DNA from: an uncultured Bacteriovoracaceae bacterium
GTDB lineage: Bacteria > Desulfobacterota > Desulfomonilia > UBA1062
Direction: 5' to 3'
Assembly (NCBI GenBank): GCA_964572405.1
Contig: CAZNGL010000003.1
Span: 1 to 62,706 of the forward strand
DNA length: 62,706 nucleotides
Within the stretch, counting starts at the first letter, position 1; each line of letters starts with the position of its first letter. The position numbers and the translations under genes are program-made. Positions 1 through 62,706 of this stretch are shown here, one piece after another. Under the pieces are notes generated by a model that had not been told where the DNA came from, searched no databases, and saw nothing but the letters and a program-made list of their open reading frames with translations.

Positions 1-1
1 G

Positions 2-634
2 TACACCTACTCTGAGCCCATCTCGTTCTACGAGTACATGTTCGACACGGCCCAGGCGGCCCGCAGCGCCGGCATCGCCAACGTGTTCATATCCAACGGC
101 TACATCAATCCGAAGCCGCTGCTGAAGCTCTGCACGGTACTGGATGCCGCCAACATCAACCTCAAGTCGTTCAGCGACGAGGTGTACCGGAAGCTCAACG
201 GCGCCAGGCTGGAGCCCGTGCTCTCCACGCTGAAGACCCTGCACGAGCGCGGGGTGCACCTGGAAATCACCACTCTGGTGGTGCCGGGATACACCGATGA
301 CGAAGAGATGACCAAACGCATGTGCGGCTGGATCGTCAGAAACGTAGGCCAGGATCACCCGCTCCATTTCCTGCGGTTCTTCCCCAAGTACAGGCTTGAC
401 CGGCTCCCGCCCACGCCCATAGCAGTCATCGAGCGGTTCCGATCGCTGGCCATGCAGGAGGGGATCCGGTACGTCTACGTGGGCAACATTCCCTCCCACG
501 AGGGGAACAACACCTACTGCCATGCCTGCGGCAGGCTCCTCATCGAGCGCAGGGGCTACTTCATGCCGGTCAACAACCTAGAGGGGAATGCCTGCAGGTT
601 CTGCCGGGCGCGGATACCCGGGGTTTGGGCGTGA
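2..634 (+). CDS. amrS: AmmeMemoRadiSam system radical SAM enzyme (5' truncated at window edge)
   Basis: Frame is open from nt 2 (YTYSEPISFYEYMFDTA...). Motifs SNGYIN, ANINLKSF, HLEITTLVVPG, HFLRFFP, YVYVGN and C-terminal CxxC...CxxC (TYCHACG, CRFC) are typical of the PflA-like AmmeMemoRadiSam enzyme. Confidence 0.85.
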   Translation, partial: YTYSEPISFYEYMFDTAQAARSAGIANVFISNGYINPKPLLKLCTVLDAANINLKSFSDEVYRKLNGARLEPVLSTLKTLHERGVHLEITTLVVPGYTDDEEMTKRMCGWIVRNVGQDHPLHFLRFFPKYRLDRLPPTPIAVIERFRSLAMQEGIRYVYVGNIPSHEGNNTYCHACGRLLIERRGYFMPVNNLEGNACRFCRARIPGVWA

Positions 635-664
635 TGGTGTACGCGGTCAGGGGCATCTCTCCTG

Positions 665-1927
665 TCACGGCGCAGGGAACACTGGTGCAAACCCCTTCCG
701 GGCGGCTTCCCTGGGCCACACGGTGACGCGCTCCATGGTGCCGTCCACGTCCCGGAACTGGGTGACCACGTAGCCCGCGTTCTCGTTCTGGCCCGTCTTG
801 TCGAACTCGATGCACCGGTATGCCAGGATGTCGATGCCGGGCCTGCCCGTGCCCCGGCACAAATCGGTGCCGGCCAGCTCGTCCCTGATGTCTTCGCGGT
901 CGATGGTTTCCGCCTGCTCCAGGGCGTTCGCGATGACATAGACCGAGGCAAAGGCGTCCACGGTCTCTGCACTGAGGTCGAAGCCCGTCCGTTTCTTGAA
1001 CTCGGCGTTGATGGCACCGATCTGCGGGCGGTTCATGTCGGGCTCCCACCCCGAGGTGTCGAAGAGGTACTCGCACGCCTTGCCCGCCTTCTTGAGGAAG
1101 GCGGGAGAGGCGTGTCCCCCGCCGCTGGCCACCACCGCCTTGACCCTGACGTTCAGCGCCGACATGGCAACCGCCAGCAAGGCCGCGTCCTGGGTGAAGG
1201 ACGCGAGCAGGACCACGTCTGGCCGGGCGTTCCTGATCTTCAGGGCCGTCTCGGTCATGTCGCCTGCTGTGCTCGCATACGGCACCGCCAGGACCACCTT
1301 ATAACCATCGGATACGACGAGCCGGGCCCACTGGTCCTTCATGGACATGCCCCAGGGACCGTCCTCGAACACGAAGGCAACGGTCTCGATCTTCGCGCCG
1401 CCCGCCTTGCGCATGTCCTTGAGGAACCGGAACTGGTCCCGGGAGCGCCAGCTGTCCTTGGGCGCGATGCGGAAGGTGTACTTGAAGCCGCGCTCCGTGA
1501 TGCTGTCCCGCACCGAGACCGGGACCACGTAGGGAACCCTGGCCTTCTCAGCCACCTGCGTGGTGGGGTAGGTGACCGCCGAATTCCACGCCCCGGAGAT
1601 GACGGCCACCTTGTCGGTGGTGATGAGCTGCTCGGCCGCCGTGATGCCGAAGGCCGCCTCGCCCCTGCTGTCGGCCCAGACGTTCACCAGCCTGGCCCCG
1701 CCCAGGGACTTGATGCCTCCTGCGGCATTGATGGAGTCGGTGGCGAGCTCGATGGCCGCCCTGCACTGCCTGCCCGCGTTTGCAGTCGGTCCGGAAAGGG
1801 GCAGGATGTTCCCGATCCTGACCTCTGCCACCTTGCCCGAGCGGACCTCCATCCATGCCCCCGGGCCGAAGAGGGTCAACAGGAGGACGGTGATACACAT
1901 ACTGAGAACGGTGGGCCGTGTCTGCAT
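665..1927 (-). CDS. ABC transporter substrate-binding protein, branched-chain amino acid (LivK/LivJ-like) family
   Basis: ORF 665..2023; start re-set to ATG 1927 (MQTRPTV), followed by a signal-like hydrophobic stretch. IGNILPLSG, DSRG and SGAWNS motifs fit the periplasmic binding protein type 1 fold. Confidence 0.85.
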   Translation of the reverse strand: MQTRPTVLSMCITVLLLTLFGPGAWMEVRSGKVAEVRIGNILPLSGPTANAGRQCRAAIELATDSINAAGGIKSLGGARLVNVWADSRGEAAFGITAAEQLITTDKVAVISGAWNSAVTYPTTQVAEKARVPYVVPVSVRDSITERGFKYTFRIAPKDSWRSRDQFRFLKDMRKAGGAKIETVAFVFEDGPWGMSMKDQWARLVVSDGYKVVLAVPYASTAGDMTETALKIRNARPDVVLLASFTQDAALLAVAMSALNVRVKAVVASGGGHASPAFLKKAGKACEYLFDTSGWEPDMNRPQIGAINAEFKKRTGFDLSAETVDAFASVYVIANALEQAETIDREDIRDELAGTDLCRGTGRPGIDILAYRCIEFDKTGQNENAGYVVTQFRDVDGTMERVTVWPREAARKGFAPVFPAP

Positions 1928-2019
1928 GGAAACCTCTGTGTCCGTGTCTCTACCACGGAAAGGCGATTTTCGCCATGGCCCGATGCATCTGCCCGGGTCC
2001 TCCCGTGAGCCGTCCGCCA

Positions 2020-2925
2020 TCACATCATCCCGGGCGAGTGGAAGAGGTACCTGTCCAGGGAGCCGAACCGCTCGGAGGCCAGGAGCACATAGGGCATGCG
2101 GACCGTGAACCCCAGTGAGAATGCCGTTTCCAGCGCCGCGCGGTTGCTGCCGGGCACCATCAGGGCGAGGGAGGGGTGACCTTCCCCGGCATGCCGGACG
2201 ATGAGCTTCAGGAGCTCCTTGTACGGCACATCCTTCAGCGCTGCCAGAGGCCCGATGCGGCCGTCGGGCCAGAGGTAGACATAGGCCGCGGGCCTGTTCC
2301 TGTACCTGATGAGGTAGCCCGTGGCGATGCGGTCCGTGAGGAAGAACCGGTGGTGACGCTCCCGGGACGTGCCGAGGACTTCCCTGTCAATGACGGCCAG
2401 ATCTTCCTGCTGACGCTCGGAGAGGTGAATGGCGCCCTGGAGATTCCCCCGGTGTTTCCCTGGGGAGGGCATCTCCCGTTGCGTGCCCAGGTGCATGAGG
2501 TAGATGTCTTCCACCGGGTAGAGGCCGTTCTTCAGATACAGGGAAACGGAGACCGGGTTGAAGGCCATGGTGATCACCGCCCGGTGCGCGCAGTTGGCGG
2601 TCCTGCAGTAGTTCATGGTCCGTTCCAACAGGGAATGGCCGATACCCTTGCCCTGGAAGTCCGGGAGCACGAAGAGATGGGAGAGGAACCAGAACGATTC
2701 CCTCACCCAGCTGATGGTGGCCCCCACGACCTTTCCCCCATCCACCGCCACGAAGAACCCCTGCGGCTCTTCCTGCAGCGCAAAGGCGTAGAAGGGGTTC
2801 ACGGGCAGGGAGTCATGCTGTGCATCGAACCCGTGCCTTTTGTAGACATCCAGGATGGACGCCCAGTACACATCCGATACGGCCTGGATGTCGTGTTCGG
2901 CTGCCGGGCGGTAGGTTATGGCCAT
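2020..2925 (-). CDS. GNAT family N-acetyltransferase
   Basis: Acetyl-CoA-binding motif LFVLPDFQGKGIGHSLL; likely start MAITYRPA at 2925; second degenerate GNAT-like half. Confidence 0.8.
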   Translation of the reverse strand: MAITYRPAAEHDIQAVSDVYWASILDVYKRHGFDAQHDSLPVNPFYAFALQEEPQGFFVAVDGGKVVGATISWVRESFWFLSHLFVLPDFQGKGIGHSLLERTMNYCRTANCAHRAVITMAFNPVSVSLYLKNGLYPVEDIYLMHLGTQREMPSPGKHRGNLQGAIHLSERQQEDLAVIDREVLGTSRERHHRFFLTDRIATGYLIRYRNRPAAYVYLWPDGRIGPLAALKDVPYKELLKLIVRHAGEGHPSLALMVPGSNRAALETAFSLGFTVRMPYVLLASERFGSLDRYLFHSPGMM

Positions 2926-3185
2926 GCACAGATCCCCTGTTCCCAGGAAAGAATAGGCATGCCCCGGGGGAAAAGCAACCGCGGCGCTCATGGGTCACAA
3001 TCCGATGGTGTCTTCGCCCGAACGCGCTGCCATATACTACGGTATTGCCAGAAGCTTCTGTACATTATATCCTACAACTGTCCAGGATGCCTGAAGAGAT
3101 CACCACAGGGCATGTCCGGACGATTCCATGGTATACGGCCGGCCCTCTTACTGGGGTGTCGGGTCCTGATGGAAAAGGGGGCGTC

Positions 3186-3956
3186 ATGAAGAAGAAACTC
3201 GTCCTTGCAGGTCTTTTCGTGCTCATGGGTGCCCTTGTCATCGCCTGGGGCTGGGGTTCGGTCAAGGAGAACGCACCAAAGCAAGAGGGGCCCGGGACCG
3301 TCTTTTACTTCGGACTCCCTGAAAAGCCGGTGTATTCAAAATCCATCGTGGACTCGCCAAAGAGCCGCTACGTCTTCGAACCCGTCCTGCAATTCGACCT
3401 GGTGAAGCACGATTTCATCGTCAGGAACACGTCGAAGCAGGTCCTGGAACTGAAGAAGGTGAAGGCATGCTGCGGGAGCCTTGTGGAGGCATACAGCGAC
3501 CACATACTGCCGGGCCAGGAGGGTGTCGTCAAGACCGTGCTCCTCACCGAGCGCCGCGGGGGCGAGGAGATCCAGGGCACCATCCACATGCTGACGAACG
3601 ATCCCGAAAATCCGGAGTGGACCATTGACGTCTCCTGCTACGTGAAGAAGTTCGCCGACATCTCCGAGCACACCATCATGCTGTCGGGGTCCCTCCGTAC
3701 CCCCATCGAAGGGTCGTCCGTGGTCATTCCCACCAGTGAGTATCCGTTCAGGATCACCGGTGTGAAGGCGAAGAAGGCTCAGGACATCACGTATGGGTAC
3801 AGGGAGACGACGCGGGGCGGAAAGAAGGGCTATCTCGTCACGGCCAGAAACATCCGGAAAACCCCCGGCGTGATCCGCGACACCATCTATGTGCAGACGG
3901 ACAACCCTGCCAGGCCAGAGTTCATCATCCGGGTGCTCGGCAAAGTGACCGACTGA
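3186..3956 (+). CDS. Exported DUF1573-like Ig-fold protein
   Basis: ATG 3186 followed by an N-terminal TM/signal segment. HDFIVRN-x-S-x3-L-x-L-x2-V-x-ACCG...ILPGQEG pattern resembles DUF1573. Confidence 0.6.
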   Translation: MKKKLVLAGLFVLMGALVIAWGWGSVKENAPKQEGPGTVFYFGLPEKPVYSKSIVDSPKSRYVFEPVLQFDLVKHDFIVRNTSKQVLELKKVKACCGSLVEAYSDHILPGQEGVVKTVLLTERRGGEEIQGTIHMLTNDPENPEWTIDVSCYVKKFADISEHTIMLSGSLRTPIEGSSVVIPTSEYPFRITGVKAKKAQDITYGYRETTRGGKKGYLVTARNIRKTPGVIRDTIYVQTDNPARPEFIIRVLGKVTD

Positions 3957-3992
3957 CAGATGTGGAGAACCGTACGCGCGGCAGGGGCACGG

Positions 3993-4664
3993 CTAATAAT
4001 CGGTGCTGGAGATGTCCCTCTGGACCCCGGTGCCCCTGGTGTAGATGTCCAGAGTAACCTTTTCCCCGCTGATGAGCATGGTCACGAGGACGTCCTCGTT
4101 CACGAACCTCGCCCTGTGGGTGATGGTCTTGCCGTAATAGTCCAGCTGCCAGGAGAACTCCCTCCTCACCGGGTCGTAGGTGTAGGTCTTGGGGGTCTCG
4201 AAGAAGGTGTACGTCCGGGTGGAGTTCTCGTCCGGGAAGTAGATGAAGGTTCCGTCCGCCTGGGGCTGCAGGTAGAAGCCGTTCTTGTCTTCCTTGTTGT
4301 CGTCCACGCTCACCCAGTCGCCCTTCCAGTACTCCTGTACGGGCGCGTTTCCCGTCTGAATCACGCGGTCCAGCAGAGGGATGTCCTCCACGGTCTCGAT
4401 GTTGAGGTCGTAGATCTGCCTCTTGATGTCCTCGATGTCCTTTGGATGGTACACCTCCGCCTGGGGTTCCCGGCTCTTGGGGGCAGCCTCGATCCGGTCC
4501 GGGGTATGATCAGCAATTGCCCGGTTATGAACGGCTTGCTGCGGGGATGAAGGCTTGACGGGGCCCTCTGAGATATCAGGGACGGCTCCGGCGTGGTAGA
4601 GATACAGACCGGCTCCCAGGAGAAGGATGCCGACGGCAACAGATATCGCGTGGTTTTTCTTCAT
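3993..4664 (-). CDS. Hypothetical protein with N-terminal membrane anchor
   Basis: 223-aa ORF with coding-like codon usage and a hydrophobic N-terminus (AISVAVGILLLGAGLYLY); family not recognised. Confidence 0.7.
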   Translation of the reverse strand: MKKNHAISVAVGILLLGAGLYLYHAGAVPDISEGPVKPSSPQQAVHNRAIADHTPDRIEAAPKSREPQAEVYHPKDIEDIKRQIYDLNIETVEDIPLLDRVIQTGNAPVQEYWKGDWVSVDDNKEDKNGFYLQPQADGTFIYFPDENSTRTYTFFETPKTYTYDPVRREFSWQLDYYGKTITHRARFVNEDVLVTMLISGEKVTLDIYTRGTGVQRDISSTDY

Positions 4665-4824
4665 CGTTCCGATCTTCTCGATGCCATAGTAATGATCAGA
4701 TTTCCAGTGCGGTCACATCGGCCTGCCAGCTGCGACCGGCAATCGCATGAATCCGAAGCGCCCCCCCATGCATGCCTGGAGGCAGCGCCATGGGACACTG
4801 CCTCCAGGACGGGCGCCTCAAAAC

Positions 4825-5508
4825 CTAGCGGTACATGTTCCCTGCCACCATGGCGTTCCAGATCAGGTTGGCCAGTTTCTGCGACCCGCTGGATGTGGGG
4901 TGGATATCGTCCGACTTGATGTCCGTGGGCAGGATGACTGCCCTCGGGTCCACGAGGGTCGCCTTGAAGCCGGAGTAGACGGTACCGAAGATGCCAGGGT
5001 AGAGCCAGTCATAGGTGTAGTCGATGGCCTCGTTCTTCTCGATCTCGCTGCCCTTCACGTGGTAGTAGCCGAGCCACACGCAGTCGTTGGGCGATTTGGT
5101 GTACATGGTGTAGAGCATGGCCTCCATCTTGTCGCCGACGTAGTTGAGCACATCCAGGCACCCTGAGGTCAGCGGGTCGGAATCGCAGTCCATGCTGCCC
5201 TGGAGGATGTCATTGGCCCCGCCGTCGGCGATGAGGGTCTTGAGCGTCGTCCTGCCGAGGGCCGTGTTCATCTGGCTCTGGATCGCCGCGATCTTGGCGC
5301 CGCTCACGGACCGGTCCTTGTACATCTTGCCGGACAGGGTCTTCAGGTATGTCTGGATCTCGCCCGAGAGGTCGAAGACCGAATCACCGATGATCTGGAC
5401 ATCCCATTCCGTTGCCGTTGGATTGTGAAAATCGAACGAGCATCCGATCGTCCCCAGGGCCAACCCCCCCGCCATCCCGATAACCAATAGCATCCTGAAC
5501 AGTCTCAT
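4825..5508 (-). CDS. SGNH/GDSL hydrolase family lipoprotein
   Basis: Lipobox-like GTIG-C; catalytic blocks IGDSV, GGANDI and DDIHP; GGAGG RBS before ATG 5508. Confidence 0.8.
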   Translation of the reverse strand: MRLFRMLLVIGMAGGLALGTIGCSFDFHNPTATEWDVQIIGDSVFDLSGEIQTYLKTLSGKMYKDRSVSGAKIAAIQSQMNTALGRTTLKTLIADGGANDILQGSMDCDSDPLTSGCLDVLNYVGDKMEAMLYTMYTKSPNDCVWLGYYHVKGSEIEKNEAIDYTYDWLYPGIFGTVYSGFKATLVDPRAVILPTDIKSDDIHPTSSGSQKLANLIWNAMVAGNMYR

Positions 5509-5741
5509 CACGCCTCCTCCTTGATAGATGGTTGCGGCACGATCACCTGACAGACAGTGCCGCCTCTTGCCGCGATCCACAAGGATTGCTCTGGACCTGG
5601 GACTCATAAAATATTAAAATATGTCAATAAGATTAATATAGATTGATATATGCAGATGACAACAGGGAAAATATATGGGGGGAATTGGGGGAGATACCCC
5701 CCATGGAAAACCTTTGCGGCCCCCCCCTTGAAGGAGCGCTC

Positions 5742-7046
5742 ATGACCGGGCCCATCCAGACAACGAGAAAGAGCACCGGAAGCCACGCCAAGAAGCTGCT
5801 GCTGGAGAACGACAGGAGGTACCGGTTCCTGGCGAACCGGATCACGGACATCATCTGGGTGCTCGACCTCAAGACCTTCCGCCTCGAATACGTGAGCCCG
5901 TCCTCGGAACTCGTCACGGGATACACGCCGGAGGAGGCTGTTGGCACCAGGCTGGACCGCTTCGTGACGCAGGAGGGGATGGCCGAGATCCAGCAGGTCT
6001 TCCTGCAGGAATACGAGAAGGAGAAGCGGAAGGTTTCCGACTCCAGGACCATCGATTTCCAGATGTACCACAAGGACGGGCACACGATCTGGCTGGAGGC
6101 CTCGGCCCGATTCTACCGCAACGAGAGGGAGAAGGCCATCGGCATCGTGGGCGTGGCGAGGGACTGTACCCTGCGCAAGGAGGCGGAGATACGGCTCCGT
6201 AAGAGCGAGGAGAAGTATCGGCATATCATCGAAACGATCAGGGAGGCCTACGGCGAGTTTGATCTCGCGGGCAACCTCCTCTCCTGCAACGATGCCACTG
6301 CAGACATCACCGGGTACTCCCGGCCCGAGCTCATCGGGATGAACTACCGGCAGTTTCTTGATGAATCCGATGCCAGGGCCGTGTTCGATGTCTTCCATCG
6401 GGTGTACCTGACCCGCCAGTCCGCGAAGGGGATCGAGTGCGCCATCAGGGACAGGCGGGGGGCTCTCAGGCAGCTCGAGCTCTCCGTCCTCCTGTTGACC
6501 GATGCGGCCGGCAGGCCCACGGGGTTCTGCGGATTCGGCAGGGACATCACCGAGGCAAAGGAGATGCACGAGCGGCTCGATGCCCTCCTGAAGGAACGGA
6601 CCGCGGAGCTGATGCAGACCAACGCGACCCTTGAGAGAACGAACATCGCCCTGCAGGTGCTCCTCGAGAAGAAGGACGAGACGAGGTTCAAGCTGGAGGA
6701 CGCCGTGCGCAGGAACGTGGGCGAGCTGGTGATGCCCGCCCTGAGCAAGCTGCAGAACAGCGGGCTCTCCCCGAAGCAGATGGCCTACGTGGAGGTGATC
6801 ACCAAGAACCTGAACGATATCGTCCAGCCCCTGCTGAAGAGCGTCTCCCGCGACCTGGTGGAAATGACCCCCAGCGAGATACAGGTGGTCAATCTCATCA
6901 AGCAGGGGAAGAAGACCAAGGAGATCGCAGAGTTCATGAATATCGCCCCCAGCACCGTGGACTTCCACCGGGACAACATCCGCTCCAAGCTGAAGATCAA
7001 GAACCGGCGGGTCAACCTGCAGACCTACCTGCGGTCGCTGGAATAG
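5742..7046 (+). CDS. PAS-PAS-LuxR(HTH) one-component transcriptional regulator
   Basis: Two PAS S-box repeats ([12 protein letters not shown]...WLE; [12 protein letters not shown]...RDIT) and a C-terminal LuxR HTH ([22 protein letters not shown]...[13 protein letters not shown]). AAGGAG precedes ATG 5742; alternative starts 5643/5703. Confidence 0.85.
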
Positions 7047-7065
7047 GTGATACCGCGAGGCGTGT

Positions 7066-7872
7066 TCAACCGCCTATCCCGTTCGAGCGCTGCCGTGCGT
7101 ACACCGCAGCCCCCAGGGCCCCTATGATCTGCGGGTCCACCGGGAGCTCGGCCACCTCCATGGCGAGCATCTTCGAGAGTGCTTTGATGAGGCCCCTGTT
7201 CTTGGCGCACCCGCCCGTGACCGTCACCCTGGGGCGCATGCCGATGCGCTTGAGCAGGGTGAAGCACCGCTTGGACACGGCGGCCTGGATGCCGGCCGCG
7301 ATCTCCTCGGGCGGGTTCCTTTTCGCCAGGAGGCTTATGACCTCGCTCTCGGCGAACACGCTGCACTGGGAGGTTACGGGGATCACCCTGCCCGCCTTCA
7401 GGGAGAGCGCGGAGAACGCCTCGATGTCCATGCGGAAAACCCTGCTCATGGCCTCGTAGAACCGTCCCGTGCCTGCGGCGCACTTGTCGTTCATGGCGAA
7501 CTCTAAAACCGCTCCCCTGTCGTCGATGGCGATGGCCTTCACGTCCTGTCCACCGATGTCCACGATGGTCTTTATGTCAGGACTGCAGGAGAACGTCCCC
7601 ATGGCATGGCAGCTGATCTCGGAGATGTTCTCGCTGGCAAAGGGCACCTCGTTCCTGCCGTACCCGGTACCGATGAGATAGGCCAGGTTCTTGTGGCCGC
7701 CGAGCCCCGGGACCTTCGCGCAGGCCTGCTCGAGGGCGAGCCTGGATGTCAGCTCCGGGTCGATCTCGCTCGGGATGATCACGGACGCCTGCATGGCGCC
7801 CCCCTCGTCGATGATGACCGCCTTGCCCGTGGTGGACCCTACGTCGCACCCGCCGAAGTATCTTTGTGCCAT
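7066..7872 (-). CDS. ATP-dependent acyl-CoA dehydratase/reductase activase (HgdC/BcrAD family)
   Basis: ASKHA motifs GCDVGSTTGK, GTGYGR, DIGGQD and the Fe-S cysteines NDKCAAGTG and SQCSVFAESE. Confidence 0.92.
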   Translation of the reverse strand: MAQRYFGGCDVGSTTGKAVIIDEGGAMQASVIIPSEIDPELTSRLALEQACAKVPGLGGHKNLAYLIGTGYGRNEVPFASENISEISCHAMGTFSCSPDIKTIVDIGGQDVKAIAIDDRGAVLEFAMNDKCAAGTGRFYEAMSRVFRMDIEAFSALSLKAGRVIPVTSQCSVFAESEVISLLAKRNPPEEIAAGIQAAVSKRCFTLLKRIGMRPRVTVTGGCAKNRGLIKALSKMLAMEVAELPVDPQIIGALGAAVYARQRSNGIGG

Positions 7873-9443
7873 ATCCTCGCCTCCCCGTCTTCTCTGTGGG
7901 TTCCCCGCGCCTGGTGATCGAGTCGTTCCGCCTTCATGACATTCTCCATGAAGTGTTCCACCTGCCGCATCATGTTGTCACGGGAGACGATGCGCGGATC
8001 GCTCAGGTCGTAATCCAGGATCAGGAGCGGTATGCCTTTCTCGCGGCACTTCTCGCGCAGGATGCCGTTCATGGCCTGGCCGCTCTTGCATCCCACGTGA
8101 TTGGCCACCCAGACCATGTCCAGGTCGAACTGCTTCACCATGCGGAAGATGTCGTCGAGGTAGTTCTCCGCCGGCCCCCGGGTGTGGCGGACCATGGGGC
8201 CCTGCATGACGACCCTGCTCCAGCCGCGCAGCATGGATTCGGGCGTGGAGGTGTCGATGGGGCCGAGGTGGTTGTAGCTCATGCTGTCGTTCAGGAGGGT
8301 CAGGCCGTAGGTGCGCTCCGCCCAGTTGAAGATGTCCGGGAAGTGGAGAAAGGGCGGATTCCAGCACACCGCCCGATACCGCTCGTTGAGTGTGGCCGGT
8401 AAGTGTTCCTCGAGGTTCTGCCGGGCCAGCTGCACCAGGCGCTCGAAATGTCTCGCCGAATCCTCGCACTCCGGGGTCACGTTGAAGTGCCAGAGATGGC
8501 TCATCCAGACCGCCTCCGAGGCAAGGGGCGCAGGCCTCACCCGGAGCATGTCCCACAGCTCCCGCTCCAGTTCCAGCATGCGATTGCGGTTCTCGCACAT
8601 CCGCCTGAAGAGGTCCCAGTCCATGCGGCCGGTCGTGTGCTTCTCGAGGAACGCGATCATTCCCTTCACGTCTTCGACGAAGAGGTCCACCGCGCGATCG
8701 TTGTAGAAGCGGTACGGCACGTCGAGGCGGTAGACGGGCACGCCGTAGGCGCGCTGGAAGAAGGTGTACGACGCCGCGCCGGCGTCGCAGGGGAGGTTTG
8801 AGCTCACCATGGCGATGCCCTTCGGCAGGTGCCCCTTGAGGACCATGCCCATGGTCGTCTTTGGCAGGCTGCAGGAGTCGGGATTGATCCCCTCGTTCTC
8901 CGCTTCGTCGATGTACTTCAGGCATACCTCCGGGTCCAGCAGGGGCAGCATGATGCCCATGGCCTCGAGCTGGTAGCACCTCAGGCCCATGGCGTGGGCG
9001 ATGTCCGGAGGCACCAGGTCCTCGTTGATGACCAGTCGGTCGGGGTGGAACAGCATCTCCCTGAGCAGTTCCACGACCCCGGCGGTGATGGTGTGCATGG
9101 TCATGCACACCGCCTCGTGATAGCGGCCGGTCCTCCCGGGGAGGATACGCCTCGTGAGGGCGTTCACCTTCTGCAGGGTCAGGATCCACGGGTGCCTGAG
9201 CAAGGTCCGGACGGACCCCACCGGGCCGAAGGCGAGGACGAACTCCATGAGGAACTTCACGATGACCGCATAGTTGAGGGCCCAGTACCTCATGTAGACG
9301 GCCAGGTCTTTCGGATTCCGCGTGCGGACGAGGTATTCCGCAAGGGAATTGTACCAGAGTTTCCTGCCTGTCTCCTTCAGACCGGCGGAAAGGTGTTTCA
9401 TGTCTGCCGTGATGTTCTTCACGCCTCGGGGTCCTCTCTCCAT
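7839..9443 (-). CDS. 2-hydroxyacyl-CoA dehydratase / benzoyl-CoA reductase subunit (HgdA/BcrB type) with N-terminal extension
   Basis: Cys motifs PDSCSLPK, PCDAG and HVGCKS; C-terminal LILDYDLSDPR. Start uncertain (9443 or 9401). Confidence 0.85.
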   Translation of the reverse strand: MERGPRGVKNITADMKHLSAGLKETGRKLWYNSLAEYLVRTRNPKDLAVYMRYWALNYAVIVKFLMEFVLAFGPVGSVRTLLRHPWILTLQKVNALTRRILPGRTGRYHEAVCMTMHTITAGVVELLREMLFHPDRLVINEDLVPPDIAHAMGLRCYQLEAMGIMLPLLDPEVCLKYIDEAENEGINPDSCSLPKTTMGMVLKGHLPKGIAMVSSNLPCDAGAASYTFFQRAYGVPVYRLDVPYRFYNDRAVDLFVEDVKGMIAFLEKHTTGRMDWDLFRRMCENRNRMLELERELWDMLRVRPAPLASEAVWMSHLWHFNVTPECEDSARHFERLVQLARQNLEEHLPATLNERYRAVCWNPPFLHFPDIFNWAERTYGLTLLNDSMSYNHLGPIDTSTPESMLRGWSRVVMQGPMVRHTRGPAENYLDDIFRMVKQFDLDMVWVANHVGCKSGQAMNGILREKCREKGIPLLILDYDLSDPRIVSRDNMMRQVEHFMENVMKAERLDHQARGTHREDGEARIWHKDTSAGAT

Positions 9444-9447
9444 GGTG

Positions 9448-10581
9448 TTATCTGCCCAGACTCTCGATGAACGCCTGCACCCGCGTGCGCAGCTGGCCTT
9501 CTCCGCCCGCGGCATATTCCCGCTCCATCTTCAAAACCGGGATACCCTCCTTCCTGAGTGCGCCGACCAGCGGCATGGTATCCACTCCCCAGAGGTCGCA
9601 GAACTTGATGACCTCGATGACCACCCCGTCCACGCGGAAATCCCTGACCGTGTCGATGATGGTTTGCAGCCGCCGGTCGAAATCCTCCATCATGCGGGGG
9701 CACAGGGTCTTCCTGAAGGTATGTTCCGCAAGGCACCTGATGGGATCGCCCTCGGTCTCCACCGGCGTGAGTCCGGGGATGGACCCGGTGCAGAACCGGT
9801 CGGCCACCACGAGCCCGCCCTGCGATTCGATGATGCCGATGAGTGCGGGGTCGTGGAGGTGCGCCCCCACCAGCATCAGGCGCGCGCGGCAGGGGAAGGT
9901 CCCCTCCCGGTTTTGAATCTCTGCGTAGAGCGACTCGATGGCCGGGAGGACAAGATCCTTGGGCGATACGAGGCCCGCCATGACGATCCGGTGGAAGTCG
10001 GCGCCGGTGATGGGGGGGTGCTCATTCTTTCTCAGGTCGCCGATGAGGAGCACGGCACGGCAGAACCTGTTCCACTCCTCGATGGCCCGTGCCACCGAGG
10101 CGGCGCCCGTGTCGATCCCGAAATGGTCCGAGAGCCTTGTTGCGAGCATGCCGAGTTCAGCGGCCAGCCACTGCGTGGTGAAAGGGGTCTCCTTGCGGGG
10201 TACGTCGATGACATGGCTGAATACGGGCTTCCTGAGGTATTCCAGGTTGTCGATGAAGCGCTGCATGTGCGCGCACGACGGGACGTGGACCCACCCCTGG
10301 ATCAGGTCGTACCGGTTGTCAAAGGCGAATTCGAGGAGACTGCGCGTGTAGGAGCAGGTCAGCGTGGACATGTAGATGTCTGCGATCTCGGTGCCCGCCA
10401 CGCCCGGCGCCCTCATGCGCACCGGGAAGAGCCTGTCCGCCATGAGCAGGGGCTCGGGCACGAAGGAGCAGGAATACCCGATGGCCATGCGGCCTTCCTG
10501 CGATGCCTGTTCCACGAGGCGGTTCAGGGGGTATTCCAGGAGCTCCTCGAAGAAGCGCACGGTCTCGGCCGGCATGGTCAT
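9448..10581 (-). CDS. 2-hydroxyacyl-CoA dehydratase / benzoyl-CoA reductase subunit (HgdB/BcrC type)
   Basis: GYSCSFVPE, TCSYTRS, SCAHMQR, DRFCTG, KFCDLWG and QLRTRVQAFIE motifs. Confidence 0.88.
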   Translation of the reverse strand: MTMPAETVRFFEELLEYPLNRLVEQASQEGRMAIGYSCSFVPEPLLMADRLFPVRMRAPGVAGTEIADIYMSTLTCSYTRSLLEFAFDNRYDLIQGWVHVPSCAHMQRFIDNLEYLRKPVFSHVIDVPRKETPFTTQWLAAELGMLATRLSDHFGIDTGAASVARAIEEWNRFCRAVLLIGDLRKNEHPPITGADFHRIVMAGLVSPKDLVLPAIESLYAEIQNREGTFPCRARLMLVGAHLHDPALIGIIESQGGLVVADRFCTGSIPGLTPVETEGDPIRCLAEHTFRKTLCPRMMEDFDRRLQTIIDTVRDFRVDGVVIEVIKFCDLWGVDTMPLVGALRKEGIPVLKMEREYAAGGEGQLRTRVQAFIESLGR

Positions 10582-10638
10582 TCCGTGATCCCTCCGGTGC
10601 ATGCCCATCGAGTGGAGCAGGACAGCAGCGCATTCATC

Positions 10639-11421
10639 TCACGCGTCCCCCCGGGGCGACAGCCCCATGGTCTCGAGGATGCCCGCAACGACGCTCAGGC
10701 TGGGCGAGGTGTCCGGTATGCCCGCCAGGGACTCCCCCCTGAAATCGAAGTCCCGGATGAGGTCGTCCTCCAGGACCCAGCCGTAGATGGGCAGGCCGGT
10801 CCGTGTCCTGATTTCGTCCACCTCCGAAGGCTTTCTCACCCGGTTGAGCACCAGGCCCATGCTCCTGAAGTCAACCGCCCCGTTGTCCCTCGCCACGTGG
10901 GCTATGGCGTCTGCCACGCCGATGCCCTTGACCGAGGTGTCCGAGATGATCACCAGGTGGTCCACGGTCTTCATGACCCTCCGGTTTATCTGCTCCACAC
11001 CCGCCTCTCCGTCGATGACCACCACGTCGAACGATCCGGCCAGGTCCGCGAGGATGTCCTTGAGCAGCGCGTTCACCCTGCAGAAGCAGCCCTCGTCCTC
11101 GGGCCTCCCGATGGCGAGCATGGCAAACCCGTCCTGCTCGTGCAGGGCGTCGAACATCTCGTAGTCGAGCTGCCTGACGGTCTGTTGTGCGGCCTGCTGC
11201 TCGCCCTTCCTGACCCGGGATATGAGATCCCTTCTGATGTCGTCCACCGTCTTGTGGACCGTCACCCCCAGGGCCACGGCCAGGCCGCAGGCCGGGTCCG
11301 CGTCGATGGCCAGGACCTTCCTGTGTTTCCCCCTGCCCAGGATCTTCACCATCATGGCGGCCACGGAGGTCTTTCCCACGCCCCCCTTGCCGCACAGCGC
11401 TATCCTTTTCGTATCATGCAT
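10639..11421 (-). CDS. cooC: CooC/AcsF-like nickel-insertion P-loop ATPase
   Basis: Deviant Walker A GKGGVGKT, DADP, metal-binding GCFC motif and IDGEAGVEQINR, all characteristic of the CooC family. Confidence 0.8.
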   Translation of the reverse strand: MHDTKRIALCGKGGVGKTSVAAMMVKILGRGKHRKVLAIDADPACGLAVALGVTVHKTVDDIRRDLISRVRKGEQQAAQQTVRQLDYEMFDALHEQDGFAMLAIGRPEDEGCFCRVNALLKDILADLAGSFDVVVIDGEAGVEQINRRVMKTVDHLVIISDTSVKGIGVADAIAHVARDNGAVDFRSMGLVLNRVRKPSEVDEIRTRTGLPIYGWVLEDDLIRDFDFRGESLAGIPDTSPSLSVVAGILETMGLSPRGDA

Positions 11422-12151
11422 GCATGGCCTCCCTGTTCTTGTGCTGCATCGATCGTCTCATCGCCTTGAGCTGGTCCGCGTCCGAACATACATCCTGGTA
11501 TTCGCAGGACTCACAGTCGGCATCGATCTCCACTGCCATCTTGTCCATGGCAGCGACGATCCTGGCGGCAGGCCCGACGATGTCCCGCAGGGCCCTCACG
11601 TCCGCGGGGGAGGAGGTGACCACGACCACCTCGATGGACCGGACGTAATCCCTGTCGCCAAACAGGTGCATGACCGACGAGGCAAGATCGCGCGCCGAGA
11701 ACCCGGACCGTATGGCCTCGGCGCTGACCCTGCACCACTCCTTCTGGTACTGGGGCACCGCCCTGATCATGAACCCCTTCAGGTCGAGGTCGTAGCGGAG
11801 CAGGTCCATGTCCCGGTGCCGCTCGTAGGTGTTCTCCTCCGTGAAGCCTTCCACCCCGGCGAGGACCACCTTGCCGAAGGGCAGGGCCCGCTTGCGGGTC
11901 TCGGTGAAATCGGGACCTATAAGGGTGATGCGTCCGTCCGCGACCTGGCGCGGGTCGCCCGTCCACAGGAGACTGCTCACGGATTCCACGTCCGGGCTCC
12001 CCAGCTCAATGCCCAGGTCCTCCTTCATGACGATGCCCCTTCGGCCCCCGGCCGGCCAGGAGGGAAGGGGGGGCCCGGACCAGCAGCGTTTTTCCGGCAT
12101 CGCTTCGACGAAGTCCCGTACCCGGCGGATGATGTCGGTGAAGAGCTCCAT
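11414..12151 (-). CDS. Stand-alone acetyl-CoA synthase (AcsB/CdhC) middle-domain-like protein with C-terminal CxxC-x5-C
   Basis: ELGSP...DGRITLIGPD...LPFGKVV...ER...W-x-RVS-x-EA-x3-GF...VVVT pattern matches my recollection of the ACS beta-subunit central domain. Only 245 aa; ends CESCEYQDVC. Confidence 0.6.
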   Translation of the reverse strand: MELFTDIIRRVRDFVEAMPEKRCWSGPPLPSWPAGGRRGIVMKEDLGIELGSPDVESVSSLLWTGDPRQVADGRITLIGPDFTETRKRALPFGKVVLAGVEGFTEENTYERHRDMDLLRYDLDLKGFMIRAVPQYQKEWCRVSAEAIRSGFSARDLASSVMHLFGDRDYVRSIEVVVVTSSPADVRALRDIVGPAARIVAAMDKMAVEIDADCESCEYQDVCSDADQLKAMRRSMQHKNREAMHA

Positions 12152-12154
12152 GGC

Positions 12155-12940
12155 CTATGCCCTGCCCCCCGCCATTTCGCGCGCCATGACCGCGGCCCCC
12201 AGGGCCCCGATGATCTGCGGGTCCACGCCCACCTTCAGCAGCTTCACCCCCAGGGCCTCCTCGAGGGCCGTGAACATGCCCGGGTTCTTCGCCACCCCGC
12301 CGGTCATGGTGATCTCGCCCTCGAGCTCGATGCCCCGGGCCAGCGAGGCGACCCGGTGGGCCATGGCCCGGTGGAGCCCTGCAACGATGTCCGCGAGGTC
12401 TTTCCCGTCGTTGATGAGCGAGATGATCTCGGTCTCGGCAAAGACCACGCACTGGTTGGAGATGGTGACCGGCGAGCGCGCGGCCGCCGAGAGGTTTCCC
12501 ATGTCGTCCAGGGGGATACCCATGGCGCCCGCCATGATCTCCAGAAACCTCCCGGTCCCTGATGCGCACTTGTCGTTGTAGGCGTAGCGGACGACGCCGC
12601 CCTGATCGTCGAGCCTGATGGCCTTGGCATCCTGGCCGCCTATGTCGATGACCATGCGCACCTTCGGAAGGAGCCACCGCGCCCCCCTGCCATGGCAGGC
12701 GATCTCCGACTCCACGGCCGTGGCAAAGGGTATGGAGTTCCGCCCATACCCCGTGCCCATGCAGCATGCGATGTCGTCCATGGCGAGGCCGGCCAAGGAG
12801 AGCGCGCCCTCCATGACTTCCCGGGCCGAGTCTTCCGGCTCGGGCCGGGCACGGATGACATGCGAGGCGATGATGTTGCCGTTGTCCATGATGACCGCCT
12901 TGGCGCTGAGCGAGCCTATATCGCATCCCGCTGCTATCAT
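12155..12940 (-). CDS. ATP-dependent activase (HgdC/BcrAD family), second of a tandem pair
   Basis: ATG 12940 (MIAAGCDIGSLSAK) overlaps the upstream stop (ATGA); NDKCASGTG and SNQCVVFAETE motifs. Confidence 0.9.
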   Translation of the reverse strand: MIAAGCDIGSLSAKAVIMDNGNIIASHVIRARPEPEDSAREVMEGALSLAGLAMDDIACCMGTGYGRNSIPFATAVESEIACHGRGARWLLPKVRMVIDIGGQDAKAIRLDDQGGVVRYAYNDKCASGTGRFLEIMAGAMGIPLDDMGNLSAAARSPVTISNQCVVFAETEIISLINDGKDLADIVAGLHRAMAHRVASLARGIELEGEITMTGGVAKNPGMFTALEEALGVKLLKVGVDPQIIGALGAAVMAREMAGGRA

Positions 12941-13725
12941 TTCGACGCTCCTTCCATCTTCTCCCTGGCACAGACGGCGGCCCCCAGGGCCCCGATGATC
13001 TGCGGGTCCACGCGGAGCCTGCGGATGCCGGTGCCCAGGAGCTTTTCCAGTGCGGCCACCACGCCCGTGTTCTTTGCCACGCCGCCGGTCATGCACACGT
13101 CCCGCTCGATGCCCACGCTCCGGGCGAGGATCGCCACCCTTCCCGCCATGGCGCGGTTGACTGCCGAGGCGATGTCCGCCCTGGACCTCTTCGCGTTCAG
13201 GTGGTGGATCACCTCGGCCTGGGCCCACACCGTGCAGGTGGAGGCCAGCTGGAGGGGTTCCCCTGCCTGGGATGAGAGCTTCCCGAGCTCGTCGAGGCTC
13301 ACGCCAAGGATCTTGGCCATGACCTCCAGGAACCTTCCCGTTCCGGCCGCGCACTTGTCGTTGGTGAAGAACTTCACCACGTTCCCCCCGGCGTCCAGTT
13401 TGATGGCCTTGCAGTCCTGGCCGCCGATGTCGATGACGGTCCTCACCGAGGGCATGAGCCAGTGCGCACCCTTGGCGTGGCATGCGATCTCGGAGACGGC
13501 CTTGCCCACGAAGGGTATGCGCTCCCTCCCGTAGCCGGTGCCCACGCAGAACGCGACGTCCTTCATGGCCAGCCCCGACGTGGCCAGAGCCCTGTCCATG
13601 ACCTCCCGGGCGGAGTCCTCGGGTCTGAAGGTGGAGCTGATGACCGCGTGGCCGAGGATACTCTTCTGGTTGAGTATCACCGCCTTGGTGGTGAGCGAGC
13701 CGACGTCGCATCCGGCAACGATCAT
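12937..13725 (-). CDS. ATP-dependent activase (HgdC/BcrAD family), first of a tandem pair
   Basis: GCDVGSLTTK, GTGYGR, NDKCAAGTG and STCTVWAQAE motifs; AAAGGAGGA RBS. Confidence 0.92.
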   Translation of the reverse strand: MIVAGCDVGSLTTKAVILNQKSILGHAVISSTFRPEDSAREVMDRALATSGLAMKDVAFCVGTGYGRERIPFVGKAVSEIACHAKGAHWLMPSVRTVIDIGGQDCKAIKLDAGGNVVKFFTNDKCAAGTGRFLEVMAKILGVSLDELGKLSSQAGEPLQLASTCTVWAQAEVIHHLNAKRSRADIASAVNRAMAGRVAILARSVGIERDVCMTGGVAKNTGVVAALEKLLGTGIRRLRVDPQIIGALGAAVCAREKMEGASK

Positions 13726-13779
13726 GGGTTGGTCCTCCTTTTCATCGTATATTCACGCACAGCCGCTCCATGAGATCCT

Positions 13780-14016
13780 CTACAGGGTCATGCTGATGGT
13801 CGCCCCGGCCCTGATCCGCTGGGCATAGAGCCTGCAGCGTTCCTTGAGCACGTTCATGTCGGTCGTGCGCTCGATGTGAGCCAGGGCCGGGAGGGCGGCC
13901 TCCCTGAAGAGGGTGAGGGCGTCGATGGCTCGCTGGCGTTCCACCAGCATCCGCCGGGCGTCCAGCGCGATGTCGCGGATGACCTCGATGGCGATGGCAT
14001 CATTCCTCGCGTCCAT
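13780..14016 (-). CDS. Small hypothetical protein (78 aa)
   Basis: GGAGGTG RBS before ATG; fills the gap between the dehydratase subunit and activase genes on the same strand. Confidence 0.7.
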   Translation of the reverse strand: MDARNDAIAIEVIRDIALDARRMLVERQRAIDALTLFREAALPALAHIERTTDMNVLKERCRLYAQRIRAGATISMTL

Positions 14017-14055
14017 GGATCACCTCCGGGTGAACGGTTATCGGTACGGATGCAT

Positions 14056-15459
14056 TCATGACAGGATCCCCCTCAGGTGAAGGAACTCGCTCATCTTGTC
14101 CATGGCCGCGTCCCAGGACTGCACCCGGTCGTCGAAGGAATCCGAGTACATGATGAGGGCCGGGATGCCGCGGCGCTCCAGGTCCCGGGCATAGGACTTC
14201 ACCATGCCCCAGGTGTTCCTGCACCCGATGGTGCCGAAGTATGCAACGAAATCCGCGCTCAGGAGTTTTGACATGACGAGCGTGTCGTCCAGCCACATGT
14301 TCGGGGCGTCGTACGGCCCGCGGATGGACTTCACCATGGGCATGCGCGAGTTCTGTATGGCCAGGGTGTCGATGAGGTCGTCCATGCTGCCCGTGCGTAT
14401 GCGGAACACGGCATCCTGGTGCTCTCCCGCGTACGCGGCGCCCTCCTCCCAGAAGGAGCTGAGGATGCACCCGAGATGCGAGATCTCCTGCCTGTCGAGG
14501 AAGGACCAGAAACGCATGTCCGTGGTATAGTGGTCGATGTACGAGAAGAAGCCGCGGGCCCTCTCCCTGCCGGAGCCGGTTCCGGCCCTTCCTTCAGCCG
14601 CATTGGCCCTGACCTGCTTCAGCATGGCCCTGAGCAGCTCGGTGTAGTCCCTTGTCCCGCCCATGAGGAAGTTGCCCGAGTAGAGGAACATGGTGAAGAT
14701 CCCCGGCACGGGGGAGGGCACGATCCTCTGGAGCTCGGTGAACTCGTTGATGAGCTCGGCCTGCATCGCGAGCTCTGCCACCACCTCCCTGAGGCGGTCC
14801 TCGTCGAGCTTCCTGCCCGTCTGCTCCTCCAGGAATCCGACCAGGCTCCAGAAATCCCTGCGGTGGAACTCCCGGGCCCGTTCGTCGGTGAGGGTGGGGG
14901 GGAAACAGAGCTGGTGGAAGGGGATGTCCAGGTATGCGGAGGCGAATGCGTACGAGTTTGCATTGGTGTCGCAGATGCCCGGCGAGTCGCACACGATCAT
15001 GTCGGGCCTGACCCCGAGACCCGCCAGATAGGCGCCCAGGGCGCCGCGCTGGGATGAGCATGAGGTCTCGGTGAACCCGACCTCGCAGCAGTAGTCCAGG
15101 AACTCCCCGGTTCCCCGCTGGAGGATGAAGGTGCCCAGTACGGTCATGGGTTCCAGCAGGAGAGGCACCACGTCGAACGCGTACAGGATGGGCGGCGCGA
15201 AGCAGAACGTGGTCATGGCCACCTTCTTGCCCTCGTCGTGGGCGCGGATGACCCTGTTCAGGTACCTGCCGAGAGCCTTCATGAGCAGGACGCCCGCCTC
15301 CCCCTGGCTGATGATCGCATCCAGGGAGTCCCGGAAATGCGGGATGAGCGAAAGCAGCGACTCGTACTCCTTCTTCGTCCCGTCGTAGGTGAACGATGCA
15401 TTCTGGATGATGGTCCAGATGGACCAGTCGTAATGATATTCCCTCGTCTCCCTTCTCAT
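14056..15459 (-). CDS. 2-hydroxyacyl-CoA dehydratase / benzoyl-CoA reductase subunit (HgdA/BcrB type)
   Basis: ETSCSSQR, GICDTN and IGCRNTW motifs; C-terminal YSDSFDDR. Confidence 0.85.
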   Translation of the reverse strand: MRRETREYHYDWSIWTIIQNASFTYDGTKKEYESLLSLIPHFRDSLDAIISQGEAGVLLMKALGRYLNRVIRAHDEGKKVAMTTFCFAPPILYAFDVVPLLLEPMTVLGTFILQRGTGEFLDYCCEVGFTETSCSSQRGALGAYLAGLGVRPDMIVCDSPGICDTNANSYAFASAYLDIPFHQLCFPPTLTDERAREFHRRDFWSLVGFLEEQTGRKLDEDRLREVVAELAMQAELINEFTELQRIVPSPVPGIFTMFLYSGNFLMGGTRDYTELLRAMLKQVRANAAEGRAGTGSGRERARGFFSYIDHYTTDMRFWSFLDRQEISHLGCILSSFWEEGAAYAGEHQDAVFRIRTGSMDDLIDTLAIQNSRMPMVKSIRGPYDAPNMWLDDTLVMSKLLSADFVAYFGTIGCRNTWGMVKSYARDLERRGIPALIMYSDSFDDRVQSWDAAMDKMSEFLHLRGILS

Positions 15460-16589
15460 GCGATCCTCTCCATGAACGCATCGATGCGCATCTTGATCCT
15501 TCCCGTCTCCACCAGGGGTCCGTATTCGCGTTCCATGCGCATGCAGGGGACGCCCGAGGCCTCCAGGTCCCGCTCGAAGATGCCGTTCTCGGAGCCGTGC
15601 AGGTCACAGAACCGGATGTTCTGGAGGATGACGCCGTCCACGCGGGCCTCACGCGCCAGCTCCCGGATGTAGGCGAGTCTTTCCCGGTAGCAGCCGAACA
15701 TGCGGGGACAGAACTTGTGGCTCAGGTAACGCTTCGCCAGGGCCTCGAAGGGATCCGCCTCTTCGTCCACCAGGTCGCGGTAGGACCTGGAACCGAAGCA
15801 CATGGTATCGCTCACCACCACGCCTCCGGAGGACTCGATGAGCCTGATGAAATCCAGGTCGTCGCTGGTGCTGCCCACCACCATGAGGCGTTTTCTGCCG
15901 CCAGTCACGGCAGGAGCCTTCTTCAGACCCTTCAGGATCTCCTTCAGCTCCCTGGTATAGTCTTCCCGGGGCATGGCAAACCCGGCCAGCACGATCGCCG
16001 CCGCATCCTCCCCGGTCAGGGGTGAGCCAGGGGAAGCCCTCAGTGCATCGAGCTCCATGAGGAGCCTACGGCCCTGGTTGTAGAGCCTGATGGATTTTTT
16101 CAGCGACGCGGTGGACACGCTTACCCCGAAGTGTTCTTGGAGGCGGTTCGAGAAGATCCGCAGCTCGTCCGTATACCACGTGATGCTGTAGTCCTCCACC
16201 TTGTGGGGGACGCCCAGGTAGTGGAAGAACCCCGGCACCCTGCCCGGGATGTCCTGGCCTGCCTTTCTCCAGCACTCGTCGAGCCTCCGCATGGAATCGC
16301 ATCCGTTCACGATGACGGCACCGTCGAGGAAGGCGTAGTCGCCCTGGCCGGCCAGCTGGAGTATGCACTTGGGGAAGCTGCAGATCACCGGACCGAAGTA
16401 GGTGTCGCCGATGGACAACGTGGTGGTGTTGATGCCCCTGAGCCGGAAGGGCAGCATGCCCGCGGCATGGATGATCTCGTCGGGCACGAAGGTGCATGGG
16501 TAACCGATGACCTTTCCCCCCGCATCCTTCCACTGCCGCAGGTAGGTGTTGCCGATGGATCGCGCGATGTCCCTCATGGCATCCATCAT
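15456..16589 (-). CDS. 2-hydroxyacyl-CoA dehydratase / benzoyl-CoA reductase subunit (HgdB/BcrC type)
   Basis: GYPCTFVPDEI, ICSFPK, NGCDSMRR, DTMCFG, RFCDLHG and MRIDAFME motifs. Confidence 0.88.
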   Translation of the reverse strand: MMDAMRDIARSIGNTYLRQWKDAGGKVIGYPCTFVPDEIIHAAGMLPFRLRGINTTTLSIGDTYFGPVICSFPKCILQLAGQGDYAFLDGAVIVNGCDSMRRLDECWRKAGQDIPGRVPGFFHYLGVPHKVEDYSITWYTDELRIFSNRLQEHFGVSVSTASLKKSIRLYNQGRRLLMELDALRASPGSPLTGEDAAAIVLAGFAMPREDYTRELKEILKGLKKAPAVTGGRKRLMVVGSTSDDLDFIRLIESSGGVVVSDTMCFGSRSYRDLVDEEADPFEALAKRYLSHKFCPRMFGCYRERLAYIRELAREARVDGVILQNIRFCDLHGSENGIFERDLEASGVPCMRMEREYGPLVETGRIKMRIDAFMERIA

Positions 16590-17794
16590 GATTCACCCCC
16601 TGCACACAGCGGTGCGCCGTTCCGTGACGGCACGGCCGCGTCCAGGATCGGCCGCAGCGCCTCGATGACCTCGGGCACGATCCAGGCGGCCGCCGCCCTG
16701 ATCTCCTCGGTGTCCAGGGAATCGGCCACGCTGGTGATGAAGGAGGAAAAGACCTCGGGCCTGACCTCGTGGATGCCGTTGAGCACCCGCGCAAGGGTGT
16801 TGAGGGAATTCGCCATCTCGTAGGTGTCGAGGTCGGAGAGGCCCTGCGCAACCGACCCGGCCAGGGTCTCCCGGTCGAATTCCTCGAACATGCGGGTCCT
16901 CCGCGAGAAGGCCCTGATGGCAGGCGACTTCAGGGAACCGAGGGCACGCACCATTTCGAGCACGAGGTCTGGATGTTCCCTCAGCGCATCCGCCAGGGCA
17001 CAGGCAGCGGCCTCCCTGTCTTCCGCCAGTGCGACGCGGGCCTTCTTCAGGAGGACGGGGTCGACGAGCGGCAGGCCCTCCTCGAGCAGCGCGGTGAGGT
17101 AGACCTGGAAAAGGGGCCTGCCTGCCCTGGCAAGGAGGAGGTTGCCCGTATGGACGCGCCGGATGAGCTCGCTCACCGAGTTCGCCAGACGGGCGATCTC
17201 CCCGGCATCGAGCCTCCGCACCAGCGAGAGCAGGAGGTCCGCCAGGAGGTCGGGCCCCACCTTCTTCTCGATGGGCTGCAGGAGGGTTCTCACTGAGCTG
17301 ATCCCGGTGTTGACCAGGGCGAGCAGGGTGCCCAGGATACTCCCTGCCTTGGCGGGGTAGCTCCAGAGGTGCTCGTTGAAGGCCTCCAGCGCCTCGATGA
17401 CGCGAGCCCTCGATTTCTCCGCCATCTCCCGGATCTCACCGAAGTCGGTGCTCCTGAGGAAGCCGTGTATGGCCTCCCCGTGCATGGCCGCTCCGCCGGC
17501 AGGGGCCGCTGCCTGTTCGGCATTCACCGTGCGGGCCCACGCGGTGACCAGCGTCCCCACATCGGCCGCCATGCCCCCGTCGTGCCTGGCCGGAGGGGTA
17601 TTGCCCAGTCTGGACGCGACCCACAGGGCGGGGGCTGCGAGCCTTTTCCTGAAGCCCTTCCCATCCGCCCAGCCGCAGATGAGGTCTTTTGCCACCTCCG
17701 AGACCAGGGCCCTGGCTCCCGCAGACCGCATGGTCCTGCCGATGATGCGGGCCAGGGCCCGGGTGCCGGCCGTCTGGTGATCCGTGCTATTCAT
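16586..17794 (-). CDS. Hypothetical all-alpha protein (402 aa), paralogous to 18482..19132 and 19129..19560
   Basis: Translationally coupled on both sides; repeated P-x2-L/F...[VL]D-x2-E[LI] helical motif. Confidence 0.75.
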   Translation of the reverse strand: MNSTDHQTAGTRALARIIGRTMRSAGARALVSEVAKDLICGWADGKGFRKRLAAPALWVASRLGNTPPARHDGGMAADVGTLVTAWARTVNAEQAAAPAGGAAMHGEAIHGFLRSTDFGEIREMAEKSRARVIEALEAFNEHLWSYPAKAGSILGTLLALVNTGISSVRTLLQPIEKKVGPDLLADLLLSLVRRLDAGEIARLANSVSELIRRVHTGNLLLARAGRPLFQVYLTALLEEGLPLVDPVLLKKARVALAEDREAAACALADALREHPDLVLEMVRALGSLKSPAIRAFSRRTRMFEEFDRETLAGSVAQGLSDLDTYEMANSLNTLARVLNGIHEVRPEVFSSFITSVADSLDTEEIRAAAAWIVPEVIEALRPILDAAVPSRNGAPLCAGGES

Positions 17795-18485
17795 TGTGCC
17801 CCCCTGTCTTGTCTTTGAGCATCTCTTCCAGGGCCCTTCTCCCGGCCTCTGTCATGTGGGTCTCGAACATGAGGTGGCTCATGGTGGTGAGCGTCGCAAT
17901 GGCCTCCTCGCGGGTGAATTTCTCCTCCATGAGGAAGCTGTGACCGAGGTGCATGGTCATGCCCACCACGGCATAGGCCATGGTGATGGGGTTCACGCCC
18001 TCGATGACCCCCATGTCCAGCCAGCTCTGGATGTCCTCGGCAAGGTCCTGGGCGATGTCGCTGTAGTGCTTCCAGATGGTGACATCCATCTCCTCGTCCA
18101 CGCCGAAGCTGCCGCGGAGCACCATGAGGAACTGCTGGCGGTGGGAGGTGATGTAGTCGAAGTAGGCGCCGTAGCTCTGATTGAGCTTGTCCACCCTGTC
18201 TCCGTGGTCCCAGATGTTCACCGGCTCCCTGAGTTTCCTGATGCGCAACCGCAGCTCCTCCAGGTTCCGGTTGGTGATCTGCCCGAAGAGATCCCGCTTG
18301 TCCTTGAAGTAATTGTAGAAGGTTCCCGCCGACATGCCCACGGCCTTGACGATGTCCATGACCTGGGTGTTGTGGTAGCCGTGCCTGCTGAAGAGCTCTT
18401 CGGCGGCCTCCATGATCATGTCCCGGATGAGCTGCTTCTTCTTTTCCAGGAGTTTGTTCACGGGTGTTGCCCTCATGCCCTTCAT
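17787..18485 (-). CDS. TetR/AcrR family transcriptional regulator
   Basis: HTH AAEELFSRHGYHNTQVMDIVKAVGMSAGTFYNYFKDKRDL; ATG 18485 overlaps the upstream TGA. Confidence 0.92.
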   Translation of the reverse strand: MKGMRATPVNKLLEKKKQLIRDMIMEAAEELFSRHGYHNTQVMDIVKAVGMSAGTFYNYFKDKRDLFGQITNRNLEELRLRIRKLREPVNIWDHGDRVDKLNQSYGAYFDYITSHRQQFLMVLRGSFGVDEEMDVTIWKHYSDIAQDLAEDIQSWLDMGVIEGVNPITMAYAVVGMTMHLGHSFLMEEKFTREEAIATLTTMSHLMFETHMTEAGRRALEEMLKDKTGGHNE

Positions 18486-19132
18486 ATGCCGAGCCTCTTT
18501 CTCACCCTGCCCCGCACCAGGTTCCAGGTCCAGGACGCCAGGCGCCACTTCTGGTCGAGGAGGGCATTGGCCATGGTGGTGGCGGCCTTTGCCAGTTCTT
18601 CCCCGTCGACGTTTTCCATGACTGTGGCGATGAACCTGCTGAAGGCCTGCGGGTCGTCCCGGGTGATGCTGTTCACGAACCGCGAGAATGCATTGATGGC
18701 GCCCGCTTTGATCTTGGGTCCTTCGGAGAGAAAGGCCCGGATAAGGGTTGTTCCCAATTCAGGCGAGGCCTTGATCATCGCGGACGCGAGACCTGCCCAT
18801 TCCTTGCCGCACTCCCTCAAGGCCTCCCTGTCGATGTCCTCCGCGAGGCTGACCATGAACGACTTCAGGAGCTCGGGTGGGTACTTGTCCTTCAGTTGGG
18901 TCGCCAGCTCGGTGAGCGCGCCTGTCACGCTGTTGATGAACACGGGAAGGCCCCCGGAAACCCCGAAGAAGACCTCCGGGTCGTCCCCGAGGAGTGTCTT
19001 TACCGCCTCCCTGCCCGAGCCGGGATGCAGGGAGTTCATCTTCACCCGGATGAGGTCCTTTGCAAGGGTGGAGCGCATGAGGGCCTTCAGGATACCCCCC
19101 TGGTTCTGTGTGGATGGCCCGGCCTGTCTCAT
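18482..19132 (-). CDS. Hypothetical all-alpha protein (216 aa)
   Basis: ATGA overlaps on both sides; clear similarity to 19129..19560 (DPEV...YPP-x-LL...EDID/EDVD). Confidence 0.75.
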   Translation of the reverse strand: MRQAGPSTQNQGGILKALMRSTLAKDLIRVKMNSLHPGSGREAVKTLLGDDPEVFFGVSGGLPVFINSVTGALTELATQLKDKYPPELLKSFMVSLAEDIDREALRECGKEWAGLASAMIKASPELGTTLIRAFLSEGPKIKAGAINAFSRFVNSITRDDPQAFSRFIATVMENVDGEELAKAATTMANALLDQKWRLASWTWNLVRGRVRKRLGI

Positions 19133-19560
19133 GTGCCCTCCTTTCCCCTCAGGGCCTGTTCCTCCACGGCCTTCGCAAAGGCGCCGAAGACGGGCGCCAG
19201 GTCACTGCCGAGGTCCCTGAGATCGTGGATCAGGCATGCGAGGGTCTGGCGGTCCACGTCTTCCAGGAGGGATTCCACCATGCCCGCGAGCAGGGGCGGC
19301 GGGTACGTGCGCCGGACCTGCACCACGAGCTCCGCTGCGATCTTGATGAAGCAGTTGGCGATCACGGGGAGAGCGCCCGTCACGGCCAGGGGCACCTCGG
19401 GGTCCTTCCCCAGGATGGTCCGGACGAGCCCGGGACCGGCCTCAGGATCGATGTTCCTGAGAAACAGGCGCAGGCTGTCCTTGAAGGATGCGCTGGCCAG
19501 GAGCTCTTCGGCCACCCTCGTCCTGCCTTCGATCAGTCCCGTGTTCGCGGCTTCGTCCAT
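19129..19560 (-). CDS. Hypothetical all-alpha protein (143 aa)
   Basis: GAGGTG RBS; paralog of the next gene. Confidence 0.75.
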   Translation of the reverse strand: MDEAANTGLIEGRTRVAEELLASASFKDSLRLFLRNIDPEAGPGLVRTILGKDPEVPLAVTGALPVIANCFIKIAAELVVQVRRTYPPPLLAGMVESLLEDVDRQTLACLIHDLRDLGSDLAPVFGAFAKAVEEQALRGKEGT

Positions 19561-19569
19561 GGCATCACC

Positions 19570-20844
19570 TCACAGCGTCTCGCAGTTGAAGAAGTACCGG
19601 GCGGCCTCCATCTGGCAGAGCTGCTTGCCGCCCATCCAGAGCTGCACGATCTTGATGTCGCGCCAGTGCTTCTCGATGTCCCAGTCCCGGTCTGCGCCGA
19701 ACAGGCCGAGCACGTCCATGGCCTTGCCGAAGTTCTCCACGGCGCGATCGGAGATGAAGTCCTTGATGTTGCGGATCCTCCCCACCACGTCCTCGGAAAT
19801 CAGGGGCTTGCCGTGGGGCTTGTTCCTCCGGTCCCCGATCATGGCCGCCTCGTGTCCCAGGATGCGGCAGATGTCGATATCGCCCGCGATGCGGCCGATG
19901 ATGCCTGCCACGGCATCGTTCTCCTTGAGAGGGGTATTGTTGTAGGTGCGGGTGGACACGAACTCGTAGAGCCGCTCGTAGAGGTTCAGCATGGCGCCGG
20001 TGAGGAAGGCGCAGCTCATGACCTGGCCGAAGGAGATGAGCTGGTAGAAGGCCTCGGCGTCCCTGCCGGGACCGTGGGCCCGGTACCAGGAGGGTACGCG
20101 GACGTCCTCGAACCAGATGTCGCCGTTCTTGTCCGCCGCCATGCCGGCCTTCTCATAGGCGCCGCCCTGGGTCACGCCGGGCAGGTCCGCAGGGACGAAG
20201 ATGAAGGCGAAGTCCCTGGGGTCGCTGGACCCGGGCTTCGTGGTGCAGGGCACGCCGAAGAGGCTGGCCACGCCGCCCGAGTTGGTGGGCCAGAGCTTGT
20301 GACCGTTGATGACCCACTCGTCGCCGTCGAGACGGGCCGTGGTGCGGATGGTCCTGCCGCGGAGCAGCCCGAGGTTCTCGATGTCGGCCCCCCCCTGGGG
20401 CTCGGTCATGGCGTTGGCCGCGAACACGGCCTTGTCCGCCTTGCAGAACAGGGGCGCGAACTCGGCGATGAGGCGCTCGTTCTTGTAGGGCTCCACCATG
20501 ACGACGAGGAGCGGCCAGAAGGTCACGGCCAGGGCAACGGCCATGCCCGTGTCGGCCCTGCCGAGCTCCTCGCAGAGCATGTACCCGCCGCGGAAGGCGT
20601 AGTCGGAATCGGCCAGGCCCCAGCCCCCGTATTTGAGGGGGAAGAGCGATTTCTGGAGTCCGAGCTCTGCCATGAGCCTGTCGAAGGCCGGTTCGATGAG
20701 GTTGTGGTCCTTCCAGTCCTCGTCGTATCTCCGGCGCTGAGGCATGACCCACTCCTCCAGGTGCTTCCTGAGGAGGCGCCTGAAGTGCCGGTCAAAGGGG
20801 GATATGTATTCTTCCGGACGGGAGAATTCGTCGAAATGCATCAT
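19570..20844 (-). CDS. Acyl-CoA dehydrogenase-fold flavoprotein (atypical active site)
   Basis: NAMTEPQGGAD, NGHKLWPTN, FEDVRVP and EKHWRDIK motifs; the canonical C-terminal YEG is replaced by WMG. Confidence 0.88.
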   Translation of the reverse strand: MMHFDEFSRPEEYISPFDRHFRRLLRKHLEEWVMPQRRRYDEDWKDHNLIEPAFDRLMAELGLQKSLFPLKYGGWGLADSDYAFRGGYMLCEELGRADTGMAVALAVTFWPLLVVMVEPYKNERLIAEFAPLFCKADKAVFAANAMTEPQGGADIENLGLLRGRTIRTTARLDGDEWVINGHKLWPTNSGGVASLFGVPCTTKPGSSDPRDFAFIFVPADLPGVTQGGAYEKAGMAADKNGDIWFEDVRVPSWYRAHGPGRDAEAFYQLISFGQVMSCAFLTGAMLNLYERLYEFVSTRTYNNTPLKENDAVAGIIGRIAGDIDICRILGHEAAMIGDRRNKPHGKPLISEDVVGRIRNIKDFISDRAVENFGKAMDVLGLFGADRDWDIEKHWRDIKIVQLWMGGKQLCQMEAARYFFNCETL

Positions 20845-20859
20845 GGCTTCATCACCTCC

Positions 20860-22098
20860 TCAGATCTCGGAACAGTCGTAGAAGAAGCGGGCCGTGTCCA
20901 TCTTCACCGGCGCTTCAGCGCCCACCCCGCACAGCAGGGAACCGATGGTCTTCACATCCCTCCAGTGTTTCTCCACGTGCCACTCCTTGGCGTAGCCCGC
21001 GGACCCCATGAGCTCCATGCCCCGGTCCATGGCCCTGAGCGCCCCCCGGACGGCCCGCAGGCCGATCATCCCGGCATAGGCGAAGGTGCGGCCCATGTCC
21101 GAGCGCCACGATCCGGCCTGCGCCGCCATGATGCCCGCCAGATCGTAGAGGAGGAGCTTGGCCACGGCGATCTCCTCGGCGACGTCGGCAAGGACCGACG
21201 CGCACAGGGGGTTCTCCTTCAGGGTGGTGCCTCCCTTGATGACCCGGTGGTCGCTCCAGTCGGCGAGGAGTTCGAAGAAATTCGTCGCGGCCCCGACGCC
21301 CACGCCGGCCAGGAGCAGGTTGAGCCAGGCGTAGAGACCCGCTATGGTCTCTTCCCCTTCCAGGACGCCATCGCCGGGCACCGGCGCGTCGTAGAGGTCT
21401 ATCTGGGCGTTGCCGCAGGCATTGAGTCCGGTCATGAGGATGGGAGAGCCCCGCTTCACTCCCTGTGCGTCTCCCGGGACAATGGCGAGGCACGGCGTAG
21501 AGTCTCCCTTGGCGCACACCACGCAGAAGAGGTCGGCCATGCCGCCTGCGACGAGGGGCCGGAGGCCTTTGCCGTTCAGCGTGAAGCCGTCTTCTGATTG
21601 TCTTGCACTGACCAGGATGGACCTTCCGAAGAACAAAGGTGTCTGCATGCCGGTGAAGCCCGGGCCGGTCAGGATGAGGGCCGGGGTCCTCACTGTCTCG
21701 TCCGCAGAGATGCCTGCCAGGATACTGCACCGCCCCTCCCCGTTGTCGTGCGCCCCGGCGGCAAGGGACAGCGCCCAGGTTGCTGCGGAAAGGAAGCCCA
21801 TGGAGGCGTCGGCGCGGCCTGTCTCGCAGGCGAGGGTGAGCAGGGCAGGGGCTTTTGCAGGGCTGTTCCAGCCGAACCCGCCGAGGTCTGAAGGGATGGC
21901 GAGCTTCTGCAGGCCGATGTCCATGGAGAGCTTCTTCCTCTTTTCCGCAAAGAGCCGATCATAGCCCTCCCGGTATTCCATGCGTTTTGAGACGATCTCC
22001 TTGTCGGCCCACTGCCTGAGAAGCCGCACGACGCTCAGGGATTCCTCGTCCATGGCGTGCTTCGGGTAGAGAAAAAGTTCGTCGAGATTCCTGCTCAT
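20860..22098 (-). CDS. Divergent acyl-CoA dehydrogenase-fold protein (putative partner subunit)
   Basis: C-terminal GMELMGSAGYAKEWHVEKHWRDVK is conserved, but the N-terminal FAD motif is degenerate (LILTGPG for ALTEPG). GAGGAGG RBS before ATG 22098. Confidence 0.82.
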   Translation of the reverse strand: MSRNLDELFLYPKHAMDEESLSVVRLLRQWADKEIVSKRMEYREGYDRLFAEKRKKLSMDIGLQKLAIPSDLGGFGWNSPAKAPALLTLACETGRADASMGFLSAATWALSLAAGAHDNGEGRCSILAGISADETVRTPALILTGPGFTGMQTPLFFGRSILVSARQSEDGFTLNGKGLRPLVAGGMADLFCVVCAKGDSTPCLAIVPGDAQGVKRGSPILMTGLNACGNAQIDLYDAPVPGDGVLEGEETIAGLYAWLNLLLAGVGVGAATNFFELLADWSDHRVIKGGTTLKENPLCASVLADVAEEIAVAKLLLYDLAGIMAAQAGSWRSDMGRTFAYAGMIGLRAVRGALRAMDRGMELMGSAGYAKEWHVEKHWRDVKTIGSLLCGVGAEAPVKMDTARFFYDCSEI

Positions 22099-22274
22099 AG
22101 GTCCTCCTCGCAAGAGGGATAGGATGGATATGCCGGTGTGTGTTCGTACCTGGAATGAGGGCAGGGAGAAAGGGACAGAAACTCACGGGCATGACGGGTA
22201 TCCCCACACAGGTCCTTCACGGCAAACCCCCTTTCAGGGTAATCAAAACACCAGGCCGACACGAACCCTCTTGA

Positions 22275-22290
22275 TAATGAGGATTCATTA
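22275..22290. promoter_or_regulatory. Palindromic operator TAATGA-GGAT-TCATTA, candidate site for the operon-encoded TetR
   Basis: Perfect 6-bp inverted repeat at or just downstream of the predicted +1. The assignment to TetR is inference. Confidence 0.6.
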
Positions 22291-22296
22291 CCATGA

Positions 22297-22325
22297 ATGA
22301 TAATTACTATTACTCTCCCTGTCAA
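22297..22325 (-). promoter_or_regulatory. Sigma70 promoter of the 16-gene operon: TTGACA-N17-TATCAT
   Basis: Minus strand: -35 TTGACA at 22325-22320, 17-nt spacer, -10 TATCAT at 22302-22297, in an AT-rich island. Confidence 0.8.
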
Positions 22326-22452
22326 GGGCAAAGATGAGCGATTTGCCCGACCCCTGCCGCATAGGCGGCCATGTGCCCGATTCGTGCAGGGTTCTTGAGG
22401 GGTAATGAGAGGATGATGCCAGGGAGCTGTGGTGCCTCAGGCGAGGTAAAGG

Positions 22453-22614
22453 TCAGGAGCGTGCGTTCTTCACCAGGATATACACGGCGATACCCGCCAC
22501 GAGCGTTCCCATGGAAAGGCTCATCGTGTCCTTTCTCATGGCGCCGTAGGCAATGTCCGCGAGTCCGAGCAGGAAAAACAGGGCAGGCGGCACGGTCGCC
22601 GCAGGGAGTCTCAT
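22453..22614 (-). CDS. Small (53 aa) two-TM membrane protein, not in the supplied ORF track
   Basis: Manual translation MRLPAATVPPALFFLLGLADIAYGAMRKDTMSLSMGTLVAGIAVYILVKNARS*; GGAGG RBS 8 nt upstream. Confidence 0.65.
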   Translation of the reverse strand: MRLPAATVPPALFFLLGLADIAYGAMRKDTMSLSMGTLVAGIAVYILVKNARS

Positions 22615-22639
22615 GGGCCGGACCCCTCCGGTTTCTGCA

Positions 22640-22912
22640 TCAGAGGATCCCGGCTATCCATCGCTCGGCATCCTCGGGACTTGTGACATAGTGCACCGGG
22701 CGGTCCCGGATATCCTCCACCCTTGTGCAGGCGCTCGAGCATCCGCTCACGATCAGGACCATCTGTGCATCCTCGCTGTCCGCTGGAATGAACTCCACCA
22801 TGCCTGCGAGCCGTTCCCTGATGGTTTCGACCATCTCCACCCGGTCATAGCCTGCCCGGCACCCACCGCAGTACTTGAGCCCGACCCTTATCTTTCCTTG
22901 TCGATGCCGCAC
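22640..22912 (-). CDS. Small Cys-motif protein (KYCGGC...GCSSAC)
   Basis: C-terminal part of ORF 22640..23122 (IRVGLKYCGGCRAGYDR...VSGCSSAC). The start (GTG 22912, overlapping the abfD end) is uncertain. Confidence 0.6.
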   Translation of the reverse strand: MRHRQGKIRVGLKYCGGCRAGYDRVEMVETIRERLAGMVEFIPADSEDAQMVLIVSGCSSACTRVEDIRDRPVHYVTSPEDAERWIAGIL

Positions 22913-24345
22913 AGGTACCTGGCCACCTTCTGCTTCTGCTTCATGTTCACGAGCCTGGCGATCATGATGCGCTGGGCCTGGGGAGAGCCCGCGCCGTGCA
23001 TGGACTCGGTGAGGTAGCCCACGGCCGCGGTGCCCATGGTGATGTTCTCGATGAGCCGCAATATGCGCATCCTGTGCTCCGTAGGCACGTCCGCCTTGGT
23101 CTTGAAGTACTTGTCCACCCACTTGCCGACCTCCGGAGAGGCGAGGTCTTGTGCCGATGGACAGGTCGCCACGAGGCCGCCCGCGATGTCCTGGGCGAGC
23201 CGCGCGATCTCGTAGGGGAACCGCGTGACGTTCTGCTTGTGCACGTTGGCCAGCAGCACGTCCACCAGGAAGGTTCCGCTGGGCTCCTTGTGGCCTTCAG
23301 CGGCGCAGGCGATGCAGCCGCAGAAGAGCGTCTCGTTCAGCTGGTTCATCTCGATGAGCTTGTCCTTGATGTGGGAGGCCTTCTCTGCGCCGTTGAACTC
23401 GGCCACGGTCTGGGCGGCGCCGATGAGCACGTCCCCCACCCCCACCTTGCACGCGTAGCTCTGGCGGTGGTACGCCGCGAAGTTCTCCACGAGCTGGGTG
23501 GTGAAGTCGTACTCGCGGTACATGAACACCCGCTCCCAGGGCACGAACACCTTGTCGAACACCACCAGGGCCTCGTGGCCCCCGTAGTGCATGTTGCCGC
23601 GGTCAAAGGTCATCCCCTCCAGCTTGCGGGTGTCGCAGGACTGGCGGCCCATGATGTAGGTGATGCCTTCTGCGTCGCTGGGCAGGGCGAACGAGACGGC
23701 GTAGTCCCTGTCCTCCTCGCGCATGGTGATGGTGGGCATCACGATGATCTCGTGGGAGTTCACCGCACCGGTCTGGTGGGCCTTGGCGCCCGAGACCACG
23801 ATACCGTCCTTTGTCTCCTCCACCACGTGCATGAACAGGTCCGGGTCGAACTGCCTGACCGGCGAGGCGGAGCGGTCGCCCTTGGGGTCGGTCATGGCGC
23901 CGTCGCAGACCAGGTCGTTCTCCTGGACATAGGCGAGGTATTTCAGGAACCGCTTGTTGTACTCGGTGCCGTACTTGGCGTCGATGGCATGGGTGGTGAT
24001 GGACAGCGCGTTCAGCGCGTCCATGCCCACGCAGCGCTGGAAGCAGCAGGCGGTGAGCGAGCCCAGGAGGCGGCCCATCTTGCTCTTCTTCACCAGGTCC
24101 TCCCTGCTCTGGTGGATGTGGGTGAAGCGGTTGATCCTGTCTCCCGTGAGGTGGCTCCGTGCGGTCATGATGTCCTCGTACTCGGGCCGGTGAGCGAACT
24201 CGTAGGTGGCCGCCACCGCGTTCATGGACGGCCGGATGATGGGGTCGTCCACCGGGTTCTCCACCTTCCTGCCGAACATGTAGACCCTCAGCTTCAGCCT
24301 GCGCAGACTTTCCTCATACTCCTTCGCGTTCATCAGCCTGGCCAT
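22888..24345 (-). CDS. abfD: 4-hydroxybutyryl-CoA dehydratase / vinylacetyl-CoA isomerase (HpaB-fold, FAD + 4Fe-4S)
   Basis: CFQRCVG and YHRQSYACKVG Fe-S ligand motifs, plus GAMTDPKGDRS and ESMHGAGSPQAQ. Confidence 0.85.
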   Translation of the reverse strand: MARLMNAKEYEESLRRLKLRVYMFGRKVENPVDDPIIRPSMNAVAATYEFAHRPEYEDIMTARSHLTGDRINRFTHIHQSREDLVKKSKMGRLLGSLTACCFQRCVGMDALNALSITTHAIDAKYGTEYNKRFLKYLAYVQENDLVCDGAMTDPKGDRSASPVRQFDPDLFMHVVEETKDGIVVSGAKAHQTGAVNSHEIIVMPTITMREEDRDYAVSFALPSDAEGITYIMGRQSCDTRKLEGMTFDRGNMHYGGHEALVVFDKVFVPWERVFMYREYDFTTQLVENFAAYHRQSYACKVGVGDVLIGAAQTVAEFNGAEKASHIKDKLIEMNQLNETLFCGCIACAAEGHKEPSGTFLVDVLLANVHKQNVTRFPYEIARLAQDIAGGLVATCPSAQDLASPEVGKWVDKYFKTKADVPTEHRMRILRLIENITMGTAAVGYLTESMHGAGSPQAQRIMIARLVNMKQKQKVARYLCGIDKER

Positions 24346-24669
24346 GGGTTCCTCCCTGGTCTGTTCTCGAAAAAGAGCGACCTTGCGTCCGGAAATGGAT
24401 ACCCTACAGGACGAGTCGTATCTCGAGAATATGCATCAATAGGCCTAACGGGGTCAAGGCATGTGTGAGGAAGGGCACTGGGATGCGCCCGTGATGCAGG
24501 GTGCACAATCCCCTTGACTTGCACAGGCAAAATCCTGAAGATAGCTGATCCACGGCGTCTTCTGTGCGTGGACATCAGGTCGCGGCTGAACAGGGCACAG
24601 AACCATTCTCGGGCAGTGTTCACATCCGGGATGCCCCTGTGGTCATCCAGCTGATGGCATGAACAGAAC

Positions 24670-25935
24670 ATGGAGCAGACATTCTCGAGACAAAGGAAGT
24701 ACATGGGGCATTCGGACAGTGAGAATCAAGACTCGGGGGCGAAGCCGGGGCACGGCCCAGCCCTGGAGAGCCTGAAAGACTATGTCACCTGGCAGCGGGA
24801 AGTAAGGGCGCAGGGTGAAACCGCCGGGCTCCCCTCACACGGTCCGGGCTCCATAGTCCTCGACCTCACCACGGCGTGCAGCTTTTCCTGCCCCCACTGC
24901 CTGGATGCGAGGATGCTCAACACCGGCGACTACCTCGACCTGGACACCGTCAAGAAGAGCATCGACACCCTCCAGAGAAACGGCCTGCGCTCGGTCACCA
25001 TCACCGGAGGGGGGGAGCCCTCCATGCACAAGAACTTCGAGGAGATCCTGCGGTTTGTGAAAGGCCGGTCGCTGCAGACGGGCATCGTCACGAACGGGTC
25101 CAACCTGGACAAGGTGGTCGGGGCCTCCGAGGTGCTCCAGGATACGGACTGGTTGAGGGTCTCCCTGGATGCCGGCGTGGAGAGCACCTACTTCAAGTCG
25201 CACCGCCCCCGGGGGAGGGTGAGGCTGGAGAGTATCCTGGCCGGTGTCCGGGAGATCAAGAGGCTCAACCCCAGGGTCCGGGCCGGGTGCTCCTTTGTGA
25301 TCGTCTGGCAGGGGATCACGGTGAACGGCTACGAGCTCACCTCGAACATCGCCGAGATGGCACCGGCGGTGAAGAACGCCAGGGAATACGGCTTCGACCA
25401 TGTCCTGTTCCGGCCCTGCGTCATGCGCCACGAGGGCAGCCAGATGGAAACCCTCTTCGATACCCCGGATCCGGATCGAGAGGCACGGATCACGGAAGCT
25501 ATCGAGAATAACCTGAGCGCGGCCGAGGAGGTCTCCGGGGGGGACGTGATGATCCTGAAGAGCCTGGATCTCGCGGCCATGCTGGACGGGAAGGTTCACG
25601 AGCTGAAGGTCCAGCCGGAGGTCTGTCACTGCCAGTTCTTCCGGACCGTCCTGACGCCGCAGGGTGTCTTCCACTGCCCTGCCCTGAGGGGAATGGAACA
25701 CGCCAGGATCGGCGATGCGGTGGGGTACAAGGGCAAGGCCAACTTCGATTTCACCCAGGCCCGCCTTGAGCATTCGATCCGTTCCTTCAACGCCCGGGTG
25801 GAGTGCGGCATGACGGCGTGCATCTATCATCATACGAACTGGTGGATCGAGAAGTTCATTCATTCAGGAGAGGATGTCGACCGCATCCAGACGGCACCGG
25901 ATACCGACTCTTTCCTGCACGGCATATCGACATGA
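24670..25935 (+). CDS. Radical SAM protein with Cys-rich C-terminal (Twitch/SPASM-like) region
   Basis: CSFSCPHC motif, ITGGGEP, TNG and RVSLDA; C-terminal CHC...HCP...CGMTAC. Confidence 0.85.
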   Translation: MEQTFSRQRKYMGHSDSENQDSGAKPGHGPALESLKDYVTWQREVRAQGETAGLPSHGPGSIVLDLTTACSFSCPHCLDARMLNTGDYLDLDTVKKSIDTLQRNGLRSVTITGGGEPSMHKNFEEILRFVKGRSLQTGIVTNGSNLDKVVGASEVLQDTDWLRVSLDAGVESTYFKSHRPRGRVRLESILAGVREIKRLNPRVRAGCSFVIVWQGITVNGYELTSNIAEMAPAVKNAREYGFDHVLFRPCVMRHEGSQMETLFDTPDPDREARITEAIENNLSAAEEVSGGDVMILKSLDLAAMLDGKVHELKVQPEVCHCQFFRTVLTPQGVFHCPALRGMEHARIGDAVGYKGKANFDFTQARLEHSIRSFNARVECGMTACIYHHTNWWIEKFIHSGEDVDRIQTAPDTDSFLHGIST

Positions 25936-26930
25936 CGTACCGGAAGATCTGTGTCATCCATCTGAATCAGATCGGAGATCTGATGTTTTCTCTGCCCCTT
26001 CTGAAATCGCTGCGGGAGCGTTTCCCCGAGGCCCAGATACATTCCCTGGTGCGGCCGTACCTGACGGGCCTCCTCGAGGACAGCCCCCTGGTGGACAGGA
26101 TCATACCCAGGAAGGGGGGGCTGTTCCCGGGGCTGAAGCTCCTCTGCTCCCTGCGCCGGGAGCGCTACGACCTCATCATCTCCCTGCCGAGGTCAGAGGA
26201 GGCCTTTCTCCTGACCATAATGAGCAACGCGCGGGTGAAAGCCGGGTTCCACCGCTGGCCCTGGGACCGGGTCCTCGATGTGAAGGAGGTGCTGCAGGGG
26301 CATTATTCATGGTTCAATTTTGCACAGCTGCTGGCAAGGTTGGACATACCTGTCTCGCAGGACACCTATGTGGGCCTGCTCCGGGTGGATGAGCCGCTGC
26401 GCGTGGAAGGACTGCCGTGGCGCTATGCGGTGATCTCTCCCGGCGCCTCGAGCCGCAGGCAATCAAAACAGTGGGATGAGCGCAAGTATGCCTCCGTCAT
26501 AACCGAGCTCTCCATGATGTTCGGCCTCAGCTGCGTCCTTGTGGGAGGTGGCGATGCCGTGGAGCTCACCAGGCGGATTTCCGGACATGTTCGCCGTTGC
26601 CTGGACGGAGGCGTCCGGCAGGTGGTTGATCTTGCCGGGAAGATCGGCCTGCGTGAGCTCGCCGCTGTCCTGAAGAAGGCGAAGCTCTTTGTGGGCATCG
26701 ACTCGGGCGTCATGCACATGGCCTCCGCCCTCGACGTCCCCACCGTGGCCATCTTCGGCCCCACGGACCCGAGATATTCCGGGCCCCAGAACAACAGGAG
26801 CCTGGTGGTGAAAAAGGATCTTCCCTGTTCGCCGTGTTACCTCCGGGAGGATTGCGTGCACCGCAGATGCCTGGAAGAACTGGACGCCGCGAGCGTCATC
26901 GAGTCATGCCGGAAGGTGCTGGAACCCTGA
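25932..26930 (+). CDS. Glycosyltransferase family 9 (heptosyltransferase-like)
   Basis: IGDLMFSLPLL...PEAQI, GIDSGVMHMA and FGPTDP motifs; ATG 25932 overlaps the upstream stop. Confidence 0.9.
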   Translation: MTYRKICVIHLNQIGDLMFSLPLLKSLRERFPEAQIHSLVRPYLTGLLEDSPLVDRIIPRKGGLFPGLKLLCSLRRERYDLIISLPRSEEAFLLTIMSNARVKAGFHRWPWDRVLDVKEVLQGHYSWFNFAQLLARLDIPVSQDTYVGLLRVDEPLRVEGLPWRYAVISPGASSRRQSKQWDERKYASVITELSMMFGLSCVLVGGGDAVELTRRISGHVRRCLDGGVRQVVDLAGKIGLRELAAVLKKAKLFVGIDSGVMHMASALDVPTVAIFGPTDPRYSGPQNNRSLVVKKDLPCSPCYLREDCVHRRCLEELDAASVIESCRKVLEP

Positions 26931-27896
26931 CGGCTCATCCAGAAGATTGTCGAGATCACGAATGACCATGTCCGCGGTTATTCCCCGCATGCACCTGGGG
27001 TCCTCGCAGTGCCTCCTGTTGCAGGGCATGCAGTCGAGGTCGAGCCGGGTGACCTTCCCCTTCAGCGGGCCTGTCCTGCGGGGGTCGGAGGGTCCCATGA
27101 GGGCCAGGACCTTCCTGCCCAGGGCGACGGCGAGGTGCATGGGCCCGGTATCGCAGCTCACGACCGCCCGGGACCCGGCGACTACCTCCTTGAGTTCAAG
27201 GATGGTCGTCCGCCCTGTCATGTCCATGACAGGGCAGCGTGCGAGGGATGCTATCCTGCGCCCCATGCCTCTGTCTTCGGGGCCGCCCGTGAGCACGGCC
27301 GGGAGGGAGCGGTGATGCGACAGGTGCTCCGCCAGGGCTGCAAACCCCTCTGCCGTCCAGCGGTTGGCGCCCTTGGTGGCGCCGATGTTCAGGACGACAT
27401 ATGCCTCGGGTATGCCCTCGGGTATGTTTCCCGATACAGGGATATCCCATCGGATCTCTCCGGGGTGGAGCCCGAGGTGGGATGCGAATTCCAGGTACTG
27501 ACGGGCCATGTGGGCCCCCGGGTCGGCTGCCGGGATGCGCTCGAAGGGCAGCATCCACGTGAGCTCCTTGCAGCGGGCCCGATCGAATCCCACGCGCCTC
27601 CTGCTCGAGGATGCCATGCAGAACAGGCCGGACTTGACGATGCGCTGGAGATCCAGCGCGATGTCGAAGCGCCGCGACCTGAGGCTGTGCAGGACGCCGG
27701 GCAGGACGCTACGCCAGTTTCTCTTGTCGAAGAGGATGACGTCGTCGACCGCGGGGTGTCCGGACACGATGGCGTGGCTCAGGGGTTCCACGAGCCAGTG
27801 GATGCGCGCGTCGAGCCGTTCCTTCAGCGTTACGGCCAGAGGCAGGGTGTTGATCACGTCGCCCAGGGCGCCCAGCTTGACGAAGAGGATGTCCAT
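26904..27896 (-). CDS. Glycosyltransferase family 9 (WaaC/WaaF-like heptosyltransferase)
   Basis: VKLGALGDVINTLP, CDTGPMHLA and GPSDP motifs; convergent with the first GT9. Confidence 0.9.
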   Translation of the reverse strand: MDILFVKLGALGDVINTLPLAVTLKERLDARIHWLVEPLSHAIVSGHPAVDDVILFDKRNWRSVLPGVLHSLRSRRFDIALDLQRIVKSGLFCMASSSRRRVGFDRARCKELTWMLPFERIPAADPGAHMARQYLEFASHLGLHPGEIRWDIPVSGNIPEGIPEAYVVLNIGATKGANRWTAEGFAALAEHLSHHRSLPAVLTGGPEDRGMGRRIASLARCPVMDMTGRTTILELKEVVAGSRAVVSCDTGPMHLAVALGRKVLALMGPSDPRRTGPLKGKVTRLDLDCMPCNRRHCEDPRCMRGITADMVIRDLDNLLDEPSGFQHLPA

Positions 27897-28057
27897 GACC
27901 ACCCTGTATACCATTGTCGGCTTGGGATGACAAAGCCATCGGCCGAGGCAATGCTGCGATATGCTTGATTCGCGCCGTGCATAATGGTATGCCAAGCACG
28001 CCGCAGGGACAGAGCGGGGTGCTGCACCTGCGTATCCATGCAAGAGGCGGATGTTCC

Positions 28058-28675
28058 ATGGAAAAGAACGGTCTGATACACAAGGTGTACTGGATGTACC
28101 GGAACATGCGCTACCGGAAGGTGGTGAGCCAGTGGATCCAAAGGGGCAGGCCCGTTCCTCCCCCCCACAAGGTGAAGCAGCTCGTCATCAGGGAATATGC
28201 CCGGCGTCACGGGATCAGGGTGTTCGTGGAGACCGGGACCTTCCGGGGTGAGATGCTCGACGCGGTGGGCGATCTGTTCGACAGGATGTACTCCATCGAG
28301 CTCAGCACGGAGCTCTACGCCAAGGCCAGGGAGAAGTTCAGGGGGAGACGGGACATCGAGCTGATCCAGGGTGACAGCGGCGAGGAACTGGGGAAGATCC
28401 TCACCGCCCTGCGCGAGCCGGCCCTGTTCTGGCTCGACAGCCATTATTCAGGGGGCGTTACCGCCAAGGGGGCGAGCGAGACGCCCATCTTCACGGAGAT
28501 CGCCCATATCCTCGACGCGCAGGACCTCCGCCATGTGCTCCTCATCGACGACGCACGGCTCTTCGGCGCGAACCCGGACTATCCGTCCATAGCGGAATTG
28601 TCCGAGTTCATCATGTCCAGGAGGAAGGACGCGTCCATTACGGTGGAGGACGATGTCATCAGGGTCATCCTGTGA
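28058..28675 (+). CDS. Putative SAM-dependent methyltransferase-fold protein
   Basis: FVETGTFRG, SIEL, GDSG, FWLDSH and LIDDAR motifs. Confidence 0.6.
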   Translation: MEKNGLIHKVYWMYRNMRYRKVVSQWIQRGRPVPPPHKVKQLVIREYARRHGIRVFVETGTFRGEMLDAVGDLFDRMYSIELSTELYAKAREKFRGRRDIELIQGDSGEELGKILTALREPALFWLDSHYSGGVTAKGASETPIFTEIAHILDAQDLRHVLLIDDARLFGANPDYPSIAELSEFIMSRRKDASITVEDDVIRVIL

Positions 28676-29595
28676 CAGCGCGCGCCCGAATGATCCCATC
28701 CGCTTCCCCCCAGGTCATCATCCGCCTGAAGGGCGGTCTCGGCAACCAGCTCTTCATGTATGCCTTCGCCAAGTCCATGGCCCTCAGGAACGCGGTTCCC
28801 CTCAGCCTGGATACAGTGAGCGGGTTCGCGCTCGACACGGCCTACAGGAGACAATACCAGCTGCACCACTTCCTCATCGAAGAGGACCCCGGCGCGCAGG
28901 GTGTATCCCCCCTCGGCGCATGGGGTGATGCTAGGAGGAAGCTGGTGAAGAGGGTCAACAGGATTCTCCCCCTCAGGATGAGATCCTACGTGAAGGAGAG
29001 GGTGAAGGGATTCGACGAGGAGATATACCGGATGCCCATTGCCCGCAGCACCTGTTTCGACGGGTACTGGCAGTCGTACCGGTACTTCGAGGCGGTGGAG
29101 GGCATGATCCGGGAGCGGCTGAGGATCAAAGAGGCACTGGCGCCGGAGCATGAAGAAGAGGCGCGGCTGATACGGTCGTGCACGGCGGTCTGCCTCGCCG
29201 TGCGCCGGTTCGGGGAAGTGTCGGGCAGGAAGAGGGGGAAGATGACCATCCTCGATGCCAACTACTACCACAGGGCCATGCGCATCATGGCGGAACGGGT
29301 CGCGAGCCCCCACTTCTTCGTCTTCACCCAGGACCGCCAGTGGGCACGAGAGAACATCGATCAGGAGCACCACAGGGTGACCTTCGTCCGCGAGAAGGAT
29401 CCGGCCTCCGGCGCGGTGGCGGATCTCACGCTGATGTCGCTGTGCAGGCACTTCATCATCTCCAACAGCACCCTGCACTGGTGGGGGGCCTGGCTGAACG
29501 CCGATCCTGACAAGGTGGTGATCGCGCCCATGCAGGGGTGGGGCCAGCGGGAGATCCTGCCCCCGGCGTGGCTCAGGGTTGACTGCACCGCGTAA
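28672..29595 (+). CDS. Alpha-1,2-fucosyltransferase family (GT11)
   Basis: GGLGNQLFMY, GYWQS and SNSTLHWWGAWL motifs. Confidence 0.88.
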   Translation: MTARARMIPSASPQVIIRLKGGLGNQLFMYAFAKSMALRNAVPLSLDTVSGFALDTAYRRQYQLHHFLIEEDPGAQGVSPLGAWGDARRKLVKRVNRILPLRMRSYVKERVKGFDEEIYRMPIARSTCFDGYWQSYRYFEAVEGMIRERLRIKEALAPEHEEEARLIRSCTAVCLAVRRFGEVSGRKRGKMTILDANYYHRAMRIMAERVASPHFFVFTQDRQWARENIDQEHHRVTFVREKDPASGAVADLTLMSLCRHFIISNSTLHWWGAWLNADPDKVVIAPMQGWGQREILPPAWLRVDCTA

Positions 29596-29603
29596 GCGGG
29601 TGC

Positions 29604-30365
29604 ATGACGGATAGGGAGAAGACACGGGCGGAGATGGAAGACTACAGGCAACGTTTCTACGCAAACAGGCACTCCAGGACGGTGTATTCCGCAGAGACCG
29701 TCCTCGATCGCCTGTTCACTCTGGTCCCCGGGATCCAGTCCGTGGTGGACGTGGGCTGCGGGGTGGGAACCTGGCTCCACGTGTCTCAGAACAAAGGGGT
29801 GAAGGACATCCTGGGAATCGACGGCCCGTGGGTGAACCGCGACCTCCTCGTGATACCCGAGGAATGTTTCCTCGTTCGCGACCTGTCCGGGGAGATCGTC
29901 CTGCCGGAGAGATACGATCTTGCCATATCCCTCGAGGTTGCCGAGCATATACCGGCCTCACAGGTGCACGCCTATGCGAGGTCCCTGGTCTCGCTGTCCG
30001 ACACCGTGCTCTTTTCCGGAGCCATCCCCTATCAGGGGGGGAGGAACCATGTGAACGAACAGTGGCCGGAGTACTGGTACAGGCTGTTCCAGGGGTACGG
30101 CTACGACTGCCTGGACGTCTTCAGGATGGCCATCTGGGATGACGAGGGGATCCGTCCGTGGTACAGACAGAACCTGCTCCTCTTCATGCAGAAGGACCGC
30201 CTCAGGGAGCGGGGGCTCGAGGGGTATGCGGCAGGGGGCCCACCGCCGGCGCTGGTGCATCCCGGCATCTTCATCCCCAAGATGGAGCCGACCCGGACCG
30301 TGAAGGGGGCATGGAAAATCCTCTGGAAGGCCGTGAAACGCACACTGAGGGCGATGAAGCCATGA
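29604..30365 (+). CDS. Class I SAM-dependent methyltransferase
   Basis: VDVGCGVG, DLAISLEVAEH and GGRNHVNEQW motifs. Confidence 0.85.
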   Translation: MTDREKTRAEMEDYRQRFYANRHSRTVYSAETVLDRLFTLVPGIQSVVDVGCGVGTWLHVSQNKGVKDILGIDGPWVNRDLLVIPEECFLVRDLSGEIVLPERYDLAISLEVAEHIPASQVHAYARSLVSLSDTVLFSGAIPYQGGRNHVNEQWPEYWYRLFQGYGYDCLDVFRMAIWDDEGIRPWYRQNLLLFMQKDRLRERGLEGYAAGGPPPALVHPGIFIPKMEPTRTVKGAWKILWKAVKRTLRAMKP

Positions 30366-30407
30366 CCGGGGTTATCCCCTCGGGCAGATGCAAACAGGGA
30401 TGAGACG

Positions 30408-31376
30408 ATGCCGAAGCTGATCGTTTTCGGGAAATCGAAGAGAAAGACGCGGAAGGTCGCCCATATCGCGCGGGCGTTCAGCGATCTCGGGAACGAGACG
30501 CTCTGGCTCAATGCCCACAGGATCCGGAGATGGCTGAAGTCCTGGGCGAATCCCTACATCCTGAAGCGGATAGAGAGGTTCGACCCCGATATCGTCTTCA
30601 TCCACAACATGGACCTCCCGCTCCCCGTCCTGGAGAAGCTCTCGGGGACCCACATACTGACCGTCATGTACTACCATGACGGGTGGAGGCTCGATCAGCT
30701 CGATGAAGTGGCTAAGTGGGGCAGGAAGGTGGACCTTTTCCTGGAGAATGCAAAGGGCCTTCACGATCAGTTCCGGGAGGTGGGGATCAAGGACCCCGTC
30801 TTCATCATCGAGGGGTGCGACAAGCACGAGCACAGGATACGAAAGGCCGTGCTGCCCATATGGAAATCCGACGTCGCCTTCGTCGGGGCCGCCAGGCCCG
30901 ACGAACCGAGGATACAGCTGATACGGGATCTCTCGCAGATATGCAAGGTGAGGATATACGGGAAGGACTGGAAACGGTTCAATATCAGGACCACGCTTCG
31001 TGAAGTCCGCCCCGGTGGATATGCCAAGGTGTGCTCCGGCGCAAAGATCATGCTGGGCATCGATGCGGTGACCACCATCGAGGGTCACTGGACCAACCGG
31101 TTGTGGCTGACCCTCGGATGCGGTGGATTCCATCTGACGAATTACATCCCCGGAATGGAGGAGGTCTTCGAGAACAGGAAACACCTCGTTTGGTACCATG
31201 ACCATGATGAGTGTATCTCCCTTGTCCGTGAATACCTGGCAAAGCCCGAGGAGAGGAAGAGGATAGCCATGACCGGGTATGCCTATGTGCACGAGCATCA
31301 CACCTTCCATCACTTTGCCCGGAAAGTCCTCGACATCTGTGATGAGGCGATGAAGGCAAGGCAGTCCCCTGCGTGA
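30408..31376 (+). CDS. Glycosyltransferase (CgeB/YkvP-like, GT-B fold)
   Basis: SDVAFVG, NRLW-x-TLGCGGF, FENRKHLVWY and HTFHH patterns. Confidence 0.75.
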   Translation: MPKLIVFGKSKRKTRKVAHIARAFSDLGNETLWLNAHRIRRWLKSWANPYILKRIERFDPDIVFIHNMDLPLPVLEKLSGTHILTVMYYHDGWRLDQLDEVAKWGRKVDLFLENAKGLHDQFREVGIKDPVFIIEGCDKHEHRIRKAVLPIWKSDVAFVGAARPDEPRIQLIRDLSQICKVRIYGKDWKRFNIRTTLREVRPGGYAKVCSGAKIMLGIDAVTTIEGHWTNRLWLTLGCGGFHLTNYIPGMEEVFENRKHLVWYHDHDECISLVREYLAKPEERKRIAMTGYAYVHEHHTFHHFARKVLDICDEAMKARQSPA

Positions 31377-31386
31377 GAAGGCGGGC

Positions 31387-32448
31387 ATGAAGATACTCCA
31401 CATGAACCTGGAGCGTGGATGGCGGGGGGGGGAACAGCAGACGCTCTACCTCATGGAGGGGCTGAGGTCGCTCGGCCATGAGAGCGCGCTGCTGACACGG
31501 TGGAACAGGGATCTTGTCTCCCGGGTCCGTACCGCAGGGTTCCCCGTGATCGTCATTCCGAAGCCGTTCGTTCTCCACGGATATCACCTGCAGGGCTACG
31601 ACATCATCCATGCCCACGAGACGAGGGGGCTCCAGATCGCCTCCCTCTGGAAACGGGTGTACGGGAAACCCCTCATCTATACACGACGGGTGGACAACCC
31701 TCCCGGCTCTCACCTGTTCAATCGATGGAAATTCCGCCAGGTGGACCGCCTCGTGGCGATCTCCCGGAAGGTCCGCGACGTCATGGCCCGGTGGGGATAT
31801 GACCCGGACAGGATCAGGGTGATACACAGCTCTGTCCCCTGTGCCAATGACCTGGACCGGGAAGCTCTGGACGCGCTGAAGACGCGCTTCCGTCATCGCC
31901 GGGTCGTGGGGTGCGTGGCGTCTCTCGAGAAGAGGAAGGACCATGCGACCCTGCTCAGGGCCGCCAAGATCGTCCAGGAGGAGATGCCCGATGTGGTCTT
32001 CGTCCTGGTGGGCGATGGTGACATGAGGGTACGCCTCGAGGGGCAGGCGTCTGCCCTGGGTCTGGAAAACGTGGTGTTCGAGGGGTACCGGGCAGATCCG
32101 TTCCCGTACTATGGGGTGTTCGATGTATTCGTCATGCCCTCGAGAGAGGAGGGGCTCTGCAGCTCGATCCTTGACGCCTTCCGCTACGGGGTCCCCGTGG
32201 TGGCCACCGATGCAGGGGGCATCCCGGAGCTGGTGACCCACGGCGAGACCGGGCTGCTCGCAAGGGTCGGAGATGACCCCGGCATTGCCGGATGCATCAT
32301 GAGGATGCTCGGTGACAGCGGCCTGCAGCAGGGATGTGCCCTCAGGGCCCATGCTTTTCTGATGAAGGGGTTCACCCTGGAAACCATGGCCGGCGCCTAC
32401 GAACGGGTTTACCTGGAGGCCGCAGGCGGTCATCAGGGAGAGGGCTAG
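31387..32448 (+). CDS. Glycosyltransferase family 4
   Basis: WRGGEQQ, KRKDH and PSREEGLCSSILDA...PVVATDAGGIPE motifs. Confidence 0.9.
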   Translation: MKILHMNLERGWRGGEQQTLYLMEGLRSLGHESALLTRWNRDLVSRVRTAGFPVIVIPKPFVLHGYHLQGYDIIHAHETRGLQIASLWKRVYGKPLIYTRRVDNPPGSHLFNRWKFRQVDRLVAISRKVRDVMARWGYDPDRIRVIHSSVPCANDLDREALDALKTRFRHRRVVGCVASLEKRKDHATLLRAAKIVQEEMPDVVFVLVGDGDMRVRLEGQASALGLENVVFEGYRADPFPYYGVFDVFVMPSREEGLCSSILDAFRYGVPVVATDAGGIPELVTHGETGLLARVGDDPGIAGCIMRMLGDSGLQQGCALRAHAFLMKGFTLETMAGAYERVYLEAAGGHQGEG

Positions 32449-32452
32449 GCGG

Positions 32453-33907
32453 ATGACGTGCGCGTTGCAAGACACCCTGGACGGCATAACGAGGGAGCAC
32501 AAGGAACAGCCATGCCCGGTTCCCTTCCATATGGAGATTGCCGGACTCGGGGGTATCACCTGTTCGGGGATCTTCGAGGTGTACGACAGGAAACGCATCA
32601 CGTTCATGGGAGTGTCCGAATCGGGGAACGTGGTGGTGAAGCTCTTCTTCTCGAAGAGGGGTGCGCACAGACACTGGAAGAGGAGCGACCGCGGGTCCAG
32701 GGAGTTCCTACAGCGGGGGATCCCCGCACCCGGGATACTGTTTTCCGGATACCTCCCCGCATATGGGTTTTATGCCCTCGTTCTCGAGTACCTCGAGGGA
32801 GGGACCGGCCTTGACCGGGTGATGGAGGAGGTGAGCGACCCGGACAAACGGGACGCATGCCTCGATGCGCTCCTTTCGGCCGTTGCGGAGCAGCATTCCC
32901 GTGGGATTGTCCAGAAGGATATCCACATGGGGAATTTCGTCATGAGGGGCGGGGAGGTATTCTCCCTCGACGGAGACCTGGTCAGGGGCATGCCGGGCCC
33001 CCTGGACAGGATGCAGTCTCTGATGCACGTCGCATGGCTGTTCGCCAACCACTTTGATACATTCGGACCGGATGTGAAGAGGTGGTGGGAGGCCTATTGC
33101 CGGAACAGGGGATGGGTGATTTCCGAGAATGACGCGGGTATACTCTCTGAGGAGATCCTTCGGATACGGAGGAGAAATTTTTCCAAGACCAAGGGGAAGG
33201 TGTTCAGGACATGGGGGCCATACCTGGCGCGGAAAGGGACGGGCTTTCTGTCCGTGTATGACAACCGTGCCGCGATCGTGGCATATGAGACGCTCCTGGA
33301 GCTTTCTCGGGATAAGCCTCGTCGTGGAAGGGGCGACCATGGCAGGGTCTTCAGGGAGGTGCATGCCGATGATGTGCGTCTGCTCATGTATTCCTCGCAG
33401 GGATACGGGCCGGGCGCTGCCAGGGGGTTCTGGTCCGCATGCAGGATCTGGAAGTATGCCTGCATGCTCAGGTGGCTCGGCATCAGAACCCCTGTTCCCG
33501 TTGCCCTGATCTGCAGGAAAACCGGTGTTCTCAGGTACGAGTGCACCGTGTTCTTCCACCCGGCGAAAGGCGATGGCCTGCGCGGGTTCTTCCGCTCCGG
33601 GGAGATATCCCGTGATGACAAGGGCGCTGTTGCGGCCAGACTCGCAGGGGCGTGCGCAACCATGAAAACATTCGGGCTGTTCCTCGACAGGCTGATGCCC
33701 GATGAGATCGTCGTTTCAGAAGGGGATGTCGTCTTTTATGGGCTGGATGCGCTGGGAGAGGCAACTCATGGGGGCAGGAGGTGGGCCCGGACGCTGCATG
33801 CGTTCCTCGGGGAATGCAGAGATGCGCCAGACATGAGGGGTGTCCTGGCGGACGAGTTTCAGAAGAAGGGGCTGCTCCGGTACGCCCCTGGAACAGGAGG
33901 TTCCTGA
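32453..33907 (+). CDS. Lipopolysaccharide kinase family protein (InaA/Kdo/WaaP-like), two-domain
   Basis: N-terminal VVKLF, GIPAP, QKDIHMGNF and LDGD; second domain with GIRTPVPVA but degenerate catalytic loop. Confidence 0.75.
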   Translation: MTCALQDTLDGITREHKEQPCPVPFHMEIAGLGGITCSGIFEVYDRKRITFMGVSESGNVVVKLFFSKRGAHRHWKRSDRGSREFLQRGIPAPGILFSGYLPAYGFYALVLEYLEGGTGLDRVMEEVSDPDKRDACLDALLSAVAEQHSRGIVQKDIHMGNFVMRGGEVFSLDGDLVRGMPGPLDRMQSLMHVAWLFANHFDTFGPDVKRWWEAYCRNRGWVISENDAGILSEEILRIRRRNFSKTKGKVFRTWGPYLARKGTGFLSVYDNRAAIVAYETLLELSRDKPRRGRGDHGRVFREVHADDVRLLMYSSQGYGPGAARGFWSACRIWKYACMLRWLGIRTPVPVALICRKTGVLRYECTVFFHPAKGDGLRGFFRSGEISRDDKGAVAARLAGACATMKTFGLFLDRLMPDEIVVSEGDVVFYGLDALGEATHGGRRWARTLHAFLGECRDAPDMRGVLADEFQKKGLLRYAPGTGGS

Positions 33908-34001
33908 GAAGGGGATCGGTTGTCAGGAGCTGAACTCGCCCTTGACGCGGTGAGTGCAACTCGCTTACACCGTGGAGAGAGTTCCCCGAGGAGGAGCATC
34001 G

Positions 34002-34490
34002 ATGGAGGAGCAGGGAGAAAGGGCTGACGGGAGACACGTGAAGGCCATCGTCGTGGTGGTGTTCCTGGTCTTCCTGGTGGGCGTTTTCGTCGGGTACTAC
34101 ATCTGGGGGTACCGCAAGCAGCAGCACCCCGACTACAAGGACATGCTCAGGCAGACCATCAGCTATATCTCCACCCTGGAAGAGAAGAACGAGAAGATGA
34201 CCGCCACCATCGGCACCTTGGAGAACGACGTGTCCTCGCTGAAGAAGCAGTTGGCAGCCCCCGAGGGAGACCAGCAGGCCCGCATCAGCGAGCGGCTGGC
34301 CGTCCTGGAGAAGGAGAACGCAGACCTGCAGGCGCTGAAGGCTCAGCAGGAGGCCCTCGAGCTGGAGAACCAGCAGCTGCGCCAGCGCGTGCAGACCCTG
34401 GTGGAGCAGCTCAATGCCTCAGGGCAGCCCGGGACATCCTCCCCGCAGCAGGGGCCGAGCGGCATGTCGCCGGGAGCATCAGGATATTAG
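34002..34490 (+). CDS. Membrane-anchored coiled-coil protein
   Basis: GAGGAG RBS; single TM (IVVVVFLVFLVGVFVGYYIW) followed by heptad repeats. Confidence 0.75.
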   Translation: MEEQGERADGRHVKAIVVVVFLVFLVGVFVGYYIWGYRKQQHPDYKDMLRQTISYISTLEEKNEKMTATIGTLENDVSSLKKQLAAPEGDQQARISERLAVLEKENADLQALKAQQEALELENQQLRQRVQTLVEQLNASGQPGTSSPQQGPSGMSPGASGY

Positions 34491-34495
34491 GGAGT

Positions 34496-35923
34496 TCAGG
34501 CCCCGATGATCTTGTTGATGAACAGCGGCGCCAGTTCGGGGTCGAACTGCGTCCCGGTGCAGCGAAGGATCTCTTCGATGGCCCTGTTGATGGCCAGACC
34601 TTCCCGGTAGGGCCGGTCCGATGTCATGGCGTCGTACGAATCTGCCAGGGTGATGATGCGGGAGAGCAGGGGGATCTCACGGCCGCCGATGCCCAGGGGG
34701 TATCCCTTGCCGTCGTAGCGCTCGTGGTGGAAGCGGATGATCTCGGTCTCGCGGGCCATGGGCGGCAGCTGTTTGAGGATGTCCGCGCCGATGTCGGGGT
34801 GCCGCTTGATGGTCATGAACTCCTCGTCCGTGAGCTTGTCCGGCTTCAGCAGGATGCTGTCCGGGATGCCCACCTTGCCGATGTCGTGCAGGGAGGCGGC
34901 GATATAGAGCACGTCCTTCTCGTCCTGGGGAAGCTCGAGGACGTCCGCTATGGCCAGCGAGAAGTTGGTTACCCGGGTGGAGTGCTGGGACGTGTGGGGG
35001 TCGCGGGCGTCGAGGATCTTGGCCATGCTCTTCAGGGTGGAGAGCATGTTCTCGTAGAGCCCCTCGTACAGCGCCACGTTCTCCATGCGCTCGGCGGAGC
35101 GGTTGAGCAGGTACAGGATCTTCCCTTCCTTTTCCTCCCCCAGGACCGTATCCGAATGGATGTCCAGCGTGCCGAAGACCTGGCCCTCGATCATGAGGGG
35201 AAAGATGGTCTGGAAGGTGCGCTCGCCGGTGGTCAGGTGACCGCTCAGCCGCATGATCCTCCCCTCCATCAGGTCGGTGCTGATGATCCTGTGGTGTCCC
35301 CGCTTGGTGTCTATGAGGGTCTGGGTCTTCCGGTTCAGGGGGTAGAACTCCACGTCCACGTCTTCCAGGAGCTGCTTCGACACGTCCACAATGGCGCCCA
35401 CCAGGTCGCGGATCCTCTTGAGGCTGATGATCTTCTCTGAGATGGTCTGGAGCGAGGTGATCTCGTTGTTCTTGTCCTCCAGCTGGCCCTTGAGGTTGTC
35501 GATGAGGCGGTAGAGCTGGATCGTGTCCGAATACTTGCGGTTTTCCTCAAGCAGGAGCTTTTCGCGCCTCATCTTGCCCAGCAGGAGCTGGATCTGGCTC
35601 ACCTTGAAGGGCTTGGAGAGGAAGTCCGAGGCCCCGCACTTCATGGCGTCGATGGCGATCTCCAGGGAGGCATAGCCCGTGATGACGATGATGGGCAGGG
35701 AGATGTCCTTTGCCTTGATCCGCTTGATGAGTTCGAGGCCGGTCATCTTGGGCATCATGATGTCGGTGAACACGCACAGGTACGAGGTGGTGTTCAGGCA
35801 GGACAGCGCTTCGATGCCGTCGGACGCGCAGTCGCAGCCGTAACCGAGCTCCTCGATGAGCTGTGCGATGGTGTCCCGTATCCCGGGATCGTCATCCACG
35901 ACGAGCACGCGGTCGCTCATCAC
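34496..35923 (-). CDS. Response regulator with HD-GYP (c-di-GMP phosphodiesterase) output
   Basis: REC domain (VVDDD, TDIMMP, KPF), GAF-like middle and HDIGK...HHERYDGKGYP. Confidence 0.9.
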   Translation of the reverse strand: MMSDRVLVVDDDPGIRDTIAQLIEELGYGCDCASDGIEALSCLNTTSYLCVFTDIMMPKMTGLELIKRIKAKDISLPIIVITGYASLEIAIDAMKCGASDFLSKPFKVSQIQLLLGKMRREKLLLEENRKYSDTIQLYRLIDNLKGQLEDKNNEITSLQTISEKIISLKRIRDLVGAIVDVSKQLLEDVDVEFYPLNRKTQTLIDTKRGHHRIISTDLMEGRIMRLSGHLTTGERTFQTIFPLMIEGQVFGTLDIHSDTVLGEEKEGKILYLLNRSAERMENVALYEGLYENMLSTLKSMAKILDARDPHTSQHSTRVTNFSLAIADVLELPQDEKDVLYIAASLHDIGKVGIPDSILLKPDKLTDEEFMTIKRHPDIGADILKQLPPMARETEIIRFHHERYDGKGYPLGIGGREIPLLSRIITLADSYDAMTSDRPYREGLAINRAIEEILRCTGTQFDPELAPLFINKIIGA

Positions 35924-36534
35924 ACTACCCTCTTGAGGATCCTGCCCTTGTATTCACCGAATTCCTTCTCCGAGATCAGCCCGTCGGCCTTGAGCTTCCC
36001 CAGGTATTCGATGGCCGCGAAGGCCTTGCTCATGTCGGGATTCCCCTGCAGGGGGTGCATCACCGGGGGCATCGACGACGGGATGAAGTCCTCGCCGCCC
36101 TCCTTCGTGAGCCTTGCCTGGAGCTGGTCCACCTGTTTTTTCAGCTGCGCGATCTCCTCGAGGAGGTCCTGTCGCTGTCTGAGCCGGGATACCACGAAGC
36201 GGATCTCCTCGATGTTGAAGGGCTTCTTGATGTATGAAAAGGCACCCCGGTTCACCGCCTCGATGGCGGTATCCAGGGAGGCGTATCCGGTTATCAGGAC
36301 GAATGGGACCCCGATCCCCCTCTTGTGGAGCGCATCCAGCAGCTCAAGCCCGGTCAGTCCCGGAAGCATGAGGTCAGAGATAATGATGTCGAACGACTCC
36401 TTATCGATGACTTCAAGGACTTCTTCGGCCCGGTGAAACCTCCTTGTCCTGAGCCCTTCCTCCGTGAGGATCTGTTCGATGAGATCGAGTATTTCGTCTT
36501 CGTCGTCCACTATGGCTGCACTGAGTTTCGCCAT
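35920..36534 (-). CDS. Response regulator receiver protein with short C-terminal SHOCT-like domain
   Basis: IVDDE, SDLMLPG, ITGY and KPF; C-terminal IEYLGKLKADGLISEKEFGEYKGRIL. Confidence 0.85.
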   Translation of the reverse strand: MAKLSAAIVDDEDEILDLIEQILTEEGLRTRRFHRAEEVLEVIDKESFDIIISDLMLPGLTGLELLDALHKRGIGVPFVLITGYASLDTAIEAVNRGAFSYIKKPFNIEEIRFVVSRLRQRQDLLEEIAQLKKQVDQLQARLTKEGGEDFIPSSMPPVMHPLQGNPDMSKAFAAIEYLGKLKADGLISEKEFGEYKGRILKRVV

Positions 36535-36590
36535 GCTTACCCTTATCGAACGGCACATGCGGTAACTTTAGCGATTTCGGAGGGGTCCTG

Positions 36591-37577
36591 CTATTTAAGG
36601 TGATGTGATATCGAGCGGTTATGTTCCTCCAGGGAACTCGAGAACGCATGCGTACCGTCGCCCCTGGCCACGAAGTAGAGGTAACTGGTCCGGGCGGGCC
36701 ACAGGGCTGCACGGATGGAACCGATCCCCGGGTTGCAGATGGGGCCGGGGGGGAGACCGCGTCGGCGGTAGGTGTTGTAGGGGGTGTCCCGCAGCAGGTC
36801 ATCGGGGCCGATTCTGCCCGAGAAACCCTCGACTCCGTACACTGCGGTGGGGTCTGACTGCAGCCGCATCCCCCTGTTGAGCCTGTTGTGGAAGACCGAC
36901 GAGATGAGGGCCTTGTCCTGGGGGGCCACCGCTTCCTTCTCGATCATGGATGCCAGGGTGATCACTTCGGTGGCGGACATGCCCATTCTCTCGGCCCGTT
37001 CCTCCATCTCCTGAGTGTAGGCTTCCCGGAGCCTGCCCACCATGCGGGCCATGATCTCCAGGGGGGTCATGGTGGGGGCGAAAAAGTAGGTGTCGGGAAA
37101 GAGAAACCCCTCCATGGAGGGGGCGTCCACCTGGAAGAACTCCCTGGTGGCAGGGTCGAGGGCACTCTCAACGAATGCATCCCTGGAGATGATGCCGGTC
37201 TTTGCAACGGCCTGGGCGACCTGGAAGAGGGTGAACCCCTCGGGTATGGTGACCTTGTACCGCAGCGTCCTCCCCCTGAACAGGATGTCCATGACCTCCA
37301 TGGGGGCATGGGTCCCCTCGAAGACGTACAATCCTGCCTGGAGCCGCCTGGCCTTTCCCGTGAGCACGGCCACGGCCATGAAGGTGAGGGGGCGGGAGAC
37401 CACACCCTTGGAATGGAGCGCCCGGGAGATCTCCCATGCGCCCTGGCCCTGCTTGATGTTCATGAATACGGGTTTCGGGGGTGCGACGGGGGTGCGAAGA
37501 AATGACCACACATGGATGGACGCGAGGGTGCCAAGGCAGAGAAGGACCAGGATGACTCCACGCATGCGCCTGCTCAT
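36591..37577 (-). CDS. mltG: Endolytic transglycosylase MltG
   Basis: EGFLFPDTY, LASMIEKE, LQSDPT, YNTY-x3-GLPPGPICNPG and LYFVA motifs. Confidence 0.95.
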   Translation of the reverse strand: MSRRMRGVILVLLCLGTLASIHVWSFLRTPVAPPKPVFMNIKQGQGAWEISRALHSKGVVSRPLTFMAVAVLTGKARRLQAGLYVFEGTHAPMEVMDILFRGRTLRYKVTIPEGFTLFQVAQAVAKTGIISRDAFVESALDPATREFFQVDAPSMEGFLFPDTYFFAPTMTPLEIMARMVGRLREAYTQEMEERAERMGMSATEVITLASMIEKEAVAPQDKALISSVFHNRLNRGMRLQSDPTAVYGVEGFSGRIGPDDLLRDTPYNTYRRRGLPPGPICNPGIGSIRAALWPARTSYLYFVARGDGTHAFSSSLEEHNRSISHHLK

Positions 37578-37987
37578 GGGTGCCCCGCATCCAGGTAGGC
37601 CTGGAGGATGATGCCGGCTGCGATCTTGTCCACGACTGCCTTGCGCCTCTTCCCCCTGACCTGCAGCCCCATGAGCAGATCGTGTGCCTCATGGGTGGAG
37701 AGTCGTTCGTCCCAGAAGGTCACGGGCAGGCCGGTGGTCTCTTCGAGAACCTTGGCCCATGCCAGGACCTCCTCGGCCTTGAAACCGAGGCTCCCGTCCA
37801 TGTTGTAGGGCAGGCCCACCACGATCCTTTCCACCTCGTAGGTCCGCGCGAGGGCCTCGAGGTGGCGGAAATGCGAGCCGTCGGCGTTCACCTGGATGGT
37901 TTGGAGGGGATGCGCCATGGTGCGGCCGGGGTCACTCACGGCGACGCCGATCCTCTTGCTGCCGTAATCAATACCCATGATGCGCAT
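37574..37987 (-). CDS. ruvX: Holliday junction resolvase-like RuvX/YqgF
   Basis: GIDYGSKRIGVAVSD, VVGLP, WDERLST and DKIAA motifs. Confidence 0.95.
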   Translation of the reverse strand: MRIMGIDYGSKRIGVAVSDPGRTMAHPLQTIQVNADGSHFRHLEALARTYEVERIVVGLPYNMDGSLGFKAEEVLAWAKVLEETTGLPVTFWDERLSTHEAHDLLMGLQVRGKRRKAVVDKIAAGIILQAYLDAGHP

Positions 37988-38026
37988 ACGCTTTACAGGT
38001 TTGTAGGCGCGCCGGTGCAAGCACCG

Positions 38027-38932
38027 TTACTTCCAGCGGAGTTCCTTGACCTCGACCTTGAAGGAGGTCCCCTCCTGGGCCGGTTTTCCGAAAAAGGCAA
38101 CGGCAAAGGGGATATCCCCTGCAGGGAGCATGGAGCCGGGGGATGCGGGATCCGATGTGAGCAGCGCGTCGATGTCCCTCTGGGGCTGCCTCCTGAACTC
38201 GCTGGTGTCGGGGACGATGCCGGCATAGGCGAGGCGGGATTCTATGAGGCCTCCCTGCACATCATATACCCGGGCCTCCACCATGACCGATTCGATGGGC
38301 TTGGGGGTGATCTTCCTGAGATTTCCCTTGATCACCAGGACACTGCCCTCCTGTTCGTGAGAAAGGATCTCGTAGGAAAGGGTGTCCTCTTCGATGGTGA
38401 AGAAGGGGCCTTTCTCCATGACGGACTGGACGGACTCCTGACGGGCCTCCCTGAAGAACAGGATCTTGTCCTTGAAGAGCCACAGCAGAGCCAGGGAGAC
38501 GATGAAGAGGCACACCACCAGTGCAATGACCTTGAAGTGGCTCCTTTTCTCCTCGGGTTCGGCCGCCTGGGCTTCTTCTGCCAGTTCCTCTTCGGGTGCG
38601 GACCCGAGGAGGGAGTCTATATCCCTGATGACGGATTCCGTCGCCGCAGGTGCCTCCTGGGGCGCCTGTTCAGGTGGTGTCTCCTCGACCGGGGTCTCGG
38701 TGATTTCCGCGCCGTCCCGGTCGAAGGAGAAGTCTTCCTCCCTGACCGGTTCAGAGGTCCCCTTTGAGCTCAGGAGCAGGTCGAATTCCTGGTCCAAAGA
38801 CACCCCGCGATCAATGGTGTGCTCGAATATATGGTGGCATACGCTGCAGCGCATCTTGAAGGTGCTCCGGTCAAGACCATCGTGGGAGAATCTGAACTTA
38901 CTGTGGCATTGCGGGCATTGAACGATGATCAC
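38027..38932 (-). CDS. Zinc-ribbon (MJ0042-type) membrane protein, DUF3426-like
   Basis: N-terminal CPQC...CSVC, acidic linker, single TM and periplasmic domain. Confidence 0.8.
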   Translation of the reverse strand: MIIVQCPQCHSKFRFSHDGLDRSTFKMRCSVCHHIFEHTIDRGVSLDQEFDLLLSSKGTSEPVREEDFSFDRDGAEITETPVEETPPEQAPQEAPAATESVIRDIDSLLGSAPEEELAEEAQAAEPEEKRSHFKVIALVVCLFIVSLALLWLFKDKILFFREARQESVQSVMEKGPFFTIEEDTLSYEILSHEQEGSVLVIKGNLRKITPKPIESVMVEARVYDVQGGLIESRLAYAGIVPDTSEFRRQPQRDIDALLTSDPASPGSMLPAGDIPFAVAFFGKPAQEGTSFKVEVKELRWK

Positions 38933-39462
38933 GCGGGTGGTCCTCCTGTCTCATCGGGATCGAGAACATACAGCGCCGGCAAGGTGCGATACTGTTCGGC
39001 AAAGTCCAACCCATACCCCACCACGAATCCGTCGGTTATCCGGAAGCCGTAGTAATCGGGCGATATGGATGCATCCCTCCGGAAGGTCTTGTCGACCATG
39101 GTGCAGATCTTGACGGAGGCAGGCCCTTTCTTTCCCAGGTGTTCCTTGAAGGCGAGCAGGCTGTGGCCGGTATCCATGATGTCATCCACGATGAGTACGT
39201 GTCTGCCGGATATCGCCGCATGGATATCATCGACGATGGTGACGTCTCCCGTGGGGCTGTCGCTGTTCCCATAGCTTGAAAGCCTGGCGAATTCTATTTT
39301 CGTGGGGAGCTTTATGGATCGGACCAGGTCAGCCATGAACATGAACCCCCCCTTGAGGATACCGATGACGAAGAGTTCCTTGCCCTCATACTCCCGCGAT
39401 ATCGTGTCGCCCAGCTCCTTGATTTTACTGGCGATATCACTTTCGCTGTGGAGCACTTTCAT
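38929..39462 (-). CDS. hpt: Hypoxanthine phosphoribosyltransferase
   Basis: ILKGGFMFMADL, SSYG, VLIVDDIMDTG and FVVGYGLD motifs; real start ATG 39462. Confidence 0.95.
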   Translation of the reverse strand: MKVLHSESDIASKIKELGDTISREYEGKELFVIGILKGGFMFMADLVRSIKLPTKIEFARLSSYGNSDSPTGDVTIVDDIHAAISGRHVLIVDDIMDTGHSLLAFKEHLGKKGPASVKICTMVDKTFRRDASISPDYYGFRITDGFVVGYGLDFAEQYRTLPALYVLDPDETGGPPA

Positions 39463-39670
39463 GTACTGATCTATAACGTATCGATCAGTGGGTGTCAACG
39501 TAGTGTTCGCGCCGGTTCCTATACTGTGAATGCCTGGGCCCCCATGGACTTTTACCCCGATCCACTGTATTATAGGGAGAAGTGTCGCGCCATGAGGGCG
39601 GCACGGTGAGATCGGGTGTACCAGGGTACGCCACGCAGTGATCAGGGCACCAATGAGGGAGGGGCTCGGT

Positions 39671-39979
39671 ATGAAGGATCTCAGAGCACATACGAGGATC
39701 AGGACCAACATGAAGGTCGCATATCGGGACAATGAGCATGTCTACACGATTGGAAGGGTCGCGGACCTCAGCAGGGGCGGCATGTACGTGAATACCGGAA
39801 GGCCCCCGGATATCGACGGATTCATGATCGCGAGCATCGACGTGGAGGAGTTCGGCAAGGTCATCTGGGTCCAGGGGAGGGTGGTCTGGAAGAACTACAC
39901 CGGCATGGGCGTTGAGTTCACCCGCACCGACGAGAAAGGGCTCAGGAATCTGCTGTCCTACCACGGCGCCGCTGCATGA
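39671..39979 (+). CDS. PilZ domain protein (c-di-GMP binding)
   Basis: RAHTR (RxxxR) and DLSRGG (DxSxxG) motifs; GMGVEF. Confidence 0.85.
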   Translation: MKDLRAHTRIRTNMKVAYRDNEHVYTIGRVADLSRGGMYVNTGRPPDIDGFMIASIDVEEFGKVIWVQGRVVWKNYTGMGVEFTRTDEKGLRNLLSYHGAAA

Positions 39980-40003
39980 GAGCGCGCCGGGAGCGCCTCG
40001 CAC

Positions 40004-41008
40004 TTATTCCTTCCCGACGAGGACCGCTCCCTTCTCGATGAGTTCCTTGGAGTCGACGACAAGGCCCATGGATGTATCATCGAGGGCCTGCAGCACGACG
40101 ATCATCCCGATATATTGGCGGAACTCAACGGATTGCGACTGAGCGCCGGCGTCTTCCACCTGGGTCTTTTCAACAACACTGAGGAGGGCGCCCTTCTCGA
40201 TCCCCTGACTCTTTCCTGCATTGAGAAAGACGAGGTCCCTGGCACTGCTCCCCTGGATGCCGCCATAGTAGTCCATGACGGAAGGCCGGGTGTTCAGGGT
40301 CGGCTCAGACAGGGACAGCGAGATCGGCTTGATGGGGGGGATGTCGTCGAAGATCACGGTATCGATCCTGGCCTCCTGGAGGGAATAGGTTATCACCGCC
40401 TTGACGATGTTCTGCTGAACCTCCTCCACCTTTGCGGTGGCCACGATCTTGTACAGGTAACCTGCCCTCTTGGATCCGTTCATGATATCCTGGATCCTGG
40501 AGACCAGCGTGATCATCTGGCCCGGCTTCACATCCGAGGTGGCCCTGATCATGATGTGGTCGTTCTGCGAGATGAGCTCTCCGCCTTCCATCTTCTTGAA
40601 GACCTTGCCTGACCCGGAGAGCAGGTTGGGGGTGTAGATGAAGGTGGAGTACTGGGGTGCCACCATGATGGACTTTTCCTTGCTGGCAGCGGTTTCTTCG
40701 GGGGTGTAGATGGTCATCTGGCTCTCGGTGCCGCCACGCTCCGGAGACGGGATGATCTTGATGACGGTCCTGGCGCCGTCTTTGGTGATGACCACGATAT
40801 CCCCGGGATAGATGAGGTGAGGGTTGGTGATGTCCTGGTTGTTGGCCCAGACCAGTGGCCATTTCCAGGGGGTATTGAGGTATTTCACGGAGATGTCCCA
40901 CAGGGTGTCGCCCGAGACCACGGTGTGCGTGATCTCCTCGGCCGGTGATGGCATTGCCGGGGTCAGGAACATGAAAAGGCCCATTAAGAAAATGGTCAGC
41001 TTTTTCAA
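40004..41008 (-). CDS. LysM peptidoglycan-binding exported protein
   Basis: Signal peptide, then HTVVSGDTLWDIS...WPLVW-x2-N-x2-ITNPHLIYPGD; TTG start with GGAGGA RBS. Confidence 0.88.
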   Translation of the reverse strand: MKKLTIFLMGLFMFLTPAMPSPAEEITHTVVSGDTLWDISVKYLNTPWKWPLVWANNQDITNPHLIYPGDIVVITKDGARTVIKIIPSPERGGTESQMTIYTPEETAASKEKSIMVAPQYSTFIYTPNLLSGSGKVFKKMEGGELISQNDHIMIRATSDVKPGQMITLVSRIQDIMNGSKRAGYLYKIVATAKVEEVQQNIVKAVITYSLQEARIDTVIFDDIPPIKPISLSLSEPTLNTRPSVMDYYGGIQGSSARDLVFLNAGKSQGIEKGALLSVVEKTQVEDAGAQSQSVEFRQYIGMIVVLQALDDTSMGLVVDSKELIEKGAVLVGKE

Positions 41009-41130
41009 AGCGGGTCCTCCTTCGAAGCTTCAATTCAGACTGCCCATTGTTGTTTTCTTATATCGGAGAAGTCAAGGATATTCTTGAATCTTGGTTGCGT
41101 TGAGCCGGTCTTTGGACTAGAGTAACTCAA

Positions 41131-41553
41131 ATGTTACCACGCGACCTCTACTCCCAGGCTCACCTCTTTGTTTCGGCCATCCGGATCCACGAGCATCTCC
41201 ATCTGCAGCCCCCTTCCCTCAAGGGGCTCTCGGAAACCCTGAGGGTCTCCGAGGAGGAGATCTCCCGGGTCTCCCGGAGGCTGGAAGAGCAGGGGATCAT
41301 CAGCGTCGTCGTGAGCGGTGCCGATGCGCGGTTTGCCATCCGCGACCACAGGCTCATCGAAGATCTCCCCCGTGATGTCGAGGCACCGCGGATGGAAGAG
41401 GAGATAACCCAGTTCAAGTCCCGCCAGGAAACCCGCTTCAGGGGAATCGAAGAATCCCTCGCGAAGAAGGGCGACAAGAGCGCGGTATTCTCGGAACTGG
41501 AGAAGGCCATGAAGGACCCGTCCCTCCTGAAGAAGAAGAATCCGCTGGATTGA
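41131..41553 (+). CDS. Hypothetical protein (140 aa), possible winged-helix N-terminus
   Basis: Coding-like ORF; no SD, with ATG directly at a predicted +1. Confidence 0.7.
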   Translation: MLPRDLYSQAHLFVSAIRIHEHLHLQPPSLKGLSETLRVSEEEISRVSRRLEEQGIISVVVSGADARFAIRDHRLIEDLPRDVEAPRMEEEITQFKSRQETRFRGIEESLAKKGDKSAVFSELEKAMKDPSLLKKKNPLD

Positions 41554-41815
41554 GGCCACAGATACGCCCCTCCCTGTTCCAGGGGCCGGGGCATGACGAT
41601 ACAGAAAAACACCCGGGAACCCGTGCCTGGAGCATGTGTCCTGTTTTCTGCTATTGATATCTGAAATCAATATGTTGGGTGTAACATGTACCTGCCTCCC
41701 ACAGGGTGTCGGATGAGGTCATTATGGCCTTGTGTTTTCATGGGCTCTATTGTATAGGAACGCAACTTATCAAGGTATAAGGAATACGGAACGACGGACA
41801 GGGGGGAAGGAAACC

Positions 41816-43591
41816 ATGTATAACGTTGACGAAACGAACAACCACCATGATGACTCCGGTGCGGCAAAGGGGGATCTCGCAGAAGCCAGGTCAGAGAATC
41901 TCGAGACAGATGGCACCAATTTCGAAGCACTCTATGAAGAAACCTTTGACAAGCACATCACACCCGGTTCGGTGGTGACAGGCACGGTGGTTCAGATCAG
42001 CACCGACTACATCATGATCGACATCGGGAGGAAGATAGACGGGCAGGCGCCCATCAGCGAGTTTATCGGCCCTGACGGGGCCATCACGTGCGCCGTGGGA
42101 CAGGATGTTGAGGTTCTGGTCGAGAGCATCAACTCGTCCAAGGGCGTGATCAGGCTGAGCAAGGAGAAGGCGAAGCGGCTCAAGATCTGGGACGACATCC
42201 TCAAGGCATCCCAGGACAACACCTACCTCAAGGGGAGGGTCGCAGAGAGGATCAAGGGCGGGCTCATCGTAGACATCGGCCTGCCGGCGTTCCTTCCGAG
42301 TTCCCAGGCCACGATCAACCCCGTCAGCGAGGCCGATCTCGAGAAGATGATCGGTATGGAAATCGACGTAGCGGTCATCAAGTTCAACCGCAAGAAGAAC
42401 AACGTGGTGGTGAGCCACCGCGAGGTGCTGGAGAAGCAGCGCGAGGTGAACAAGAAGCACCTGCTCGCAACGCTGGCCAAGGGCGACGTCGTCACGGGCA
42501 GGGTCAAGAACATCATGAGCTACGGCGCCTTCGTGGACATAGGCGGCATCGACGGCCTGCTCCACATCACGGACATGTCGTGGGGCAAGCTGAAGGATCC
42601 CAAGGACAAGGTTTCCACGGGCCAGGAGATCCGGGTCAAGGTGCTGGAGTTCGACCCGGCCACCGAAAAGATTTCGCTGGGCCTCAAGCAGCTCACCACT
42701 GATCCCTGGGAAGGCCTTGAGTACCGGTATCCCATAGGCAAGAGGATTTCGGGCAGGGTCACTTCGGTGACCAACTACGGTGCCTTTGTGGAGGTGGAAG
42801 AGGGGGTCGAGGGCCTCGTCCATATCTCGGAGATGTTCTGGACCAAGCGTATGAGGCACCCCTCCTCGGTGCTCGAGGAAGGGCAGAATGTGGACGTGGT
42901 GGTCCTCGGGGTCGACCAGGCCAACCGCCGCATCTCCCTGGGCCTCAAGCAGACCATGCCGAACCCCTGGAGACAGATACAGGATTACTATCCCGAAGGC
43001 GTGGTGGTGGACGCGACGGTGAAGAACGTCACCGATTTCGGGCTCTTCGTGAGCGTGGACGAGAACATCGACGTGGACGGGCTCATCCACGTGTCGGACC
43101 TCACCTGGGACCCCAAGGTCAAGAACCCCCGGGAGCTGTATAAGAAGGGGGACGTGGTGAAGGCCAAGGTCCTGGCCATTGACCCCGAGAACGAGAAGTT
43201 CTCCCTGGGGGTCAAGCAGCTCCAGCCGGATCCGTGGCACCAGATCGCCATGGAGCACCCGGTGGGGAGCCTCGTGAAGGGCAGGATCACCTCCCTCACC
43301 GACTTCGGGGCCTTTGTGGAGATCAAACCGGGCATCGAGGGCATGATCCACATCTCCGAGGTGAGCAGCGACAAGATCGACTCGCTGGCCGAAGTGCTCG
43401 AGGTGGGCCAGGAGGTGGAGGCGGTGGTCCTGAGGATAAGCCCCGAGAACAAGAAGATCGGGCTCTCCATCAAGGCCATCGACGAGGGGAGCCACCACAA
43501 GGCTGCTCCCATGCAGGAAAAGCCCTCCGACAAGGTGGGAACAAATCTCGGGGATCTGCTCAAGGGCCTCAGAGAAGGAAAGAAGAGCTAG
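41816..43591 (+). CDS. rpsA: 30S ribosomal protein S1
   Basis: Repeated S1 domains (GAFVDIGGIDGLLHITDMSW, GAFVEVEEGVEGLVHISE, etc.). Confidence 0.97.
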   Translation: MYNVDETNNHHDDSGAAKGDLAEARSENLETDGTNFEALYEETFDKHITPGSVVTGTVVQISTDYIMIDIGRKIDGQAPISEFIGPDGAITCAVGQDVEVLVESINSSKGVIRLSKEKAKRLKIWDDILKASQDNTYLKGRVAERIKGGLIVDIGLPAFLPSSQATINPVSEADLEKMIGMEIDVAVIKFNRKKNNVVVSHREVLEKQREVNKKHLLATLAKGDVVTGRVKNIMSYGAFVDIGGIDGLLHITDMSWGKLKDPKDKVSTGQEIRVKVLEFDPATEKISLGLKQLTTDPWEGLEYRYPIGKRISGRVTSVTNYGAFVEVEEGVEGLVHISEMFWTKRMRHPSSVLEEGQNVDVVVLGVDQANRRISLGLKQTMPNPWRQIQDYYPEGVVVDATVKNVTDFGLFVSVDENIDVDGLIHVSDLTWDPKVKNPRELYKKGDVVKAKVLAIDPENEKFSLGVKQLQPDPWHQIAMEHPVGSLVKGRITSLTDFGAFVEIKPGIEGMIHISEVSSDKIDSLAEVLEVGQEVEAVVLRISPENKKIGLSIKAIDEGSHHKAAPMQEKPSDKVGTNLGDLLKGLREGKKS

Positions 43592-43614
43592 GCCCCGCAC
43601 ATGGAGAGGGGACA

Positions 43615-43648
43615 GGGGGATACCTCGGGCTTTCGGGGTATCCCCCTT
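43615..43648 (+). terminator. Probable intrinsic terminator after rpsA
   Basis: 13-bp stem GGGGGATACCTCG/CGGGGTATCCCCC with a 6-nt loop; only a short U tract. Confidence 0.55.
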
Positions 43649-43809
43649 CGTGTTCGTACGGATCGGTACCCCTGCCCCCGCGGGGCTTGACGGGTGGTGC
43701 ATGCCTCCTGGCGTATGGACAAGCTCCCGGTTCTTCTATATACTCTCGAAAAGGTGAGGCACTGACGCCCGCCGGGCCGTATTCCCAGAGCTTGAAACCA
43801 AGACACGAC

Positions 43810-44685
43810 ATGAAACGAAAGACCAAGTGGATACTCTTTTTCCTGATCGCCATGGTGGTTGTCGGCTGGGTCGTCGAGGCGGCGAGGACCGCCCTCAAGC
43901 CCGCCGTGGGAATCCTGGAGATTAACGGTCTGATCACGGACTCCATGGTCTATCTGGAGACCATCAAGCAGTTCCAGGACGATGACAAGATCAAGGCCGT
44001 CATCATCAGGCTCGACAGCCCGGGCGGCAAGGTTGGGCCTTCCCAGGAGGTGTACGGCGCCCTGCTGAAGCTGAAGGGGAAAAAACCGCTCATTGCATCC
44101 TTCGGCGCCCTGGGAGCATCCGGGGCGTACTACATCGCCTGCGCGGCGGACGCCATCTATGCCCTGCCGGGCACCATGACGGGGAGCATCGGGGTGATCA
44201 TGGAGTTCTTCGACGCCAGCGAGGGCCTCAGGCGCATCGGCGTGACTCCCAACAGCATAACGGCCGGCACGCTGAAGGACGCAGGGTCTCCCTTCAAACC
44301 CATGTCCGAGCAGGAGCGGGTATACTTCAAGGCCCTGGTGGATGACGTGCACGCCCAGTTCATCGAGGCCGTGGCCGATGGAAGAAGACTCAAGGTGAAC
44401 ACCGTGCGGCAGCTTGCCAACGGCAGGGTGTTCACGGGGAGGCAGGCCAGGGCCGCAGGCCTCGTGGACAGGCTCGGAGGGCTGGACGACGCCTTGGAAG
44501 AGGCAAAGAGGCGCGCCCATATCGATGGGGAGCCGCGGATCGTCAGACCGGACACCGCCGAGGACTTCTGGACCCTCATCAAACGCATCGTGCCCTGGAA
44601 CCGGGCCGCACTTCCCTTCCGGAACGATATATCCGAGGGCCTCGGCATGGGACGTCATGTACGGCTTGATTACTGCATACCTTAA
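43810..44685 (+). CDS. sppA: Signal peptide peptidase SppA (36K type)
   Basis: RLDSPGG, GASGAYYIA, TGSIGVI and GRVFTG motifs. Confidence 0.92.
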   Translation: MKRKTKWILFFLIAMVVVGWVVEAARTALKPAVGILEINGLITDSMVYLETIKQFQDDDKIKAVIIRLDSPGGKVGPSQEVYGALLKLKGKKPLIASFGALGASGAYYIACAADAIYALPGTMTGSIGVIMEFFDASEGLRRIGVTPNSITAGTLKDAGSPFKPMSEQERVYFKALVDDVHAQFIEAVADGRRLKVNTVRQLANGRVFTGRQARAAGLVDRLGGLDDALEEAKRRAHIDGEPRIVRPDTAEDFWTLIKRIVPWNRAALPFRNDISEGLGMGRHVRLDYCIP

Positions 44686-46164
<1,479 letters not shown>

Positions 46165-46171
46165 CCCTTCC

Positions 46172-49100
46172 ATGGGATTCGTCCACCTCCACTGCCATAC
46201 CCAGTACAGCCTGCTGGACGGGGCCATCCGCGTGGATGACCTCATCGGGTCCACGAAGGCCTTCGGCCAGGAGGCGGTGGCCATCACCGACCACGGGGTC
46301 ATGTACGGGGCCGTGGAGTTCTACGACAAGGCCATAAAGGCGGGCATCAGGCCCGTGATCGGGTGCGAGATCTACGTGGCCCCCGGCGACATGGAGCACA
46401 AGGAGAACATCCCCGGACTGCCCAAACACTACCACCTCATCCTTCTGGCCAGGGACAACGAAGGGTACGCGAACCTCATGCGCCTCACCTCGCTGGCCCA
46501 CACAAGGGGGTTCTACTACAAGCCCAGGGTGGACCGTAAAACCCTGGCCGGGCTCAGCGGCGGGCTCATCGCCCTGTCCGCCTGCCTCCAGGGGGAGATC
46601 CCGTACTGGCTGCTCAGGGGTGACGAGGCAAAGGCGAAGGACGCCCTCGACTTCTACCGGAACACCTTTGGCGGGGACTTCTACCTGGAGATCCAGCACA
46701 ACGGCCTGCCCGACCAGGACACGGTGAACCCCATGATCGTGGACATGGCACGGCGCTGTGGAACCCCGCTGGTGGCCACCAACGACTGCCACTACCTGAG
46801 GCGCGAGGACGCCAGGGCCCATGAGGTCCTGTTGTGCATCCAGACCCAGAACACCATCCATGACAAGGGCCGCATGAGCTTCGAGACCGACCAGCTCTTC
46901 CTCAAGAGCCCCCAGGAGATGGCGGCGGATTTCCACTGGATCCCCGAGGCCCTGGACATGACCGCCGAGATCGCCTCGCGCTGCTGCGTGGAGATCCCCA
47001 GGGACGTATACCGCTTCCCGGTCTATCCCGTGCCCAAGGGCACCACCCTGGAGGAGGTCATCGAGGAGAAGGCATGGGAAGGCCTCAGGACGAGGATGGG
47101 GGGGAGCATCCCGGAAGACTATGCGGCGCGGCTCACAGAGGAGCTCTCCGTCATCAAGTCCATGGGGTTTGCAGGGTACTTCCTCATCGTGGCCGACTAC
47201 ATCCAGTACGCCAAGGACCACGGCATACCCGTGGGGCCCGGCAGGGGCAGCGCGGCGGGGTCGCTGGCCGCCTATGGGCTGCGCATCACCGACATCGACC
47301 CCATCCGCTGGAACCTTCTCTTCGAGCGGTTCCTGAATCCCGAGCGCAGGAGCATGCCCGACATCGACGTGGACTTCTGCCAGAACCGCAGGGAAGATGT
47401 CATCGAGTACGTGAAGAACCGCTATGGGCCGGAGTACGTGAGCCAGATCACCACCTTCGGCAACATGAAGGCCAAGGCCGTGGTCCGTGACGTGGGAAGG
47501 GTGCTCGGCATGAGCTACGCCGAGGTGGACAAGATCGCCAAGCTCATCCCCAACGACCTCAACATCACTTTGGAGCAGGCCCTCACGGCCGAGCCGCGCC
47601 TGAAGGAGCTCGCGCAGAGCGACCCCATGGTGGGCCAGCTCATCGGGATCGCCAGGGCCCTGGAGGGCCTGAACCGCCATGCCTCGGTCCACGCGGGGGG
47701 CGTCATCATCTCCGACGACAGGCCGCTCACCGACCACATCCCCGTGTACGTAGACAAGAAGGGCATGCTCATCAGCCAGTATGACATGAAGCGCATCGAG
47801 CGCGTGGGGCTCATCAAGTTCGACATCCTGGGGCTCAAGACGCTCACTGTGATCGCCAAGACCGTGGAGATCCTCAAGTCCCAGGGCGTGGACCTTGACA
47901 TCTCGGCCATCCCGCTGGACGACGCGCTCACCTACCAGCTCATCGGCGAGGGGGACACCAACTGTGTGTTCCAGCTGGAAAGCTCAGGCATGAAGAATAC
48001 CCTCAGACAGCTCAGGCCCGAGAAGTTCGAGGACGTCATCGCAGCGGTGGCTCTGTACCGGCCCGGGCCCATGGACCTCATCCCCTCCTACGTGGACAGG
48101 AGGCACGGCCGCCAGGATATCGAATACCCCCACCCCCTGCTGGAAAAGATCCTGAAGGAGACCTACGGCATCATCGTGTACCAGGAGCAGGTCATGCAGA
48201 TCGCCCAGGAGATGGCAGGCTACTCCCTGGGCAAGGCCGACCTGCTGAGGCGGGCCATGGGCAAGAAGATCCGGGACGAGATGGCCAGGCAGAGGGAAAT
48301 CTTCATGTCCGGCGCGGTGGAACGGGGGGTTGCCAGCGACAAGGCGGGCGAGATCTTCGACCTCATGGAGAAGTTCGCCGACTACGGCTTCAACAAGTCC
48401 CACGCCGCGGCATACGCCCTGGTGGCCTGCCAGACAGCCTACCTGAAGGCCCACCACTTCAAGGAGTTCATGGCCGCGAACCTGACGCTCGACCTGAGCA
48501 ACACGGACAAGGTGGCCCAGCACATCGCCGAGTGCAGGGCCAAGGGGGTGGCGGTGCTCAGCCCGGACATCAACGAGAGCACCTTCGAGTTCGTGGTGAC
48601 CCGCGACGGGATCCGCTTCGGCCTGGGAGCCATCAAAAACGTGGGGAAAGGGGCAGTGGAGGCGATTCTGGAGGAGCGGAGCAAGGCCGGACCGTTCAAG
48701 GACCTCGCCTCCTTCCTGAACCGGATCGCCCTTTCGAAGGTGAACAGGCGCGTGGTGGAGTCGCTCATCAAGGCCGGGGCCTTTGACAGCCTGCACACGA
48801 ACCGCAGGGCCATGTTCGAACACCTTGACAAGCTCCTGGACCAGGCTCAGCGGTCAGCCCGGAGCAGGCTCGACGCCCAGTGCTCGCTCTTCAGCCTGGA
48901 GGAGTTCGCGGACCATGACACCGCAACGCCCTGCGTGCTGCCAGACATGCCCGACTGGCCAGAGGCAGAGCGGCTCAAGATGGAGAAGGAGGGCATGGGG
49001 TTCTACCTCTCGGGACATCCCCTGAAAAAGTACGCCGACCTCATGAACAAGTATGCCACCGCCACCACGTTGACCCTGAGGGAGGCGCCGTCGCCGGTGG

Positions 49101-49609
49101 TGCTCGCCGGGATTCTGAACAATGTGAGCGTCACCCGGACCAAGAAGGGGGAGGCCATGGCCCGGGGTGTTCTGGAGGATCTCGAGGGCTCCGCCCCGGT
49201 GGTCTTCTTCCCGGCCTGCTACGGGAAATACCAGGGTCTCATCGTCTCCGACGAGCCGGTGATCGTCCGGGCGAGGATCAAGGGAGATGAGGAGAACGGC
49301 GGCGCCGATACGGAGGGGACAGTCCCCGACCTCCACGTGGAGGAGGTCATGCCCCTGGACGGCGCGGAGCTGGTCCTGGCTAAGCGCGTGGTGGTGCGGG
49401 TTTCTGGCGGGCTCAGGCCTGACGCGCTCAAGACCCTCAAGGACACGGTCATGCAGTGCAGGGGGGCCTGCCCCCTGTGCTTCGAGGTGGAGACGGAGGA
49501 TGCCGTGGTCAACATCGATGCCGGCAAGGACTACATGGTATCGCCCGGCCGGGATCTCATCGGGCGCCTGTGCGAGATCTTCGGGGCCAAGGGGGTGGAA
49601 CTCCAGTGA
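46172..49609 (+). CDS. dnaE: DNA polymerase III alpha subunit
   Basis: PHP HLHCHTQYSLLDG, GPGRGSAAGS, PDIDVDF and FNKSHAAAY motifs. Confidence 0.97.
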   Translation: MGFVHLHCHTQYSLLDGAIRVDDLIGSTKAFGQEAVAITDHGVMYGAVEFYDKAIKAGIRPVIGCEIYVAPGDMEHKENIPGLPKHYHLILLARDNEGYANLMRLTSLAHTRGFYYKPRVDRKTLAGLSGGLIALSACLQGEIPYWLLRGDEAKAKDALDFYRNTFGGDFYLEIQHNGLPDQDTVNPMIVDMARRCGTPLVATNDCHYLRREDARAHEVLLCIQTQNTIHDKGRMSFETDQLFLKSPQEMAADFHWIPEALDMTAEIASRCCVEIPRDVYRFPVYPVPKGTTLEEVIEEKAWEGLRTRMGGSIPEDYAARLTEELSVIKSMGFAGYFLIVADYIQYAKDHGIPVGPGRGSAAGSLAAYGLRITDIDPIRWNLLFERFLNPERRSMPDIDVDFCQNRREDVIEYVKNRYGPEYVSQITTFGNMKAKAVVRDVGRVLGMSYAEVDKIAKLIPNDLNITLEQALTAEPRLKELAQSDPMVGQLIGIARALEGLNRHASVHAGGVIISDDRPLTDHIPVYVDKKGMLISQYDMKRIERVGLIKFDILGLKTLTVIAKTVEILKSQGVDLDISAIPLDDALTYQLIGEGDTNCVFQLESSGMKNTLRQLRPEKFEDVIAAVALYRPGPMDLIPSYVDRRHGRQDIEYPHPLLEKILKETYGIIVYQEQVMQIAQEMAGYSLGKADLLRRAMGKKIRDEMARQREIFMSGAVERGVASDKAGEIFDLMEKFADYGFNKSHAAAYALVACQTAYLKAHHFKEFMAANLTLDLSNTDKVAQHIAECRAKGVAVLSPDINESTFEFVVTRDGIRFGLGAIKNVGKGAVEAILEERSKAGPFKDLASFLNRIALSKVNRRVVESLIKAGAFDSLHTNRRAMFEHLDKLLDQAQRSARSRLDAQCSLFSLEEFADHDTATPCVLPDMPDWPEAERLKMEKEGMGFYLSGHPLKKYADLMNKYATATTLTLREAPSPVVLAGILNNVSVTRTKKGEAMARGVLEDLEGSAPVVFFPACYGKYQGLIVSDEPVIVRARIKGDEENGGADTEGTVPDLHVEEVMPLDGAELVLAKRVVVRVSGGLRPDALKTLKDTVMQCRGACPLCFEVETEDAVVNIDAGKDYMVSPGRDLIGRLCEIFGAKGVELQ

Positions 49610-50535
49610 AGGGCAAGGAAAAGTTCACCGACATCGACAATGCGCTCAAGGAACTGCAGGAGACCATCTCCCGCCTCAAGGGCATCGACACCGCCGAGAT
49701 AGAACGGAAGGTGGAGGTGTTCCGGAAGGATCTCTACGAGGGGATCTCCCGCTGGGGGAGCGTGGAGCTGTCACGGCACGGAGAACGGCCGGGTGTGGAC
49801 GATTTCATCAGGGGGATCTTCACCGGCTTCATGGAGCTCAAGGGTGACCGGCTCTACGAGGACGACCCGGCGGTGGTGGGCGGGATCGCCTTCCTCGACG
49901 ACATCCCGGTGGTGGTGGCGGGCCACAGGAAGCGTTCCGGAGGGAAGAAGGACTACATCCGACATCACTACGGCATGGCGAGCCCGTCCGGGCACCACAA
50001 GGCCGTGCGTCTCTACCGGCTGGCCGAGAAGTTCGGCCGACCCATCATCACCTTCGTGGATACCCCGGGCGCATATCCCGTGCCAGAGGCGGAGGACAGG
50101 GGGCAGGCCTTTTCCATCGCCCGGTGCATCCAGGCAGTGGCATCGGTGAGGACGCCGGTGGTGGCGTGCATCATCGGCGAGGCCGGTTCGGGTGGCGCCC
50201 TGGCCCTGGGTTTCGGCGACCGCATCATCATGCTGGAGAACGCCTTCTACAGTGCCATCAGCCCGGAAGGCTTCTCCTCCATCGTCTACAAGGACGTCTC
50301 CAAGAAGGAGAAGGCGGCGGAGACGCTGAAGGGCAGCGGCAGGGACCTCTATGCCGCGGGCATCGTGGACTATCTGGTCAAGGAGCCCGTAGGCGGGGCG
50401 CAGAACGATCCTGCCCTTGTGGTGGACGAGGTGGCAAAGGCGGTGCGCCAGTATGTGCACGAACTGGTGAAGATACCCGTGGAGGAGATTATCCGGGCGA
50501 GATCCGCCTTCATCGCGCGGCTCGTCCCGTCCTGA
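49606..50535 (+). CDS. accA: Acetyl-CoA carboxylase carboxyltransferase alpha subunit
   Basis: TFVDTPGAYP-x3-AEDRGQ, IGEAGSGGAL and ISPEG motifs; GTG start overlaps the dnaE stop. Confidence 0.9.
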   Translation: MKGKEKFTDIDNALKELQETISRLKGIDTAEIERKVEVFRKDLYEGISRWGSVELSRHGERPGVDDFIRGIFTGFMELKGDRLYEDDPAVVGGIAFLDDIPVVVAGHRKRSGGKKDYIRHHYGMASPSGHHKAVRLYRLAEKFGRPIITFVDTPGAYPVPEAEDRGQAFSIARCIQAVASVRTPVVACIIGEAGSGGALALGFGDRIIMLENAFYSAISPEGFSSIVYKDVSKKEKAAETLKGSGRDLYAAGIVDYLVKEPVGGAQNDPALVVDEVAKAVRQYVHELVKIPVEEIIRARSAFIARLVPS

Positions 50536-50621
50536 TGCCAGGGAGGTTTTTTCCCGCTGAAAGGGAAAGAATGTACCGGTTCAAGATCTTCAGGCCTTAT
50601 GTCGACAGAAGATGCAGGGCA

Positions 50622-50637
50622 TGGCACTATCTTTGCT
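50622..50637 (+). promoter_or_regulatory. Sigma54 (-24/-12) promoter TGGCACTATCTTTGCT
   Basis: GG-N10-GC spacing matching TGGCAC-N5-TTGCW, 22 nt upstream of ATG 50660. Confidence 0.65.
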
Positions 50638-50659
50638 TGCACAGGGTCAGGAGGGACGT

Positions 50660-51085
50660 ATGAAGATTGATCCGAACATGGTCATCGGTTCGGTAACCCC
50701 TGCCGCACCCAAGGCGTCACCCGTCGCCAGGGGATCGTTCGAAGGGGTTCTCCAGGGACTGGAGGCGGGTAGGGTGCAGAAAACCGGTCAGGTCCACGCA
50801 GGATTCCAGCATCCACCCATCAGCCCGCAGAAGCTGCAGGCAGTGGGGGTGAGCGAGGATGCCCTGGAGCTGATGGAGCGGTATTCCCGCGCAGTGGCCG
50901 ACCCTGCCGTGACCCCCAGGGCGCTGGCGCCCATGGTGGACGAGATGGAGGCCATGCGATCACAGATGGACGAGGCTTCCACCTTCCTCTCGGACGACGA
51001 CCCGCTCAGAGTCATCATGAAGGACGTATCCACGGCCCTCTACGGGGAGGTGCTCCGTTTCCGGAGGGGTGAGCTGAACGGCTGA
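50660..51085 (+). CDS. Hypothetical protein (141 aa)
   Basis: GGAGGG RBS; co-oriented with pilD (1-nt gap). Confidence 0.75.
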   Translation: MKIDPNMVIGSVTPAAPKASPVARGSFEGVLQGLEAGRVQKTGQVHAGFQHPPISPQKLQAVGVSEDALELMERYSRAVADPAVTPRALAPMVDEMEAMRSQMDEASTFLSDDDPLRVIMKDVSTALYGEVLRFRRGELNG

Positions 51086-51086
51086 C

Positions 51087-51851
51087 ATGGCAATCCTCGT
51101 CGCGCTCCTCGGCCTGTTCGTGGGGAGCTTCCTCAACGTCTGCATCTACCGGATACCGCGCCGGGAGTCCATCGTATGGCCCGGATCGCGCTGTACCAGG
51201 TGCGGGACCCCCATCCGGCCCTGGGACAACATCCCGGTGATCAGCTACCTCGTCCTTGCCGGCAAGTGCAGGGGCTGCGGCGAGCCCATATCGGTGCGCT
51301 ATCCGGTGGTGGAGCTCCTCAGCGCCCTCCTCGCGGTGAGCCTGCTGTACCGGTTCGGGCCCACGCCCGCCTTCGCCATCTACTACGCCTGGGCCTGCGT
51401 GCTGCTCATCATCACCTTCATCGACCTGGACTTCCAGATCATCCCGGACAGGTTCTCCATCGGCGGCATCGTGGCGGGCCTGCCGCTCGTGTACTGGCTT
51501 CCCGTGACGTACCGGGACGCCCTCCTGGGCATGCTCCTGGGCGGGGGAATGCTCCTCGCCATCATCTACGGGTACTACTTCCTCACCAGGAAAGAAGGCA
51601 TGGGCGGCGGTGATGTGAAGCTGCTCGCCATGATCGGCGTGTTCACGGGCTGGCAGGGCGTGCTCTTCACCATCTTCACGGCCTCTCTCGCAGGGAGTCT
51701 GGTGGGCATCCCCTGGGCCTTTTTGAAGAAGGGGGCCGAGGGCACCATGAAGGCGGCCATCCCCTTCGGGCCGTTCCTGGCCTTGGGAGCCATGATCTAC
51801 GTGCTCTGGGGGCGGTACATCATCGACTGGTACTTCGGGCTGCTGGGCTAG
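51087..51851 (+). CDS. pilD: Prepilin peptidase (A24)
   Basis: GSFLNVCIYRIP, CxxC pairs, IDLDFQIIPD, GMGGGDVKL and PFGPFL motifs. Confidence 0.92.
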   Translation: MAILVALLGLFVGSFLNVCIYRIPRRESIVWPGSRCTRCGTPIRPWDNIPVISYLVLAGKCRGCGEPISVRYPVVELLSALLAVSLLYRFGPTPAFAIYYAWACVLLIITFIDLDFQIIPDRFSIGGIVAGLPLVYWLPVTYRDALLGMLLGGGMLLAIIYGYYFLTRKEGMGGGDVKLLAMIGVFTGWQGVLFTIFTASLAGSLVGIPWAFLKKGAEGTMKAAIPFGPFLALGAMIYVLWGRYIIDWYFGLLG

Positions 51852-51905
51852 AGCGGCATCGCATGCCCCGGTTTTCCCGCGCCGGGATGTCCCGCCTGAT
51901 CCGCA

Positions 51906-52301
51906 TCACCCCTTCAGGGCCATACAGGAGATCTCCACGAGCACGTCCCGGGGCAGCCTCGATACCTGGACCGCCACCCGGGCAGGTTTGACGGTGCCCG
52001 GGAAGAACGGTTCGTATACCTCGTTCATGGCTGTAAAGTCATTGAGGTCCTTCAGGTAGACCTCCGCCTTGATCACGTTTCCCATGGTCAGGCCCGCGGC
52101 CTTGAGAATGGCGGAGATGTTCTCCAGGACCCGGGAGGTCTGTTCCCTGATCCCCCCCTCCACGATGCCCCCCGTGGACGGGTGCAGGGGGATCTGGCCG
52201 GACACGAACACGAATCCTCCCGCGAGGGTTGCCTGCGAGTAGGGGCCGATGGCCGATGGTGCGTCGCCGGTCGCGATGGCCGTGATCAGTGGATTGGACA
52301 T
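51906..52301 (-). CDS. RidA/YjgF family enamine/imine deaminase
   Basis: [26 protein letters not shown] and PARVAVQV motifs. Confidence 0.92.
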
Positions 52302-52415
52302 GACAGTTCCTCCTTTTCATTCCCTCAGGGGATCTCCCGTGTTGAGCATACCCGCTTTGGGCATGCACGGCAAGACGGCCTGAAGGGGGAGATGCTTGGT
52401 TTGACGCAAAAAAAG

Positions 52416-52429
52416 AACGAGCGCTCGTT
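52416..52429. promoter_or_regulatory. Perfect palindrome AACGAGCGCTCGTT, candidate repressor operator
   Basis: 14-bp perfect inverted repeat 9 nt downstream of TTGACG, in the divergent ridA/oxidoreductase spacer. Confidence 0.55.
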
Positions 52430-52495
52430 AATGGACTTGCCTTTCACGGCCGTGGCATGTATGGTATCAGGAGAACACTGTGCAAGGAGACGTGT

Positions 52496-54430
52496 ATGGA
52501 GAGACTGTCCCACCTTCTGTCCCCCATTGACATCAGGGGTCTGCGCCTGGAGAACCGTGTCGTCATGCCCCCCATGGGAACCAACCTGGGCGCCAGAGAC
52601 GGCACGGTGAGCGATGAGCTCGTCGCCTACATGAAGCGGAGGGCCGATGCGGCCCCGGGGCTCATCATCGCCGAGATCGCGGCGGTCCACGAGTCCGGTG
52701 CGCTCATCAACACCCAGCTCGGCATCCATGACGACCGGTTCATCCCGGGGCTTGCGAGGCTCGCCCGCTCCATCCACCACGGGGGCGCCCGGGCGGCCAT
52801 CCAGCTCCACCACGGCGGCCGCGAGTGCTTCTTCCACCTGAGCGAAGGAAAGGCCCTGGGGCCGTCCGCCGTACCGTCCCTCATCTACGGGGTCGCCCCC
52901 CGGGAGATGGGCCTGGATGACCTGCGCATGATCCGCGAGGCATTCGGTGCTGCCGCCGTGCGCGCCAGGGAAGCGGGGTTCGACATGGTGGAGATCCATG
53001 CTGCCCACGGGTACCTGCTCTGCCAGTTTCTCTCCCCGCTCGCCAACAGGCGCCAGGACGAATACGGGTCCACCATGGAGAACCGGGCGAGGTTCGTCCG
53101 CGAGGTCATTGCGGAGGTGAGGCAACGCGTGGGGGACGGCTTCCCCATCTCGGTACGCCTGTCCGTGGACGAGAGCATCAGGGGCGGGTATACCACCGAG
53201 GATATCCTGCCGGTCATCCCGGGCTTCGTCGCCGCGGGGGCCGACGTCATCCATGCGTCGCTGGGCACCTACGGGAGCCCGGCGGGCGTGACCAGCGCGC
53301 CTGTGGAGTTCGAGCCGGGATTCAACGCCTGGCGGGCACGGAAGGTGAAAGAGGTGGTGAGGGTTCCGGTGATCACGGTGGGCAGGTTCACGGACCCGGC
53401 CCTCGCGGATGCCGTCATTGCCCGGGGAGACGCAGACCTGGTCTCCTTCGGCAGGCAGTTCCTGGCCGACCCGGACTTCCTTGTCAAGGCAAGGCAGGGC
53501 AGAGATGCCGACATCCGCAGGTGCATCGCCTGCAACCAGGGGTGCATCGAGCGCCTCATGTTCGAGGGCAAGAAGGTCCGCTGCGCCATCAACCCCGAGA
53601 CCGGACAGGAGACGAAGTACCCCAAAGGCCCTGCTTCATCGCCCAGGACCGTCTGGGTGGCGGGTGCAGGCCCTGCTGGTCTCACCGCGGCCTTCGAGGC
53701 GGCCCGGCTCGGTCACAGGGTCACCATCTTCGAGAAGGAGGCAACAGCAGGCGGCCAGATCAGGTTTGCCGCCATTCCGCCCTTCAAGGAGGTCTACGGG
53801 GCATGGATCCAGTGGCTCGAGCAGAAGGTCCGCCAGGCCGGGGTCGAGATCCGCACCGGTGTGGAGATGACCGCAGATTCCCTCGAGAAGGGCAGGCCGG
53901 ACCATGTCATCATCGCCACCGGTGGACAGAAGGTGGTGCCTCCCATCGAGGGCATTGACCTTCCCCACGTGCATGACGCATGGGAGATCCTTTCGGGCAT
54001 GGTCCCCCCGGGCAGGGACGTGCTGGTCATCGGGGGCGGTCTCATCGGCATGGAAACTGCGGACTACCTCTGCGCACAGGCAAAGACCGTCACCGTGGTG
54101 GAGGCGCTGCAGGCTTCGCCCGTGTCTAAGCTGTCGTCCCATGGATACATGCTCCACAAGAGGCTCAGGGATGCGGGGTGCGCCCTCGTGTTCGGAGGGA
54201 GCGTCACCGCAGTGAGGAAAGATTCGGTGAGCGTTCTCGTCAAGGAAGAGGAGCGGTTGATCACGCCCGTGGACCAGGTGGTGGTGGCGGTGGGACTGTC
54301 GCCCAGGCAGGGGCTCAGGGGTGTCTGTGAACGGCTCGGCATCCCCCATGCACTGGTCGGGGATGCATCCGCTCCCAGGCGCATCATCGAGGCCACCGAG
54401 GAGGGGGCCAGGGCCGCCTGGGGGATATGA
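52496..54430 (+). CDS. Old Yellow Enzyme-family NADH:flavin oxidoreductase (2,4-dienoyl-CoA reductase/BaiCD-like architecture)
   Basis: EIHAAHGYL, NRRQDEYG, 4Fe-4S motif CIACNQGC...CAINP, and two Rossmann motifs (GAGPAG, IGGGLIG). Confidence 0.9.
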   Translation: MERLSHLLSPIDIRGLRLENRVVMPPMGTNLGARDGTVSDELVAYMKRRADAAPGLIIAEIAAVHESGALINTQLGIHDDRFIPGLARLARSIHHGGARAAIQLHHGGRECFFHLSEGKALGPSAVPSLIYGVAPREMGLDDLRMIREAFGAAAVRAREAGFDMVEIHAAHGYLLCQFLSPLANRRQDEYGSTMENRARFVREVIAEVRQRVGDGFPISVRLSVDESIRGGYTTEDILPVIPGFVAAGADVIHASLGTYGSPAGVTSAPVEFEPGFNAWRARKVKEVVRVPVITVGRFTDPALADAVIARGDADLVSFGRQFLADPDFLVKARQGRDADIRRCIACNQGCIERLMFEGKKVRCAINPETGQETKYPKGPASSPRTVWVAGAGPAGLTAAFEAARLGHRVTIFEKEATAGGQIRFAAIPPFKEVYGAWIQWLEQKVRQAGVEIRTGVEMTADSLEKGRPDHVIIATGGQKVVPPIEGIDLPHVHDAWEILSGMVPPGRDVLVIGGGLIGMETADYLCAQAKTVTVVEALQASPVSKLSSHGYMLHKRLRDAGCALVFGGSVTAVRKDSVSVLVKEEERLITPVDQVVVAVGLSPRQGLRGVCERLGIPHALVGDASAPRRIIEATEEGARAAWGI

Positions 54431-54450
54431 ACCCGGCAGAGGTCATTATG

Positions 54451-54491
54451 CATGGGGAGGCCCGCCGGCCGGCGGGCCTCCCCATGTTTTT
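54451..54491 (+). terminator. Intrinsic terminator
   Basis: 36-nt perfect palindrome CATGGGGAGGCCCGCCGGCCGGCGGGCCTCCCCATG followed by TTTTT. Confidence 0.8.
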
Positions 54492-54583
54492 ACGTCTTTC
54501 TCGGGCTTCCATCTTCTGCTAAGCTGAGCCTGCAGATATGTTCCGCGGGAATGTCCCGCTCGATGGAAAAGGAGCCCAGTGCA

Positions 54584-55720
54584 ATGAAATCCGCATTTAT
54601 CTATTCCCCGGCCTTCGACACCTACAGCCTCGGGACGGAGCACCCCTTCAAGCCGTACAAGGCCACCATGGTCTATGAACTCTGTTACCGCTACGGCCTC
54701 TTCGACCACCCGTGGATCAAGGTCCTCGAACCGATGCCGTCTCCCGAGGAAGTCATGGCAGAGTACCACTCCCGGGAGTACGTCGAGGCCCTCAAGGCCT
54801 GTAACGGCGGGTACTACGACTTCACCATGCTGCACTTCGGCCTGGGCACCGGAGACAACCCCGTGTTCAAGGGGGTGTACGACTTCTCCCTGCTCGTGCT
54901 CGGTGCCACCATGGCCGGCACCGAGTGCATCCTCAATGGTGAAGCCGACACGGTCTTCAGCCCGGTGGGCGGGCTCCACCACGGAGGGAAGGGACATGCC
55001 GAGGGGTTCTGCTACGTGAACGACATCGTCATCGCCATCAAGCGGATGCTGGAGCGGGGGTTCAAGAAGGTCCTCTACGTGGACATCGACGCGCACCACG
55101 GCAACGGGGTCCAGGACGCCTTCTACGATACCGACGAGGTCCTGTTCATCTCCATCCACCAGAACGGGGAGTCCCTCTATCCGGGCACCGGGTTCGAGAA
55201 CGAGATCGGCGAGGGCAGGGGAAAGGGCTATACGGTGAATATGCCCCTGCCCGAGTATACCGATGACGAGGTCTATGTCCGCGTGTTCAAGGAGATCTTT
55301 CCTCCCCTTGCCAAGGCCTTCAACCCGGACTGTGTGGTGGCGCAGATCGGGCTGGACACCCTCAAGCGGGACCCGCTGACGAACCTCCGGCTTACCAACA
55401 ATGGGTACTGTGCGGTCATGGAGGAGATCCGCAGGGGCTCGCCGAAGATACTGGCCCTGGGCGGCGGGGGGTACAGCGTGCCGGACGTCGTGAGGGGCTG
55501 GACACTCGCGTGGGCGATCCTCAACGGTATCAAGCCCGTGGACCATTTCGTGGGGAGCGTGGGGAGCGGCGTGTACGGTCACGGACAGAGCTTCGATCAG
55601 CTCTACGACGAGCCCCACCGTATCTCCGATGCCCTGAAAAAGTCGGTGGACAGCTATGTGGACAATAAGCTAGCCTATATCAAGGAGCAGGTGTTCCCGA
55701 TTCACGGCCTTTCGTCATGA
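54584..55720 (+). CDS. acuC: Acetoin utilization protein AcuC / class I histone deacetylase-like deacylase
   Basis: HPFKP, GGLHHG, GFCYVND, DIDAHHGNG, YPGTG and LGGGGY motifs. Confidence 0.88.
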   Translation: MKSAFIYSPAFDTYSLGTEHPFKPYKATMVYELCYRYGLFDHPWIKVLEPMPSPEEVMAEYHSREYVEALKACNGGYYDFTMLHFGLGTGDNPVFKGVYDFSLLVLGATMAGTECILNGEADTVFSPVGGLHHGGKGHAEGFCYVNDIVIAIKRMLERGFKKVLYVDIDAHHGNGVQDAFYDTDEVLFISIHQNGESLYPGTGFENEIGEGRGKGYTVNMPLPEYTDDEVYVRVFKEIFPPLAKAFNPDCVVAQIGLDTLKRDPLTNLRLTNNGYCAVMEEIRRGSPKILALGGGGYSVPDVVRGWTLAWAILNGIKPVDHFVGSVGSGVYGHGQSFDQLYDEPHRISDALKKSVDSYVDNKLAYIKEQVFPIHGLSS

Positions 55721-55795
55721 CGCCGTGAGCGGGTGGTTACCTTTGGTTACCTTGGCGGGTGGGAGTTCATCCGGGAATGTTTTCGGGGTTATGTC

Positions 55796-56260
55796 ATGAC
55801 TGAGGAGAAGAAAGAGGAACGCAGAGGCTATACCTTTCTGGACAAGAGGGGCATGGATGAACCGGAGTCCCGGGATCATCAGGGGGGCGGGATCCCTGAT
55901 CCGGAACCGAAGCCCGGTCCCCGGCAGGAACAGGGCGCATGGCAGCGATCTGGACAGCCTCGCCCGCCTGAGCCCGGGGGGCCTCAGCGCCAGGCCCGCC
56001 ACGGCGAGCCCCTGTCCATCGATTTCACCACCCTGGTCATGAGCTTCGCCAGTGCGGCCATGATGAGCATGGGAAGGGTGCCCGACCCTGCAACCGGGAC
56101 GATCCATCGGGACCTTGCCATTGCGCAGCAGAACATCGACATTCTCACCCTCCTCCAGGAAAAGACCAGGGGGAACCTGAATGCCGATGAGGAACGGCTC
56201 ATGGACCAGATCCTCTATGAGCTGCGTATGACCTTTGTTGAGGCGATGAAGGAAAGATGA
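55796..56260 (+). CDS. DUF1844 domain protein
   Basis: C-terminal FTTLVMS...A-x2-NIDIL-x2-LQEKTRGNL-x2-DE-x-RL...LRM, resembling DUF1844. Confidence 0.7.
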   Translation: MTEEKKEERRGYTFLDKRGMDEPESRDHQGGGIPDPEPKPGPRQEQGAWQRSGQPRPPEPGGPQRQARHGEPLSIDFTTLVMSFASAAMMSMGRVPDPATGTIHRDLAIAQQNIDILTLLQEKTRGNLNADEERLMDQILYELRMTFVEAMKER

Positions 56261-57753
56261 TGAAACTGAAGAGAAAGTACGGGTTCTACGGGATACTGTT
56301 CATGGTGGCGGTCTGCTCGGTATTCGTGGGCATGTTCATCGCATCCGCGCTGAGGCTGGATTCGGTGAGCCAGGCAGATACCTTCTGGAAGGAAGGGGCG
56401 GCCCCCTCGAAGGTGAAGGTTCCACTGCCCGGATTCTCCGCCCTTGCCAGAGAGGTCACCCCCACGGTGGTGAACATCCGCACCACCAGGAGCATGGGCA
56501 AGAGAGACATATACCGCCGCTTCGAGCCGCCGCCGGGCTATGACGAGTGGTTCGACGACTTCTTCAAGAAGTTCTTCAACAACATCCCCGAGCAGGACCG
56601 CCAGCAGCGCAGCCTCGGATCGGGGTTCATCATCTCGGCCGACGGGTTCGTGATCACCAACAACCACGTCATCTCCGGGGCTGAAGAGATCTTCGTCTCC
56701 CTGGCGGACAAGGAGGAATTCCGGGCAGTGCTGGTGGGGACCGACGACAAGACAGACATCGCGCTCATCAAGATCCAGGCGGACAAGAAGGACTTCCCCG
56801 TGGCCGTACTCGGCGATTCCGATTCCCTGGAGATCGGGGAGTGGGTCATTGCCATCGGGAACCCCTTCGGCTTCGGCCACACCCTGACCCAGGGGATCGT
56901 TTCGGCAAAGTCCCGGGTCATCGGGGCAGGTCCATATGACAACTTCATCCAGACCGATGCGGCCATCAACCCGGGTAACTCCGGCGGGCCCCTGATCAAC
57001 GTGCAGGGCCAGGTCATCGGCATCAACACCGCCATCGTGGCTTCCGGCCAGGGGATCGGTTTCGCCACGCCCATCAACATGGCCAAGGAGATCCTTCGCG
57101 AGCTGAAAGACACCGGTGAGGTGGCCCGGGGCTGGCTCGGCGTGGCGATTCAGGAGGTCTCCCCGGAGATAGCCCGTGCCGTCGGCCTGAAGGAGGCCAC
57201 GGGCGCCATGGTCACCACGGTGTACAAGGGCGACCCGGCGGATCTGGCCGGCATCAGGACCGGGGACATCATCATGGCGATCAACGGCCAGAAGGTGGGG
57301 GACTCCCGGGCGCTCACCAGGATGATCGGGAGCCTGAAGCCCGATTCCCGGGTGACCCTGACGGTCTTCCGGGACGGCAAGACCTTCGATGTCTCCGCGA
57401 AGCTCCAGAAGAGGGTGGACGAACATGTGGCCCAGCTCGGGAAGGGTTCCCAGCAGGAACAGGGCGTGAAAGATCCCCTGGGGCTCACGGTGAGAGCCAT
57501 CACCCCTGAGGTGCAGCAGGAGTTCAATATACCGGAATCCGCAGGTGTCCTGGTGACGGATATCGACCCATTGGGGAGCGCTGCCCGTAGCGAGGTCCAG
57601 AAGATGGACATCATCCGGGAGGTGGACCGCAAGGCGGTGAATACCATTGATGAGTACCTGGCCGCCGTGTCTGCCAGAAAGAAGGGTCAGACGATACTGC
57701 TGCTGGTGGTGAGAGGGTCCAGGCCTCTGTACGTGGCTGTGGACGTGCAGTGA
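56257..57753 (+). CDS. Do/DegQ (HtrA) family serine endoprotease
   Basis: SLGSGF, TNNHV, DAAINPGNSGGPL and two PDZ domains. Confidence 0.95.
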   Translation: MMKLKRKYGFYGILFMVAVCSVFVGMFIASALRLDSVSQADTFWKEGAAPSKVKVPLPGFSALAREVTPTVVNIRTTRSMGKRDIYRRFEPPPGYDEWFDDFFKKFFNNIPEQDRQQRSLGSGFIISADGFVITNNHVISGAEEIFVSLADKEEFRAVLVGTDDKTDIALIKIQADKKDFPVAVLGDSDSLEIGEWVIAIGNPFGFGHTLTQGIVSAKSRVIGAGPYDNFIQTDAAINPGNSGGPLINVQGQVIGINTAIVASGQGIGFATPINMAKEILRELKDTGEVARGWLGVAIQEVSPEIARAVGLKEATGAMVTTVYKGDPADLAGIRTGDIIMAINGQKVGDSRALTRMIGSLKPDSRVTLTVFRDGKTFDVSAKLQKRVDEHVAQLGKGSQQEQGVKDPLGLTVRAITPEVQQEFNIPESAGVLVTDIDPLGSAARSEVQKMDIIREVDRKAVNTIDEYLAAVSARKKGQTILLLVVRGSRPLYVAVDVQ

Positions 57754-58634
57754 AGATCTTCTCGCCGGCCAAGATCAACATCTACCTGGAGGTGGTCCGC
57801 AGGAGACCCGACGGGTATCATGAGCTCCGTACCATCATGGTCCCCCTGGCCTTCGGTGACGAGATCGCCATGGACGCCGCCCCTTCGGGGATTCACCTTG
57901 ATGCGCCCGGCTGCGGCTGTGAGTCGGACAGAAACCTGGCATACCGGTCTGCCCGCCTGTTCTTCGACAGGACAGCCATCCGGGGCGGCGTATCCATAGC
58001 CATAGAAAAGAGGATACCCGTGGGATCGGGCCTCGGGGGCGGGAGCAGCAATGCTGCCAGCGTCCTCCTCGGGATGAACGAGCTGTTCCACGCCGGCCTC
58101 GACACGCAGGCCCTGGCTGCTCTGGCAGGGGAACTGGGGGCGGACTGTCCCTTCTTCATCTATGGGAGGCCCATGCTTCTTGGTTCCCGTGGCGATCTGC
58201 CCATCTGTGATGTTGACCTCGAAGACCGTGCCTATCTCATTGTCATCCCCCCCTTCGGGATACCCACTGCCCGGATTTTTTCAAAATTGAGCTTGCCATT
58301 GACTTCTGAACCGGGTAGAATTAAAATAGAAATAACTAGTGACCGTTGCATTGTGCCCGAGCACTGGGTCGTGAATGACCTGGAAAACGTGGCGTGTACT
58401 CTTTATCCCGAGCTTACTGTAATAAAGGGGGAGCTTCTCAGTTCGGGGGCGCTGAAAGCCGGTATGTCGGGTAGCGGCTCGGCCGTCTTTGGAATTTTCC
58501 AAACCGAAGCTCACCTCTGCAGTGCAATGAGCCGCCTCACACGGCATGAAGGGTATTCCTACATACCCACAACAAGATTGACGGGGGATATATATGGAGA
58601 TTACAGAGGTCAAGGTTTTTCCGGTAAAGGATAA
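57750..58634 (+). CDS. ispE: 4-(cytidine 5'-diphospho)-2-C-methyl-D-erythritol kinase
   Basis: PAKINIYL, IPVGSGLGGGSSNAA, LGADCPFF and MSGSGS motifs. Confidence 0.95.
   Translation: MKIFSPAKINIYLEVVRRRPDGYHELRTIMVPLAFGDEIAMDAAPSGIHLDAPGCGCESDRNLAYRSARLFFDRTAIRGGVSIAIEKRIPVGSGLGGGSSNAASVLLGMNELFHAGLDTQALAALAGELGADCPFFIYGRPMLLGSRGDLPICDVDLEDRAYLIVIPPFGIPTARIFSKLSLPLTSEPGRIKIEITSDRCIVPEHWVVNDLENVACTLYPELTVIKGELLSSGALKAGMSGSGSAVFGIFQTEAHLCSAMSRLTRHEGYSYIPTTRLTGDIYGDYRGQGFSGKG
58293..58327 (+). promoter_or_regulatory. Two overlapping sigma70 promoters inside ispE
   Basis: TTGCCA(58293)-N17-TAGAAT and TTGACT(58299)-N17-TAAAAT in a locally AT-rich patch of the CDS. Confidence 0.6.
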
Positions 58635-58860
58635 CGACAAGCTCAAGGCCTACGCATCCATCGTGTTCGACGACTGCTTCGTTATCCGCGACCTTCGGGT
58701 CATCAGCGGCACCACCGGGTTGTTCGTTGCCATGCCTTCCCGGAAGAGGAAGGACGGGTCGTTCCGGGACACCGCGCACCCCCTGAACATGGAGACCAGA
58801 GACAAGATAGAGAAATCCATTCTCGAGAGCTATGAACTAAAGATTGCCAACGAAGTGTAA
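58594..58860 (+). CDS. spoVG: SpoVG family nucleic-acid-binding protein
   Basis: MEITEVKV...LKAYASIVFDDCFVIRDLRVI-x-G-x2-GLFVAMPSRK...FRDTAHPLN. Confidence 0.93.
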   Translation: MEITEVKVFPVKDNDKLKAYASIVFDDCFVIRDLRVISGTTGLFVAMPSRKRKDGSFRDTAHPLNMETRDKIEKSILESYELKIANEV

Positions 58861-58872
58861 TTCTACTATAGT
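58844..58872 (+). promoter_or_regulatory. Sigma70 promoter for tRNA-Gln/prs
   Basis: TTGCCA-N17-TATAGT, 39 nt upstream of the tRNA. Confidence 0.6.
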
Positions 58873-58911
58873 GCGCTCCCGGTAACCGGATGGATGGCTT
58901 CCAATGGGTAC

Positions 58912-58985
58912 TGGGATGTCGTCTAATGGCAGGACACGAGATTTTGGATCTCGTTATGGAGGTTCGAATCCTCCCGTCCCAGCCA
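58912..58985 (+). tRNA. tRNA-Gln(UUG)
   Basis: Acceptor stem TGGGATG/CGTCCCA, anticodon stem CGAGA/TCTCG with loop TT-TTG-GA, GGTTCGAATCC T-arm, encoded CCA. Confidence 0.97.
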
Positions 58986-59163
58986 CGATTTCTCAAGCAA
59001 GACTGTCTGCGCGAAGCGATTCGCTTTGCATCCCGGTAACCGGAGAAGCACCCAGGACGGGCGGGGTACATCCCCACGAGCAAGACGCAGTACGGCTCAC
59101 ACCCAGATCTGGCGGCCGATGGCCGTCAATCCCGTTCCATCCTGCACCGGAAAGGAAGGCGCT

Positions 59164-60105
59164 ATGAACTCGAGCATCTGTATCCTTGCAGGGAATTCCC
59201 ACCGTAAGCTCACCGAGAGCATCTGTGCGATCCTCGACTGCCCGGTGGGTCGTGGCGAAGTGAAGCGGTTTTCCGACGGAGAGACGTCGGTGGACATCCA
59301 CGAGAGCATCCGCGGGAAGGACATCTTCATCGTTCAGTCCACCTGCTCCCCCACCAACGAGCACCTCATGGAACTCCTGGTCATGCTCGACGCCACGAAG
59401 CGCGCCTCAGCGAAGCGGATCACCGCGGTCATGCCCTACTTCGGATACGCCCGCCAGGATCGCAAGGCATCACCCCGGGCTCCCATCACGGCAAAGCTCG
59501 TGGCCAACCTGCTCACCGTGTCCGGGGCGGACAGGGTGCTCACCATGGATCTCCATGCAGGGCAGATCCAGGGGTTCTTCGATATCCCGGTGGACAACCT
59601 CTATGCAAAGCCCGTCATGCTGAGCTACATCCGCGACAAGTTCCCGGACGATCTCTGCATCGTGGCCCCCGACGCGGGCGGCGTGGAGAGGGCACGGGCG
59701 TATGCCAAGCCCCTCAAGGCCGATCTCGCCATCATCGACAAGAGGCGGGAGCGGGCCAACGAATCCAATGTGATGCACATCATCGGCGATGTGAAGAACA
59801 AGATCTGTCTCATCGTGGACGACATCGTGGATACCGCAGGCACGCTCACCAACGGCGTCAGCGCGCTCATGGACGCCGGCGCGAGCAAGGTCGTGGCATG
59901 CTGCACGCACCCGGTGCTGTCCGGGCCCGCCATCAGCCGCCTCACCTCGTCGGCCATCGAGGAACTCATCGTCACCGACACCATCCCCCAGAAGGAAGAG
60001 GCACTGGCGTGCGGCAAGGTCACGGTCCTCACCGTGGCGCCGCTGCTCGCCGAGGCCATCAAGAGGATCTATACGGGCTCATCGGTGAGCGAGCTGTTCC
60101 TCTAA
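59164..60105 (+). CDS. prs: Ribose-phosphate pyrophosphokinase
   Basis: FSDGE, PYFGYARQDRK, DLHAGQIQGFF, VAPDAGG and VDDIVDTAGT motifs. Confidence 0.97.
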   Translation: MNSSICILAGNSHRKLTESICAILDCPVGRGEVKRFSDGETSVDIHESIRGKDIFIVQSTCSPTNEHLMELLVMLDATKRASAKRITAVMPYFGYARQDRKASPRAPITAKLVANLLTVSGADRVLTMDLHAGQIQGFFDIPVDNLYAKPVMLSYIRDKFPDDLCIVAPDAGGVERARAYAKPLKADLAIIDKRRERANESNVMHIIGDVKNKICLIVDDIVDTAGTLTNGVSALMDAGASKVVACCTHPVLSGPAISRLTSSAIEELIVTDTIPQKEEALACGKVTVLTVAPLLAEAIKRIYTGSSVSELFL

Positions 60106-61601
60106 CGGTTGAGCGTTTCAGGCCTGTACTGGAGCGCCTCCGCCACGTGCGATTCCCGGATGTCCGCATGACCATCCAGGTCCGCGATGGTCCGGGAGAC
60201 CTTGATGACCCTGGCCAGCCCCCGCATGCTCAGGCCGTACCGCTTCATGGCAGAGGTCAGCAGCGACCTTGAGGCGTTGTCCAGCGGTGATACGGCTCTC
60301 ATCATGCCCTGTGGGATCGCTGCATTGAGGAAACCCCGTGCGTACTGTTCCGCCCTGGCGACGGCGATCCTGTCCCGGACAGAACCTGACGACGGGTTGC
60401 GGTCGGTTGACAGGGCGTTCTCCGCTTCCACCGGGTCAACCCAGACATGGAGATCGATGCGGTCCAGCAGCGGTCCGGAGATCCGCGACCGGTACCTGTC
60501 CACCAGCTGCGGCGGGCACCTGCACTCCCTCAAGGGGTGCCCCAGGTAGCCGCAGGGGCAGGGGTTCATGGCCGCGATCAGCTGGAAAGCGGCTGGAAAG
60601 GTGAAGGCGGAGCCTGCCCGGGAAACAGTGACGGTGCCGTCTTCCATGGGCTGTCGCAGGGCCTCGAGCGAGCTCCGCCGGAATTCGGGGAACTCGTCCA
60701 GGAACAGCACGCCCGTGTGGGCAAGGCTCACCTCTCCCGGTGTGGGTGTTGCCCCTCCACCGATGAGCCCTGCATCAGAGATGGTGTGGTGGGGAGACCT
60801 GAAGGGCCTGGTCCGGATGATCCCGTTCCTGGGGAGCCTCCCTGCGGCGGAATAGATGGCCGTGCACGCAAGGACCTCGTCGCGGCTCAGCGGGGGGAGG
60901 ATCGAGGGGAGTCTCCTTGCGAGCATGGACTTGCCTGCGCCCGGAGGTCCTGTCATGAGGAGGTTGTGGCCGCCTGCCGCGGCGATCTCCAGGGCGCGCT
61001 TGGCAAGCCCCTGGCCGACGATGTCGGAGAGATCGAGGTCGCAGGCGGCTGGTTCCGGCGCATCCCGGAAGAGCCCCCCCGCGGCGATGCCCTCCCCGGA
61101 CCGCAGGAAGGCGAAGGTCTCCTGCAGGCACTTCACCGGGATGACCTCCACCTCTGCGAGGAACGCCTCCCGCGTGTTCTGTTCGGGGCATATGATGCCC
61201 CTGATGCCCATCCGTCGTGCCAGGAACGCCGCCGAGATGACCCCCCGCACGGGCCGCACGCTGCCGTCGAGGCCGAGTTCGCCCACGATGAGATACTGAT
61301 CCAGAAGGGCTTTCGGGAGGTGCCCCAGGGCGGCGAGGATGGAAACCGCCACCGGGAGGTCGAAGGTGCCGCCCTCCTTCCTCACGTCGGCAGGCGCGAG
61401 GTTCACGGTGATGCGCCGGGGCGGAAACTCGAGACCCGAGTTCTGGATGGCCGATCTCACCCGCTCCCTGCTCTCCTTCACGGCGGAATCGGGCAGACCA
61501 ACGATGGAGATGCTCGGCAGACCTCCCTGGATATCGGCTTCCACCATCACACCAAGCGCATCAGTCCCCCACAGGGTCGCTGAGTGGACGCTTGCAATCA
61601 T
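60102..61601 (-). CDS. YifB/ComM family Mg chelatase-like AAA+ ATPase
   Basis: IVGLPD-x-AVKE, GPPGAGKS, LAHTGVLFLDE, NPCPCG and ISGPLLDRID motifs. Confidence 0.93.
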   Translation of the reverse strand: MIASVHSATLWGTDALGVMVEADIQGGLPSISIVGLPDSAVKESRERVRSAIQNSGLEFPPRRITVNLAPADVRKEGGTFDLPVAVSILAALGHLPKALLDQYLIVGELGLDGSVRPVRGVISAAFLARRMGIRGIICPEQNTREAFLAEVEVIPVKCLQETFAFLRSGEGIAAGGLFRDAPEPAACDLDLSDIVGQGLAKRALEIAAAGGHNLLMTGPPGAGKSMLARRLPSILPPLSRDEVLACTAIYSAAGRLPRNGIIRTRPFRSPHHTISDAGLIGGGATPTPGEVSLAHTGVLFLDEFPEFRRSSLEALRQPMEDGTVTVSRAGSAFTFPAAFQLIAAMNPCPCGYLGHPLRECRCPPQLVDRYRSRISGPLLDRIDLHVWVDPVEAENALSTDRNPSSGSVRDRIAVARAEQYARGFLNAAIPQGMMRAVSPLDNASRSLLTSAMKRYGLSMRGLARVIKVSRTIADLDGHADIRESHVAEALQYRPETLNR

Positions 61602-61609
61602 TACGATGC

Positions 61610-61639
61610 ATTTTACCAGATTCGCGGCAGGAGGTTCAA
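61610..61639 (-). promoter_or_regulatory. Sigma70 promoter for the YifB/ComM gene (likely leaderless)
   Basis: TTGAAC-N18-TAAAAT; the -10 ends 8 nt before ATG 61601 and there is no SD. Confidence 0.5.
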
Positions 61640-61800
61640 GGGCGCAGAAATTGGAACGCCCGGGTGCCCACCCTCGTTGTGTGCCCCAGTAAAACGCACA
61701 GCGCAGGAACTCGTCCTGCTCGTCTGCTCACGGGACACCTCTGCGGTGCGGTGGGAATCCCTGGCCTGAACGATCGGGGGCGCCTCGCATGTCCTGCGCG

Positions 61801-61830
61801 AAAAAGGGCGGGCCATGATAGCCCGCCCTT
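61801..61830 (-). terminator. Intrinsic terminator (minus strand)
   Basis: Perfect 10-bp stem AAGGGCGGGC/GCCCGCCCTT with a 7-nt loop, running into a U tract on the minus strand only. Confidence 0.8.
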
Positions 61831-62009
61831 GGTGAATGCGCAAAGTGCCGGTCCAGCGGCTGGGTTGTGCGGGCCATAGAGTCAGACAGGGTCAGTGGAA
61901 CGTGCCCCGATAGGCCCCACCACGCCTTGCCTCGCCGTGCCTGCCATGCCACGGCTTGCTCTGCCCAGCCTTAACGCGCCTGACCTTTGAGCGATCTTCG
62001 CGCATTCGT
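61801..62009 (-). ncRNA. Candidate structured ncRNA of about 180-210 nt, family not recognised
   Basis: Own promoter and terminator; 12-bp terminal stem (61834-61845 pairs with 61996-62007) plus nested stems; no credible ORF. Confidence 0.6.
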
Positions 62010-62016
62010 GGAATGA

Positions 62017-62044
62017 ATAATAACGTCCAAGCGGGCCCTGTCAA
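62017..62044 (-). promoter_or_regulatory. Sigma70 promoter of the candidate ncRNA
   Basis: TTGACA(62044-62039)-N16-TATTAT(62022-62017); predicted +1 at about 62009. Confidence 0.65.
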
Positions 62045-62189
62045 GGGGGGTGCGGAAAAAAATGAAAATTTTGAGAAATTAAATCATAAACAAATCAAAG
62101 GGATACAAGGCCAGAGAAATGGATAATAATAATTGAACGATAATAACCAGTTAGGTGATTCCAAGGTTTTCGATCAGCACCGGAGGGGT

Positions 62190-62661
62190 TTACGGGCTGA
62201 AGAACCAGGAGAAGAGCATGAGCATGACGGGCAGGCTCACCAGGGAGAACAGGAAGCTCGCCACCATGAACTGGTTCACGATGTTCCGGTTCCCGCCTTC
62301 CCGCTCCACGATGATGGGGACAGCGGTCACCGGTGGTACCGCGGCATGCATCATGATGATGAACGCCACCGGGTAGGGCGGCTTCACGAGCAGGAGCACC
62401 CCGAGGGTGGCAAGGGGGAACACGATGTTCTTCAGGGAGATGAACTTTGCGGTTTCGAGATAGGTGGGCCTCCCGCTCCCCTTCATGTCGATGTAGATGT
62501 TTCCCCCGAGCACGAGCATCAGCAGCGGCACCGCCATGGCCCCCACCAGTTTGAGCCCGTCGGAGAAAAACTTGGGTACCAGCGTTTCCAGGCCTGCCAG
62601 ACGCAGGGTCACGGCCAGGACGGTGGCGATGAGCACCGGGTTGAAGACCTTTGCAGGGTCC
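62190..62661 (-). CDS. AEC (auxin efflux carrier) family transporter, 5' truncated
   Basis: FNPVLIAT...LKLVG-x2-AVPL-x2-LVLG...KNIVFP...AAVPP pattern of AEC permeases; broken by adapter sequence. Confidence 0.8.
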
Positions 62662-62706
62662 AGATCGGAAGAGCGTCGTGTAGGGAAAGAGTGTAGGATA
62701 GGGTGG
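62662..62706 (+). other. Illumina TruSeq adapter contamination (with i5 index)
   Basis: Exact AGATCGGAAGAGCGTCGTGTAGGGAAAGAGTGT at 62662-62694, followed by AGGATAGG (reverse complement of CCTATCCT, the D503 index as I recall it). Confidence 0.97.

Follow-up and report, generated by a model that had tools for sequence, protein, structure and literature searches.

The operon described here, from an uncultured anaerobic deltaproteobacterium, encodes a conserved relative of the ATP-powered enzymes that reduce benzoyl-CoA or remove water from 2-hydroxyacyl-CoA. It consists of 16 genes, all co-oriented on the minus strand, and spans positions 7066-22098 of the window, i.e., of the 62,706-nucleotide stretch of DNA that was analysed. 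We consider it about as likely as not that the operon encodes a subfamily, so far uncharacterised, of ATP-dependent Fe-S radical enzymes, a family that includes benzoyl-CoA reductase (BCR), 2-hydroxyacyl-CoA dehydratase (HAD) and the double-cubane cluster protein (DCCP), and that this subfamily acts on an acyl-CoA thioester by a ketyl-radical mechanism. Pfam and NCBIfam matches identify the HGD-D and BcrAD proteins as genuine members of the ATP-driven radical-enzyme family. No protein of the operon reaches a curated equivalog cutoff, no subunit groups tightly with a characterised enzyme and no published description of the gene cluster was found in the literature, in agreement with the original prediction that the gene combination matches no characterised pathway.

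The 16 genes, as seen from their open reading frames and Pfam domains, follow each other in the order first listed for them, with g10a and g10b as two separate BcrAD ATPase genes. Their junctions are overlaps, for instance of 4 nt between g6 and g7 and of 34 nt between g14 and g15, or gaps of at most 63 nt; the limit of 60 nt originally given holds for nearly all of them and is slightly exceeded only between g12 and g13. For g1, a TTG start at 22113 was rejected in favour of the ATG at 22098, while the start codon of g14 was set by orthologue alignment. Ahead of the genes lies a sigma70-type promoter, TTGACA-17-TATCAT (22297..22325, minus strand), which agrees with the consensus at 11 of 12 positions and is the only strong sigma70-like match within 6.8-24.8 kb. 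Its -10 hexamer is overlapped by the operator-like AT-rich palindromes ATTCAT-N4-ATGAAT and TAATGA-N4-TCATTA (22269..22311, minus strand), so that a single promoter/operator, as had been proposed, is borne out. In distant loci (L010, L012-14, L019 and L045), the second palindrome is found again ahead of the g1 orthologues. The TetR-family repressor g5 (17787..~18485; ~231 aa; Pfam TetR_N and TetR_C_46), the nearest solved structures of which include acyl-CoA-sensing FadR proteins, may repress the operon at this palindrome until an acyl-CoA-like effector binds.

The same gene order recurs in more than 70 loci of other genomes, which means that the genes are strongly syntenic and that their arrangement is not due to chance. 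Conservation was counted in the 28 related loci that are fully covered. A near-universal core, with components present in 25-28 of the 28 loci, comprises the helical protein g6 (28 of 28), an HGD-D beta and an HGD-D alpha subunit, two ATPases, a mini-ACS and a CooC-like ATPase. A flavoprotein is found in all 28 loci, as an ACAD pair in 21 and as a GMC-like protein in seven, and the second module (g13-g15) occurs in 15-17. Many genomes carry two paralogous copies of the cluster, as expected for substrate-diversified catabolic enzymes, and most hosts oxidise fatty acids or alkanes. Sporadically, the flanks of the related loci also contain 4HBT thioesterases, crotonases and a FadL-type porin, in keeping with an acyl-CoA substrate. 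The proposal of a dedicated catabolic route is not supported, since genes for a CoA ligase or transferase, a hydratase, a thiolase or ETF are not conserved adjacent to the operon, either in the 62-kb window or among 88 flanking ORFs of related loci. Nor is a dienoyl-CoA hydratase, ring hydrolase, aryl-CoA ligase or ferredoxin linked to the operon, and the suggested aromatic, alicyclic or steroid substrate finds no specific support. The conserved core is likewise free of ferredoxin, a lack that would be uncommon among stoichiometric reductases and counts against the preferred reading.

Consider first the subunits of the radical enzyme. The best PDB match of the beta subunit g7 (15456..16589) is BzdN, at 1e-43, and the second beta subunit, g13 (9448..10575; Pfam HGD-D 7e-78), is 32% identical to g7. 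In BzdN, six Cys bind an [8Fe-9S] double cubane (PMC11971306), and all six are kept in both beta subunits: C32/70/97/264/294/328 of g7 align with C36/73/100/263/293/327 of BzdN and are invariant in 63 sequences, and C47/85/112/273/303/337 of g13 are also invariant. With H331 and R268 as conserved counterparts of BzdN His330 and Arg267, g7 is predicted from its sequence to carry the double cubane; the double-cubane NCBIfam model is the top match of both beta subunits, at 183 and 143 bits against a cutoff of 350. The alpha subunit g8 (14056..15459) is the predicted catalytic subunit with a three-Cys [4Fe-4S] cluster. Its residues C134, C163, C413 and E103 are invariant in 96 of 96 sequences; the three Cys align with BzdO C95/C128/C380, and the Glu occupies the position of HadB E55, with a spacing from the first cluster Cys that also matches BzdO E65. 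The Cys and the catalytic Glu are kept as well in g14 (7839..9422; Pfam HGD-D 1e-51), which has an N-terminal extension; its invariant Cys are C160, C188 and C421, with numbering that begins at the truncated start on which the analysis was run. HadB is the nearest match of the g8 family profile (7e-15), with BzdO more remote (2e-6); searched alone, the g8 sequence yields no BzdO match at E 0.01. Among the ATPases, g10a (12937..13725; Pfam BcrAD_BadFG 7e-61 and TIGR00241) and g10b (12155..12934; Pfam and NCBIfam family matches) are encoded by adjacent genes, are 56% identical and are likely heterodimer partners, with invariant cluster-binding Cys at C125 and C164 in the former and C123 and C162 in the latter. 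The third, g15 (7066..7872), also assigned by family matches, belongs to the accessory second module.

If the operon works like BzdNOPQ, HadBC-HadI and DCCP, the g10a/g10b heterodimer, or g15 for the second module, would hold a bridging [4Fe-4S] cluster and would use ATP hydrolysis to send an electron of low potential on to g7 or g13. There, in the beta subunit, the BzdN-type double cubane would relay it or store up to two electrons. In g8 or g14, where the electron would arrive, the [4Fe-4S] cluster with one open iron and the conserved Glu would act on the substrate. This may be an acyl-CoA, probably derived from lipids or fatty acids, and a ketyl radical on its thioester carbonyl would drive reduction by two electrons, or else a reductive elimination, at the alpha/beta carbons. 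A gene for substrate activation, whether CoA ligase or transferase, is not conserved in the vicinity, which counts against this reading; only the ACAD fold, the TetR relatives of g5 and analogy within the enzyme family point to CoA dependence. A CoA substrate is not required of all family members, since DCCP acts on small non-CoA molecules.

The flavoprotein genes g1 (20860..22098; Pfam ACAD N- and C-terminal domains only) and g2 (19570..20844; all three ACAD domains) are found in 21 and 22 of the 28 loci, respectively, almost always together. In g1 the FAD motifs are degenerate and a Leu stands at the Glu376 position. In g2 the TEP and WxTN FAD motifs are kept and, according to PDB alignment, Met404 replaces the catalytic Glu; Met is found at this position in 36 of 39 orthologues, and no Glu stands at the IVD/LCAD position. 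Both proteins are thus atypical ACADs, as first described. Heteromeric alpha2beta2 acyl-CoA dehydrogenases are represented by PimCD and the FadE26/27 type, and the operon resembles those systems: its two ACAD genes lie side by side and have diverged from each other, and the FAD motifs of one are degenerate. A heteromer of g1 and g2 with one flavin per pair is therefore suggested. In PimCD and the FadE26/27 type the active subunit keeps its catalytic Glu, whereas neither g1 nor g2 has one. The GMC-like Fe-S flavoprotein that replaces the pair in seven loci is unrelated to it and has a CX3CX2CX3C insertion together with the GMC catalytic His. This replacement and the missing Glu make ordinary acyl-CoA alpha,beta-dehydrogenation doubtful. 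GMC-type enzymes normally oxidise alcohols and not thioesters, so that the same seven loci also count against a thioester substrate. The obligatory flavoprotein, in either form, may perform or couple a neighbouring two-electron step.

The helical proteins match no known family, in line with the original prediction. Three of them are homologous to one another: g3 (19129..19560; 143 aa), without Pfam or NCBIfam match and found only where the ACAD pair occurs, is 36% identical to g4 (18482..19132; 216 aa), and g4 is related to the g6 family with an hhalign probability of 96%. The 402-aa g6 (16586..17794) is entirely alpha-helical, represents a new family and is coupled in translation to the beta subunit; its homologues carry no Pfam domain, and its AF2 model (pLDDT 77, 19 helices) has no fold match in the PDB. 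The 78-aa g9 (13780..14016), without Cys and without family match, is kept at 52-75% identity in about 30 loci. None of the helical proteins has clear membrane segments. With g3 and g4 encoded beside the flavoprotein and g6 beside the radical enzyme, these three may be adaptors or scaffolds.

The mini-ACS g11 (11414..12151; Pfam CdhC) shares with acetyl-CoA synthase (ACS; AcsB/CdhC) the fold and sequence of the middle domain, to which a long helix and a three-Cys motif are joined. Its family profile matches ACS residues 334-482 at 2e-9, its AF2 model (pLDDT 87) matches ACS structures only (E 1e-11), and the Cys of the motif C213-x2-C216-x5-C222 are invariant in 48 of 48 sequences. Unlike AcsB/CdhC, g11 lacks the N-terminal and A-cluster/Ni domains and hence the Cys-Gly-Cys Ni site. 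The MinD-family ATPase g12 (10639..11421) resembles the CooC/AcsF nickel-insertion ATPases, with CooC1 (3kje) as best PDB match at 5e-16, a deviant Walker A and a metal-binding CxC motif that aligns with that of CooC1 and has C112 and C114 invariant in 45 of 45 sequences. The nickel-handling module once proposed for the pair is therefore an over-reading, g12 being CooC-like but g11 being limited to the middle domain of ACS. In contrast to ACS/CooC systems, neither CODH nor ACS is encoded close by. Instead, the pair accompanies HGD-D enzymes and follows HGD-D/activase genes also in the otherwise unrelated neighbourhoods L083 and L084. Since it recurs in this way, the pair probably assists the radical enzyme as an accessory, and g11 and g12 may serve in maturation, repair or delivery of the HGD-D metallocentre. 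The maturation role is speculative, because BzdNO and DCCP build double cubanes in E. coli without a CooC/ACS-like helper.

It is conceivable, if unlikely, that the enzyme is a redox-neutral 2-hydroxyacyl-CoA dehydratase, possibly forming 2-enoyl-CoA from long-chain 2-hydroxy fatty acyl-CoA, with the flavoprotein oxidising, epimerising or reducing a neighbouring intermediate. In clostridial had/fld operons dehydratase, activator and ACAD are co-located, which is a precedent for the present combination. The closeness of g8 to HadB with its conserved Glu55 position agrees with a dehydratase, as do the hosts, the D-2-hydroxyacid dehydrogenase just downstream in the Desulfomonilia loci L002-L004, the hydroxyl groups that GMC enzymes oxidise, and the fact that an enzyme using its electron catalytically requires no ferredoxin. 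These points are opposed by HadB/HadC equivalog scores far below cutoff, by the lack of a linked CoA transferase or ETF, by two ATPase genes in module 1 in place of one activator gene, and by the beta subunits: HadC, the [4Fe-4S] cluster of which is reportedly bound by three Cys (PMC7317905), is non-Cys at two of the six double-cubane positions in the g7 alignment, whereas the six-Cys g7 and g13 resemble the reductases BzdN and DCCP.

The first reading of the operon, a dearomatising reductase of the class I BCR type that acts on an unusual aromatic or alicyclic acyl-CoA, with ACADs processing the ring-reduced product, appears quite improbable. Module 1 has the four-subunit BCR architecture of two HGD-D subunits and two different ATPases, its beta subunit is closest to BzdN with the full Cys set, and the best NCBIfam matches of g2 include models for cyclohexane-1-carbonyl-CoA and cyclohexanecarboxyl-CoA dehydrogenase, far below cutoff. 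However, BzdO His131, beside the catalytic Fe-bound water, corresponds to N166 in g8, an invariant Asn, the alpha profile is nearer HadB than BzdO or MbdO, every bzd/bcr equivalog score stays well short of its cutoff, ring-pathway genes and ferredoxin are not linked to the operon, and the ACADs lack the catalytic base. Very unlikely is an ATP-driven reductase for a small molecule (cf. DCCP) or membrane lipid (cf. PlsA/Ger), with the flavoprotein as electron entry or exit module, for although the double-cubane top match, the swap between two unrelated flavoprotein folds, the four-Cys insertion typical of electron-transfer sites, the lost substrate-deprotonating Glu and the lack of a linked CoA-activating enzyme fit it, the alpha/beta heterodimer is that of CoA-ester enzymes, the double-cubane scores fall short of cutoff, flavin potentials are too positive for reducing the ATPase cluster, the TetR relatives of g5 sense acyl-CoA and the helical proteins show no clear membrane segments.

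Among the closest known systems, three bear on the radical enzyme. With BzdNOPQ, the Bzd-type class I benzoyl-CoA reductase (PDB 8S02; PMC11971306), the operon shares two HGD-D subunits, two BcrAD-type ATPases, the six [8Fe-9S] Cys in beta and the three-Cys [4Fe-4S] cluster with acid/base Glu in alpha; unlike BzdNOPQ, it has a very divergent alpha subunit, with only 2e-6 between family profile and BzdO and with Asn for His131, lacks ferredoxin and ring-degradation genes, and adds helical proteins, flavoprotein, mini-ACS and CooC-like ATPase. The 2-hydroxyisocaproyl-CoA dehydratase HadBC with its activator HadI (PDB 3O3M) provides, in the catalytic alpha subunit, the nearest solved relative of g8, and the Glu55 equivalent, the ACAD gene in the same operon and the single activator-type ATPase of module 2 are further likenesses to it and to had/fld operons. 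HadBC differs in its three-Cys type beta, against a double-cubane type here, and module 1 differs from it by its two ATPase genes; and in contrast to had/fld operons, the 62-kb window holds no CoA transferase, 2-hydroxyacid dehydrogenase or ETF, and the ACADs are without catalytic Glu. DCCP with its reductase DCCP-R (PDB 6ENO; PMC7317905) has in common with the operon the six-Cys double-cubane motif and ATP-dependent reduction by an ASKHA-type ATPase, but DCCP is a homodimer with a seven-Cys motif and small-molecule substrates, whereas the double-cubane subunit of the operon pairs with a separate three-Cys catalytic subunit.

The operon fits best as a variant within the BCR/HAD/DCCP family of ATP-driven radical enzymes, with a new set of accessory proteins. 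It consists of 16 consecutive open reading frames on the minus strand (7066-22113), with high GC3 and with no opposite-strand genes in between, and neighbouring genes either overlap or are separated by no more than 63 nt. By their Pfam domains, the products comprise two ACAD-like proteins (g1 and g2, numbered in transcription order), a TetR regulator (g5), four HGD-D proteins that form two beta/alpha pairs (g7/g8 in module 1 and g13/g14 in module 2), three BcrAD_BadFG ATPases (g10a and g10b in module 1, g15 in module 2), a CdhC-like protein (g11) and a MinD/CooC-like ATPase (g12). Three ORFs of 143, 216 and 402 aa (g3, g4 and g6), as well as a 78-aa ORF (g9), have no family assignment. A single 518-aa ORF at 12155-13711 was rejected as an artefact, the first half of which is out of frame, and its place is taken by the two ATPase genes g10a (12937-13725) and g10b (12155-12934). 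When start codons were set by orthologue alignments together with ribosome-binding sites, the starts of g1 (ATG, 22098), g13 (ATG, 10575) and g14 (GTG, 9422) were refined.

The operon is preceded by one strong promoter, TTGACA-17-TATCAT, which runs from 22325 to 22297 with 11 of 12 matches and is overlapped by AT-rich palindromes. Distant orthologous clusters also have the element TAATGA-N4-TCATTA 5' of their first gene, and this recurrence fits a predicted operator of the operon's own TetR protein. A search of the 5' UTR of about 190 nt for a riboswitch gave no Rfam match and a folding z-score of -0.18, and a search of the window for a second copy of the system found none.

The gene order is strikingly constant over 82 loci fetched from other genomes, and the core components recur in 25 to 28 of the 28 distinct loci that have at least 8.5 kb on both sides and that were used for counting. 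The operon postulated in the original prediction is in this sense real and conserved: homologous genes in other genomes are clearly syntenic, and the contrary outcome, loss of synteny, did not occur. The helical protein g6, the beta and alpha subunits g7 and g8 and the ATPase g10a are present in all 28 loci, g10b in 27, g11 in 26 and g12 in 25. All 28 also carry a flavoprotein gene of one of two types, which is the ACAD pair in 21 cases, accompanied by g3 and/or g4 in 19 of these 21, and a GMC-like protein of about 440 aa in the other 7. The second module is less frequent, with g13 and g14 together in 17 loci and g15 in 15. All 16 genes are shared by a contig of 98% identity (L001).

Homologues of g8 number in the hundreds (569 of the candidates scored reach E <= 0.001). 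Uncultured Desulfobacterota, i.e., Desulfomonilia, Smithella/Syntrophaceae, Desulfatibacillaceae and Desulfobacterales, contribute nearly all of them, and a few are from MAGs with the labels Bacillota, Leptospirales, Bacteriovoracaceae or Myxococcota. The MAGs with members of the g8 family derive from digesters, sediments and peat and belong mainly to Desulfomonilia, Smithella/Syntrophales and Desulfobacterales. In many clusters (L002-L004, L008-L014, Smithella-type), a single beta subunit is accompanied by two alpha paralogues with about 75% and 60% identity to g8, and in many MAGs the complete system is present twice. The paralogous alpha subunits and the double system copies suggest substrate diversification. 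An exact-sequence look-up of g7 returned no record, and a literature search found no description of this cluster.

Of the beta subunits, g7 is closest to BzdN (1e-43), followed by HadC and DCCP. In BzdN, the [8Fe-9S] cluster is held by Cys36, Cys73, Cys100, Cys263, Cys293 and Cys327 (PMC11971306), and these six ligands align with Cys32, Cys70, Cys97, Cys264, Cys294 and Cys328 of g7, which are invariant in 63 orthologues. The equivalent six Cys are present in g13; in the g7 alignment, two of the six double-cubane positions are not Cys in HadC. In all three ATPases, g10a, g10b and g15, both Cys for bridging the [4Fe-4S] cluster are retained. The neighbours g10a and g10b are 56% identical, an arrangement that resembles the heterodimeric ATPase modules of BCR; the adjacent g7, g8, g10a and g10b match the four-subunit set of class I BCR, with two HGD-D proteins and two different BcrAD ATPases.

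From this one might take the operon to encode a true aryl-CoA reductase, which is one of three less probable alternatives. The alpha subunit speaks against it. g8 is so divergent that the single sequence barely matches DCCP and HadB, and the profile of its family has HadB as closest relative (7e-15), then DCCP and then BzdO (2e-6). The invariant Cys134, Cys163 and Cys413 of g8 align with Cys95, Cys128 and Cys380 of BzdO, and the invariant Glu103 stands at the position of HadB Glu55, with the same spacing to the first cluster Cys as Glu65 in BzdO. The position of BzdO His131 is, however, occupied by the invariant Asn166, so that of the BCR catalytic set, where three Cys are combined with a Glu65/His131 pair at the Fe-bound water, g8 keeps the Cys and the Glu and has Asn in place of the His. 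An analogous three Cys and Glu are found in g14. The NCBIfam scores point in the same direction: they are 146 for bzdN (cutoff 454) and 207 for bzdQ (cutoff 380), the best catalytic-subunit match of g8 is bcrB at 15 (cutoff 487) with no match to bzdO, g14 reaches 37 with bzdO (cutoff 449), and none of the radical-enzyme subunits approaches an equivalog cutoff.

A classical dehydratase is favoured by the similarity of the g8 profile to HadB, and the Had, Hgd, Fld and Lcd enzymes have a three-Cys [4Fe-4S] cluster in both subunits, which fits the alpha subunits of the operon but does not fit the beta subunits with their full six-Cys set. Moreover, dehydratases have a single gene for a homodimeric activator, as does module 2 with its one ATPase gene but not module 1 with its two, and the CoA transferase and 2-hydroxyacid dehydrogenase that are linked in such systems are absent from the window. 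The third alternative, a non-CoA reductase, draws on the match of g7 (183 bits) and g13 (143 bits) to the DCCP model NF040772, but these scores are below the cutoff of 350, and DCCP is a homodimeric seven-Cys protein, whereas g7 and g13 are each paired with a distinct alpha subunit.

Judged by aligned residues and subunit composition, then, the architecture and the predicted beta cofactor are BCR/DCCP-like, and the predicted alpha active site does not resemble that of BCR, nor clearly that of a dehydratase. For a variant enzyme of this kind we propose, with moderate confidence, that the substrate would be an acyl-CoA, which would undergo ATP-coupled ketyl-radical reduction or reductive elimination.

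The ACAD-like proteins that accompany this core are atypical. g2 has all three ACAD Pfam domains and keeps the TEP and WxTN FAD motifs; g1 has degenerate FAD motifs and a Leu at the position of the catalytic Glu. In g2, the position of MCAD Glu376 is Met404 (so in 36 of 39 orthologues), and the alternative Glu site of IVD and LCAD is a gap or a Gly. It is likely that g1 and g2 form a heteromer sharing one flavin per pair, and not likely that they perform canonical alpha,beta-dehydrogenation. Four Cys are conserved over the pair (C304 and C395 in g1, C200 and C410 in g2), two of them a few residues past the missing Glu. Together the four may make up a metal or Fe-S site shared by g1 and g2, and 4-hydroxybutyryl-CoA dehydratase is a precedent for such a site within the ACAD fold. 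The GMC-like flavoprotein (L034:5994-7340 and 20 other loci) takes the place of the ACAD pair in loci from Bacillota, Leptospirales, Desulfobacterales and Desulfatibacillum; it retains the GMC catalytic His, and 17 of 21 orthologues have a ferredoxin-like CX3CX2CX3C insertion. A role of the flavoprotein as electron donor to the ATPases was considered and is unlikely, since its redox potential speaks against it.

g3, g4 and g6, the helical proteins, are paralogous, and a search of them for a Pfam domain, conserved Cys and a clear membrane segment found none of these. In its AF2 model (pLDDT 77), g6 folds as an all-alpha bundle or solenoid, for which Foldseek gave no match in the PDB at E < 0.7. 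The g6 gene is translationally coupled to the beta subunit gene and its product tends to be longer in GMC-type loci, while g3 and g4 occur only alongside the ACAD pair. We infer that the three are adaptor or scaffold subunits joining the flavoprotein to the radical enzyme.

For g11 and g12 the original prediction was a nickel-handling module, of which the g12 half is CooC-like. The closest PDB match of g12 is CooC1 (3kje, 5e-16), its CxC is aligned with C112 and C114 invariant, and it has the MinD-type deviant Walker A motif together with the CxC that define CooC/AcsF ATPases. g11, of 245 aa, is a genuine homologue of ACS, but of the middle domain only (profile match to ACS 334-482, 2e-9), and ACS structures are the sole matches to its AF2 model (pLDDT 87, E 1e-11). 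The A-cluster domain of ACS, with its four cubane Cys and Cys-Gly-Cys Ni site, is absent, no CODH or full-length ACS is linked to g12 in the window or in related loci, and the pair is at most a putative nickel system. After the ACS domain, g11 continues with a long helix and an invariant CxxCx5C, which contains its only invariant Cys (C213, C216 and C222). Their spacing would allow them to correspond to the A-cluster cubane Cys, but the profile alignment ends before the motif.

The mini-ACS family has at least 213 clusters at 50% identity (E <= 1e-30), and the best 150 matches listed are all shorter than about 310 aa, mostly 230-270 aa. The genes of two divergent members (L083, L084) immediately follow HGD-D and activase genes and precede a CooC-like gene, within surroundings that are unrelated in other respects. 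The pair is therefore a recurrent accessory of HGD-D enzymes and may have a role in the maturation or repair of metallocentres, in metal delivery or in the binding of CoA. The L083 cluster (L083:6562-11720, GCA_003353945.1) consists of a MarR gene followed by HGD-D beta, HGD-D alpha, one activase, mini-ACS and CooC-like genes, and adjoins genes for an alkylsulfatase, a sulfotransferase, an SBF transporter and two molybdopterin oxidoreductases; it is a second uncharacterised system with the same accessory pair.

The dedicated catabolic route that had been proposed for an unusual acyl-CoA is not supported as a complete pathway. The window contains no CoA ligase or transferase, ETF, hydratase or thiolase, its remainder being housekeeping genes (DnaE, RpsA, IMPDH, PRPP synthase and LPS glycosyltransferases), and no consistent pathway appears among the flanking genes of the other loci, where the 88 co-directional ORFs yielded no more than ferredoxins, GMC proteins, thioesterases and crotonases occurring here and there; flavodoxin-ferredoxin fusions, 4HBT thioesterases, a FadL-type porin and amidases are likewise scattered in the flanks. 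Among the closest relatives of solved structure, the TetR protein has the acyl-CoA-sensing FadR proteins of Sulfolobus, Bacillus and Thermus, which weakly supports an acyl-CoA as effector.

Several neighbours lie on either side of the operon. A gene for a 485-aa HpaB-family protein (22888-24345, minus strand) is located directly upstream on the same strand, yet it is adjacent only in L001 and was rejected as part of the system; with CCxxxC (C100/C101/C105) and His-x5-Cys, its product looks less like an oxygenase than like AbfD, the 4-hydroxybutyryl-CoA dehydratase, which is an Fe-S flavoenzyme. Between it and the operon promoter there are two small ORFs (22453-22912, minus strand), one that overlaps the HpaB stop codon and encodes a 90-aa protein with a Pfam AF_0334 domain, and one encoding a hydrophobic peptide of about 53 aa. 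Divergent from the HpaB-like gene is a 421-aa radical SAM protein (24670-25935, plus strand), whose best NCBIfam match, tungsten-cofactor oxidoreductase radical SAM maturase, is well under cutoff. A PAS-LuxR (GerE) regulator (5643-7046, plus strand) converges on the operon end with stop codons 19 nt apart; it is kept in L001, and related genes are near the cluster in L019, L051, L053 and L078. A 657-aa Fe-S flavoenzyme of the OYE/FadH family (52457-54430, plus strand), 30 kb from the operon amid housekeeping genes, resembles BaiCD, 2,4-dienoyl-CoA reductase and bilirubin reductase, all under cutoff.

A bolder reading, which we regard as improbable, is that the g11/g12 pair puts nickel, or a heterometallic or other non-standard Fe-S centre, into an HGD-D radical enzyme, as a new metallocofactor class of ATP-driven reductases, and that with the Fe-S flavoprotein and the helical adaptors this would form a self-contained supercomplex for a new low-potential conversion of acyl thioesters derived from lipids, in syntrophs and sulfate reducers. 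The role of g11 and g12, once established, would help to explain how elaborate Fe-S cofactors like the double cubane mature or show whether nickel takes part in this chemistry, and the substrate of the operon, once worked out, would add one more reaction to anaerobic carbon cycling.

To our knowledge, only three reactions are established for the radical-enzyme family, namely arene reduction, alpha-hydroxyl elimination and, in DCCP, the reduction of small molecules, with the formation of lipid ethers by PlsA/Ger as a further case. Beside these, the operon would define a widespread fourth lineage, in which the obligatory flavoprotein partner, the new helical protein family and the pair of ACS-domain and CooC-like proteins are without precedent in the family.

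Follow-up and report, generated by a model that had tools for sequence, protein, structure and literature searches.

An A2-domain relative of acetyl-CoA synthase encoded with a CooC-type ATPase in operons of ATP-dependent acyl-CoA radical enzymes

To our knowledge, acetyl-CoA synthase (ACS) and the nickel-insertion ATPases CooC/AcsF have been described only in carbon fixation by CODH/ACS and in CO metabolism. A stretch of 62,706 nucleotides from an uncultured Bacteriovoracaceae bacterium (the whole stretch is called the window below) encodes a short ACS-like protein, mini-ACS, and a CooC-type ATPase among genes for enzymes that act on CoA esters (Table 1). What may such a pair be doing in an operon of this kind? 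The original prediction, made from the sequence of the window, was that mini-ACS may be a Ni- or Fe-S-binding protein, matured by its own CooC and serving CoA-ester chemistry rather than the Wood-Ljungdahl pathway. A full-text literature search retrieved no description of the pair, and it goes unmentioned in recent papers on the gene context or phylogeny of CODH and ACS.

Table 1. Features of the mini-ACS/CooC locus, in the order of transcription. Positions are counted from the first nucleotide of the window.
Feature	Position	Strand	Remarks
Upstream genes	17787..22113	(-)	TetR regulator, paralogous unknown proteins of 216 and 143 aa, acyl-CoA dehydrogenases of 424 and 417 aa (Pfam)
u402, first gene of the conserved core	16586..17794	(-)	402 aa, all-alpha; present in 62/86 loci
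BzdN-like subunit	15456..16589	(-)	377 aa; invariant Cys 32, 70, 97, 264, 294, 328
HGD-D subunit, BzdO/HadB position	14056..15459	(-)	467 aa; Pfam HGD-D 6e-41; invariant Cys 134, 163, 413
Small conserved protein (ERQRAIDALTLFR motif)	13780..14016	(-)	78 aa; GC3 0.91
BcrAD/BzdP-type ATPase subunit a	12937..13725	(-)	262 aa; Pfam 7e-61; GC3 frame analysis
BcrAD/BzdQ-type ATPase subunit b	12155..12940	(-)	261 aa; Pfam BcrAD_BadFG 6e-55
mini-ACS gene	11414..12151	(-)	245 aa; real ORF
W139-C140-R141 codons of mini-ACS	11729..11737	(-)	W139 is the equivalent of C. autoethanogenum ACS Trp405
Cys triad C213-x2-C216-x5-C222 codons	11486..11515	(-)	C213 11513-11515, C216 11504-11506, C222 11486-11488
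CooC-type MinD-family ATPase	10639..11421	(-)	260 aa; dN/dS 0.13-0.27
Deviant Walker A of CooC, G11-KGGVGK-T18	11368..11391	(-)	Read from the sequence; conserved in at least 90-98% of 78 partners
CxC metal-binding motif of CooC, G111-C112-F113-C114	11080..11091	(-)	Aligned to C-Y-C of CooC1
Second BzdN/DCCP-like subunit	9448..10608	(-)	386 aa; Pfam HGD-D 7e-78; six conserved Cys
Second catalytic-type HGD-D subunit	7839..9515	(-)	558 aa; Pfam HGD-D 1e-51, NCBIfam bzdO 2.6e-9
Single BcrAD/HgdC-type activator ATPase, second module	7066..7872	(-)	268 aa; Pfam 3e-51

Domain identity and conserved residues of mini-ACS

The Pfam model PF03598 (CdhC) matches residues 41-180 of mini-ACS with an E-value of 5.9e-11 and a score of 42.9 bits (cut-off 24). 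A PDB sequence search with the protein returned ACS/CdhC chains only, covering approximately residues 284-484 of bacterial ACS, and the identity to any ACS was about 20%. The AlphaFold2 model (pLDDT 87, pTM 0.85) pointed in the same direction. All 23 Foldseek matches to PDB entries at E ≤ 1e-3 were ACS/CdhC chains, with 6ytt_A on top (E 4e-11, TMq 0.60), and the best unrelated match had an E-value of 0.5. Sequence and predicted fold thus agree with the suggestion that the protein resembles the central domain of ACS alone, and mini-ACS is confirmed as an A2-domain relative of ACS. Structure prediction had been named in advance as a critical check on this suggestion, and the similarity that it revealed was both strong and exclusive.

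In its composition, mini-ACS is an A2 domain followed by the first ~45 residues of A3, which form the cubane-ligand loop, and by a C-terminal helix. The description of the protein as ending in C-x2-C-x5-C has to be corrected in this respect, as C222 is followed by 23 further residues, which make up the helix. The absence of the rest of the A-cluster domain was described correctly: only three of the Cys are present, there is no fourth ligand for the cubane and no Cys-Gly-Cys nickel site, the remainder of A3 is missing, and a Pfam scan of mini-ACS gave no match to the A3 model PF19436.

The relationship of the three Cys to the A-cluster was inspected by profile-profile alignment of mini-ACS with ACS (hhalign, 98.3%, E 1.7e-14), with an ACS profile that consisted of gene fragments only, from a search with the ACS A2 segment. 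The alignment passes through the triad and, with a deletion of three residues, pairs C213 with the first Cys of the ACS motif C-x2-C-x8-C-x9-C, C216 with the second and C222 with the third. The A-cluster ligands of Moorella ACS we take to be Cys506, 509, 518 and 528 together with Cys595 and 597. The CxxC had originally been placed only roughly in register with the first of these ligands; the evidence is stronger than that claim, with all three Cys aligned column by column. Judged by the alignment, C216 would be the counterpart of the ACS residue that bridges the cubane to the proximal nickel.

Conservation of the triad, a further check named beforehand, is high. C213, C216 and C222 are invariant in an alignment of 38 sequences with 43-87% identity (alignment A1), and the triad is found in more than 250 of 267 full-length family members. 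Distant members gain a fourth Cys (C-x3-5-C-x2-C-x5-C). The triad may bind an Fe-S cluster whose fourth position is open or unusual, and Zn could equally be held by the three Cys. We also note that the triad region of the model is of moderate confidence only (pLDDT 62-76), which counts against the reading that we prefer below.

In ACS, acetyl-CoA is bound mainly by A2, with its adenine stacked on Trp405, and the conserved residues Arg383 and His386 have been proposed to act in acetyl transfer (bioRxiv 10.1101/2024.08.05.606187). W139 and R141 of mini-ACS, which align to the segment T-W405-V-R407 of 6ytt_A, are invariant in alignment A1. Arg383 and His386 are not kept, the aligned positions being occupied by Met/Leu/Asp and by Arg or Leu in pairwise and profile alignments. 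Retention of the adenine-stacking Trp suggests that the A2 domain of mini-ACS binds CoA.

The family comprises 222 clusters (50% identity) at E ≤ 1e-30. Nearly all of its full-length members have about 230-275 residues, and the 120 closest relatives have a length of about 245. The dN/dS ratio of mini-ACS is 0.16-0.23, showing purifying selection. The module was seen in at least 172 species-level genomes of anaerobes from sediments and digesters, including Desulfomonilia, Smithella, Desulfobacterales and Spirochaetota, with conserved synteny to genes outside the Wood-Ljungdahl pathway. In two independent assemblies, mini-ACS is naturally fused to a 2x[4Fe-4S] ferredoxin domain, with CooC still following.

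Pfam and JGI annotate mini-ACS as "CO dehydrogenase/acetyl-CoA synthase beta subunit", as would be expected for a decaying or mis-called fragment of a Wood-Ljungdahl acsB accompanied by a leftover cooC or acsF. Against such a fragment stand the identity of only ~20% to ACS, the constant length across the 222 clusters, the invariant motifs, a dN/dS of ~0.2, the synteny in the 172 genomes, and a window free of CODH, CFeSP and methyltransferase genes (see below). Decay of acsB had been listed as a way in which the original prediction could fail; it is refuted by selection and family conservation, and we give it practically no credence. The sizeable set of genes carrying this annotation would inflate Wood-Ljungdahl calls in metagenomes.

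The CooC-type ATPase and its coupling to mini-ACS

The closest PDB relative of the ATPase, which belongs to the MinD/SIMIBI class, is a CooC rather than MinD, ParA or ArsA, namely CooC1 of Carboxydothermus hydrogenoformans (3kje, 5e-16), followed by ArsA (1e-7); no NCBIfam model was passed by the protein. Like mini-ACS, the ATPase evolves under purifying selection (dN/dS about 0.2 for both). The GKGGVGKT and GCFC motifs are intact, as originally noted (residues 11-18 and 111-114). In the 78 partner sequences, G111, C112 and C114 are conserved in at least 98%, and C10, just ahead of the P-loop, in at least 90%. By homology to CooC1, the metal held by the CxC motif, which in CooC/AcsF proteins is located at the dimer interface, may be Ni(II). 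CooC1 also binds Zn.

The mini-ACS and CooC genes were both confirmed as real at the coordinates first given. They overlap by 8 nt, the distance by which the ATG of CooC precedes the end of the mini-ACS stop codon (ATGCATGA), in agreement with the translational coupling that had been proposed. The pairing of the two genes was another point on which the prediction had been made to depend. CooC adjoins mini-ACS in 78 of 89 loci, at a median gap of 18 nt, and the P-loop and CxC motif of the partner are invariant. Contig ends account for 3 of the 11 remaining loci. Five loci with ample flanking DNA have no adjoining CooC and keep the triad, which counts against our preferred reading. The idea that mini-ACS genes without an adjoining CooC lose the triad was rejected, as the triad is retained, and the comparison gives no discrimination. 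The client of CooC could instead be the HGD-D or ATPase subunits. Neither cooS nor acsB occurs among the scanned ORFs of the window (see below); the neighbour of CooC is the A2-only ACS-like protein.

The surrounding operon

The conserved core consists, in this order, of u402, the six-Cys BzdN-like subunit, the three-Cys subunit, two BcrAD ATPases, mini-ACS and CooC, and the order is kept in Desulfomonilia, Smithella/Syntrophaceae, Desulfobacterales, Spirochaetota and Bacillota. The neighbouring ATPase ORF, reported at first as a single frame of 518 aa, is in fact two BcrAD genes in different frames, and each product has Cys125 and Cys164, the cluster ligands, as invariant residues. The stop codon of ATPase subunit b and the ATG of mini-ACS are separated by 3 nt, and mini-ACS would be translated together with the two ATPase subunits.

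The BzdN-like subunit matched BzdN (PDB 8s02_B) over its full length with an E-value of 1e-43. Its six Cys, invariant in 74 orthologues, show the double-cubane [8Fe-9S] pattern, and the NCBIfam double_cubane model matched at 7.5e-54, under the model cut-off. For the three-Cys subunit, the PDB matches were only DCCP and HadB (~1e-8); there was no significant sequence match to BzdO in the PDB, and the NCBIfam bzdO model was not hit. The NCBIfam equivalog cut-offs for bzdN/O/P/Q were missed by a wide margin (bzdN 146 vs 454, bzdQ 206 vs 380). Conserved Cys in the HGD-D and ATPase subunits are limited to the canonical patterns of six, three and two, with no extra nickel-type ligands. The 78-aa protein, for which tblastn gave matches of 64-70% identity in 36 related loci, is probably a further subunit. 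Searches with u402 produced no Pfam, NCBIfam or PDB sequence match, profile search included, and its AF2 model (pLDDT 75) produced no Foldseek match.

The operon had been described as one of a dehydratase/reductase. This holds for its HGD-D/BcrAD neighbours and has to be amended as to type, since the likeness to BzdNOPQ, a class I benzoyl-CoA reductase, at least equals that to HgdAB. Four loci with a far more divergent mini-ACS have the same HGD-D/BcrAD context (4/4) and mostly CooC (3/4). Synteny across several phyla supports the proposed link to CoA-ester chemistry, here that of radical enzymes, in preference to the Wood-Ljungdahl pathway.

The second module is frequent and optional across loci. 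The genes upstream of the core are often inherited together with it (synteny in 34-39 loci), and the 143-aa and 216-aa proteins among their products had no Pfam match even at E ≤ 1. In 14 loci, a flavodoxin-ferredoxin gene directly follows CooC. The idea that mini-ACS is the sole electron donor is weakened, as some loci also carry this gene. Clustering of ORFs over 86 loci found no recurrent gene family beyond those named here.

Pfam scans of 50 ORFs of the window, among them nearly all ORFs of at least 250 aa picked by a GC3 filter, gave no match to CODH, to a corrinoid Fe-S protein or to a methyltransferase of the Wood-Ljungdahl pathway, just as the original prediction had stated. The sole methyltransferase among the scanned ORFs is a generic Methyltransf_23 protein in an LPS glycosyltransferase cluster. 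None of the three Wood-Ljungdahl components occurred in the related loci for which genes were listed or rescanned with Pfam. A CoA ligase or transferase is not part of the conserved core. AMP-ligase or ADP-forming CoA-ligase genes are present in some loci.

Could mini-ACS be a self-standing nickel enzyme? A cubane on the triad and nickel delivered by CooC would then be placed beside an acyl-CoA and support new thioester or organometallic chemistry, for example acyl-CoA cleavage or formation, or decarbonylation. The alignment of C216 to the bridging Cys, the invariant nickel motif of CooC, the retained CoA-binding Trp and a core free of CoA ligase or transferase would fit this idea. However, mini-ACS lacks the Cys-Gly-Cys nickel site as well as a fourth ligand for the cubane and the catalytic Arg and His of ACS, no partner for CO or an alkyl group is encoded nearby, and some loci do have the ligase genes mentioned above. 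We regard a self-standing nickel enzyme as improbable.

The mini-ACS gene always adjoins a BcrAD ATPase gene, distant loci included. This would suit a CoA or acyl-CoA sensor or gate that acts on the ATPase module against futile ATP hydrolysis, with structural Zn in the triad and CooC as a Zn or unspecific metallochaperone. Retention of the CoA-binding residues together with loss of the catalytic ones, and the Zn binding of CooC1, are in line with such a function. However, both the ferredoxin fusion and the variants with four Cys are indicative of a redox cluster, and it would be unusual for a structural Zn site to have an ATPase of its own. A sensor appears highly improbable.

Possible roles and comparison with known systems

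We tentatively favour the reading, with a probability of about 0.42, that mini-ACS and CooC are an ACS/CooC-derived chaperone-client pair that functions as a CoA-binding, metal-cluster accessory of ATP-dependent acyl-CoA radical enzymes. The two proteins would descend from an ACS and CooC/AcsF pair and would have been recruited to a BzdNOPQ-like reductase, often also to a second, HgdAB/HgdC-like enzyme. The CooC dimer would spend ATP in order to complete or metallate the cluster site of mini-ACS. Mature mini-ACS may then be a redox-active auxiliary subunit that binds CoA or CoA esters at the electron-input side of the reductase. A redox role is favoured by the ferredoxin fusion, the four-Cys variants and the flavodoxin-ferredoxin genes after CooC. 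As BzdNO itself binds the CoA tail, this reading leaves a second CoA-binding protein unexplained.

The pair may instead serve assembly or repair only, with mini-ACS as scaffold or adaptor and CooC building or re-inserting clusters of the enzyme, neither being a working subunit. Candidate clusters would be the [8Fe-9S] double cubane, the open-site [4Fe-4S] cluster and the cluster that bridges the ATPases. Those CooC and AcsF proteins that have been characterised act in maturation, and the related Mrp/NBP35 ATPases hold Fe-S clusters at the same dimer interface. The mini-ACS and CooC genes come after the structural genes of module 1, a three-Cys site would suit a transient cluster carrier, and HGD-D subunits carry demanding clusters (PMC11971306). 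On the other hand, the CoA-adenine Trp and the fusion to a ferredoxin domain are hard to square with a pure scaffold, and the tight coupling to the ATPase subunits suggests a similar stoichiometry. Most of the BCR, HAD and DCCP operons that we know of also have no mini-ACS or CooC genes. When produced in E. coli, BzdNO obtains both its [8Fe-9S] and its [4Fe-4S] cluster with no help from proteins of this kind (PMC11971306), which again speaks against an assembly function. Our preferred reading is affected as well: DCCP, too, acquires its clusters in E. coli unaided, the reductase subunits look canonical, and no need for an extra subunit is evident. We consider assembly or repair as the only function unlikely, though deserving of some weight.

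The favoured accessory role can be extended to a minimal Ni-Fe-S centre on the triad, with nickel bound via C216 and supplied by a private CooC, and BCR-like enzymes would then be nickel-dependent. We think this improbable. If true, it would provide an electron entry of extremely low potential, or organometallic acyl-CoA chemistry beside a bound CoA ester, and biology would have put the ACS/CooC invention to a second use that is not part of the Wood-Ljungdahl pathway.

Together with CooC, the CoA-binding half of ACS, including three A-cluster Cys, forms a conserved module under purifying selection in another class of enzymes, the ATP-driven radical enzymes of the BCR/HAD/DCCP type. If the metal site is real, the clients of CooC ATPases extend beyond CODH and ACS, and the class-I-type reductases of strict anaerobes contain one component more than has been recognised. 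The small and soluble mini-ACS would in that case also be a tractable model for the first steps of A-cluster assembly.

With ACS (AcsB/CdhC, PF03598 and PF19436), mini-ACS has in common the A2 fold, the motifs E-x-G, G-P-D, L-P-x-G and W-x-R-I-S-x-E-A, the CoA-adenine Trp, and the first three cubane ligands of the A-cluster, which can be aligned. It differs in the lack of A1, in an A3 domain cut to ~45 residues, in a triad spacing of x5 in place of x8, and in the absence of the fourth cubane Cys, the Cys-Gly-Cys nickel site, Arg383/His386 and the CODH/CFeSP context. A 2026 survey of ACS architectures contains only forms with both A2 and A3 (bioRxiv 10.64898/2026.07.07.736967). The ATPase shares with CooC1 and AcsF the deviant Walker A motif GKGGVGKT, the CxC motif (at C112/C114 in both) and a length of ~255 aa. 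In contrast to these proteins, it has an additional conserved C10 and is encoded in BcrAD/HGD-D operons, beside an A2-only protein.

Like BzdNOPQ (PDB 8S02) and MbdNOPQ, the reductase encoded here has a six-Cys BzdN-like subunit, a three-Cys partner and two different BcrAD ATPases with two Cys each. In the Bzd-type enzyme, the catalytic subunit BzdO combines its three Cys with the catalysts Glu65 and His131, and the two ATPase subunits share one [4Fe-4S]. The Cys and cluster pattern of the BzdNOPQ subunits, including the count of six Cys ligands for [8Fe-9S], is taken from the literature (PMC11971306). Unlike BzdNOPQ and MbdNOPQ, the loci studied here additionally encode the conserved u402, the 78-aa protein, mini-ACS and CooC. 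No close relationship between the three-Cys subunit and BzdO was detectable, and the hosts are strict anaerobes. An ACS-domain protein or a CooC is not known to us from any HAD or DCCP system, and the literature search turned up none. The second module shares two HGD-D subunits and a single activator ATPase with the 2-hydroxyacyl-CoA dehydratases that have HgdC, and with regard to DCCP/DCCP-R, the six-Cys HGD-D subunits of the locus resemble DCCP. In contrast to the HAD and DCCP systems, both HGD modules are heterodimeric here, with one six-Cys and one three-Cys subunit each.

Relationship of the mini-ACS to acetyl-CoA synthase

The mini-ACS is clearly derived from acetyl-CoA synthase (ACS). 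Pfam CdhC matched its residues 41-180, and PDB sequence searches returned ACS/CdhC chains only (approximately residues 284-484). The originally proposed resemblance to the central A2 domain was borne out by the AlphaFold2 model (pLDDT 87), with which Foldseek retrieved ACS chains exclusively (23 at E<=1e-3). Profile-profile alignment to ACS fragments containing A2 and the beginning of A3 (98.3% probability, E 1.7e-14) spanned the cysteine motif and placed C213, C216 and C222, with a 3-residue deletion, on cysteines 1, 2 and 3 of Y-x-C-x2-C-x8-C-x9-C, in the suspected register with the first A-cluster ligands. In Moorella ACS, their counterparts are the cubane ligands Cys506, Cys509 and Cys518, of which Cys509 also bridges to the proximal Ni. 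However, ACS has a fourth cubane cysteine, a Cys-Gly-Cys Ni site and a full A3 domain, all of which the mini-ACS lacks; a Pfam scan found no PF19436 match in it, confirming that the rest of the A-cluster domain is missing.

In C. autoethanogenum ACS, acetyl-CoA is bound mainly on A2 with the adenine stacked on Trp405, and Arg383 and His386 are the proposed acetyl-transfer catalysts (bioRxiv 10.1101/2024.08.05.606187). Trp405 and Arg407 correspond to the invariant W139 and R141 of the mini-ACS, whereas Arg383 and His386 have no conserved counterparts. Judged by the features kept and lost, the protein resembles not an acetyl-CoA synthase but a CoA-binding domain that carries a vestigial loop for cubane binding. 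That it senses CoA and holds Zn in a structural site seems to us very improbable.

A word-indexed search gave 140 related clusters at 90% identity; those listed (120) measure about 245 aa, apart from a few fragments, and are 43-87% identical to the window protein. When 1.84 billion representatives were searched exhaustively with a profile, 222 clusters (50% identity) scored E<=1e-30 and 532 reached E<=1e-10; nearly all of the 150 matches listed are about 230-275 aa long and align across the whole profile. All relatives are from uncultured organisms. The cysteine triad, W139, R141 and about 20 further positions are invariant in a 38-sequence alignment, and C-x2-C-x5-C is carried by >250 of 267 full-length members. 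Against three relatives (73-76% identity), dN/dS was 0.16-0.23, with similar values for CooC. The large family, its invariant positions and the dN/dS values exclude a decaying acsB fragment, and we give a gene remnant next to no credence.

The CooC partner and the gene arrangement

Both genes lie exactly where the original prediction had placed them and are coupled, the CooC ATG being located 8 nt inside the mini-ACS gene end (ATGCATGA). The mini-ACS gene starts 3 nt from the stop of the preceding BcrAD ATPase gene, and the gene after CooC starts 30 nt beyond its end; this tight spacing indicates one closely packed operon. The two BcrAD ATPase genes overlap by 4 nt, likewise in all related loci. 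A single 518-aa ATPase ORF (12155-13711, minus strand) was rejected as a long-open-frame artefact, since GC3 and Pfam resolve two BcrAD genes, and a minus-strand 454-aa ORF (5604-6968), by which the operon would be extended, is judged a shadow ORF from GC3 and the absence of a Pfam match. As anticipated, Pfam identified neither CODH nor a corrinoid protein nor a Wood-Ljungdahl methyltransferase in 50 window ORFs, which take in nearly all GC3-supported ORFs of at least 250 aa.

The best PDB relative of the partner ATPase is CooC1 (3kje, 5e-16), followed by ArsA (1e-7), and its C112-x-C114 lines up with the Ni/Zn-binding CxC of CooC1. Among 78 partner sequences from related loci, there is practically no variation in the P-loop or at G111, C112 and C114. 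On sequence grounds, the ATPase genuinely belongs to the CooC type, as had been claimed.

Features of the window and of related loci from other genomes (L-numbers)
Feature	Locus	Position	Strand	Length (aa)	Core order	Remark
Double-PAS LuxR-type regulator	window	5643-7046	+			real gene opposite shadow ORF
CooC-type ATPase	window	10639-11421	-	260	7	
mini-ACS	window	11414-12151	-	245	6	
BcrAD ATPase, second	window	12155-12940	-		5	GC3 frame analysis and Pfam
BcrAD ATPase	window	12937-13725	-		4	GC3 frame analysis and Pfam
Small ORF	window	13780-14016	-	78		GC3 0.91; motif ERQRAIDALTLFR
Three-Cys HGD-D subunit	window				3	
BzdN-like subunit	window			377	2	
All-alpha protein without assigned family	window	16586-17794	-	402	1	first core gene in 62/86 loci
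Paralogous proteins with two acyl-CoA dehydrogenases beside	window	18482-19560, 19570-22113	-	216, 143		
HpaB-family protein	window	22888-24345	-	485		
Two-domain oxidoreductase	window	52457-54430	+	657		
Flavodoxin-2x[4Fe-4S] fusion	L002	11653-12486				example
Orphan mini-ACS	L052	9980-10702				
Ferredoxin-fused mini-ACS	L090	235-1161				
Ferredoxin-fused mini-ACS	L091	216-1142				

The surrounding reductase and its distribution

The BzdN-like subunit matches BzdN (8s02_B) over its full length (1e-43) and has six invariant cysteines, as many as the ligands described for the [8Fe-9S] double cubane of BzdN and DCCP (PMC11971306). Its 467-aa partner has three, as do BzdO and HadB, the subunits with an open-site [4Fe-4S] cluster, and PDB sequence comparison detected no closeness to BzdO. 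Two cluster cysteines are kept in each BcrAD ATPase. The subunits all score far under NCBIfam equivalog cut-offs; by these comparisons, the enzyme is BzdNOPQ-like, not benzoyl-CoA reductase itself. That the mini-ACS and CooC are assembly or repair factors for these clusters is, in our judgement, rather unlikely. The conserved-cysteine patterns of the reductase subunits gave no sign of a nickel site. Less probable still, in our view, is a Ni enzyme that acts in its own right and performs new thioester chemistry.

Scanning one genome per species revealed 172 genomes that encode a relative, and 80 loci were fetched. The hosts are Desulfomonilia and other 'Deltaproteobacteria', Smithella/Syntrophaceae, Desulfobacterales (including a Desulfosudis oleivorans MAG), Spirochaetota/Leptospirales and Bacillota. 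The conserved core was defined by tblastn of window proteins onto 89 loci. CooC adjoins the mini-ACS in 78 of these (median gap 18 nt), in keeping with the predicted pairing; of the other 11, three lie at contig ends and five are flanked by >8 kb. One of the latter, L052, is a true orphan beside recBC: a mini-ACS with intact triad between a PilZ-LuxR regulator and recC/recB, with genes for HGD-D, BcrAD and CooC all absent within 10 kb.

The 402-aa protein had no Pfam, NCBIfam, PDB sequence or Foldseek match; among its invariant positions are W42, D117-F-G-E120, W144, P181-D-L183, R213 and H215-T-G217. The 78-aa protein, conserved in 36 related loci (64-70% identity) and encoded between HGD-D genes or ahead of the ATPase genes, is probably an additional small subunit. 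Frequent but optional neighbours are a second module (six-Cys subunit, three-Cys subunit, single activator), two acyl-CoA dehydrogenases, two paralogous proteins and a TetR regulator. The 216/143-aa and dehydrogenase set has been inherited together with the core in about 35-40 loci; one dehydrogenase had no Pfam match to Acyl-CoA_dh_M, and the layout recalls heteromeric ACADs for bulky CoA esters. Some loci further encode a ferredoxin-domain protein of 437 aa (16 loci), a GMC-type flavoprotein (17) or an AMP-ligase (6). A flavodoxin-2x[4Fe-4S] fusion gene occurs in 14 loci, mostly of Smithella type, stands immediately 3' of CooC in 11 of them, and is a candidate electron donor to the ATPase module.

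Two further window genes are noted. The HpaB-family protein adjoins the cluster in an apparent anaerobe; this family includes 4-hydroxybutyryl-CoA dehydratase, also a radical CoA-ester enzyme. The 657-aa protein combines Old-Yellow-Enzyme and pyridine-nucleotide-disulfide-oxidoreductase domains, an arrangement typical of enoate and 2,4-dienoyl-CoA reductases.

In four loci whose mini-ACS proteins are much more divergent, BcrAD ATPase genes and HGD-D context are retained throughout (the upstream gene of L089, cut by the contig end, was left unclassified), and three of the four keep CooC. Very divergent members stand in minimal clusters (L086, GCA_003353945.1; L088; L089); the order in L086 is HGD-D, HGD-D, one BcrAD, mini-ACS, CooC, then molybdopterin oxidoreductases. 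Some divergent proteins add a fourth, upstream cysteine (C-x4-C-x2-C-x5-C). The metallochaperone genes hypA and cobW lie a few kb from the L089 mini-ACS. A natural variant (protein P0121), found in two independent metagenome assemblies with a CooC gene following it, combines a mini-ACS with intact triad and a C-terminal 2x[4Fe-4S] ferredoxin domain.

Proposed role and comparison with known systems

An ACS-derived domain with its predicted CoA site and three inherited cubane cysteines has, in close coupling, a CooC partner whose metal-site and ATPase motifs are intact. Both are co-inherited with BcrAD/HGD-D enzymes, and there is one ferredoxin-domain fusion. Our preferred reading, at a probability of roughly 0.4, is that the pair descends from ACS plus CooC/AcsF and kept their chaperone-client relation. 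The triad would bind an Fe-S cluster whose fourth site is open or unusual, and CooC would use ATP to complete it; Ni is a guess by homology. The holo-protein may then serve the reductase as an auxiliary subunit that is redox-active, binds CoA or its esters and works on the electron-input (ATPase) side. The remaining probability goes to roles beyond the readings considered here.

In the literature, including recent ACS/CODH diversity surveys, we found neither an A2-only ACS protein nor CooC in BCR/HAD operons. Compared with ACS proper, the mini-ACS falls outside on three points: it lacks the A3 domain or Ni site, the catalytic residues and a CODH setting. By sequence, the ATPase qualifies as CooC in every test; by genomic context, it does not. 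We regard both as variants of known proteins in a new functional context.

Follow-up and report, generated by a model that had tools for sequence, protein, structure and literature searches.

A conserved gene cluster predicted to encode an ATP-driven, Bzd-type electron-injection enzyme with two different ATPase subunits

Results

The 62,706-nucleotide stretch analyzed here (the window), from an uncultured Bacteriovoracaceae bacterium, carries a four-gene module at the core of a larger cluster that is itself widely conserved (Table 1). A preliminary description read the module as one HgdB/HgdA-type pair followed by two non-identical activases, and that reading was correct for identity and position. 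The order beta-alpha-act1-act2 is kept at all loci in the synteny comparison. Within the window, 4-nt overlaps join beta to alpha and act1 to act2, and across loci such overlaps occur between the act1 stop and act2 (46/69), between alpha and act1 (48 loci), and between beta and alpha (32 loci). The real start of act2 is the ATG at 12940, and a 518-aa open reading frame listed at 12155-13711 was rejected as a high-GC artifact.

Table 1. Genes and open reading frames of the cluster in the window
Feature	Position	Strand	Product length	Matches and remarks
u402, all-helical, fold-orphan protein	16586-17794	minus	402 aa	overlaps beta gene by 4 nt
B377, beta, BzdN-like (BzdN/HgdB-like) subunit	15456-16589	minus	377 aa	Pfam HGD-D 1.7e-89
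A467, alpha, divergent catalytic subunit	14056-15459	minus	467 aa	Pfam HGD-D 5.9e-41
Unannotated helical ORF	13780-14016	minus	78 aa	Shine-Dalgarno sequence present
act1, activase/archerase subunit 1, divergent partner	12937-13725	minus	262 aa	BcrAD_BadFG 7.4e-61; TIGR00241 243 bits (cutoff, 125.4 bits)
act2, activase/archerase subunit 2, canonical partner	12155-12940	minus	261 aa	BcrAD_BadFG 6.4e-55; TIGR00241 236 bits
Mini-ACS protein, acetyl-CoA synthase middle domain	11414-12151	minus	245 aa	PF03598 CdhC 5.9e-11
CooC/MinD-type P-loop ATPase	10639-11421	minus	260 aa	CbiA, AAA_31, ArsA
B386, module 2 beta subunit	9448-10608	minus	386 aa	HGD-D 6.9e-78
Module 2 alpha subunit	7839-9443	minus	about 534 aa	HGD-D 9.5e-52
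act3, third activase, accompanies module 2	7066-7872	minus	268 aa	BcrAD_BadFG 3.4e-51

The wider unit, which the preliminary description overlooked, includes u402, whose gene immediately precedes that of the beta subunit in 77/80 related loci. The u402 protein matched no Pfam or NCBIfam model, and its AF2 model, all-helical with a pLDDT of 79.8, matched no PDB fold (all E > 1); a role as scaffold or accessory subunit is possible. Also overlooked was the 78-aa open reading frame inside the module. By tblastn, relatives at 58-76% identity are found in 21 related loci and always within the module, where they separate beta from alpha, one alpha paralogue from the other, or alpha from act1, and in one locus (L089) the counterpart is annotated as a 77-aa gene. 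Possibly, its product is a small accessory subunit. Downstream, the mini-ACS gene comes after act2 in 56/60 testable loci, and its C213, C216 and C222 are invariant in 55/55 orthologues. The CooC gene, whose product reads CFC at its CxC motif, is present in 51/60 testable loci. Many related loci carry two alpha paralogues. We note that an ACAD-like pair, a TetR regulator, AbfD and the ACS middle domain give the module neighbors of CoA-ester type, and that the AbfD-type radical dehydratase lies close upstream.

Further along lies a second module. The B386 clade is the sister of B377 in our tree, and six cysteines of B386 (C47, C85, C112, C273, C303 and C337) are invariant in 28/28 orthologues. 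The module 2 alpha subunit groups with A467, and act3 forms a clade of its own (support, 100) outside act1 and act2. The second module has a six-Cys beta subunit too, yet a single activase.

B377 is predicted to carry an [8Fe-9S] double-cubane cluster. Six cysteines, C32, C70, C97, C264, C294 and C328, are kept in 73-74 of 74 orthologues, and in the alignment each shares its column with a ligand cysteine of BzdN and DCCP, whereas HadC lacks two of the six and MbdN lacks three. Their spacing agrees with the published double-cubane motif, and B377, like BzdN, has no counterpart of the seventh, non-ligand Cys of DCCP (PMC7317905). Moreover, R49, R268 and H331 correspond to R53, R267 and H330 of BzdN, which form the environment of the distal subcluster (PMC11971306). 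The best PDB match is BzdN (8s02_B; 153 bits), and the top NCBIfam match is the double-cubane reductase model (183 bits). Among solved structures, two reductases, BzdN and DCCP, have so far shown this cysteine signature, and HadC does not have it. Judged by sequence, however, six-Cys beta subunits are not confined to reductases, as another contig of the same genome (C90) pairs one with a HadB-like alpha subunit (300 bits).

A467 is predicted to hold a three-Cys [4Fe-4S] site with an open coordination position. C134, C163 and C413, invariant in 79/79 orthologues, align with C95, C128 and C380 of BzdO, and the invariant E103 aligns with catalytic Glu65 of BzdO, a residue common to HadB and BzdO. 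Other residues of the BzdO ring pocket and proton relay are replaced: His131 by the invariant Asn166, Trp46 by Phe85 (at least 90% conserved) and Tyr97 by Ser136 in the A467 of the window. The AF2 model (pLDDT 82.7) was matched by Foldseek to both BzdO (TMq 0.75) and HadB (TMq 0.70), with the dehydratase subunit HadB on top by E-value. HadB was likewise the best PDB match of the A467 profile (6.7e-15 versus 2.1e-09 for BzdO).

The two activases are 56% identical and carry the motifs that had been pointed out, NDKCAAG and STCTVW in act1 and NDKCASG and NQCVVF in act2. Both keep the Fe-S cysteines C125 and C164, which are invariant in 62 and 57 orthologues, respectively. In the tree, act1 is monophyletic (support, 99), act2 likewise forms a clade (96), and the two are sisters (91); both are present in 61/61 related loci with enough sequence. 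Act1 has its own family-specific invariants, namely C105, W167 and Q169 (71/71) and N190 (69/71), whereas act2 keeps the canonical F167, E169 and H190. W167 and Q169 sit beside the second of the cluster cysteines, at positions where act2, act3, HadI, HgdC, DCCP-R, MbdQ and MbdP all have F and E, and the substitution thus suggests an asymmetric cluster site, as expected of an obligate heterodimer. Moreover, the second module, where present, brings its own act3, which ties act1 and act2 to the first. Co-occurrence and asymmetry together point to an act1-act2 heterodimer; a search for an act1-act2 fusion protein found none. The closest solved relative of act1 is the activator HadI (217 bits, 43% identity), and both activases score best to the same model, bzdQ. 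Derivation of the duplication from the MbdP/MbdQ split was rejected, as neither activase nests with MbdP or MbdQ, and on the tree the ATPase pair of the module appears to have arisen independently of the BCR pair compared.

Discussion

How the module works is best explained, with somewhat better than even confidence, by a two-component, ATP-driven enzyme for low-potential electron injection that belongs to the BCR/HAD radical-enzyme family and follows the Bzd-type plan, with net reduction favored and an acyl-CoA thioester other than benzoyl-CoA as the most likely substrate. In architecture, the module is closer to a Bzd-type class I reductase than to a dehydratase. BzdNOPQ of Aromatoleum sp. 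CIB (PDB 8S02; Fuchs et al. 2025, PMC11971306) has the same four-gene order, a small subunit with six double-cubane cysteines in an Arg/Arg/His environment, a large subunit that carries the catalytic Glu and a three-Cys [4Fe-4S] site, and a pair of different ATPase subunits, both short at about 260 aa. Nevertheless, identity between the two systems is about that between separate branches of the superfamily, and the alpha subunit of the module is extended at its N terminus by about 50 residues. MBR/BCR-type class I reductases (MbdONQP, PDB 9G87 and 9GAI; BcrCBAD) also follow the logic of a heterotetramer with two different ATPases, and MbdP has the NDKCASG variant in common with act2, but MbdP and MbdQ share only 32-45% identity with act1 and act2 and do not belong to the clade of these two.

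Perhaps the module instead works without net redox change, as an atypical radical dehydratase or otherwise, with one ATP-activated electron recycled over many turnovers, as in 2-hydroxyacyl-CoA dehydratases, and the paired activases are a lineage-specific elaboration without effect on stoichiometry. We consider this unlikely, though it is the strongest of the alternatives. HadBC with HadI, the (R)-2-hydroxyisocaproyl-CoA dehydratase (PDB 3O3M and 4EHT), likewise has an alpha/beta heterodimer of HGD-D fold with a three-Cys [4Fe-4S] site and conserved Glu in alpha; HadB and HadI are the matches noted above for A467 and act1, and the HadB-like pairing elsewhere in the genome and the upstream AbfD-type enzyme fit as well. 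HadC holds a [4Fe-5S] cluster rather than six cysteine ligands, however, HadI is a homodimer from one gene, and it is hard to see what a cluster able to store at least two electrons would do when a single electron is recycled. Moreover, the HadB and HadC equivalog cutoffs are far off (37 versus 750 and 149 versus 700), and the conserved unit contains no 2-hydroxyacid dehydrogenase or CoA-transferase gene. Net reduction, in which ATP use would be stoichiometric, seems preferable to redox-neutral dehydration. A heterodimeric ATPase is itself no proof of such stoichiometry. The preliminary description had taken heterodimers to mean reductases and homodimers dehydratases, but the rule is not strict, as the homodimeric DCCP-R serves a reductase (PMC7317905).

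Alternatively, act1 and act2 might each pair with itself and serve a client of its own; one homodimer could act on the beta/alpha pair, for instance, and the other on a second alpha or on the mini-ACS protein. Complete cluster and nucleotide motifs mean that each could in principle homodimerize, and the two alpha paralogues of many relatives and the lack of a fusion protein in our search would also fit. But both activases are present with one alpha or two and with the mini-ACS gene adjacent or not, their genes overlap in most loci, and the change of two otherwise universal cluster-side residues in act1 alone is easier to understand in half of an asymmetric dimer. We regard separate homodimers as improbable and the heterodimer as the better reading.

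The preliminary description went on to propose an ATP-dependent reductase for an aromatic or enoyl CoA ester. Subunit composition and order, which are those of bzdNOPQ and bcrCBAD, the conserved ATPase pair and the double-cubane signature support the reductase part of that proposal; the aromatic substrate fares badly. A genuine class I aryl-CoA reductase, acting on benzoyl-CoA or a substituted benzoyl-CoA, would account for the identical gene order, for BzdN as the best match of the small subunit, and for the source annotation of orthologues as "benzoyl-CoA reductase subunit C." The module misses all equivalog cutoffs, however, with B377 at 146 versus 453.8 for bzdN and 135 versus 421 for BcrC, the activases at 207 and 205 versus 380 for bzdQ, and no match of A467 to bzdO. 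In the 98%-complete genome, Oah/BamA, Dch and BadI of the downstream benzoyl-CoA pathway were searched for and are absent (94 versus 464, 79 versus 292 and 158 versus 468 bits), and the constant companions of the module, the helical protein, mini-ACS and CooC, have no known role in that pathway. With the pocket residues replaced and the ATPase pair separate as well, we rejected benzoyl-CoA reductase as the identity of the module, and a class I aryl-CoA reductase acting on a substituted benzoyl-CoA is likewise very improbable.

Reduction of a small molecule or other non-CoA substrate is equally hard to credit. DCCP with DCCP-R of C. hydrogenoformans (PDB 6ENO and 7YYL) shares the six ligand cysteines and ATP-dependent electron transfer to the cluster, the B377 NCBIfam match is to its kind, and TudS is another member acting on non-CoA-esters, but DCCP is a homodimer whose cluster, with the seventh Cys, is the active site, and whose ATPase is homodimeric, whereas B377 lacks that Cys and is paired with a distinct HadB/BzdO-type alpha and a two-gene ATPase among neighbors of CoA-ester type. 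PlsA/PlsR likewise belong to the family and use substrates other than CoA esters.

How electrons would flow through the favored enzyme, a Bzd-type electron injector, can be outlined. The act1-act2 heterodimer would hold a single bridging [4Fe-4S] cluster, to which each subunit contributes two cysteines, and ATP binding and hydrolysis would push an electron from reduced ferredoxin onto the double cubane of B377. The double cubane would store electrons and relay them to the three-Cys cluster of A467, the open site of which is probably water bound. There, with the invariant Glu103, the substrate would be bound and converted; by family precedent, we assume it to be a CoA ester. The u402 protein and the product of the 78-aa open reading frame probably work together with the four subunits.

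Results

Four genuine genes occupy the interval 12155-16589 on the minus strand, as the preliminary description had proposed, two for HGD-D proteins and two for BcrAD_BadFG ATPases by Pfam (see the table of features). The activase motifs cited there, NDKCAAG/STCTVW and NDKCASG/NQCVVF, were likewise confirmed in the sequence. Subunit composition and order are as in the N-O-P-Q arrangement of the Bzd type, with two HGD-D-type and two BcrAD_BadFG-type proteins. Moreover, the products carry the features of the BCR/HAD radical-enzyme superfamily, namely, HGD-D subunits with conserved cluster cysteines and an ASKHA-type ATPase with two cluster cysteines. All Pfam matches exceed the gathering cutoffs, and the activases act1 and act2 score 243 and 236, respectively, against TIGR00241, the cutoff of which is 125. 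The act2 gene begins at an ATG at position 12940, four bases within the act1 stop, and a 518-aa open reading frame that starts farther upstream in a mechanical list (12155-13711) is a high-GC artifact. A 4-nt overlap was also found at the junction of the genes for B377, the BzdN-like beta subunit, and A467, the alpha subunit. The 330-nt gap between A467 and act1 holds no remnant of a second alpha gene and instead carries a conserved, unannotated helical open reading frame of 78 codons with a good Shine-Dalgarno sequence, the product of which is 58 to 76% identical across 21 related loci and the place of which inside the module varies.

Features of the module and its neighbors in the window
Feature	Position	Strand	Pfam match
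HGD-D protein, 377 aa (B377)	15456-16589	-	HGD-D, E = 1.7e-89
HGD-D protein, 467 aa (A467)	14056-15459	-	HGD-D, E = 5.9e-41
ATPase act1, 262 aa	12937-13725	-	BcrAD_BadFG, E = 7.4e-61
ATPase act2, 261 aa	12155-12940	-	BcrAD_BadFG, E = 6.4e-55
Helical ORF, 78 aa	13780-14016	-	
Helical protein, 402 aa (u402)	16586-17794	-	
CooC-like ATPase	10639-11421	-	

The benzoyl-CoA reductase (BCR) subunit BzdN holds an [8Fe-9S] double cubane on six cysteines, in surroundings that include Arg53, Arg267, Arg290, and His330, and the dehydratase subunit HadC retains only a [4Fe-5S] remnant (Fuchs et al. 2025, PMC11971306). In B377, C32, C70, C97, C264, C294, and C328 are invariant in 73 to 74 of 74 orthologues and match the six cysteines of BzdN and DCCP column for column in the alignment, two of the equivalents being missing in HadC (C32 and C264) and three in MbdN. 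R49, R268, and H331 correspond to BzdN R53, R267, and H330 and are identical in all eleven B377 sequences aligned. Judged by alignment, B377 has the six-cysteine ligand set of a BzdN-type [8Fe-9S] cluster, and the cluster assignments for the module are predictions of this kind. The seventh, non-ligand cysteine of the DCCP motif is missing from B377, as it is from BzdN, which fits a cluster that stores and relays electrons and is not itself the active site. DCCP is a homodimer of a single subunit with the seven-cysteine motif, whereas B377 has a distinct alpha subunit as its partner; against the DCCP model NF040772 it scores 183 bits, below the cutoff of 350.

In the alpha subunit BzdO, Cys95, Cys128, and Cys380 ligate a [4Fe-4S]-OH2 cluster, Glu65 and His131 serve as acid/base residues, and Trp46, Tyr97, and Leu302 surround the benzoyl ring (PMC11971306). 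C134, C163, and C413 of A467 are invariant in 79 of 79 orthologues. In a profile-to-PDB alignment, C134 and C163 fall on Cys95 and Cys128 and an invariant E103 on Glu65; C413 was paired with Cys380 through spacing and an alignment of superfamily subunits. The ring pocket, by contrast, is exchanged: BzdO His131 is replaced by an invariant Asn166, Trp46 by Phe85, and Tyr97 by Ser136. Moreover, Cys86, present in 74 of 79 orthologues, occupies the position of the first cysteine of the lost distal cubane. An AlphaFold2 model of A467 (pLDDT 82.7, pTM 0.87) fit BzdO and HadB about equally well, with TMq values of 0.75 and 0.70, respectively, HadB having the best E-value; beta-type subunits fit worse. 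A467 is thus identified as the catalytic alpha subunit, and its pocket differs from those of both solved relatives.

The activases act1 and act2 are 56% identical, and direct reading finds the N-terminal GxDxGS, DIGGQD, and GGVAKN motifs in both. Both also keep C125 and C164 (invariant in 62 act1 and 57 act2 orthologues), the cysteines that in solved activators hold the bridging [4Fe-4S] cluster. A quick IQ-TREE search covered act1, act2, and act3 (the activase of a second module) from 22 loci, together with HadI, HgdC, and DCCP-R, and represented the BCR ATPases by MbdP and MbdQ only. The phylogenetic placement bore out that the two activases are distinct: they form separate clades (support 99 for act1 and 96 for act2) that are sisters to each other (support 91), act3 is a clade of its own (support 100), and MbdP and MbdQ fall outside. 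The best BCR model for both was bzdQ (207 bits for act1 and 205 for act2, against a cutoff of 380.2), and the two do not sort into one A-like and one D-like partner. The sister clades, the outside position of MbdP and MbdQ, and the shared best model thus argue that the duplication is the family's own and independent of the MbdP/MbdQ split. A 4-nt overlap joins the act1 and act2 genes in 46 of 69 loci. No act1-act2 Rosetta-stone fusion was found among the related loci, the long open reading frames there being start-codon artifacts. Two candidates were rejected. The 1,399-aa protein of locus L072 is a separate protein with two activase domains, and so is the 1,428-aa open reading frame on contig C36 of the window's own genome (about 5158-9444; L085 1159-5445, minus strand) a separate protein; it spans two tandem activase-type tblastn matches and is probably a fusion with two activase domains. 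The genome's activase domains are otherwise the three of the window and one match on contig C208.

Orthologues of B377 (52 to 84% identity) gave 143 matched stretches in a one-genome-per-species collection, and 80 loci were retained for comparison. The hosts are Desulfomonilia, Smithella and other Syntrophaceae, Desulfobacterales including a Desulfosudis oleivorans MAG, Spirochaetota and Leptospirales MAGs, Binatia, and one Bacillota MAG; across four or more phyla, beta-subunit identity stays at or above 52%. The order kept is u402 (the helical protein upstream of beta), beta, alpha (sometimes two), act1, act2, a CdhC-like 245-aa protein (mini-ACS), and CooC, often followed by a second beta/alpha pair and a third activase (module 2: B386, A534, and act3). 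We found u402 in 77 of 80 loci and, among testable loci, mini-ACS in 56 of 60, CooC in 51 of 60, and module 2 in 23 of 36. The u402 gene is translationally coupled to the beta gene, and its product is all-helical (AlphaFold2 pLDDT 79.8), with no Pfam hit and no match when the model was searched against PDB folds, so that the fold gave no hint of function. The CooC-like ATPase of the window has a CFC (CxC) motif resembling the CooC metal-binding motif, and it adjoins mini-ACS in 51 of 60 loci; in the literature searched, no paper ties CooC or a mini-ACS protein to BCR/HAD enzymes. In a FastTree phylogeny, B377 groups with B386 and A467 with A534 as sister clades, each pair standing apart from BzdN, HadC, MbdN, and DCCP, which suggests that the two modules arose by duplication inside the system.

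The composition of the wider unit varies. Upstream genes encode an ACAD-like pair in Desulfomonilia and Smithella loci. In 35 loci of Spirochaetota and Desulfobacterales, a short GMC-oxidoreductase-like flavoprotein of about 449 aa lies upstream of u402 (e.g., L055 7072-8421), and its position is taken in the window and its relatives by the ACAD-like pair, which is base-less. Tandem alpha paralogues follow a single beta gene in many relatives: L003, L006, L009-L017, L020, L022, and L088 (e.g., L088 11139-13981), and module 1 of the window has one alpha gene. The tandem arrangement suggests alternative catalytic subunits served by a common electron-storage subunit and ATPase pair. In some Smithella/Syntrophaceae loci (e.g., L089 15979-21131 and L032 14159-18300), module 2 is replaced by a different set, comprising two more activases, an unknown 139-aa protein, a GMC-type flavoprotein, and two HGD-D genes. 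Modules with two activases are thus a recurring feature of the system.

Discussion

On balance, we lean toward reading the module as a Bzd-like ATP-driven reductase that acts on a CoA ester, non-aromatic or otherwise unknown. This reading is favored because, of the proteins solved to date, BzdN and DCCP alone show the double-cubane signature, because the ATPase is encoded by two genes, as in class I BCRs, and because the usual dehydratase partners are missing: neither a CoA-transferase nor a 2-hydroxyacid dehydrogenase, partners in HAD operons, occurs among the conserved genes. A redox-neutral radical enzyme of the dehydratase type seems rather unlikely. Such enzymes have a single-gene homodimeric activator, whereas two distinct paralogues were found in 61 of 61 related loci with enough downstream sequence, and they have a three-cysteine [4Fe-5S] beta site where B377 has six invariant cysteines. 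Moreover, the HadB and HadC equivalogs were missed (36.6 versus 750 and 149.4 versus 700). Several observations counsel caution about the reductase reading. A467 finds its best match by E-value in HadB with both profile and model; DCCP-R is a homodimer, yet it drives a reductase; and module 2 combines a six-cysteine beta subunit with one activase only. Finally, contig C90 of the same genome (9019-11382; L083 4020-6383) encodes a six-cysteine beta subunit with Arg/Arg/His surroundings alongside a HadB-like alpha subunit (300 bits), possibly a dehydratase-like enzyme that carries a double cubane.

C105, W167, and Q169 (71 of 71 sequences) and N190 (69 of 71) are invariant in act1 only, and positions 167 and 169 are F and E in act2, in act3, and in all five solved activases. 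Since these residues directly follow the second cluster-ligating cysteine, a heterodimer would have asymmetric cluster surroundings. Of the sequence evidence, this asymmetry speaks most strongly for an obligate heterodimer of act1 and act2; that the two activases work as independent homodimers is improbable.

The suggestion of an aryl substrate did not hold up, given the exchanged ring pocket of A467, the low BCR scores, and the missing downstream pathway. No subunit passes any equivalog cutoff, whether bcr-type, bzd-type, Had, or DCCP. Among the Bzd equivalogs applied (TIGR03190, TIGR03191, and TIGR03192; NCBIfam), bzdN scored 146.5 against 453.8, and the bzdO search of A467 gave no match; of the BzdO active site, the cysteines and the glutamate are kept and His131, Trp46, and Tyr97 are lost. 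A search of the 3.15-Mb, 98%-complete genome for Oah/BamA, Dch, and BadI of the dienoyl-CoA pathway found none of the three above cutoff, the best scores being 94.5 versus 464 (TIGR03200), 79 versus 292 (TIGR03189), and 158 versus 468 (TIGR03210). The genome has 12 HGD-D genes, and its remaining HGD-D pairs, considered as true BCRs, are Had-like and all under the cutoffs. We conclude that benzoyl-CoA reductase orthology can be rejected on equivalog scores, active-site residues, and the missing lower pathway, that a true aryl-CoA reductase of any kind is very improbable, and that the annotations of orthologues as "benzoyl-CoA reductase subunit C" are over-calls. Desulfosarcina has a ketone-induced BCR/HGD pair, to which no tie of the B377 family was established (PMC7888143). 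A substrate other than a CoA compound is hardly to be expected.

ATP-driven reductases of the benzoyl-CoA reductase family attain the lowest known redox potentials in biology, and to our knowledge the substrate is established for just a handful of them. The fold, cofactors, and general mechanism of the module are those of this already-known family. Absent from the literature searched are an independently evolved asymmetric ATPase pair, a distinct and very strongly conserved active site, and a fixed partnership with a fold-orphan helical protein, mini-ACS, and CooC. We speculate, tentatively, that the module is another, separately evolved low-potential ATP-driven reductase architecture of the BCR/HAD type. 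In it, an archerase built as an asymmetric heterodimer, a subunit that stores electrons on a double cubane, and a new active site would work with a CooC-matured mini-ACS and the second module on a reaction new to biochemistry. Reductive C-C or C-S chemistry on an acyl-CoA would be one example, and the hosts would be many uncultured anaerobes among the Desulfomonilia, Smithella and other Syntrophales, the Desulfobacterales, and the Spirochaetota. The module forms a clearly delimited clade under very strong conservation, with Bzd-like cofactor signatures at the sequence level and a different active site, and its ATPase pair, a likely heterodimer, arose separately. Identifying the substrate could show that syntrophic and sulfate-reducing anaerobes carry out a new low-potential reaction, and it would set right the automatic label "benzoyl-CoA reductase subunit C," which is in wide use and now inflates the aromatic-degradation potential estimated from metagenomes.

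Follow-up and report, generated by a model that had tools for sequence, protein, structure and literature searches.

Known relatives and what sets the pair apart

In the textbook mechanism of acyl-CoA dehydrogenases (ACADs), a catalytic Glu acts as base and hydride is transferred to FAD. The first-pass annotation of the locus described here had taken it as a rule that ACADs need this Glu at one of two positions; exceptions to the rule are, however, published. Our literature search found only two exceptions to the Glu-base mechanism: Ch1DH, in which Asp91 serves instead, and a 3-sulfinopropionyl-CoA desulfinase (AcdDPN7), an ACAD-fold FAD protein cited in PMC9293079 as having no base and no dehydrogenase activity. 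Heteromeric architecture is known from the steroid ACADs ChsE4-ChsE5, ChsE1-ChsE2 and IpdE1-IpdE2, each encoded by two adjacent, diverged ACAD genes with split FAD roles: the flavin ring and the substrate have their site in one subunit, the other supports only the ADP-ribose of FAD, and the alpha subunit of these alpha2beta2 enzymes retains the catalytic Glu (PMC11153573).

The gene pair reported here, encoded in a 62,706-nucleotide stretch of DNA (the window, meaning the whole stretch analysed), resembles each of these systems in part. Like the ChsE-type enzymes, it comprises two adjacent diverged ACAD genes between which the FAD roles are divided, and the analogy with steroid enzymes drawn in the first-pass annotation holds for this architecture. 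It does not extend to identity: the ChsE-type alpha keeps its Glu (PMC11153573), whereas alpha here has Met or Leu at position 404, making the ChsE-type family an architectural analogue rather than the same thing. The pair further differs from the ChsE type in its strict-anaerobe hosts, in an ATP-driven Fe-S context in place of steroid genes, in the helical partner genes attached to it almost always, and in its phylogeny, which places the alpha/beta duplication inside a different ACAD radiation that was already Glu-less for the most part.

Ch1DH, an ACAD that also comes from anaerobes, has likewise lost the Glu at both classical positions; it ranks with the top structural matches (Foldseek TM 0.79/0.88) and works beside the benzoyl-CoA reductase pathway, a likeness to the context of the pair. 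Unlike alpha, it is a homotetramer with its substitute base Asp91 on a broken E helix (PMC9293079). AcdDPN7 shares with the pair the Glu-less ACAD fold, but is homomeric, lies in an unrelated genomic context and is no more similar to alpha than other ACADs are. MCAD, SCAD and Bcd have the three-domain fold and the FAD-ring motifs found in alpha, yet they are only ~23% identical to it, and alpha departs from them by replacement of Glu376 with Met, loss of Arg256, an 8-residue insertion and an N-terminal extension.

No NCBIfam equivalog scored close to its threshold for alpha, for beta or for any of ten related representatives; the models for PimC and PimD of the two-subunit pimeloyl-CoA dehydrogenase (TIGR03204 and TIGR03203), for example, gave 36.4 and 25.4 bits where 624 and 653 are required, with partial coverage. 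A literature search covering Glu-less or heteromeric ACADs of anaerobes as well as the setting of the operon likewise turned up no description of the family. Given its conservation in many anaerobes together with helical and usually Fe-S partner genes, the pair probably represents a type of flavoenzyme not described before.

Gene layout, operon context and distribution

The alpha and beta open reading frames were confirmed at the coordinates in Table 1, and their translations contain the strings singled out in the first-pass annotation, IVQLWMGG and ISFGQV in alpha and TIGSLLCG in beta. Beta starts at an ATG at 22098 with GAGGAGG just 5' of it, and the 15-nt gap between beta and alpha holds a GGAGGTG ribosome-binding site. 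The promoter-like element upstream of beta matches the consensus at 11 of 12 positions and is the sole such site in 19000-22900 (shuffles average 0.4); it is the probable start of the operon. A palindrome lies at the promoter. A look for RNA runs covering the region turned up none.

Table 1. Positions of the alpha/beta pair, its helical partners and the surrounding operon in the window
Feature	Position	Strand	Description
Putative sigma-70-like promoter	22297..22325	-	TTGACA-17-TATCAT, upstream of the beta gene
Beta subunit	20860..22098	-	412-aa ACAD-fold protein with degenerate flavin-ring site; Pfam matches to C-terminal ACAD domains only
Alpha subunit	19570..20844	-	424-aa ACAD-fold protein with intact FAD-ring site; all three Pfam ACAD domains
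h143	19129..19560	-	Small all-helical partner; starts 9 nt after the alpha stop codon
h216	18482..19132	-	Second helical partner; overlaps the end of h143
Rest of co-oriented operon	7066..18488	-	Pfam and NCBIfam matches; synteny across loci

The arrangement is strongly conserved: beta immediately precedes alpha in 72 of 73 loci, and a helical gene immediately follows alpha in 68 of 70. Alpha and beta are 28% identical, share a distinctive C-terminus (EKHWRDxK...ARYFFxC) and form sister clades in the tree, inside a large uncharacterised ACAD radiation whose members mostly have no Glu. Judged by their sequences, the two are diverged paralogues of the acyl-CoA dehydrogenase fold. A more distant Glu-less ACAD relative (P0126) adjoins SCP2-like genes; the contigs of P0134, P0136 and P0145 are too short to be informative about gene context.

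The remainder of the operon encodes, in order, a TetR repressor (17787-18488), a helical protein (h402), an HgdB/HgdA-like pair, two activase ATPases, a mini acetyl-CoA-synthase domain, a CooC-type ATPase, a second HgdB/HgdA-like pair and an activase. A gene of the 2-hydroxyacyl-CoA-dehydratase/benzoyl-CoA-reductase type (Hgd/Bcr) is present at 48 of 53 loci; the other five have the pair and a helical partner with no Hgd/Bcr gene nearby, so the link to Hgd/Bcr enzymes is not obligatory at the locus level. Gene order is identical in Desulfomonilia, Smithella, Bacillota and Actinomycetota. Just upstream of the pair lies an AbfD/HpaB-type gene (22888-24345), a neighbour kept only in the closest relative. 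ETF genes are absent from the operon and the window, and the operon has no ferredoxin gene. The hosts are uncultured strict anaerobes from digesters, peat and sediments, and the alpha/beta family has 241 matches among ~185,000 species genomes, in addition to thousands of metagenome proteins.

The helical partners h143 and h216 are paralogues (hhalign probability 99.95%) and are fused into a single 383-aa protein in some genomes. A Pfam search found no known domain in them. Against PDB, the h216 profile gave a weak match to 5j5k, a fungal palmitate-binding helical domain (E 2e-4), and the h143 profile returned noise only (designed repeat proteins and apolipoprotein E at E ~0.6). The resemblance of h216 to a palmitate-binding domain is a faint lead towards a bulky or lipid-like substrate.

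Loss of the known catalytic bases from an intact flavin site in alpha

We aligned alpha to three solved ACADs with HMMER (7szv, 2pg0 and 3mpi) and to human MCAD with MAFFT, the MCAD sequence having been checked letter for letter against PDB 1ege. Both methods place Met404 at the position of MCAD Glu376 and Gly273-Gln274 at the helix-G (E/T/G)-Arg pair, where the base-partner Arg (MCAD Arg256) becomes Gln, Leu or Asn. Of 64 alpha orthologues, 57 have Met and 7 have Leu at position 404, and all 64 have Gly at 273, followed at 274 by Gln, Leu or Asn; the motifs around these substitutions are invariant. Because the substitutions are fixed across orthologues, they reflect neither chance nor decay. 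In beta, the catalytic position is Leu389 and the helix-G pair is Leu259-Asn260; a Glu at the J-K loop (MCAD Glu376) or helix G (IVD Glu254/LCAD Glu261) is absent from both subunits, and the beta residues are likewise fixed, across 75 orthologues. The first-pass annotation was thus right that the canonical catalytic Glu is missing, since neither Glu nor Asp occupies either classical position in the HMMER and MAFFT alignments or in the 64 orthologues.

The Ch1DH alternative is also missing. We mapped Asp91 by offset, from the published numbering (Thr363 = MCAD Glu376, Asn241 = MCAD Thr255; PMC9293079) and the 7p98 alignment ranges, to alpha 106-111, which reads Gly/Ala/Leu/Met, Val, Thr, Phe, Trp, Pro and contains no acid; Trp110, which precedes Pro111, is present in 64 of 64 orthologues. 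This state, with hydrophobic or tiny residues at each known ACAD base position and the partner Arg lost, is fixed across phyla.

The rest of the site is preserved. Alpha has the full three-domain ACAD fold, built from a helical N-terminal, a beta middle and a helical C-terminal domain: all three Pfam ACAD domains (PF02771, PF02770 and PF00441) are matched, and the AlphaFold model of alpha (pLDDT 83.6, pTM 0.87) superposes on MCAD, SCAD and Ch1DH with Foldseek TM 0.80-0.89. The flavin-ring contacts are all retained, within the motifs MTEPQGGxDIEN and GHKLWPTN: Thr147, Ala/Ser153, Trp185 and Thr187 correspond to MCAD Thr136, Ser142, Trp166 and Thr168, and together with Asp154 and Asn188 they are conserved in 61-64 of 64 orthologues. 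On this residue-level evidence, alpha has a complete flavin-ring site and a thioester-type pocket. At the base of the acyl pocket, MCAD Gln95 and Glu99 are replaced by Ala102 and Gly/Ala/Leu/Met106, which may hint at a bulky substrate. The base and its supporting Arg have been removed from an intact flavin site, under strong purifying selection.

Beta and the probable composition of the enzyme

Beta aligns with ACADs over its full length, its Pfam matches being limited to the C-terminal domains. MCAD Thr136, Trp166 and Thr168 correspond to Pro/Thr144, Arg180 and Leu182, and the description of its FAD motif as degenerate in the first-pass annotation proved accurate. The residues that contact the FAD of the neighbouring subunit are kept in beta (Arg285 in 75/75, Glu362 and Ser366 in 72/75 each), whereas their alpha counterparts are not conserved (Arg299 in 39/64; position 381 variable). 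With own-subunit FAD residues in alpha and neighbour-FAD residues in beta, an alpha-beta unit with one FAD is expected. Adjacent diverged genes, a flavin ring held by alpha and ADP-ribose contacts supplied by beta are all features of the ChsE4-ChsE5 type, and this split of FAD contacts, together with the adjacency of the genes, supports the heteromer proposed in the first-pass annotation. Most likely, alpha and beta assemble into one unit, probably an alpha2beta2 tetramer, in which each pair binds a single FAD and alpha houses the active site. Tetramers of the ChsE4-ChsE5 type hold two FAD. A model of the natural read-through beta-alpha fusion, from an alignment of the 14 loci in which beta and alpha are naturally in frame, reached pLDDT 73 and pTM 0.63, scores that carry no interface metrics.

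The only conserved cysteines of alpha are Cys200, Cys410 and Cys421, and those of beta are conserved in 47-71 of 79 sequences. We considered an Fe-S site resembling the one in 4-hydroxybutyryl-CoA dehydratase and rejected it, as neither subunit has a conserved Cys set.

Candidate reactions

As the best explanation overall we favour, tentatively and at somewhat less than an even chance, a reaction in which the alpha-beta unit transfers hydride or electrons without a base, with a bulky acyl thioester as substrate. The classical removal of an alpha-proton by Glu would not be performed; hydride or electrons would instead pass through the flavin with no basic residue of the enzyme taking part, and the solvent or the substrate would supply the protons. 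The downstream genes encode ATP-driven Hgd/Bcr-type iron-sulfur enzymes, which would produce or use up the substrate, a thioester with a bulky or hydrophobic acyl group, and the small helical proteins may serve as extra subunits or substrate carriers. Several points count against this proposal: in the ACAD-type reductases Bcd, CarC and acryloyl-CoA reductase the Glu is the proton donor, to our knowledge base-free hydride transfer is without precedent in the ACAD fold, the operon carries neither an ETF nor a ferredoxin gene, and the pair occurs at five of 53 loci with no Hgd/Bcr gene nearby.

A somewhat unlikely alternative is that the pair works as a conventional alpha,beta-dehydrogenase or enoyl-CoA reductase, with its base relocated to a fourth site that has not been described. 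ACADs have moved their base on at least two occasions, to helix G in IVD/LCAD and to Asp91 in Ch1DH (PMC9293079), and alpha has several invariant acids where canonical ACADs have none. The candidates are Glu156-Asn157, Asp238, Asp310 and Tyr254, as well as Asp262. Glu156 belongs to the 8-residue insertion, which follows the GxD FAD motif and adjoins the Ser142-Asp143 motif at the pantetheine entrance; Asp238 lies in the invariant KAGMAADKNGD loop, and the invariant stretch 232-239 is modelled with pLDDT <50, which suggests a mobile and possibly ligand-gated element. However, Glu156, Asp238, Asn240 and Asp98 also occur in relatives that keep the Glu (P0133, P0134, P0140 and P0192) and so do not represent compensation for its loss, and the supporting Arg has gone as well.

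We consider it quite improbable that the pair is a non-redox catalyst on the ACAD fold, of an isomerase, dehydratase or hydrolase type, in which FAD serves the structure or stabilises a radical. A comparable role is played by the flavin in 4-hydroxybutyryl-CoA dehydratase, and the operon is rich in radical enzymes, with the AbfD/HpaB-type gene beside it. The Glu-less desulfinase cited in PMC9293079 offers a precedent, but the desulfinase model NF042439 scores alpha at 45.3 bits and beta at 26.4 bits against a cut-off of 600, a conserved Cys set is lacking, and the AbfD neighbour recurs only in the closest relative (L005).

Loss of every known base position and the near-constant link to non-enzymatic helical proteins would also fit an inert pseudoenzyme, in which the pair and its helical proteins form a scaffold, chaperone or sensor for Hgd/Bcr-type complexes. 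ACAD-fold assembly factors do exist, ACAD9 serving in complex I assembly. Against this stand the residues around the flavin ring of alpha and many of those in its pocket, whose invariance across phyla argues for a working flavin site, and the stand-alone modules without Hgd/Bcr neighbours; we regard an inert pair as very improbable. An oxygen-dependent, two-component flavin monooxygenase of the DszC/SfnB type, enzymes that share the fold and also have no Glu, is extremely improbable, given that the SfnB model TIGR04022, with its cut-off at 431 bits, is matched weakly at 18.7 and 21.4 bits, the hosts live as strict anaerobes, the operon enzymes are oxygen-sensitive and no flavin reductase gene is present.

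Implications for the ACAD fold and its anaerobic hosts

A broader and more speculative proposal, which we consider unlikely as a whole, is that the pair and its helical partners constitute a new class of flavoenzyme, in which the ACAD scaffold has been repurposed for base-independent chemistry, for example hydride or single-electron transfer to intermediates of ATP-driven, possibly nickel-dependent Hgd/Bcr-type enzymes. The helical proteins might pass on the substrate, which could be lipid-like. Anaerobes would then harbour a large radiation of Glu-less ACADs that has gone unnoticed, and within it the pair would be conserved best.

The pair stands at the head of a conserved operon that encodes ATP-driven radical enzymes, and its family is widespread. 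Once worked out, the reaction of this Glu-less pair would widen the range of chemistry known for the ACAD fold, and it could show which substrate is handled by an uncharacterised pathway of anaerobes, one that is common in digesters, peat and sediments.

The ACAD-fold gene pair and its conserved operon

The two adjoining acyl-CoA dehydrogenase (ACAD)-fold ORFs proposed in the first-pass annotation are present, on the minus strand, and its strings IVQLWMGG, ISFGQV and TIGSLLCG were all recovered in their translations. The upstream gene, beta, and its partner, alpha, share one reading frame with a single TGA between them, and since a near-consensus promoter lies upstream of beta, the pair heads a long co-oriented operon. 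Pfam matched all three ACAD domains in alpha and the C-terminal ACAD domains in beta; the two proteins are 28% identical across their full length, with the motif EKHWRDxK and, at the C-terminus, ARxFFxC in common. Against NCBIfam, no equivalog came near its cut-off for either protein (top score 97.5 bits versus 650). An AlphaFold model of alpha, with 34 orthologues as input, reached pLDDT 83.6 and pTM 0.87. Its sole internal segment with pLDDT <50 is the invariant loop KAGMAADK, equivalent to a motif that reads GxRxSxT in canonical ACADs; from the model, this loop may be mobile or gated by a ligand.

Features of the alpha-beta operon, its surroundings and related loci (window positions unless a locus is named)
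Feature	Position	Strand	Description
Promoter	22325-22297	minus	TTGACA-17-TATCAT
beta gene	20860-22098	minus	412 aa; ATG at 22098, stop at 20860; GAGGAGG before start codon
alpha gene	19570-20844	minus	424 aa; starts 15 nt past beta stop; GGAGGTG in front
KAGMAADK loop	20130-20153		alpha residues 232-239
h143, h216, h402	16586-19560		all-helical partner proteins
Upstream neighbour	22888-24345	minus	4-hydroxybutyryl-CoA dehydratase/HpaB family
518-aa ORF	12155-13711		activase domain in C-terminal half only
262-aa ORF	12937-13725		other frame; overlaps N-terminal half of 518-aa ORF
Reductase-like fusion gene	52457-54430		657 aa; old-yellow-enzyme + pyridine-nucleotide-disulfide-oxidoreductase
h143-h216 fusion	L085:11290-12441		383 aa
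h143-h216 fusion	L086:11301-12452		383 aa
P0126	L087:8001-10199		lone alpha-like paralogue and the SCP2-like genes after it

This is a large, conserved family. Matches at 58-88% identity came from Desulfomonilia, Smithella and Syntrophales, other Thermodesulfobacteriota, Bacillota, Actinomycetota (Geothermincolia), Spirochaetes and others; 241 matches were confirmed among species-representative genomes, and the window's own sequence was detected in wastewater and digester metagenomes. We compared 84 loci by tblastn with the operon proteins as queries: beta immediately precedes alpha in 72 of 73, a helical protein gene comes directly after alpha in 68 of 70, and a 2-hydroxyacyl-CoA-dehydratase/benzoyl-CoA-reductase-type (Hgd/Bcr-type) gene is present in 48 of the 53 with enough flank. 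The usual order, kept in a Bacillota MAG too, is beta, alpha, h143, h216, (TetR), h402, HgdB/HgdA, two activases, a mini acetyl-CoA-synthase domain, a CooC-type ATPase and HgdB/HgdA. Several genomes carry beta, alpha and helical partner alone, the latter as two separate genes in a spirochaete and one fused protein in the other two; therefore, the minimal unit is the pair plus its helical partner.

The three helical proteins are paralogues with a common repeat unit, D-P-E...P...N...E...P..L..S...D, h143 and h216 being related at an hhalign probability of 99.95%. Neither of these two matched Pfam; profile searches returned noise only for h143 and, for h216, a weak match to 5j5k, the palmitate-binding helical domain of Aspergillus Afmp4p (E 2e-4). 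At its C-terminal end, h216 has a conserved amphipathic tail rich in Trp and Arg.

Among the 84 loci, only the closest relative (L005) retains the neighbour just upstream of the operon, so this gene probably lies outside the conserved module. Relatives have two separate ~262-aa activase genes where the 518-aa ORF is called, which makes that ORF a probable ORF-calling artefact. About 30 kb from the operon, the 657-aa fusion is built like 2,4-dienoyl-CoA reductase and enzymes of the 2-naphthoyl-CoA reductase type.

Predicted division of FAD contacts between the subunits

Residues were numbered on human MCAD (identical to PDB 1ege over all 396 residues), which was aligned with alpha, beta and 64 relatives. 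All flavin-ring contacts are retained in alpha (Thr147, Ala/Ser153, Asp154, Trp185, Thr187, Asn188). In beta, whose FAD motif had been described as degenerate, Pro144, Arg180 and Leu182 indeed take their place. For residues lent to the neighbouring subunit's FAD the pattern is reversed, with conservation in beta rather than alpha.

MCAD positions and their counterparts in alpha and beta
MCAD	alpha	beta
Glu376	Met404 (Met 57, Leu 7; n=64)	Leu389 (68/75)
Thr255 (IVD/LCAD Glu site)	Gly273 (64/64)	Leu259
Arg256	Gln/Leu/Asn274	Asn260
Arg281	Arg299 (only 39/64)	Arg285 (75/75)
Gly353	variable	Ser366 (72/75)
Gln349		Glu362 (72/75)

The same arrangement is found in ChsE4-ChsE5, the alpha2beta2 ACAD of steroid catabolism, where alpha holds the flavin ring and substrate and beta the ADP-ribose (PMC11153573). 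This split lends sequence-level backing to the heteromer suggested earlier: the residue pattern argues firmly that only alpha would bind the flavin ring, and is, at sequence level, good evidence that each alpha-beta pair would carry a single FAD. A beta-alpha read-through fusion, folded with 13 other same-arrangement loci as a naturally paired alignment, gave pLDDT 73 and pTM 0.63.

Catalytic-base positions and origin of the pair

HMMER alignments with three solved ACADs place the catalytic Glu on alpha Met404 and the helix-G residue plus Arg on Gly273-Gln274, bearing out the first-pass claim that neither classical site carries Glu. A third published base is Asp91 on the broken E helix of Ch1DH, a 1,4-dehydrogenating ACAD in which Thr363 and Asn241 stand in for the two Glu (PMC9293079). 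Mapped by offset from the PMC9293079 numbering and 7p98 alignment ranges, with no printed alignment, Asp91 falls on alpha 106-111, a stretch with no acid that includes invariant Trp110 and Pro111. Judged by these alignments, the vacancy of all known base positions in alpha appears solid.

After 1.84 billion representative proteins had been searched, tree building resolved alpha and beta as sister clades nested in a broad ACAD radiation marked by the motifs TEPxGGx[DN]IE[ND] and [WV]xGG. Among its members outside the window (P0124-P0204), the Glu position is mostly Leu, Met, Ile, Val, Pro or Gly, with Glu and Arg retained in a few (P0133, P0134, P0140, P0192); none of ten representatives matched a named NCBIfam family. 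Since the closest outgroups of alpha/beta are already Glu-less, beta descended from a base-less ancestor. The paralogue P0126 (41% identity, also with WMGG) lacks a beta partner; the two small genes after it are SCP2-like (sterol/lipid carriers), another hint at a hydrophobic substrate.

Possible chemistry

We regard the alpha-beta pair as solidly established: genuine, under selection and of the ACAD fold, it most likely forms a two-subunit flavoprotein. Our leading, though tentative, reading of its sequence is that the flavin of alpha would transfer hydride or electrons without an enzyme base, a step that would be coupled to the ATP-driven radical enzymes encoded nearby. The main rival, a base moved to a fourth position, is somewhat unlikely: alpha does have invariant candidates (Glu156 in an 8-residue insertion, Asp238, and also Asn240 and Asp98), but all four occur in Glu-keeping relatives too, which makes it less probable that they substitute for a lost base. 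Less likely than both readings are non-redox catalysis, which we consider improbable, a scaffold role, for which we see little likelihood, and an oxygenase, which is very improbable.

For base-free flavin transfer, a bulky or hydrophobic substrate is possible. Small residues at the positions of MCAD Gln95 and Glu99, at the base of the acyl pocket, deepen that pocket in long-chain ACADs, and the counterparts in alpha are small in the MCAD alignment. We found no description of the alpha-beta pair in the literature or among curated families (NCBIfam). Heteromeric ACADs are a known kind; what is new in the one predicted here is that it is base-less, has obligatory helical partners and occurs in anaerobes.
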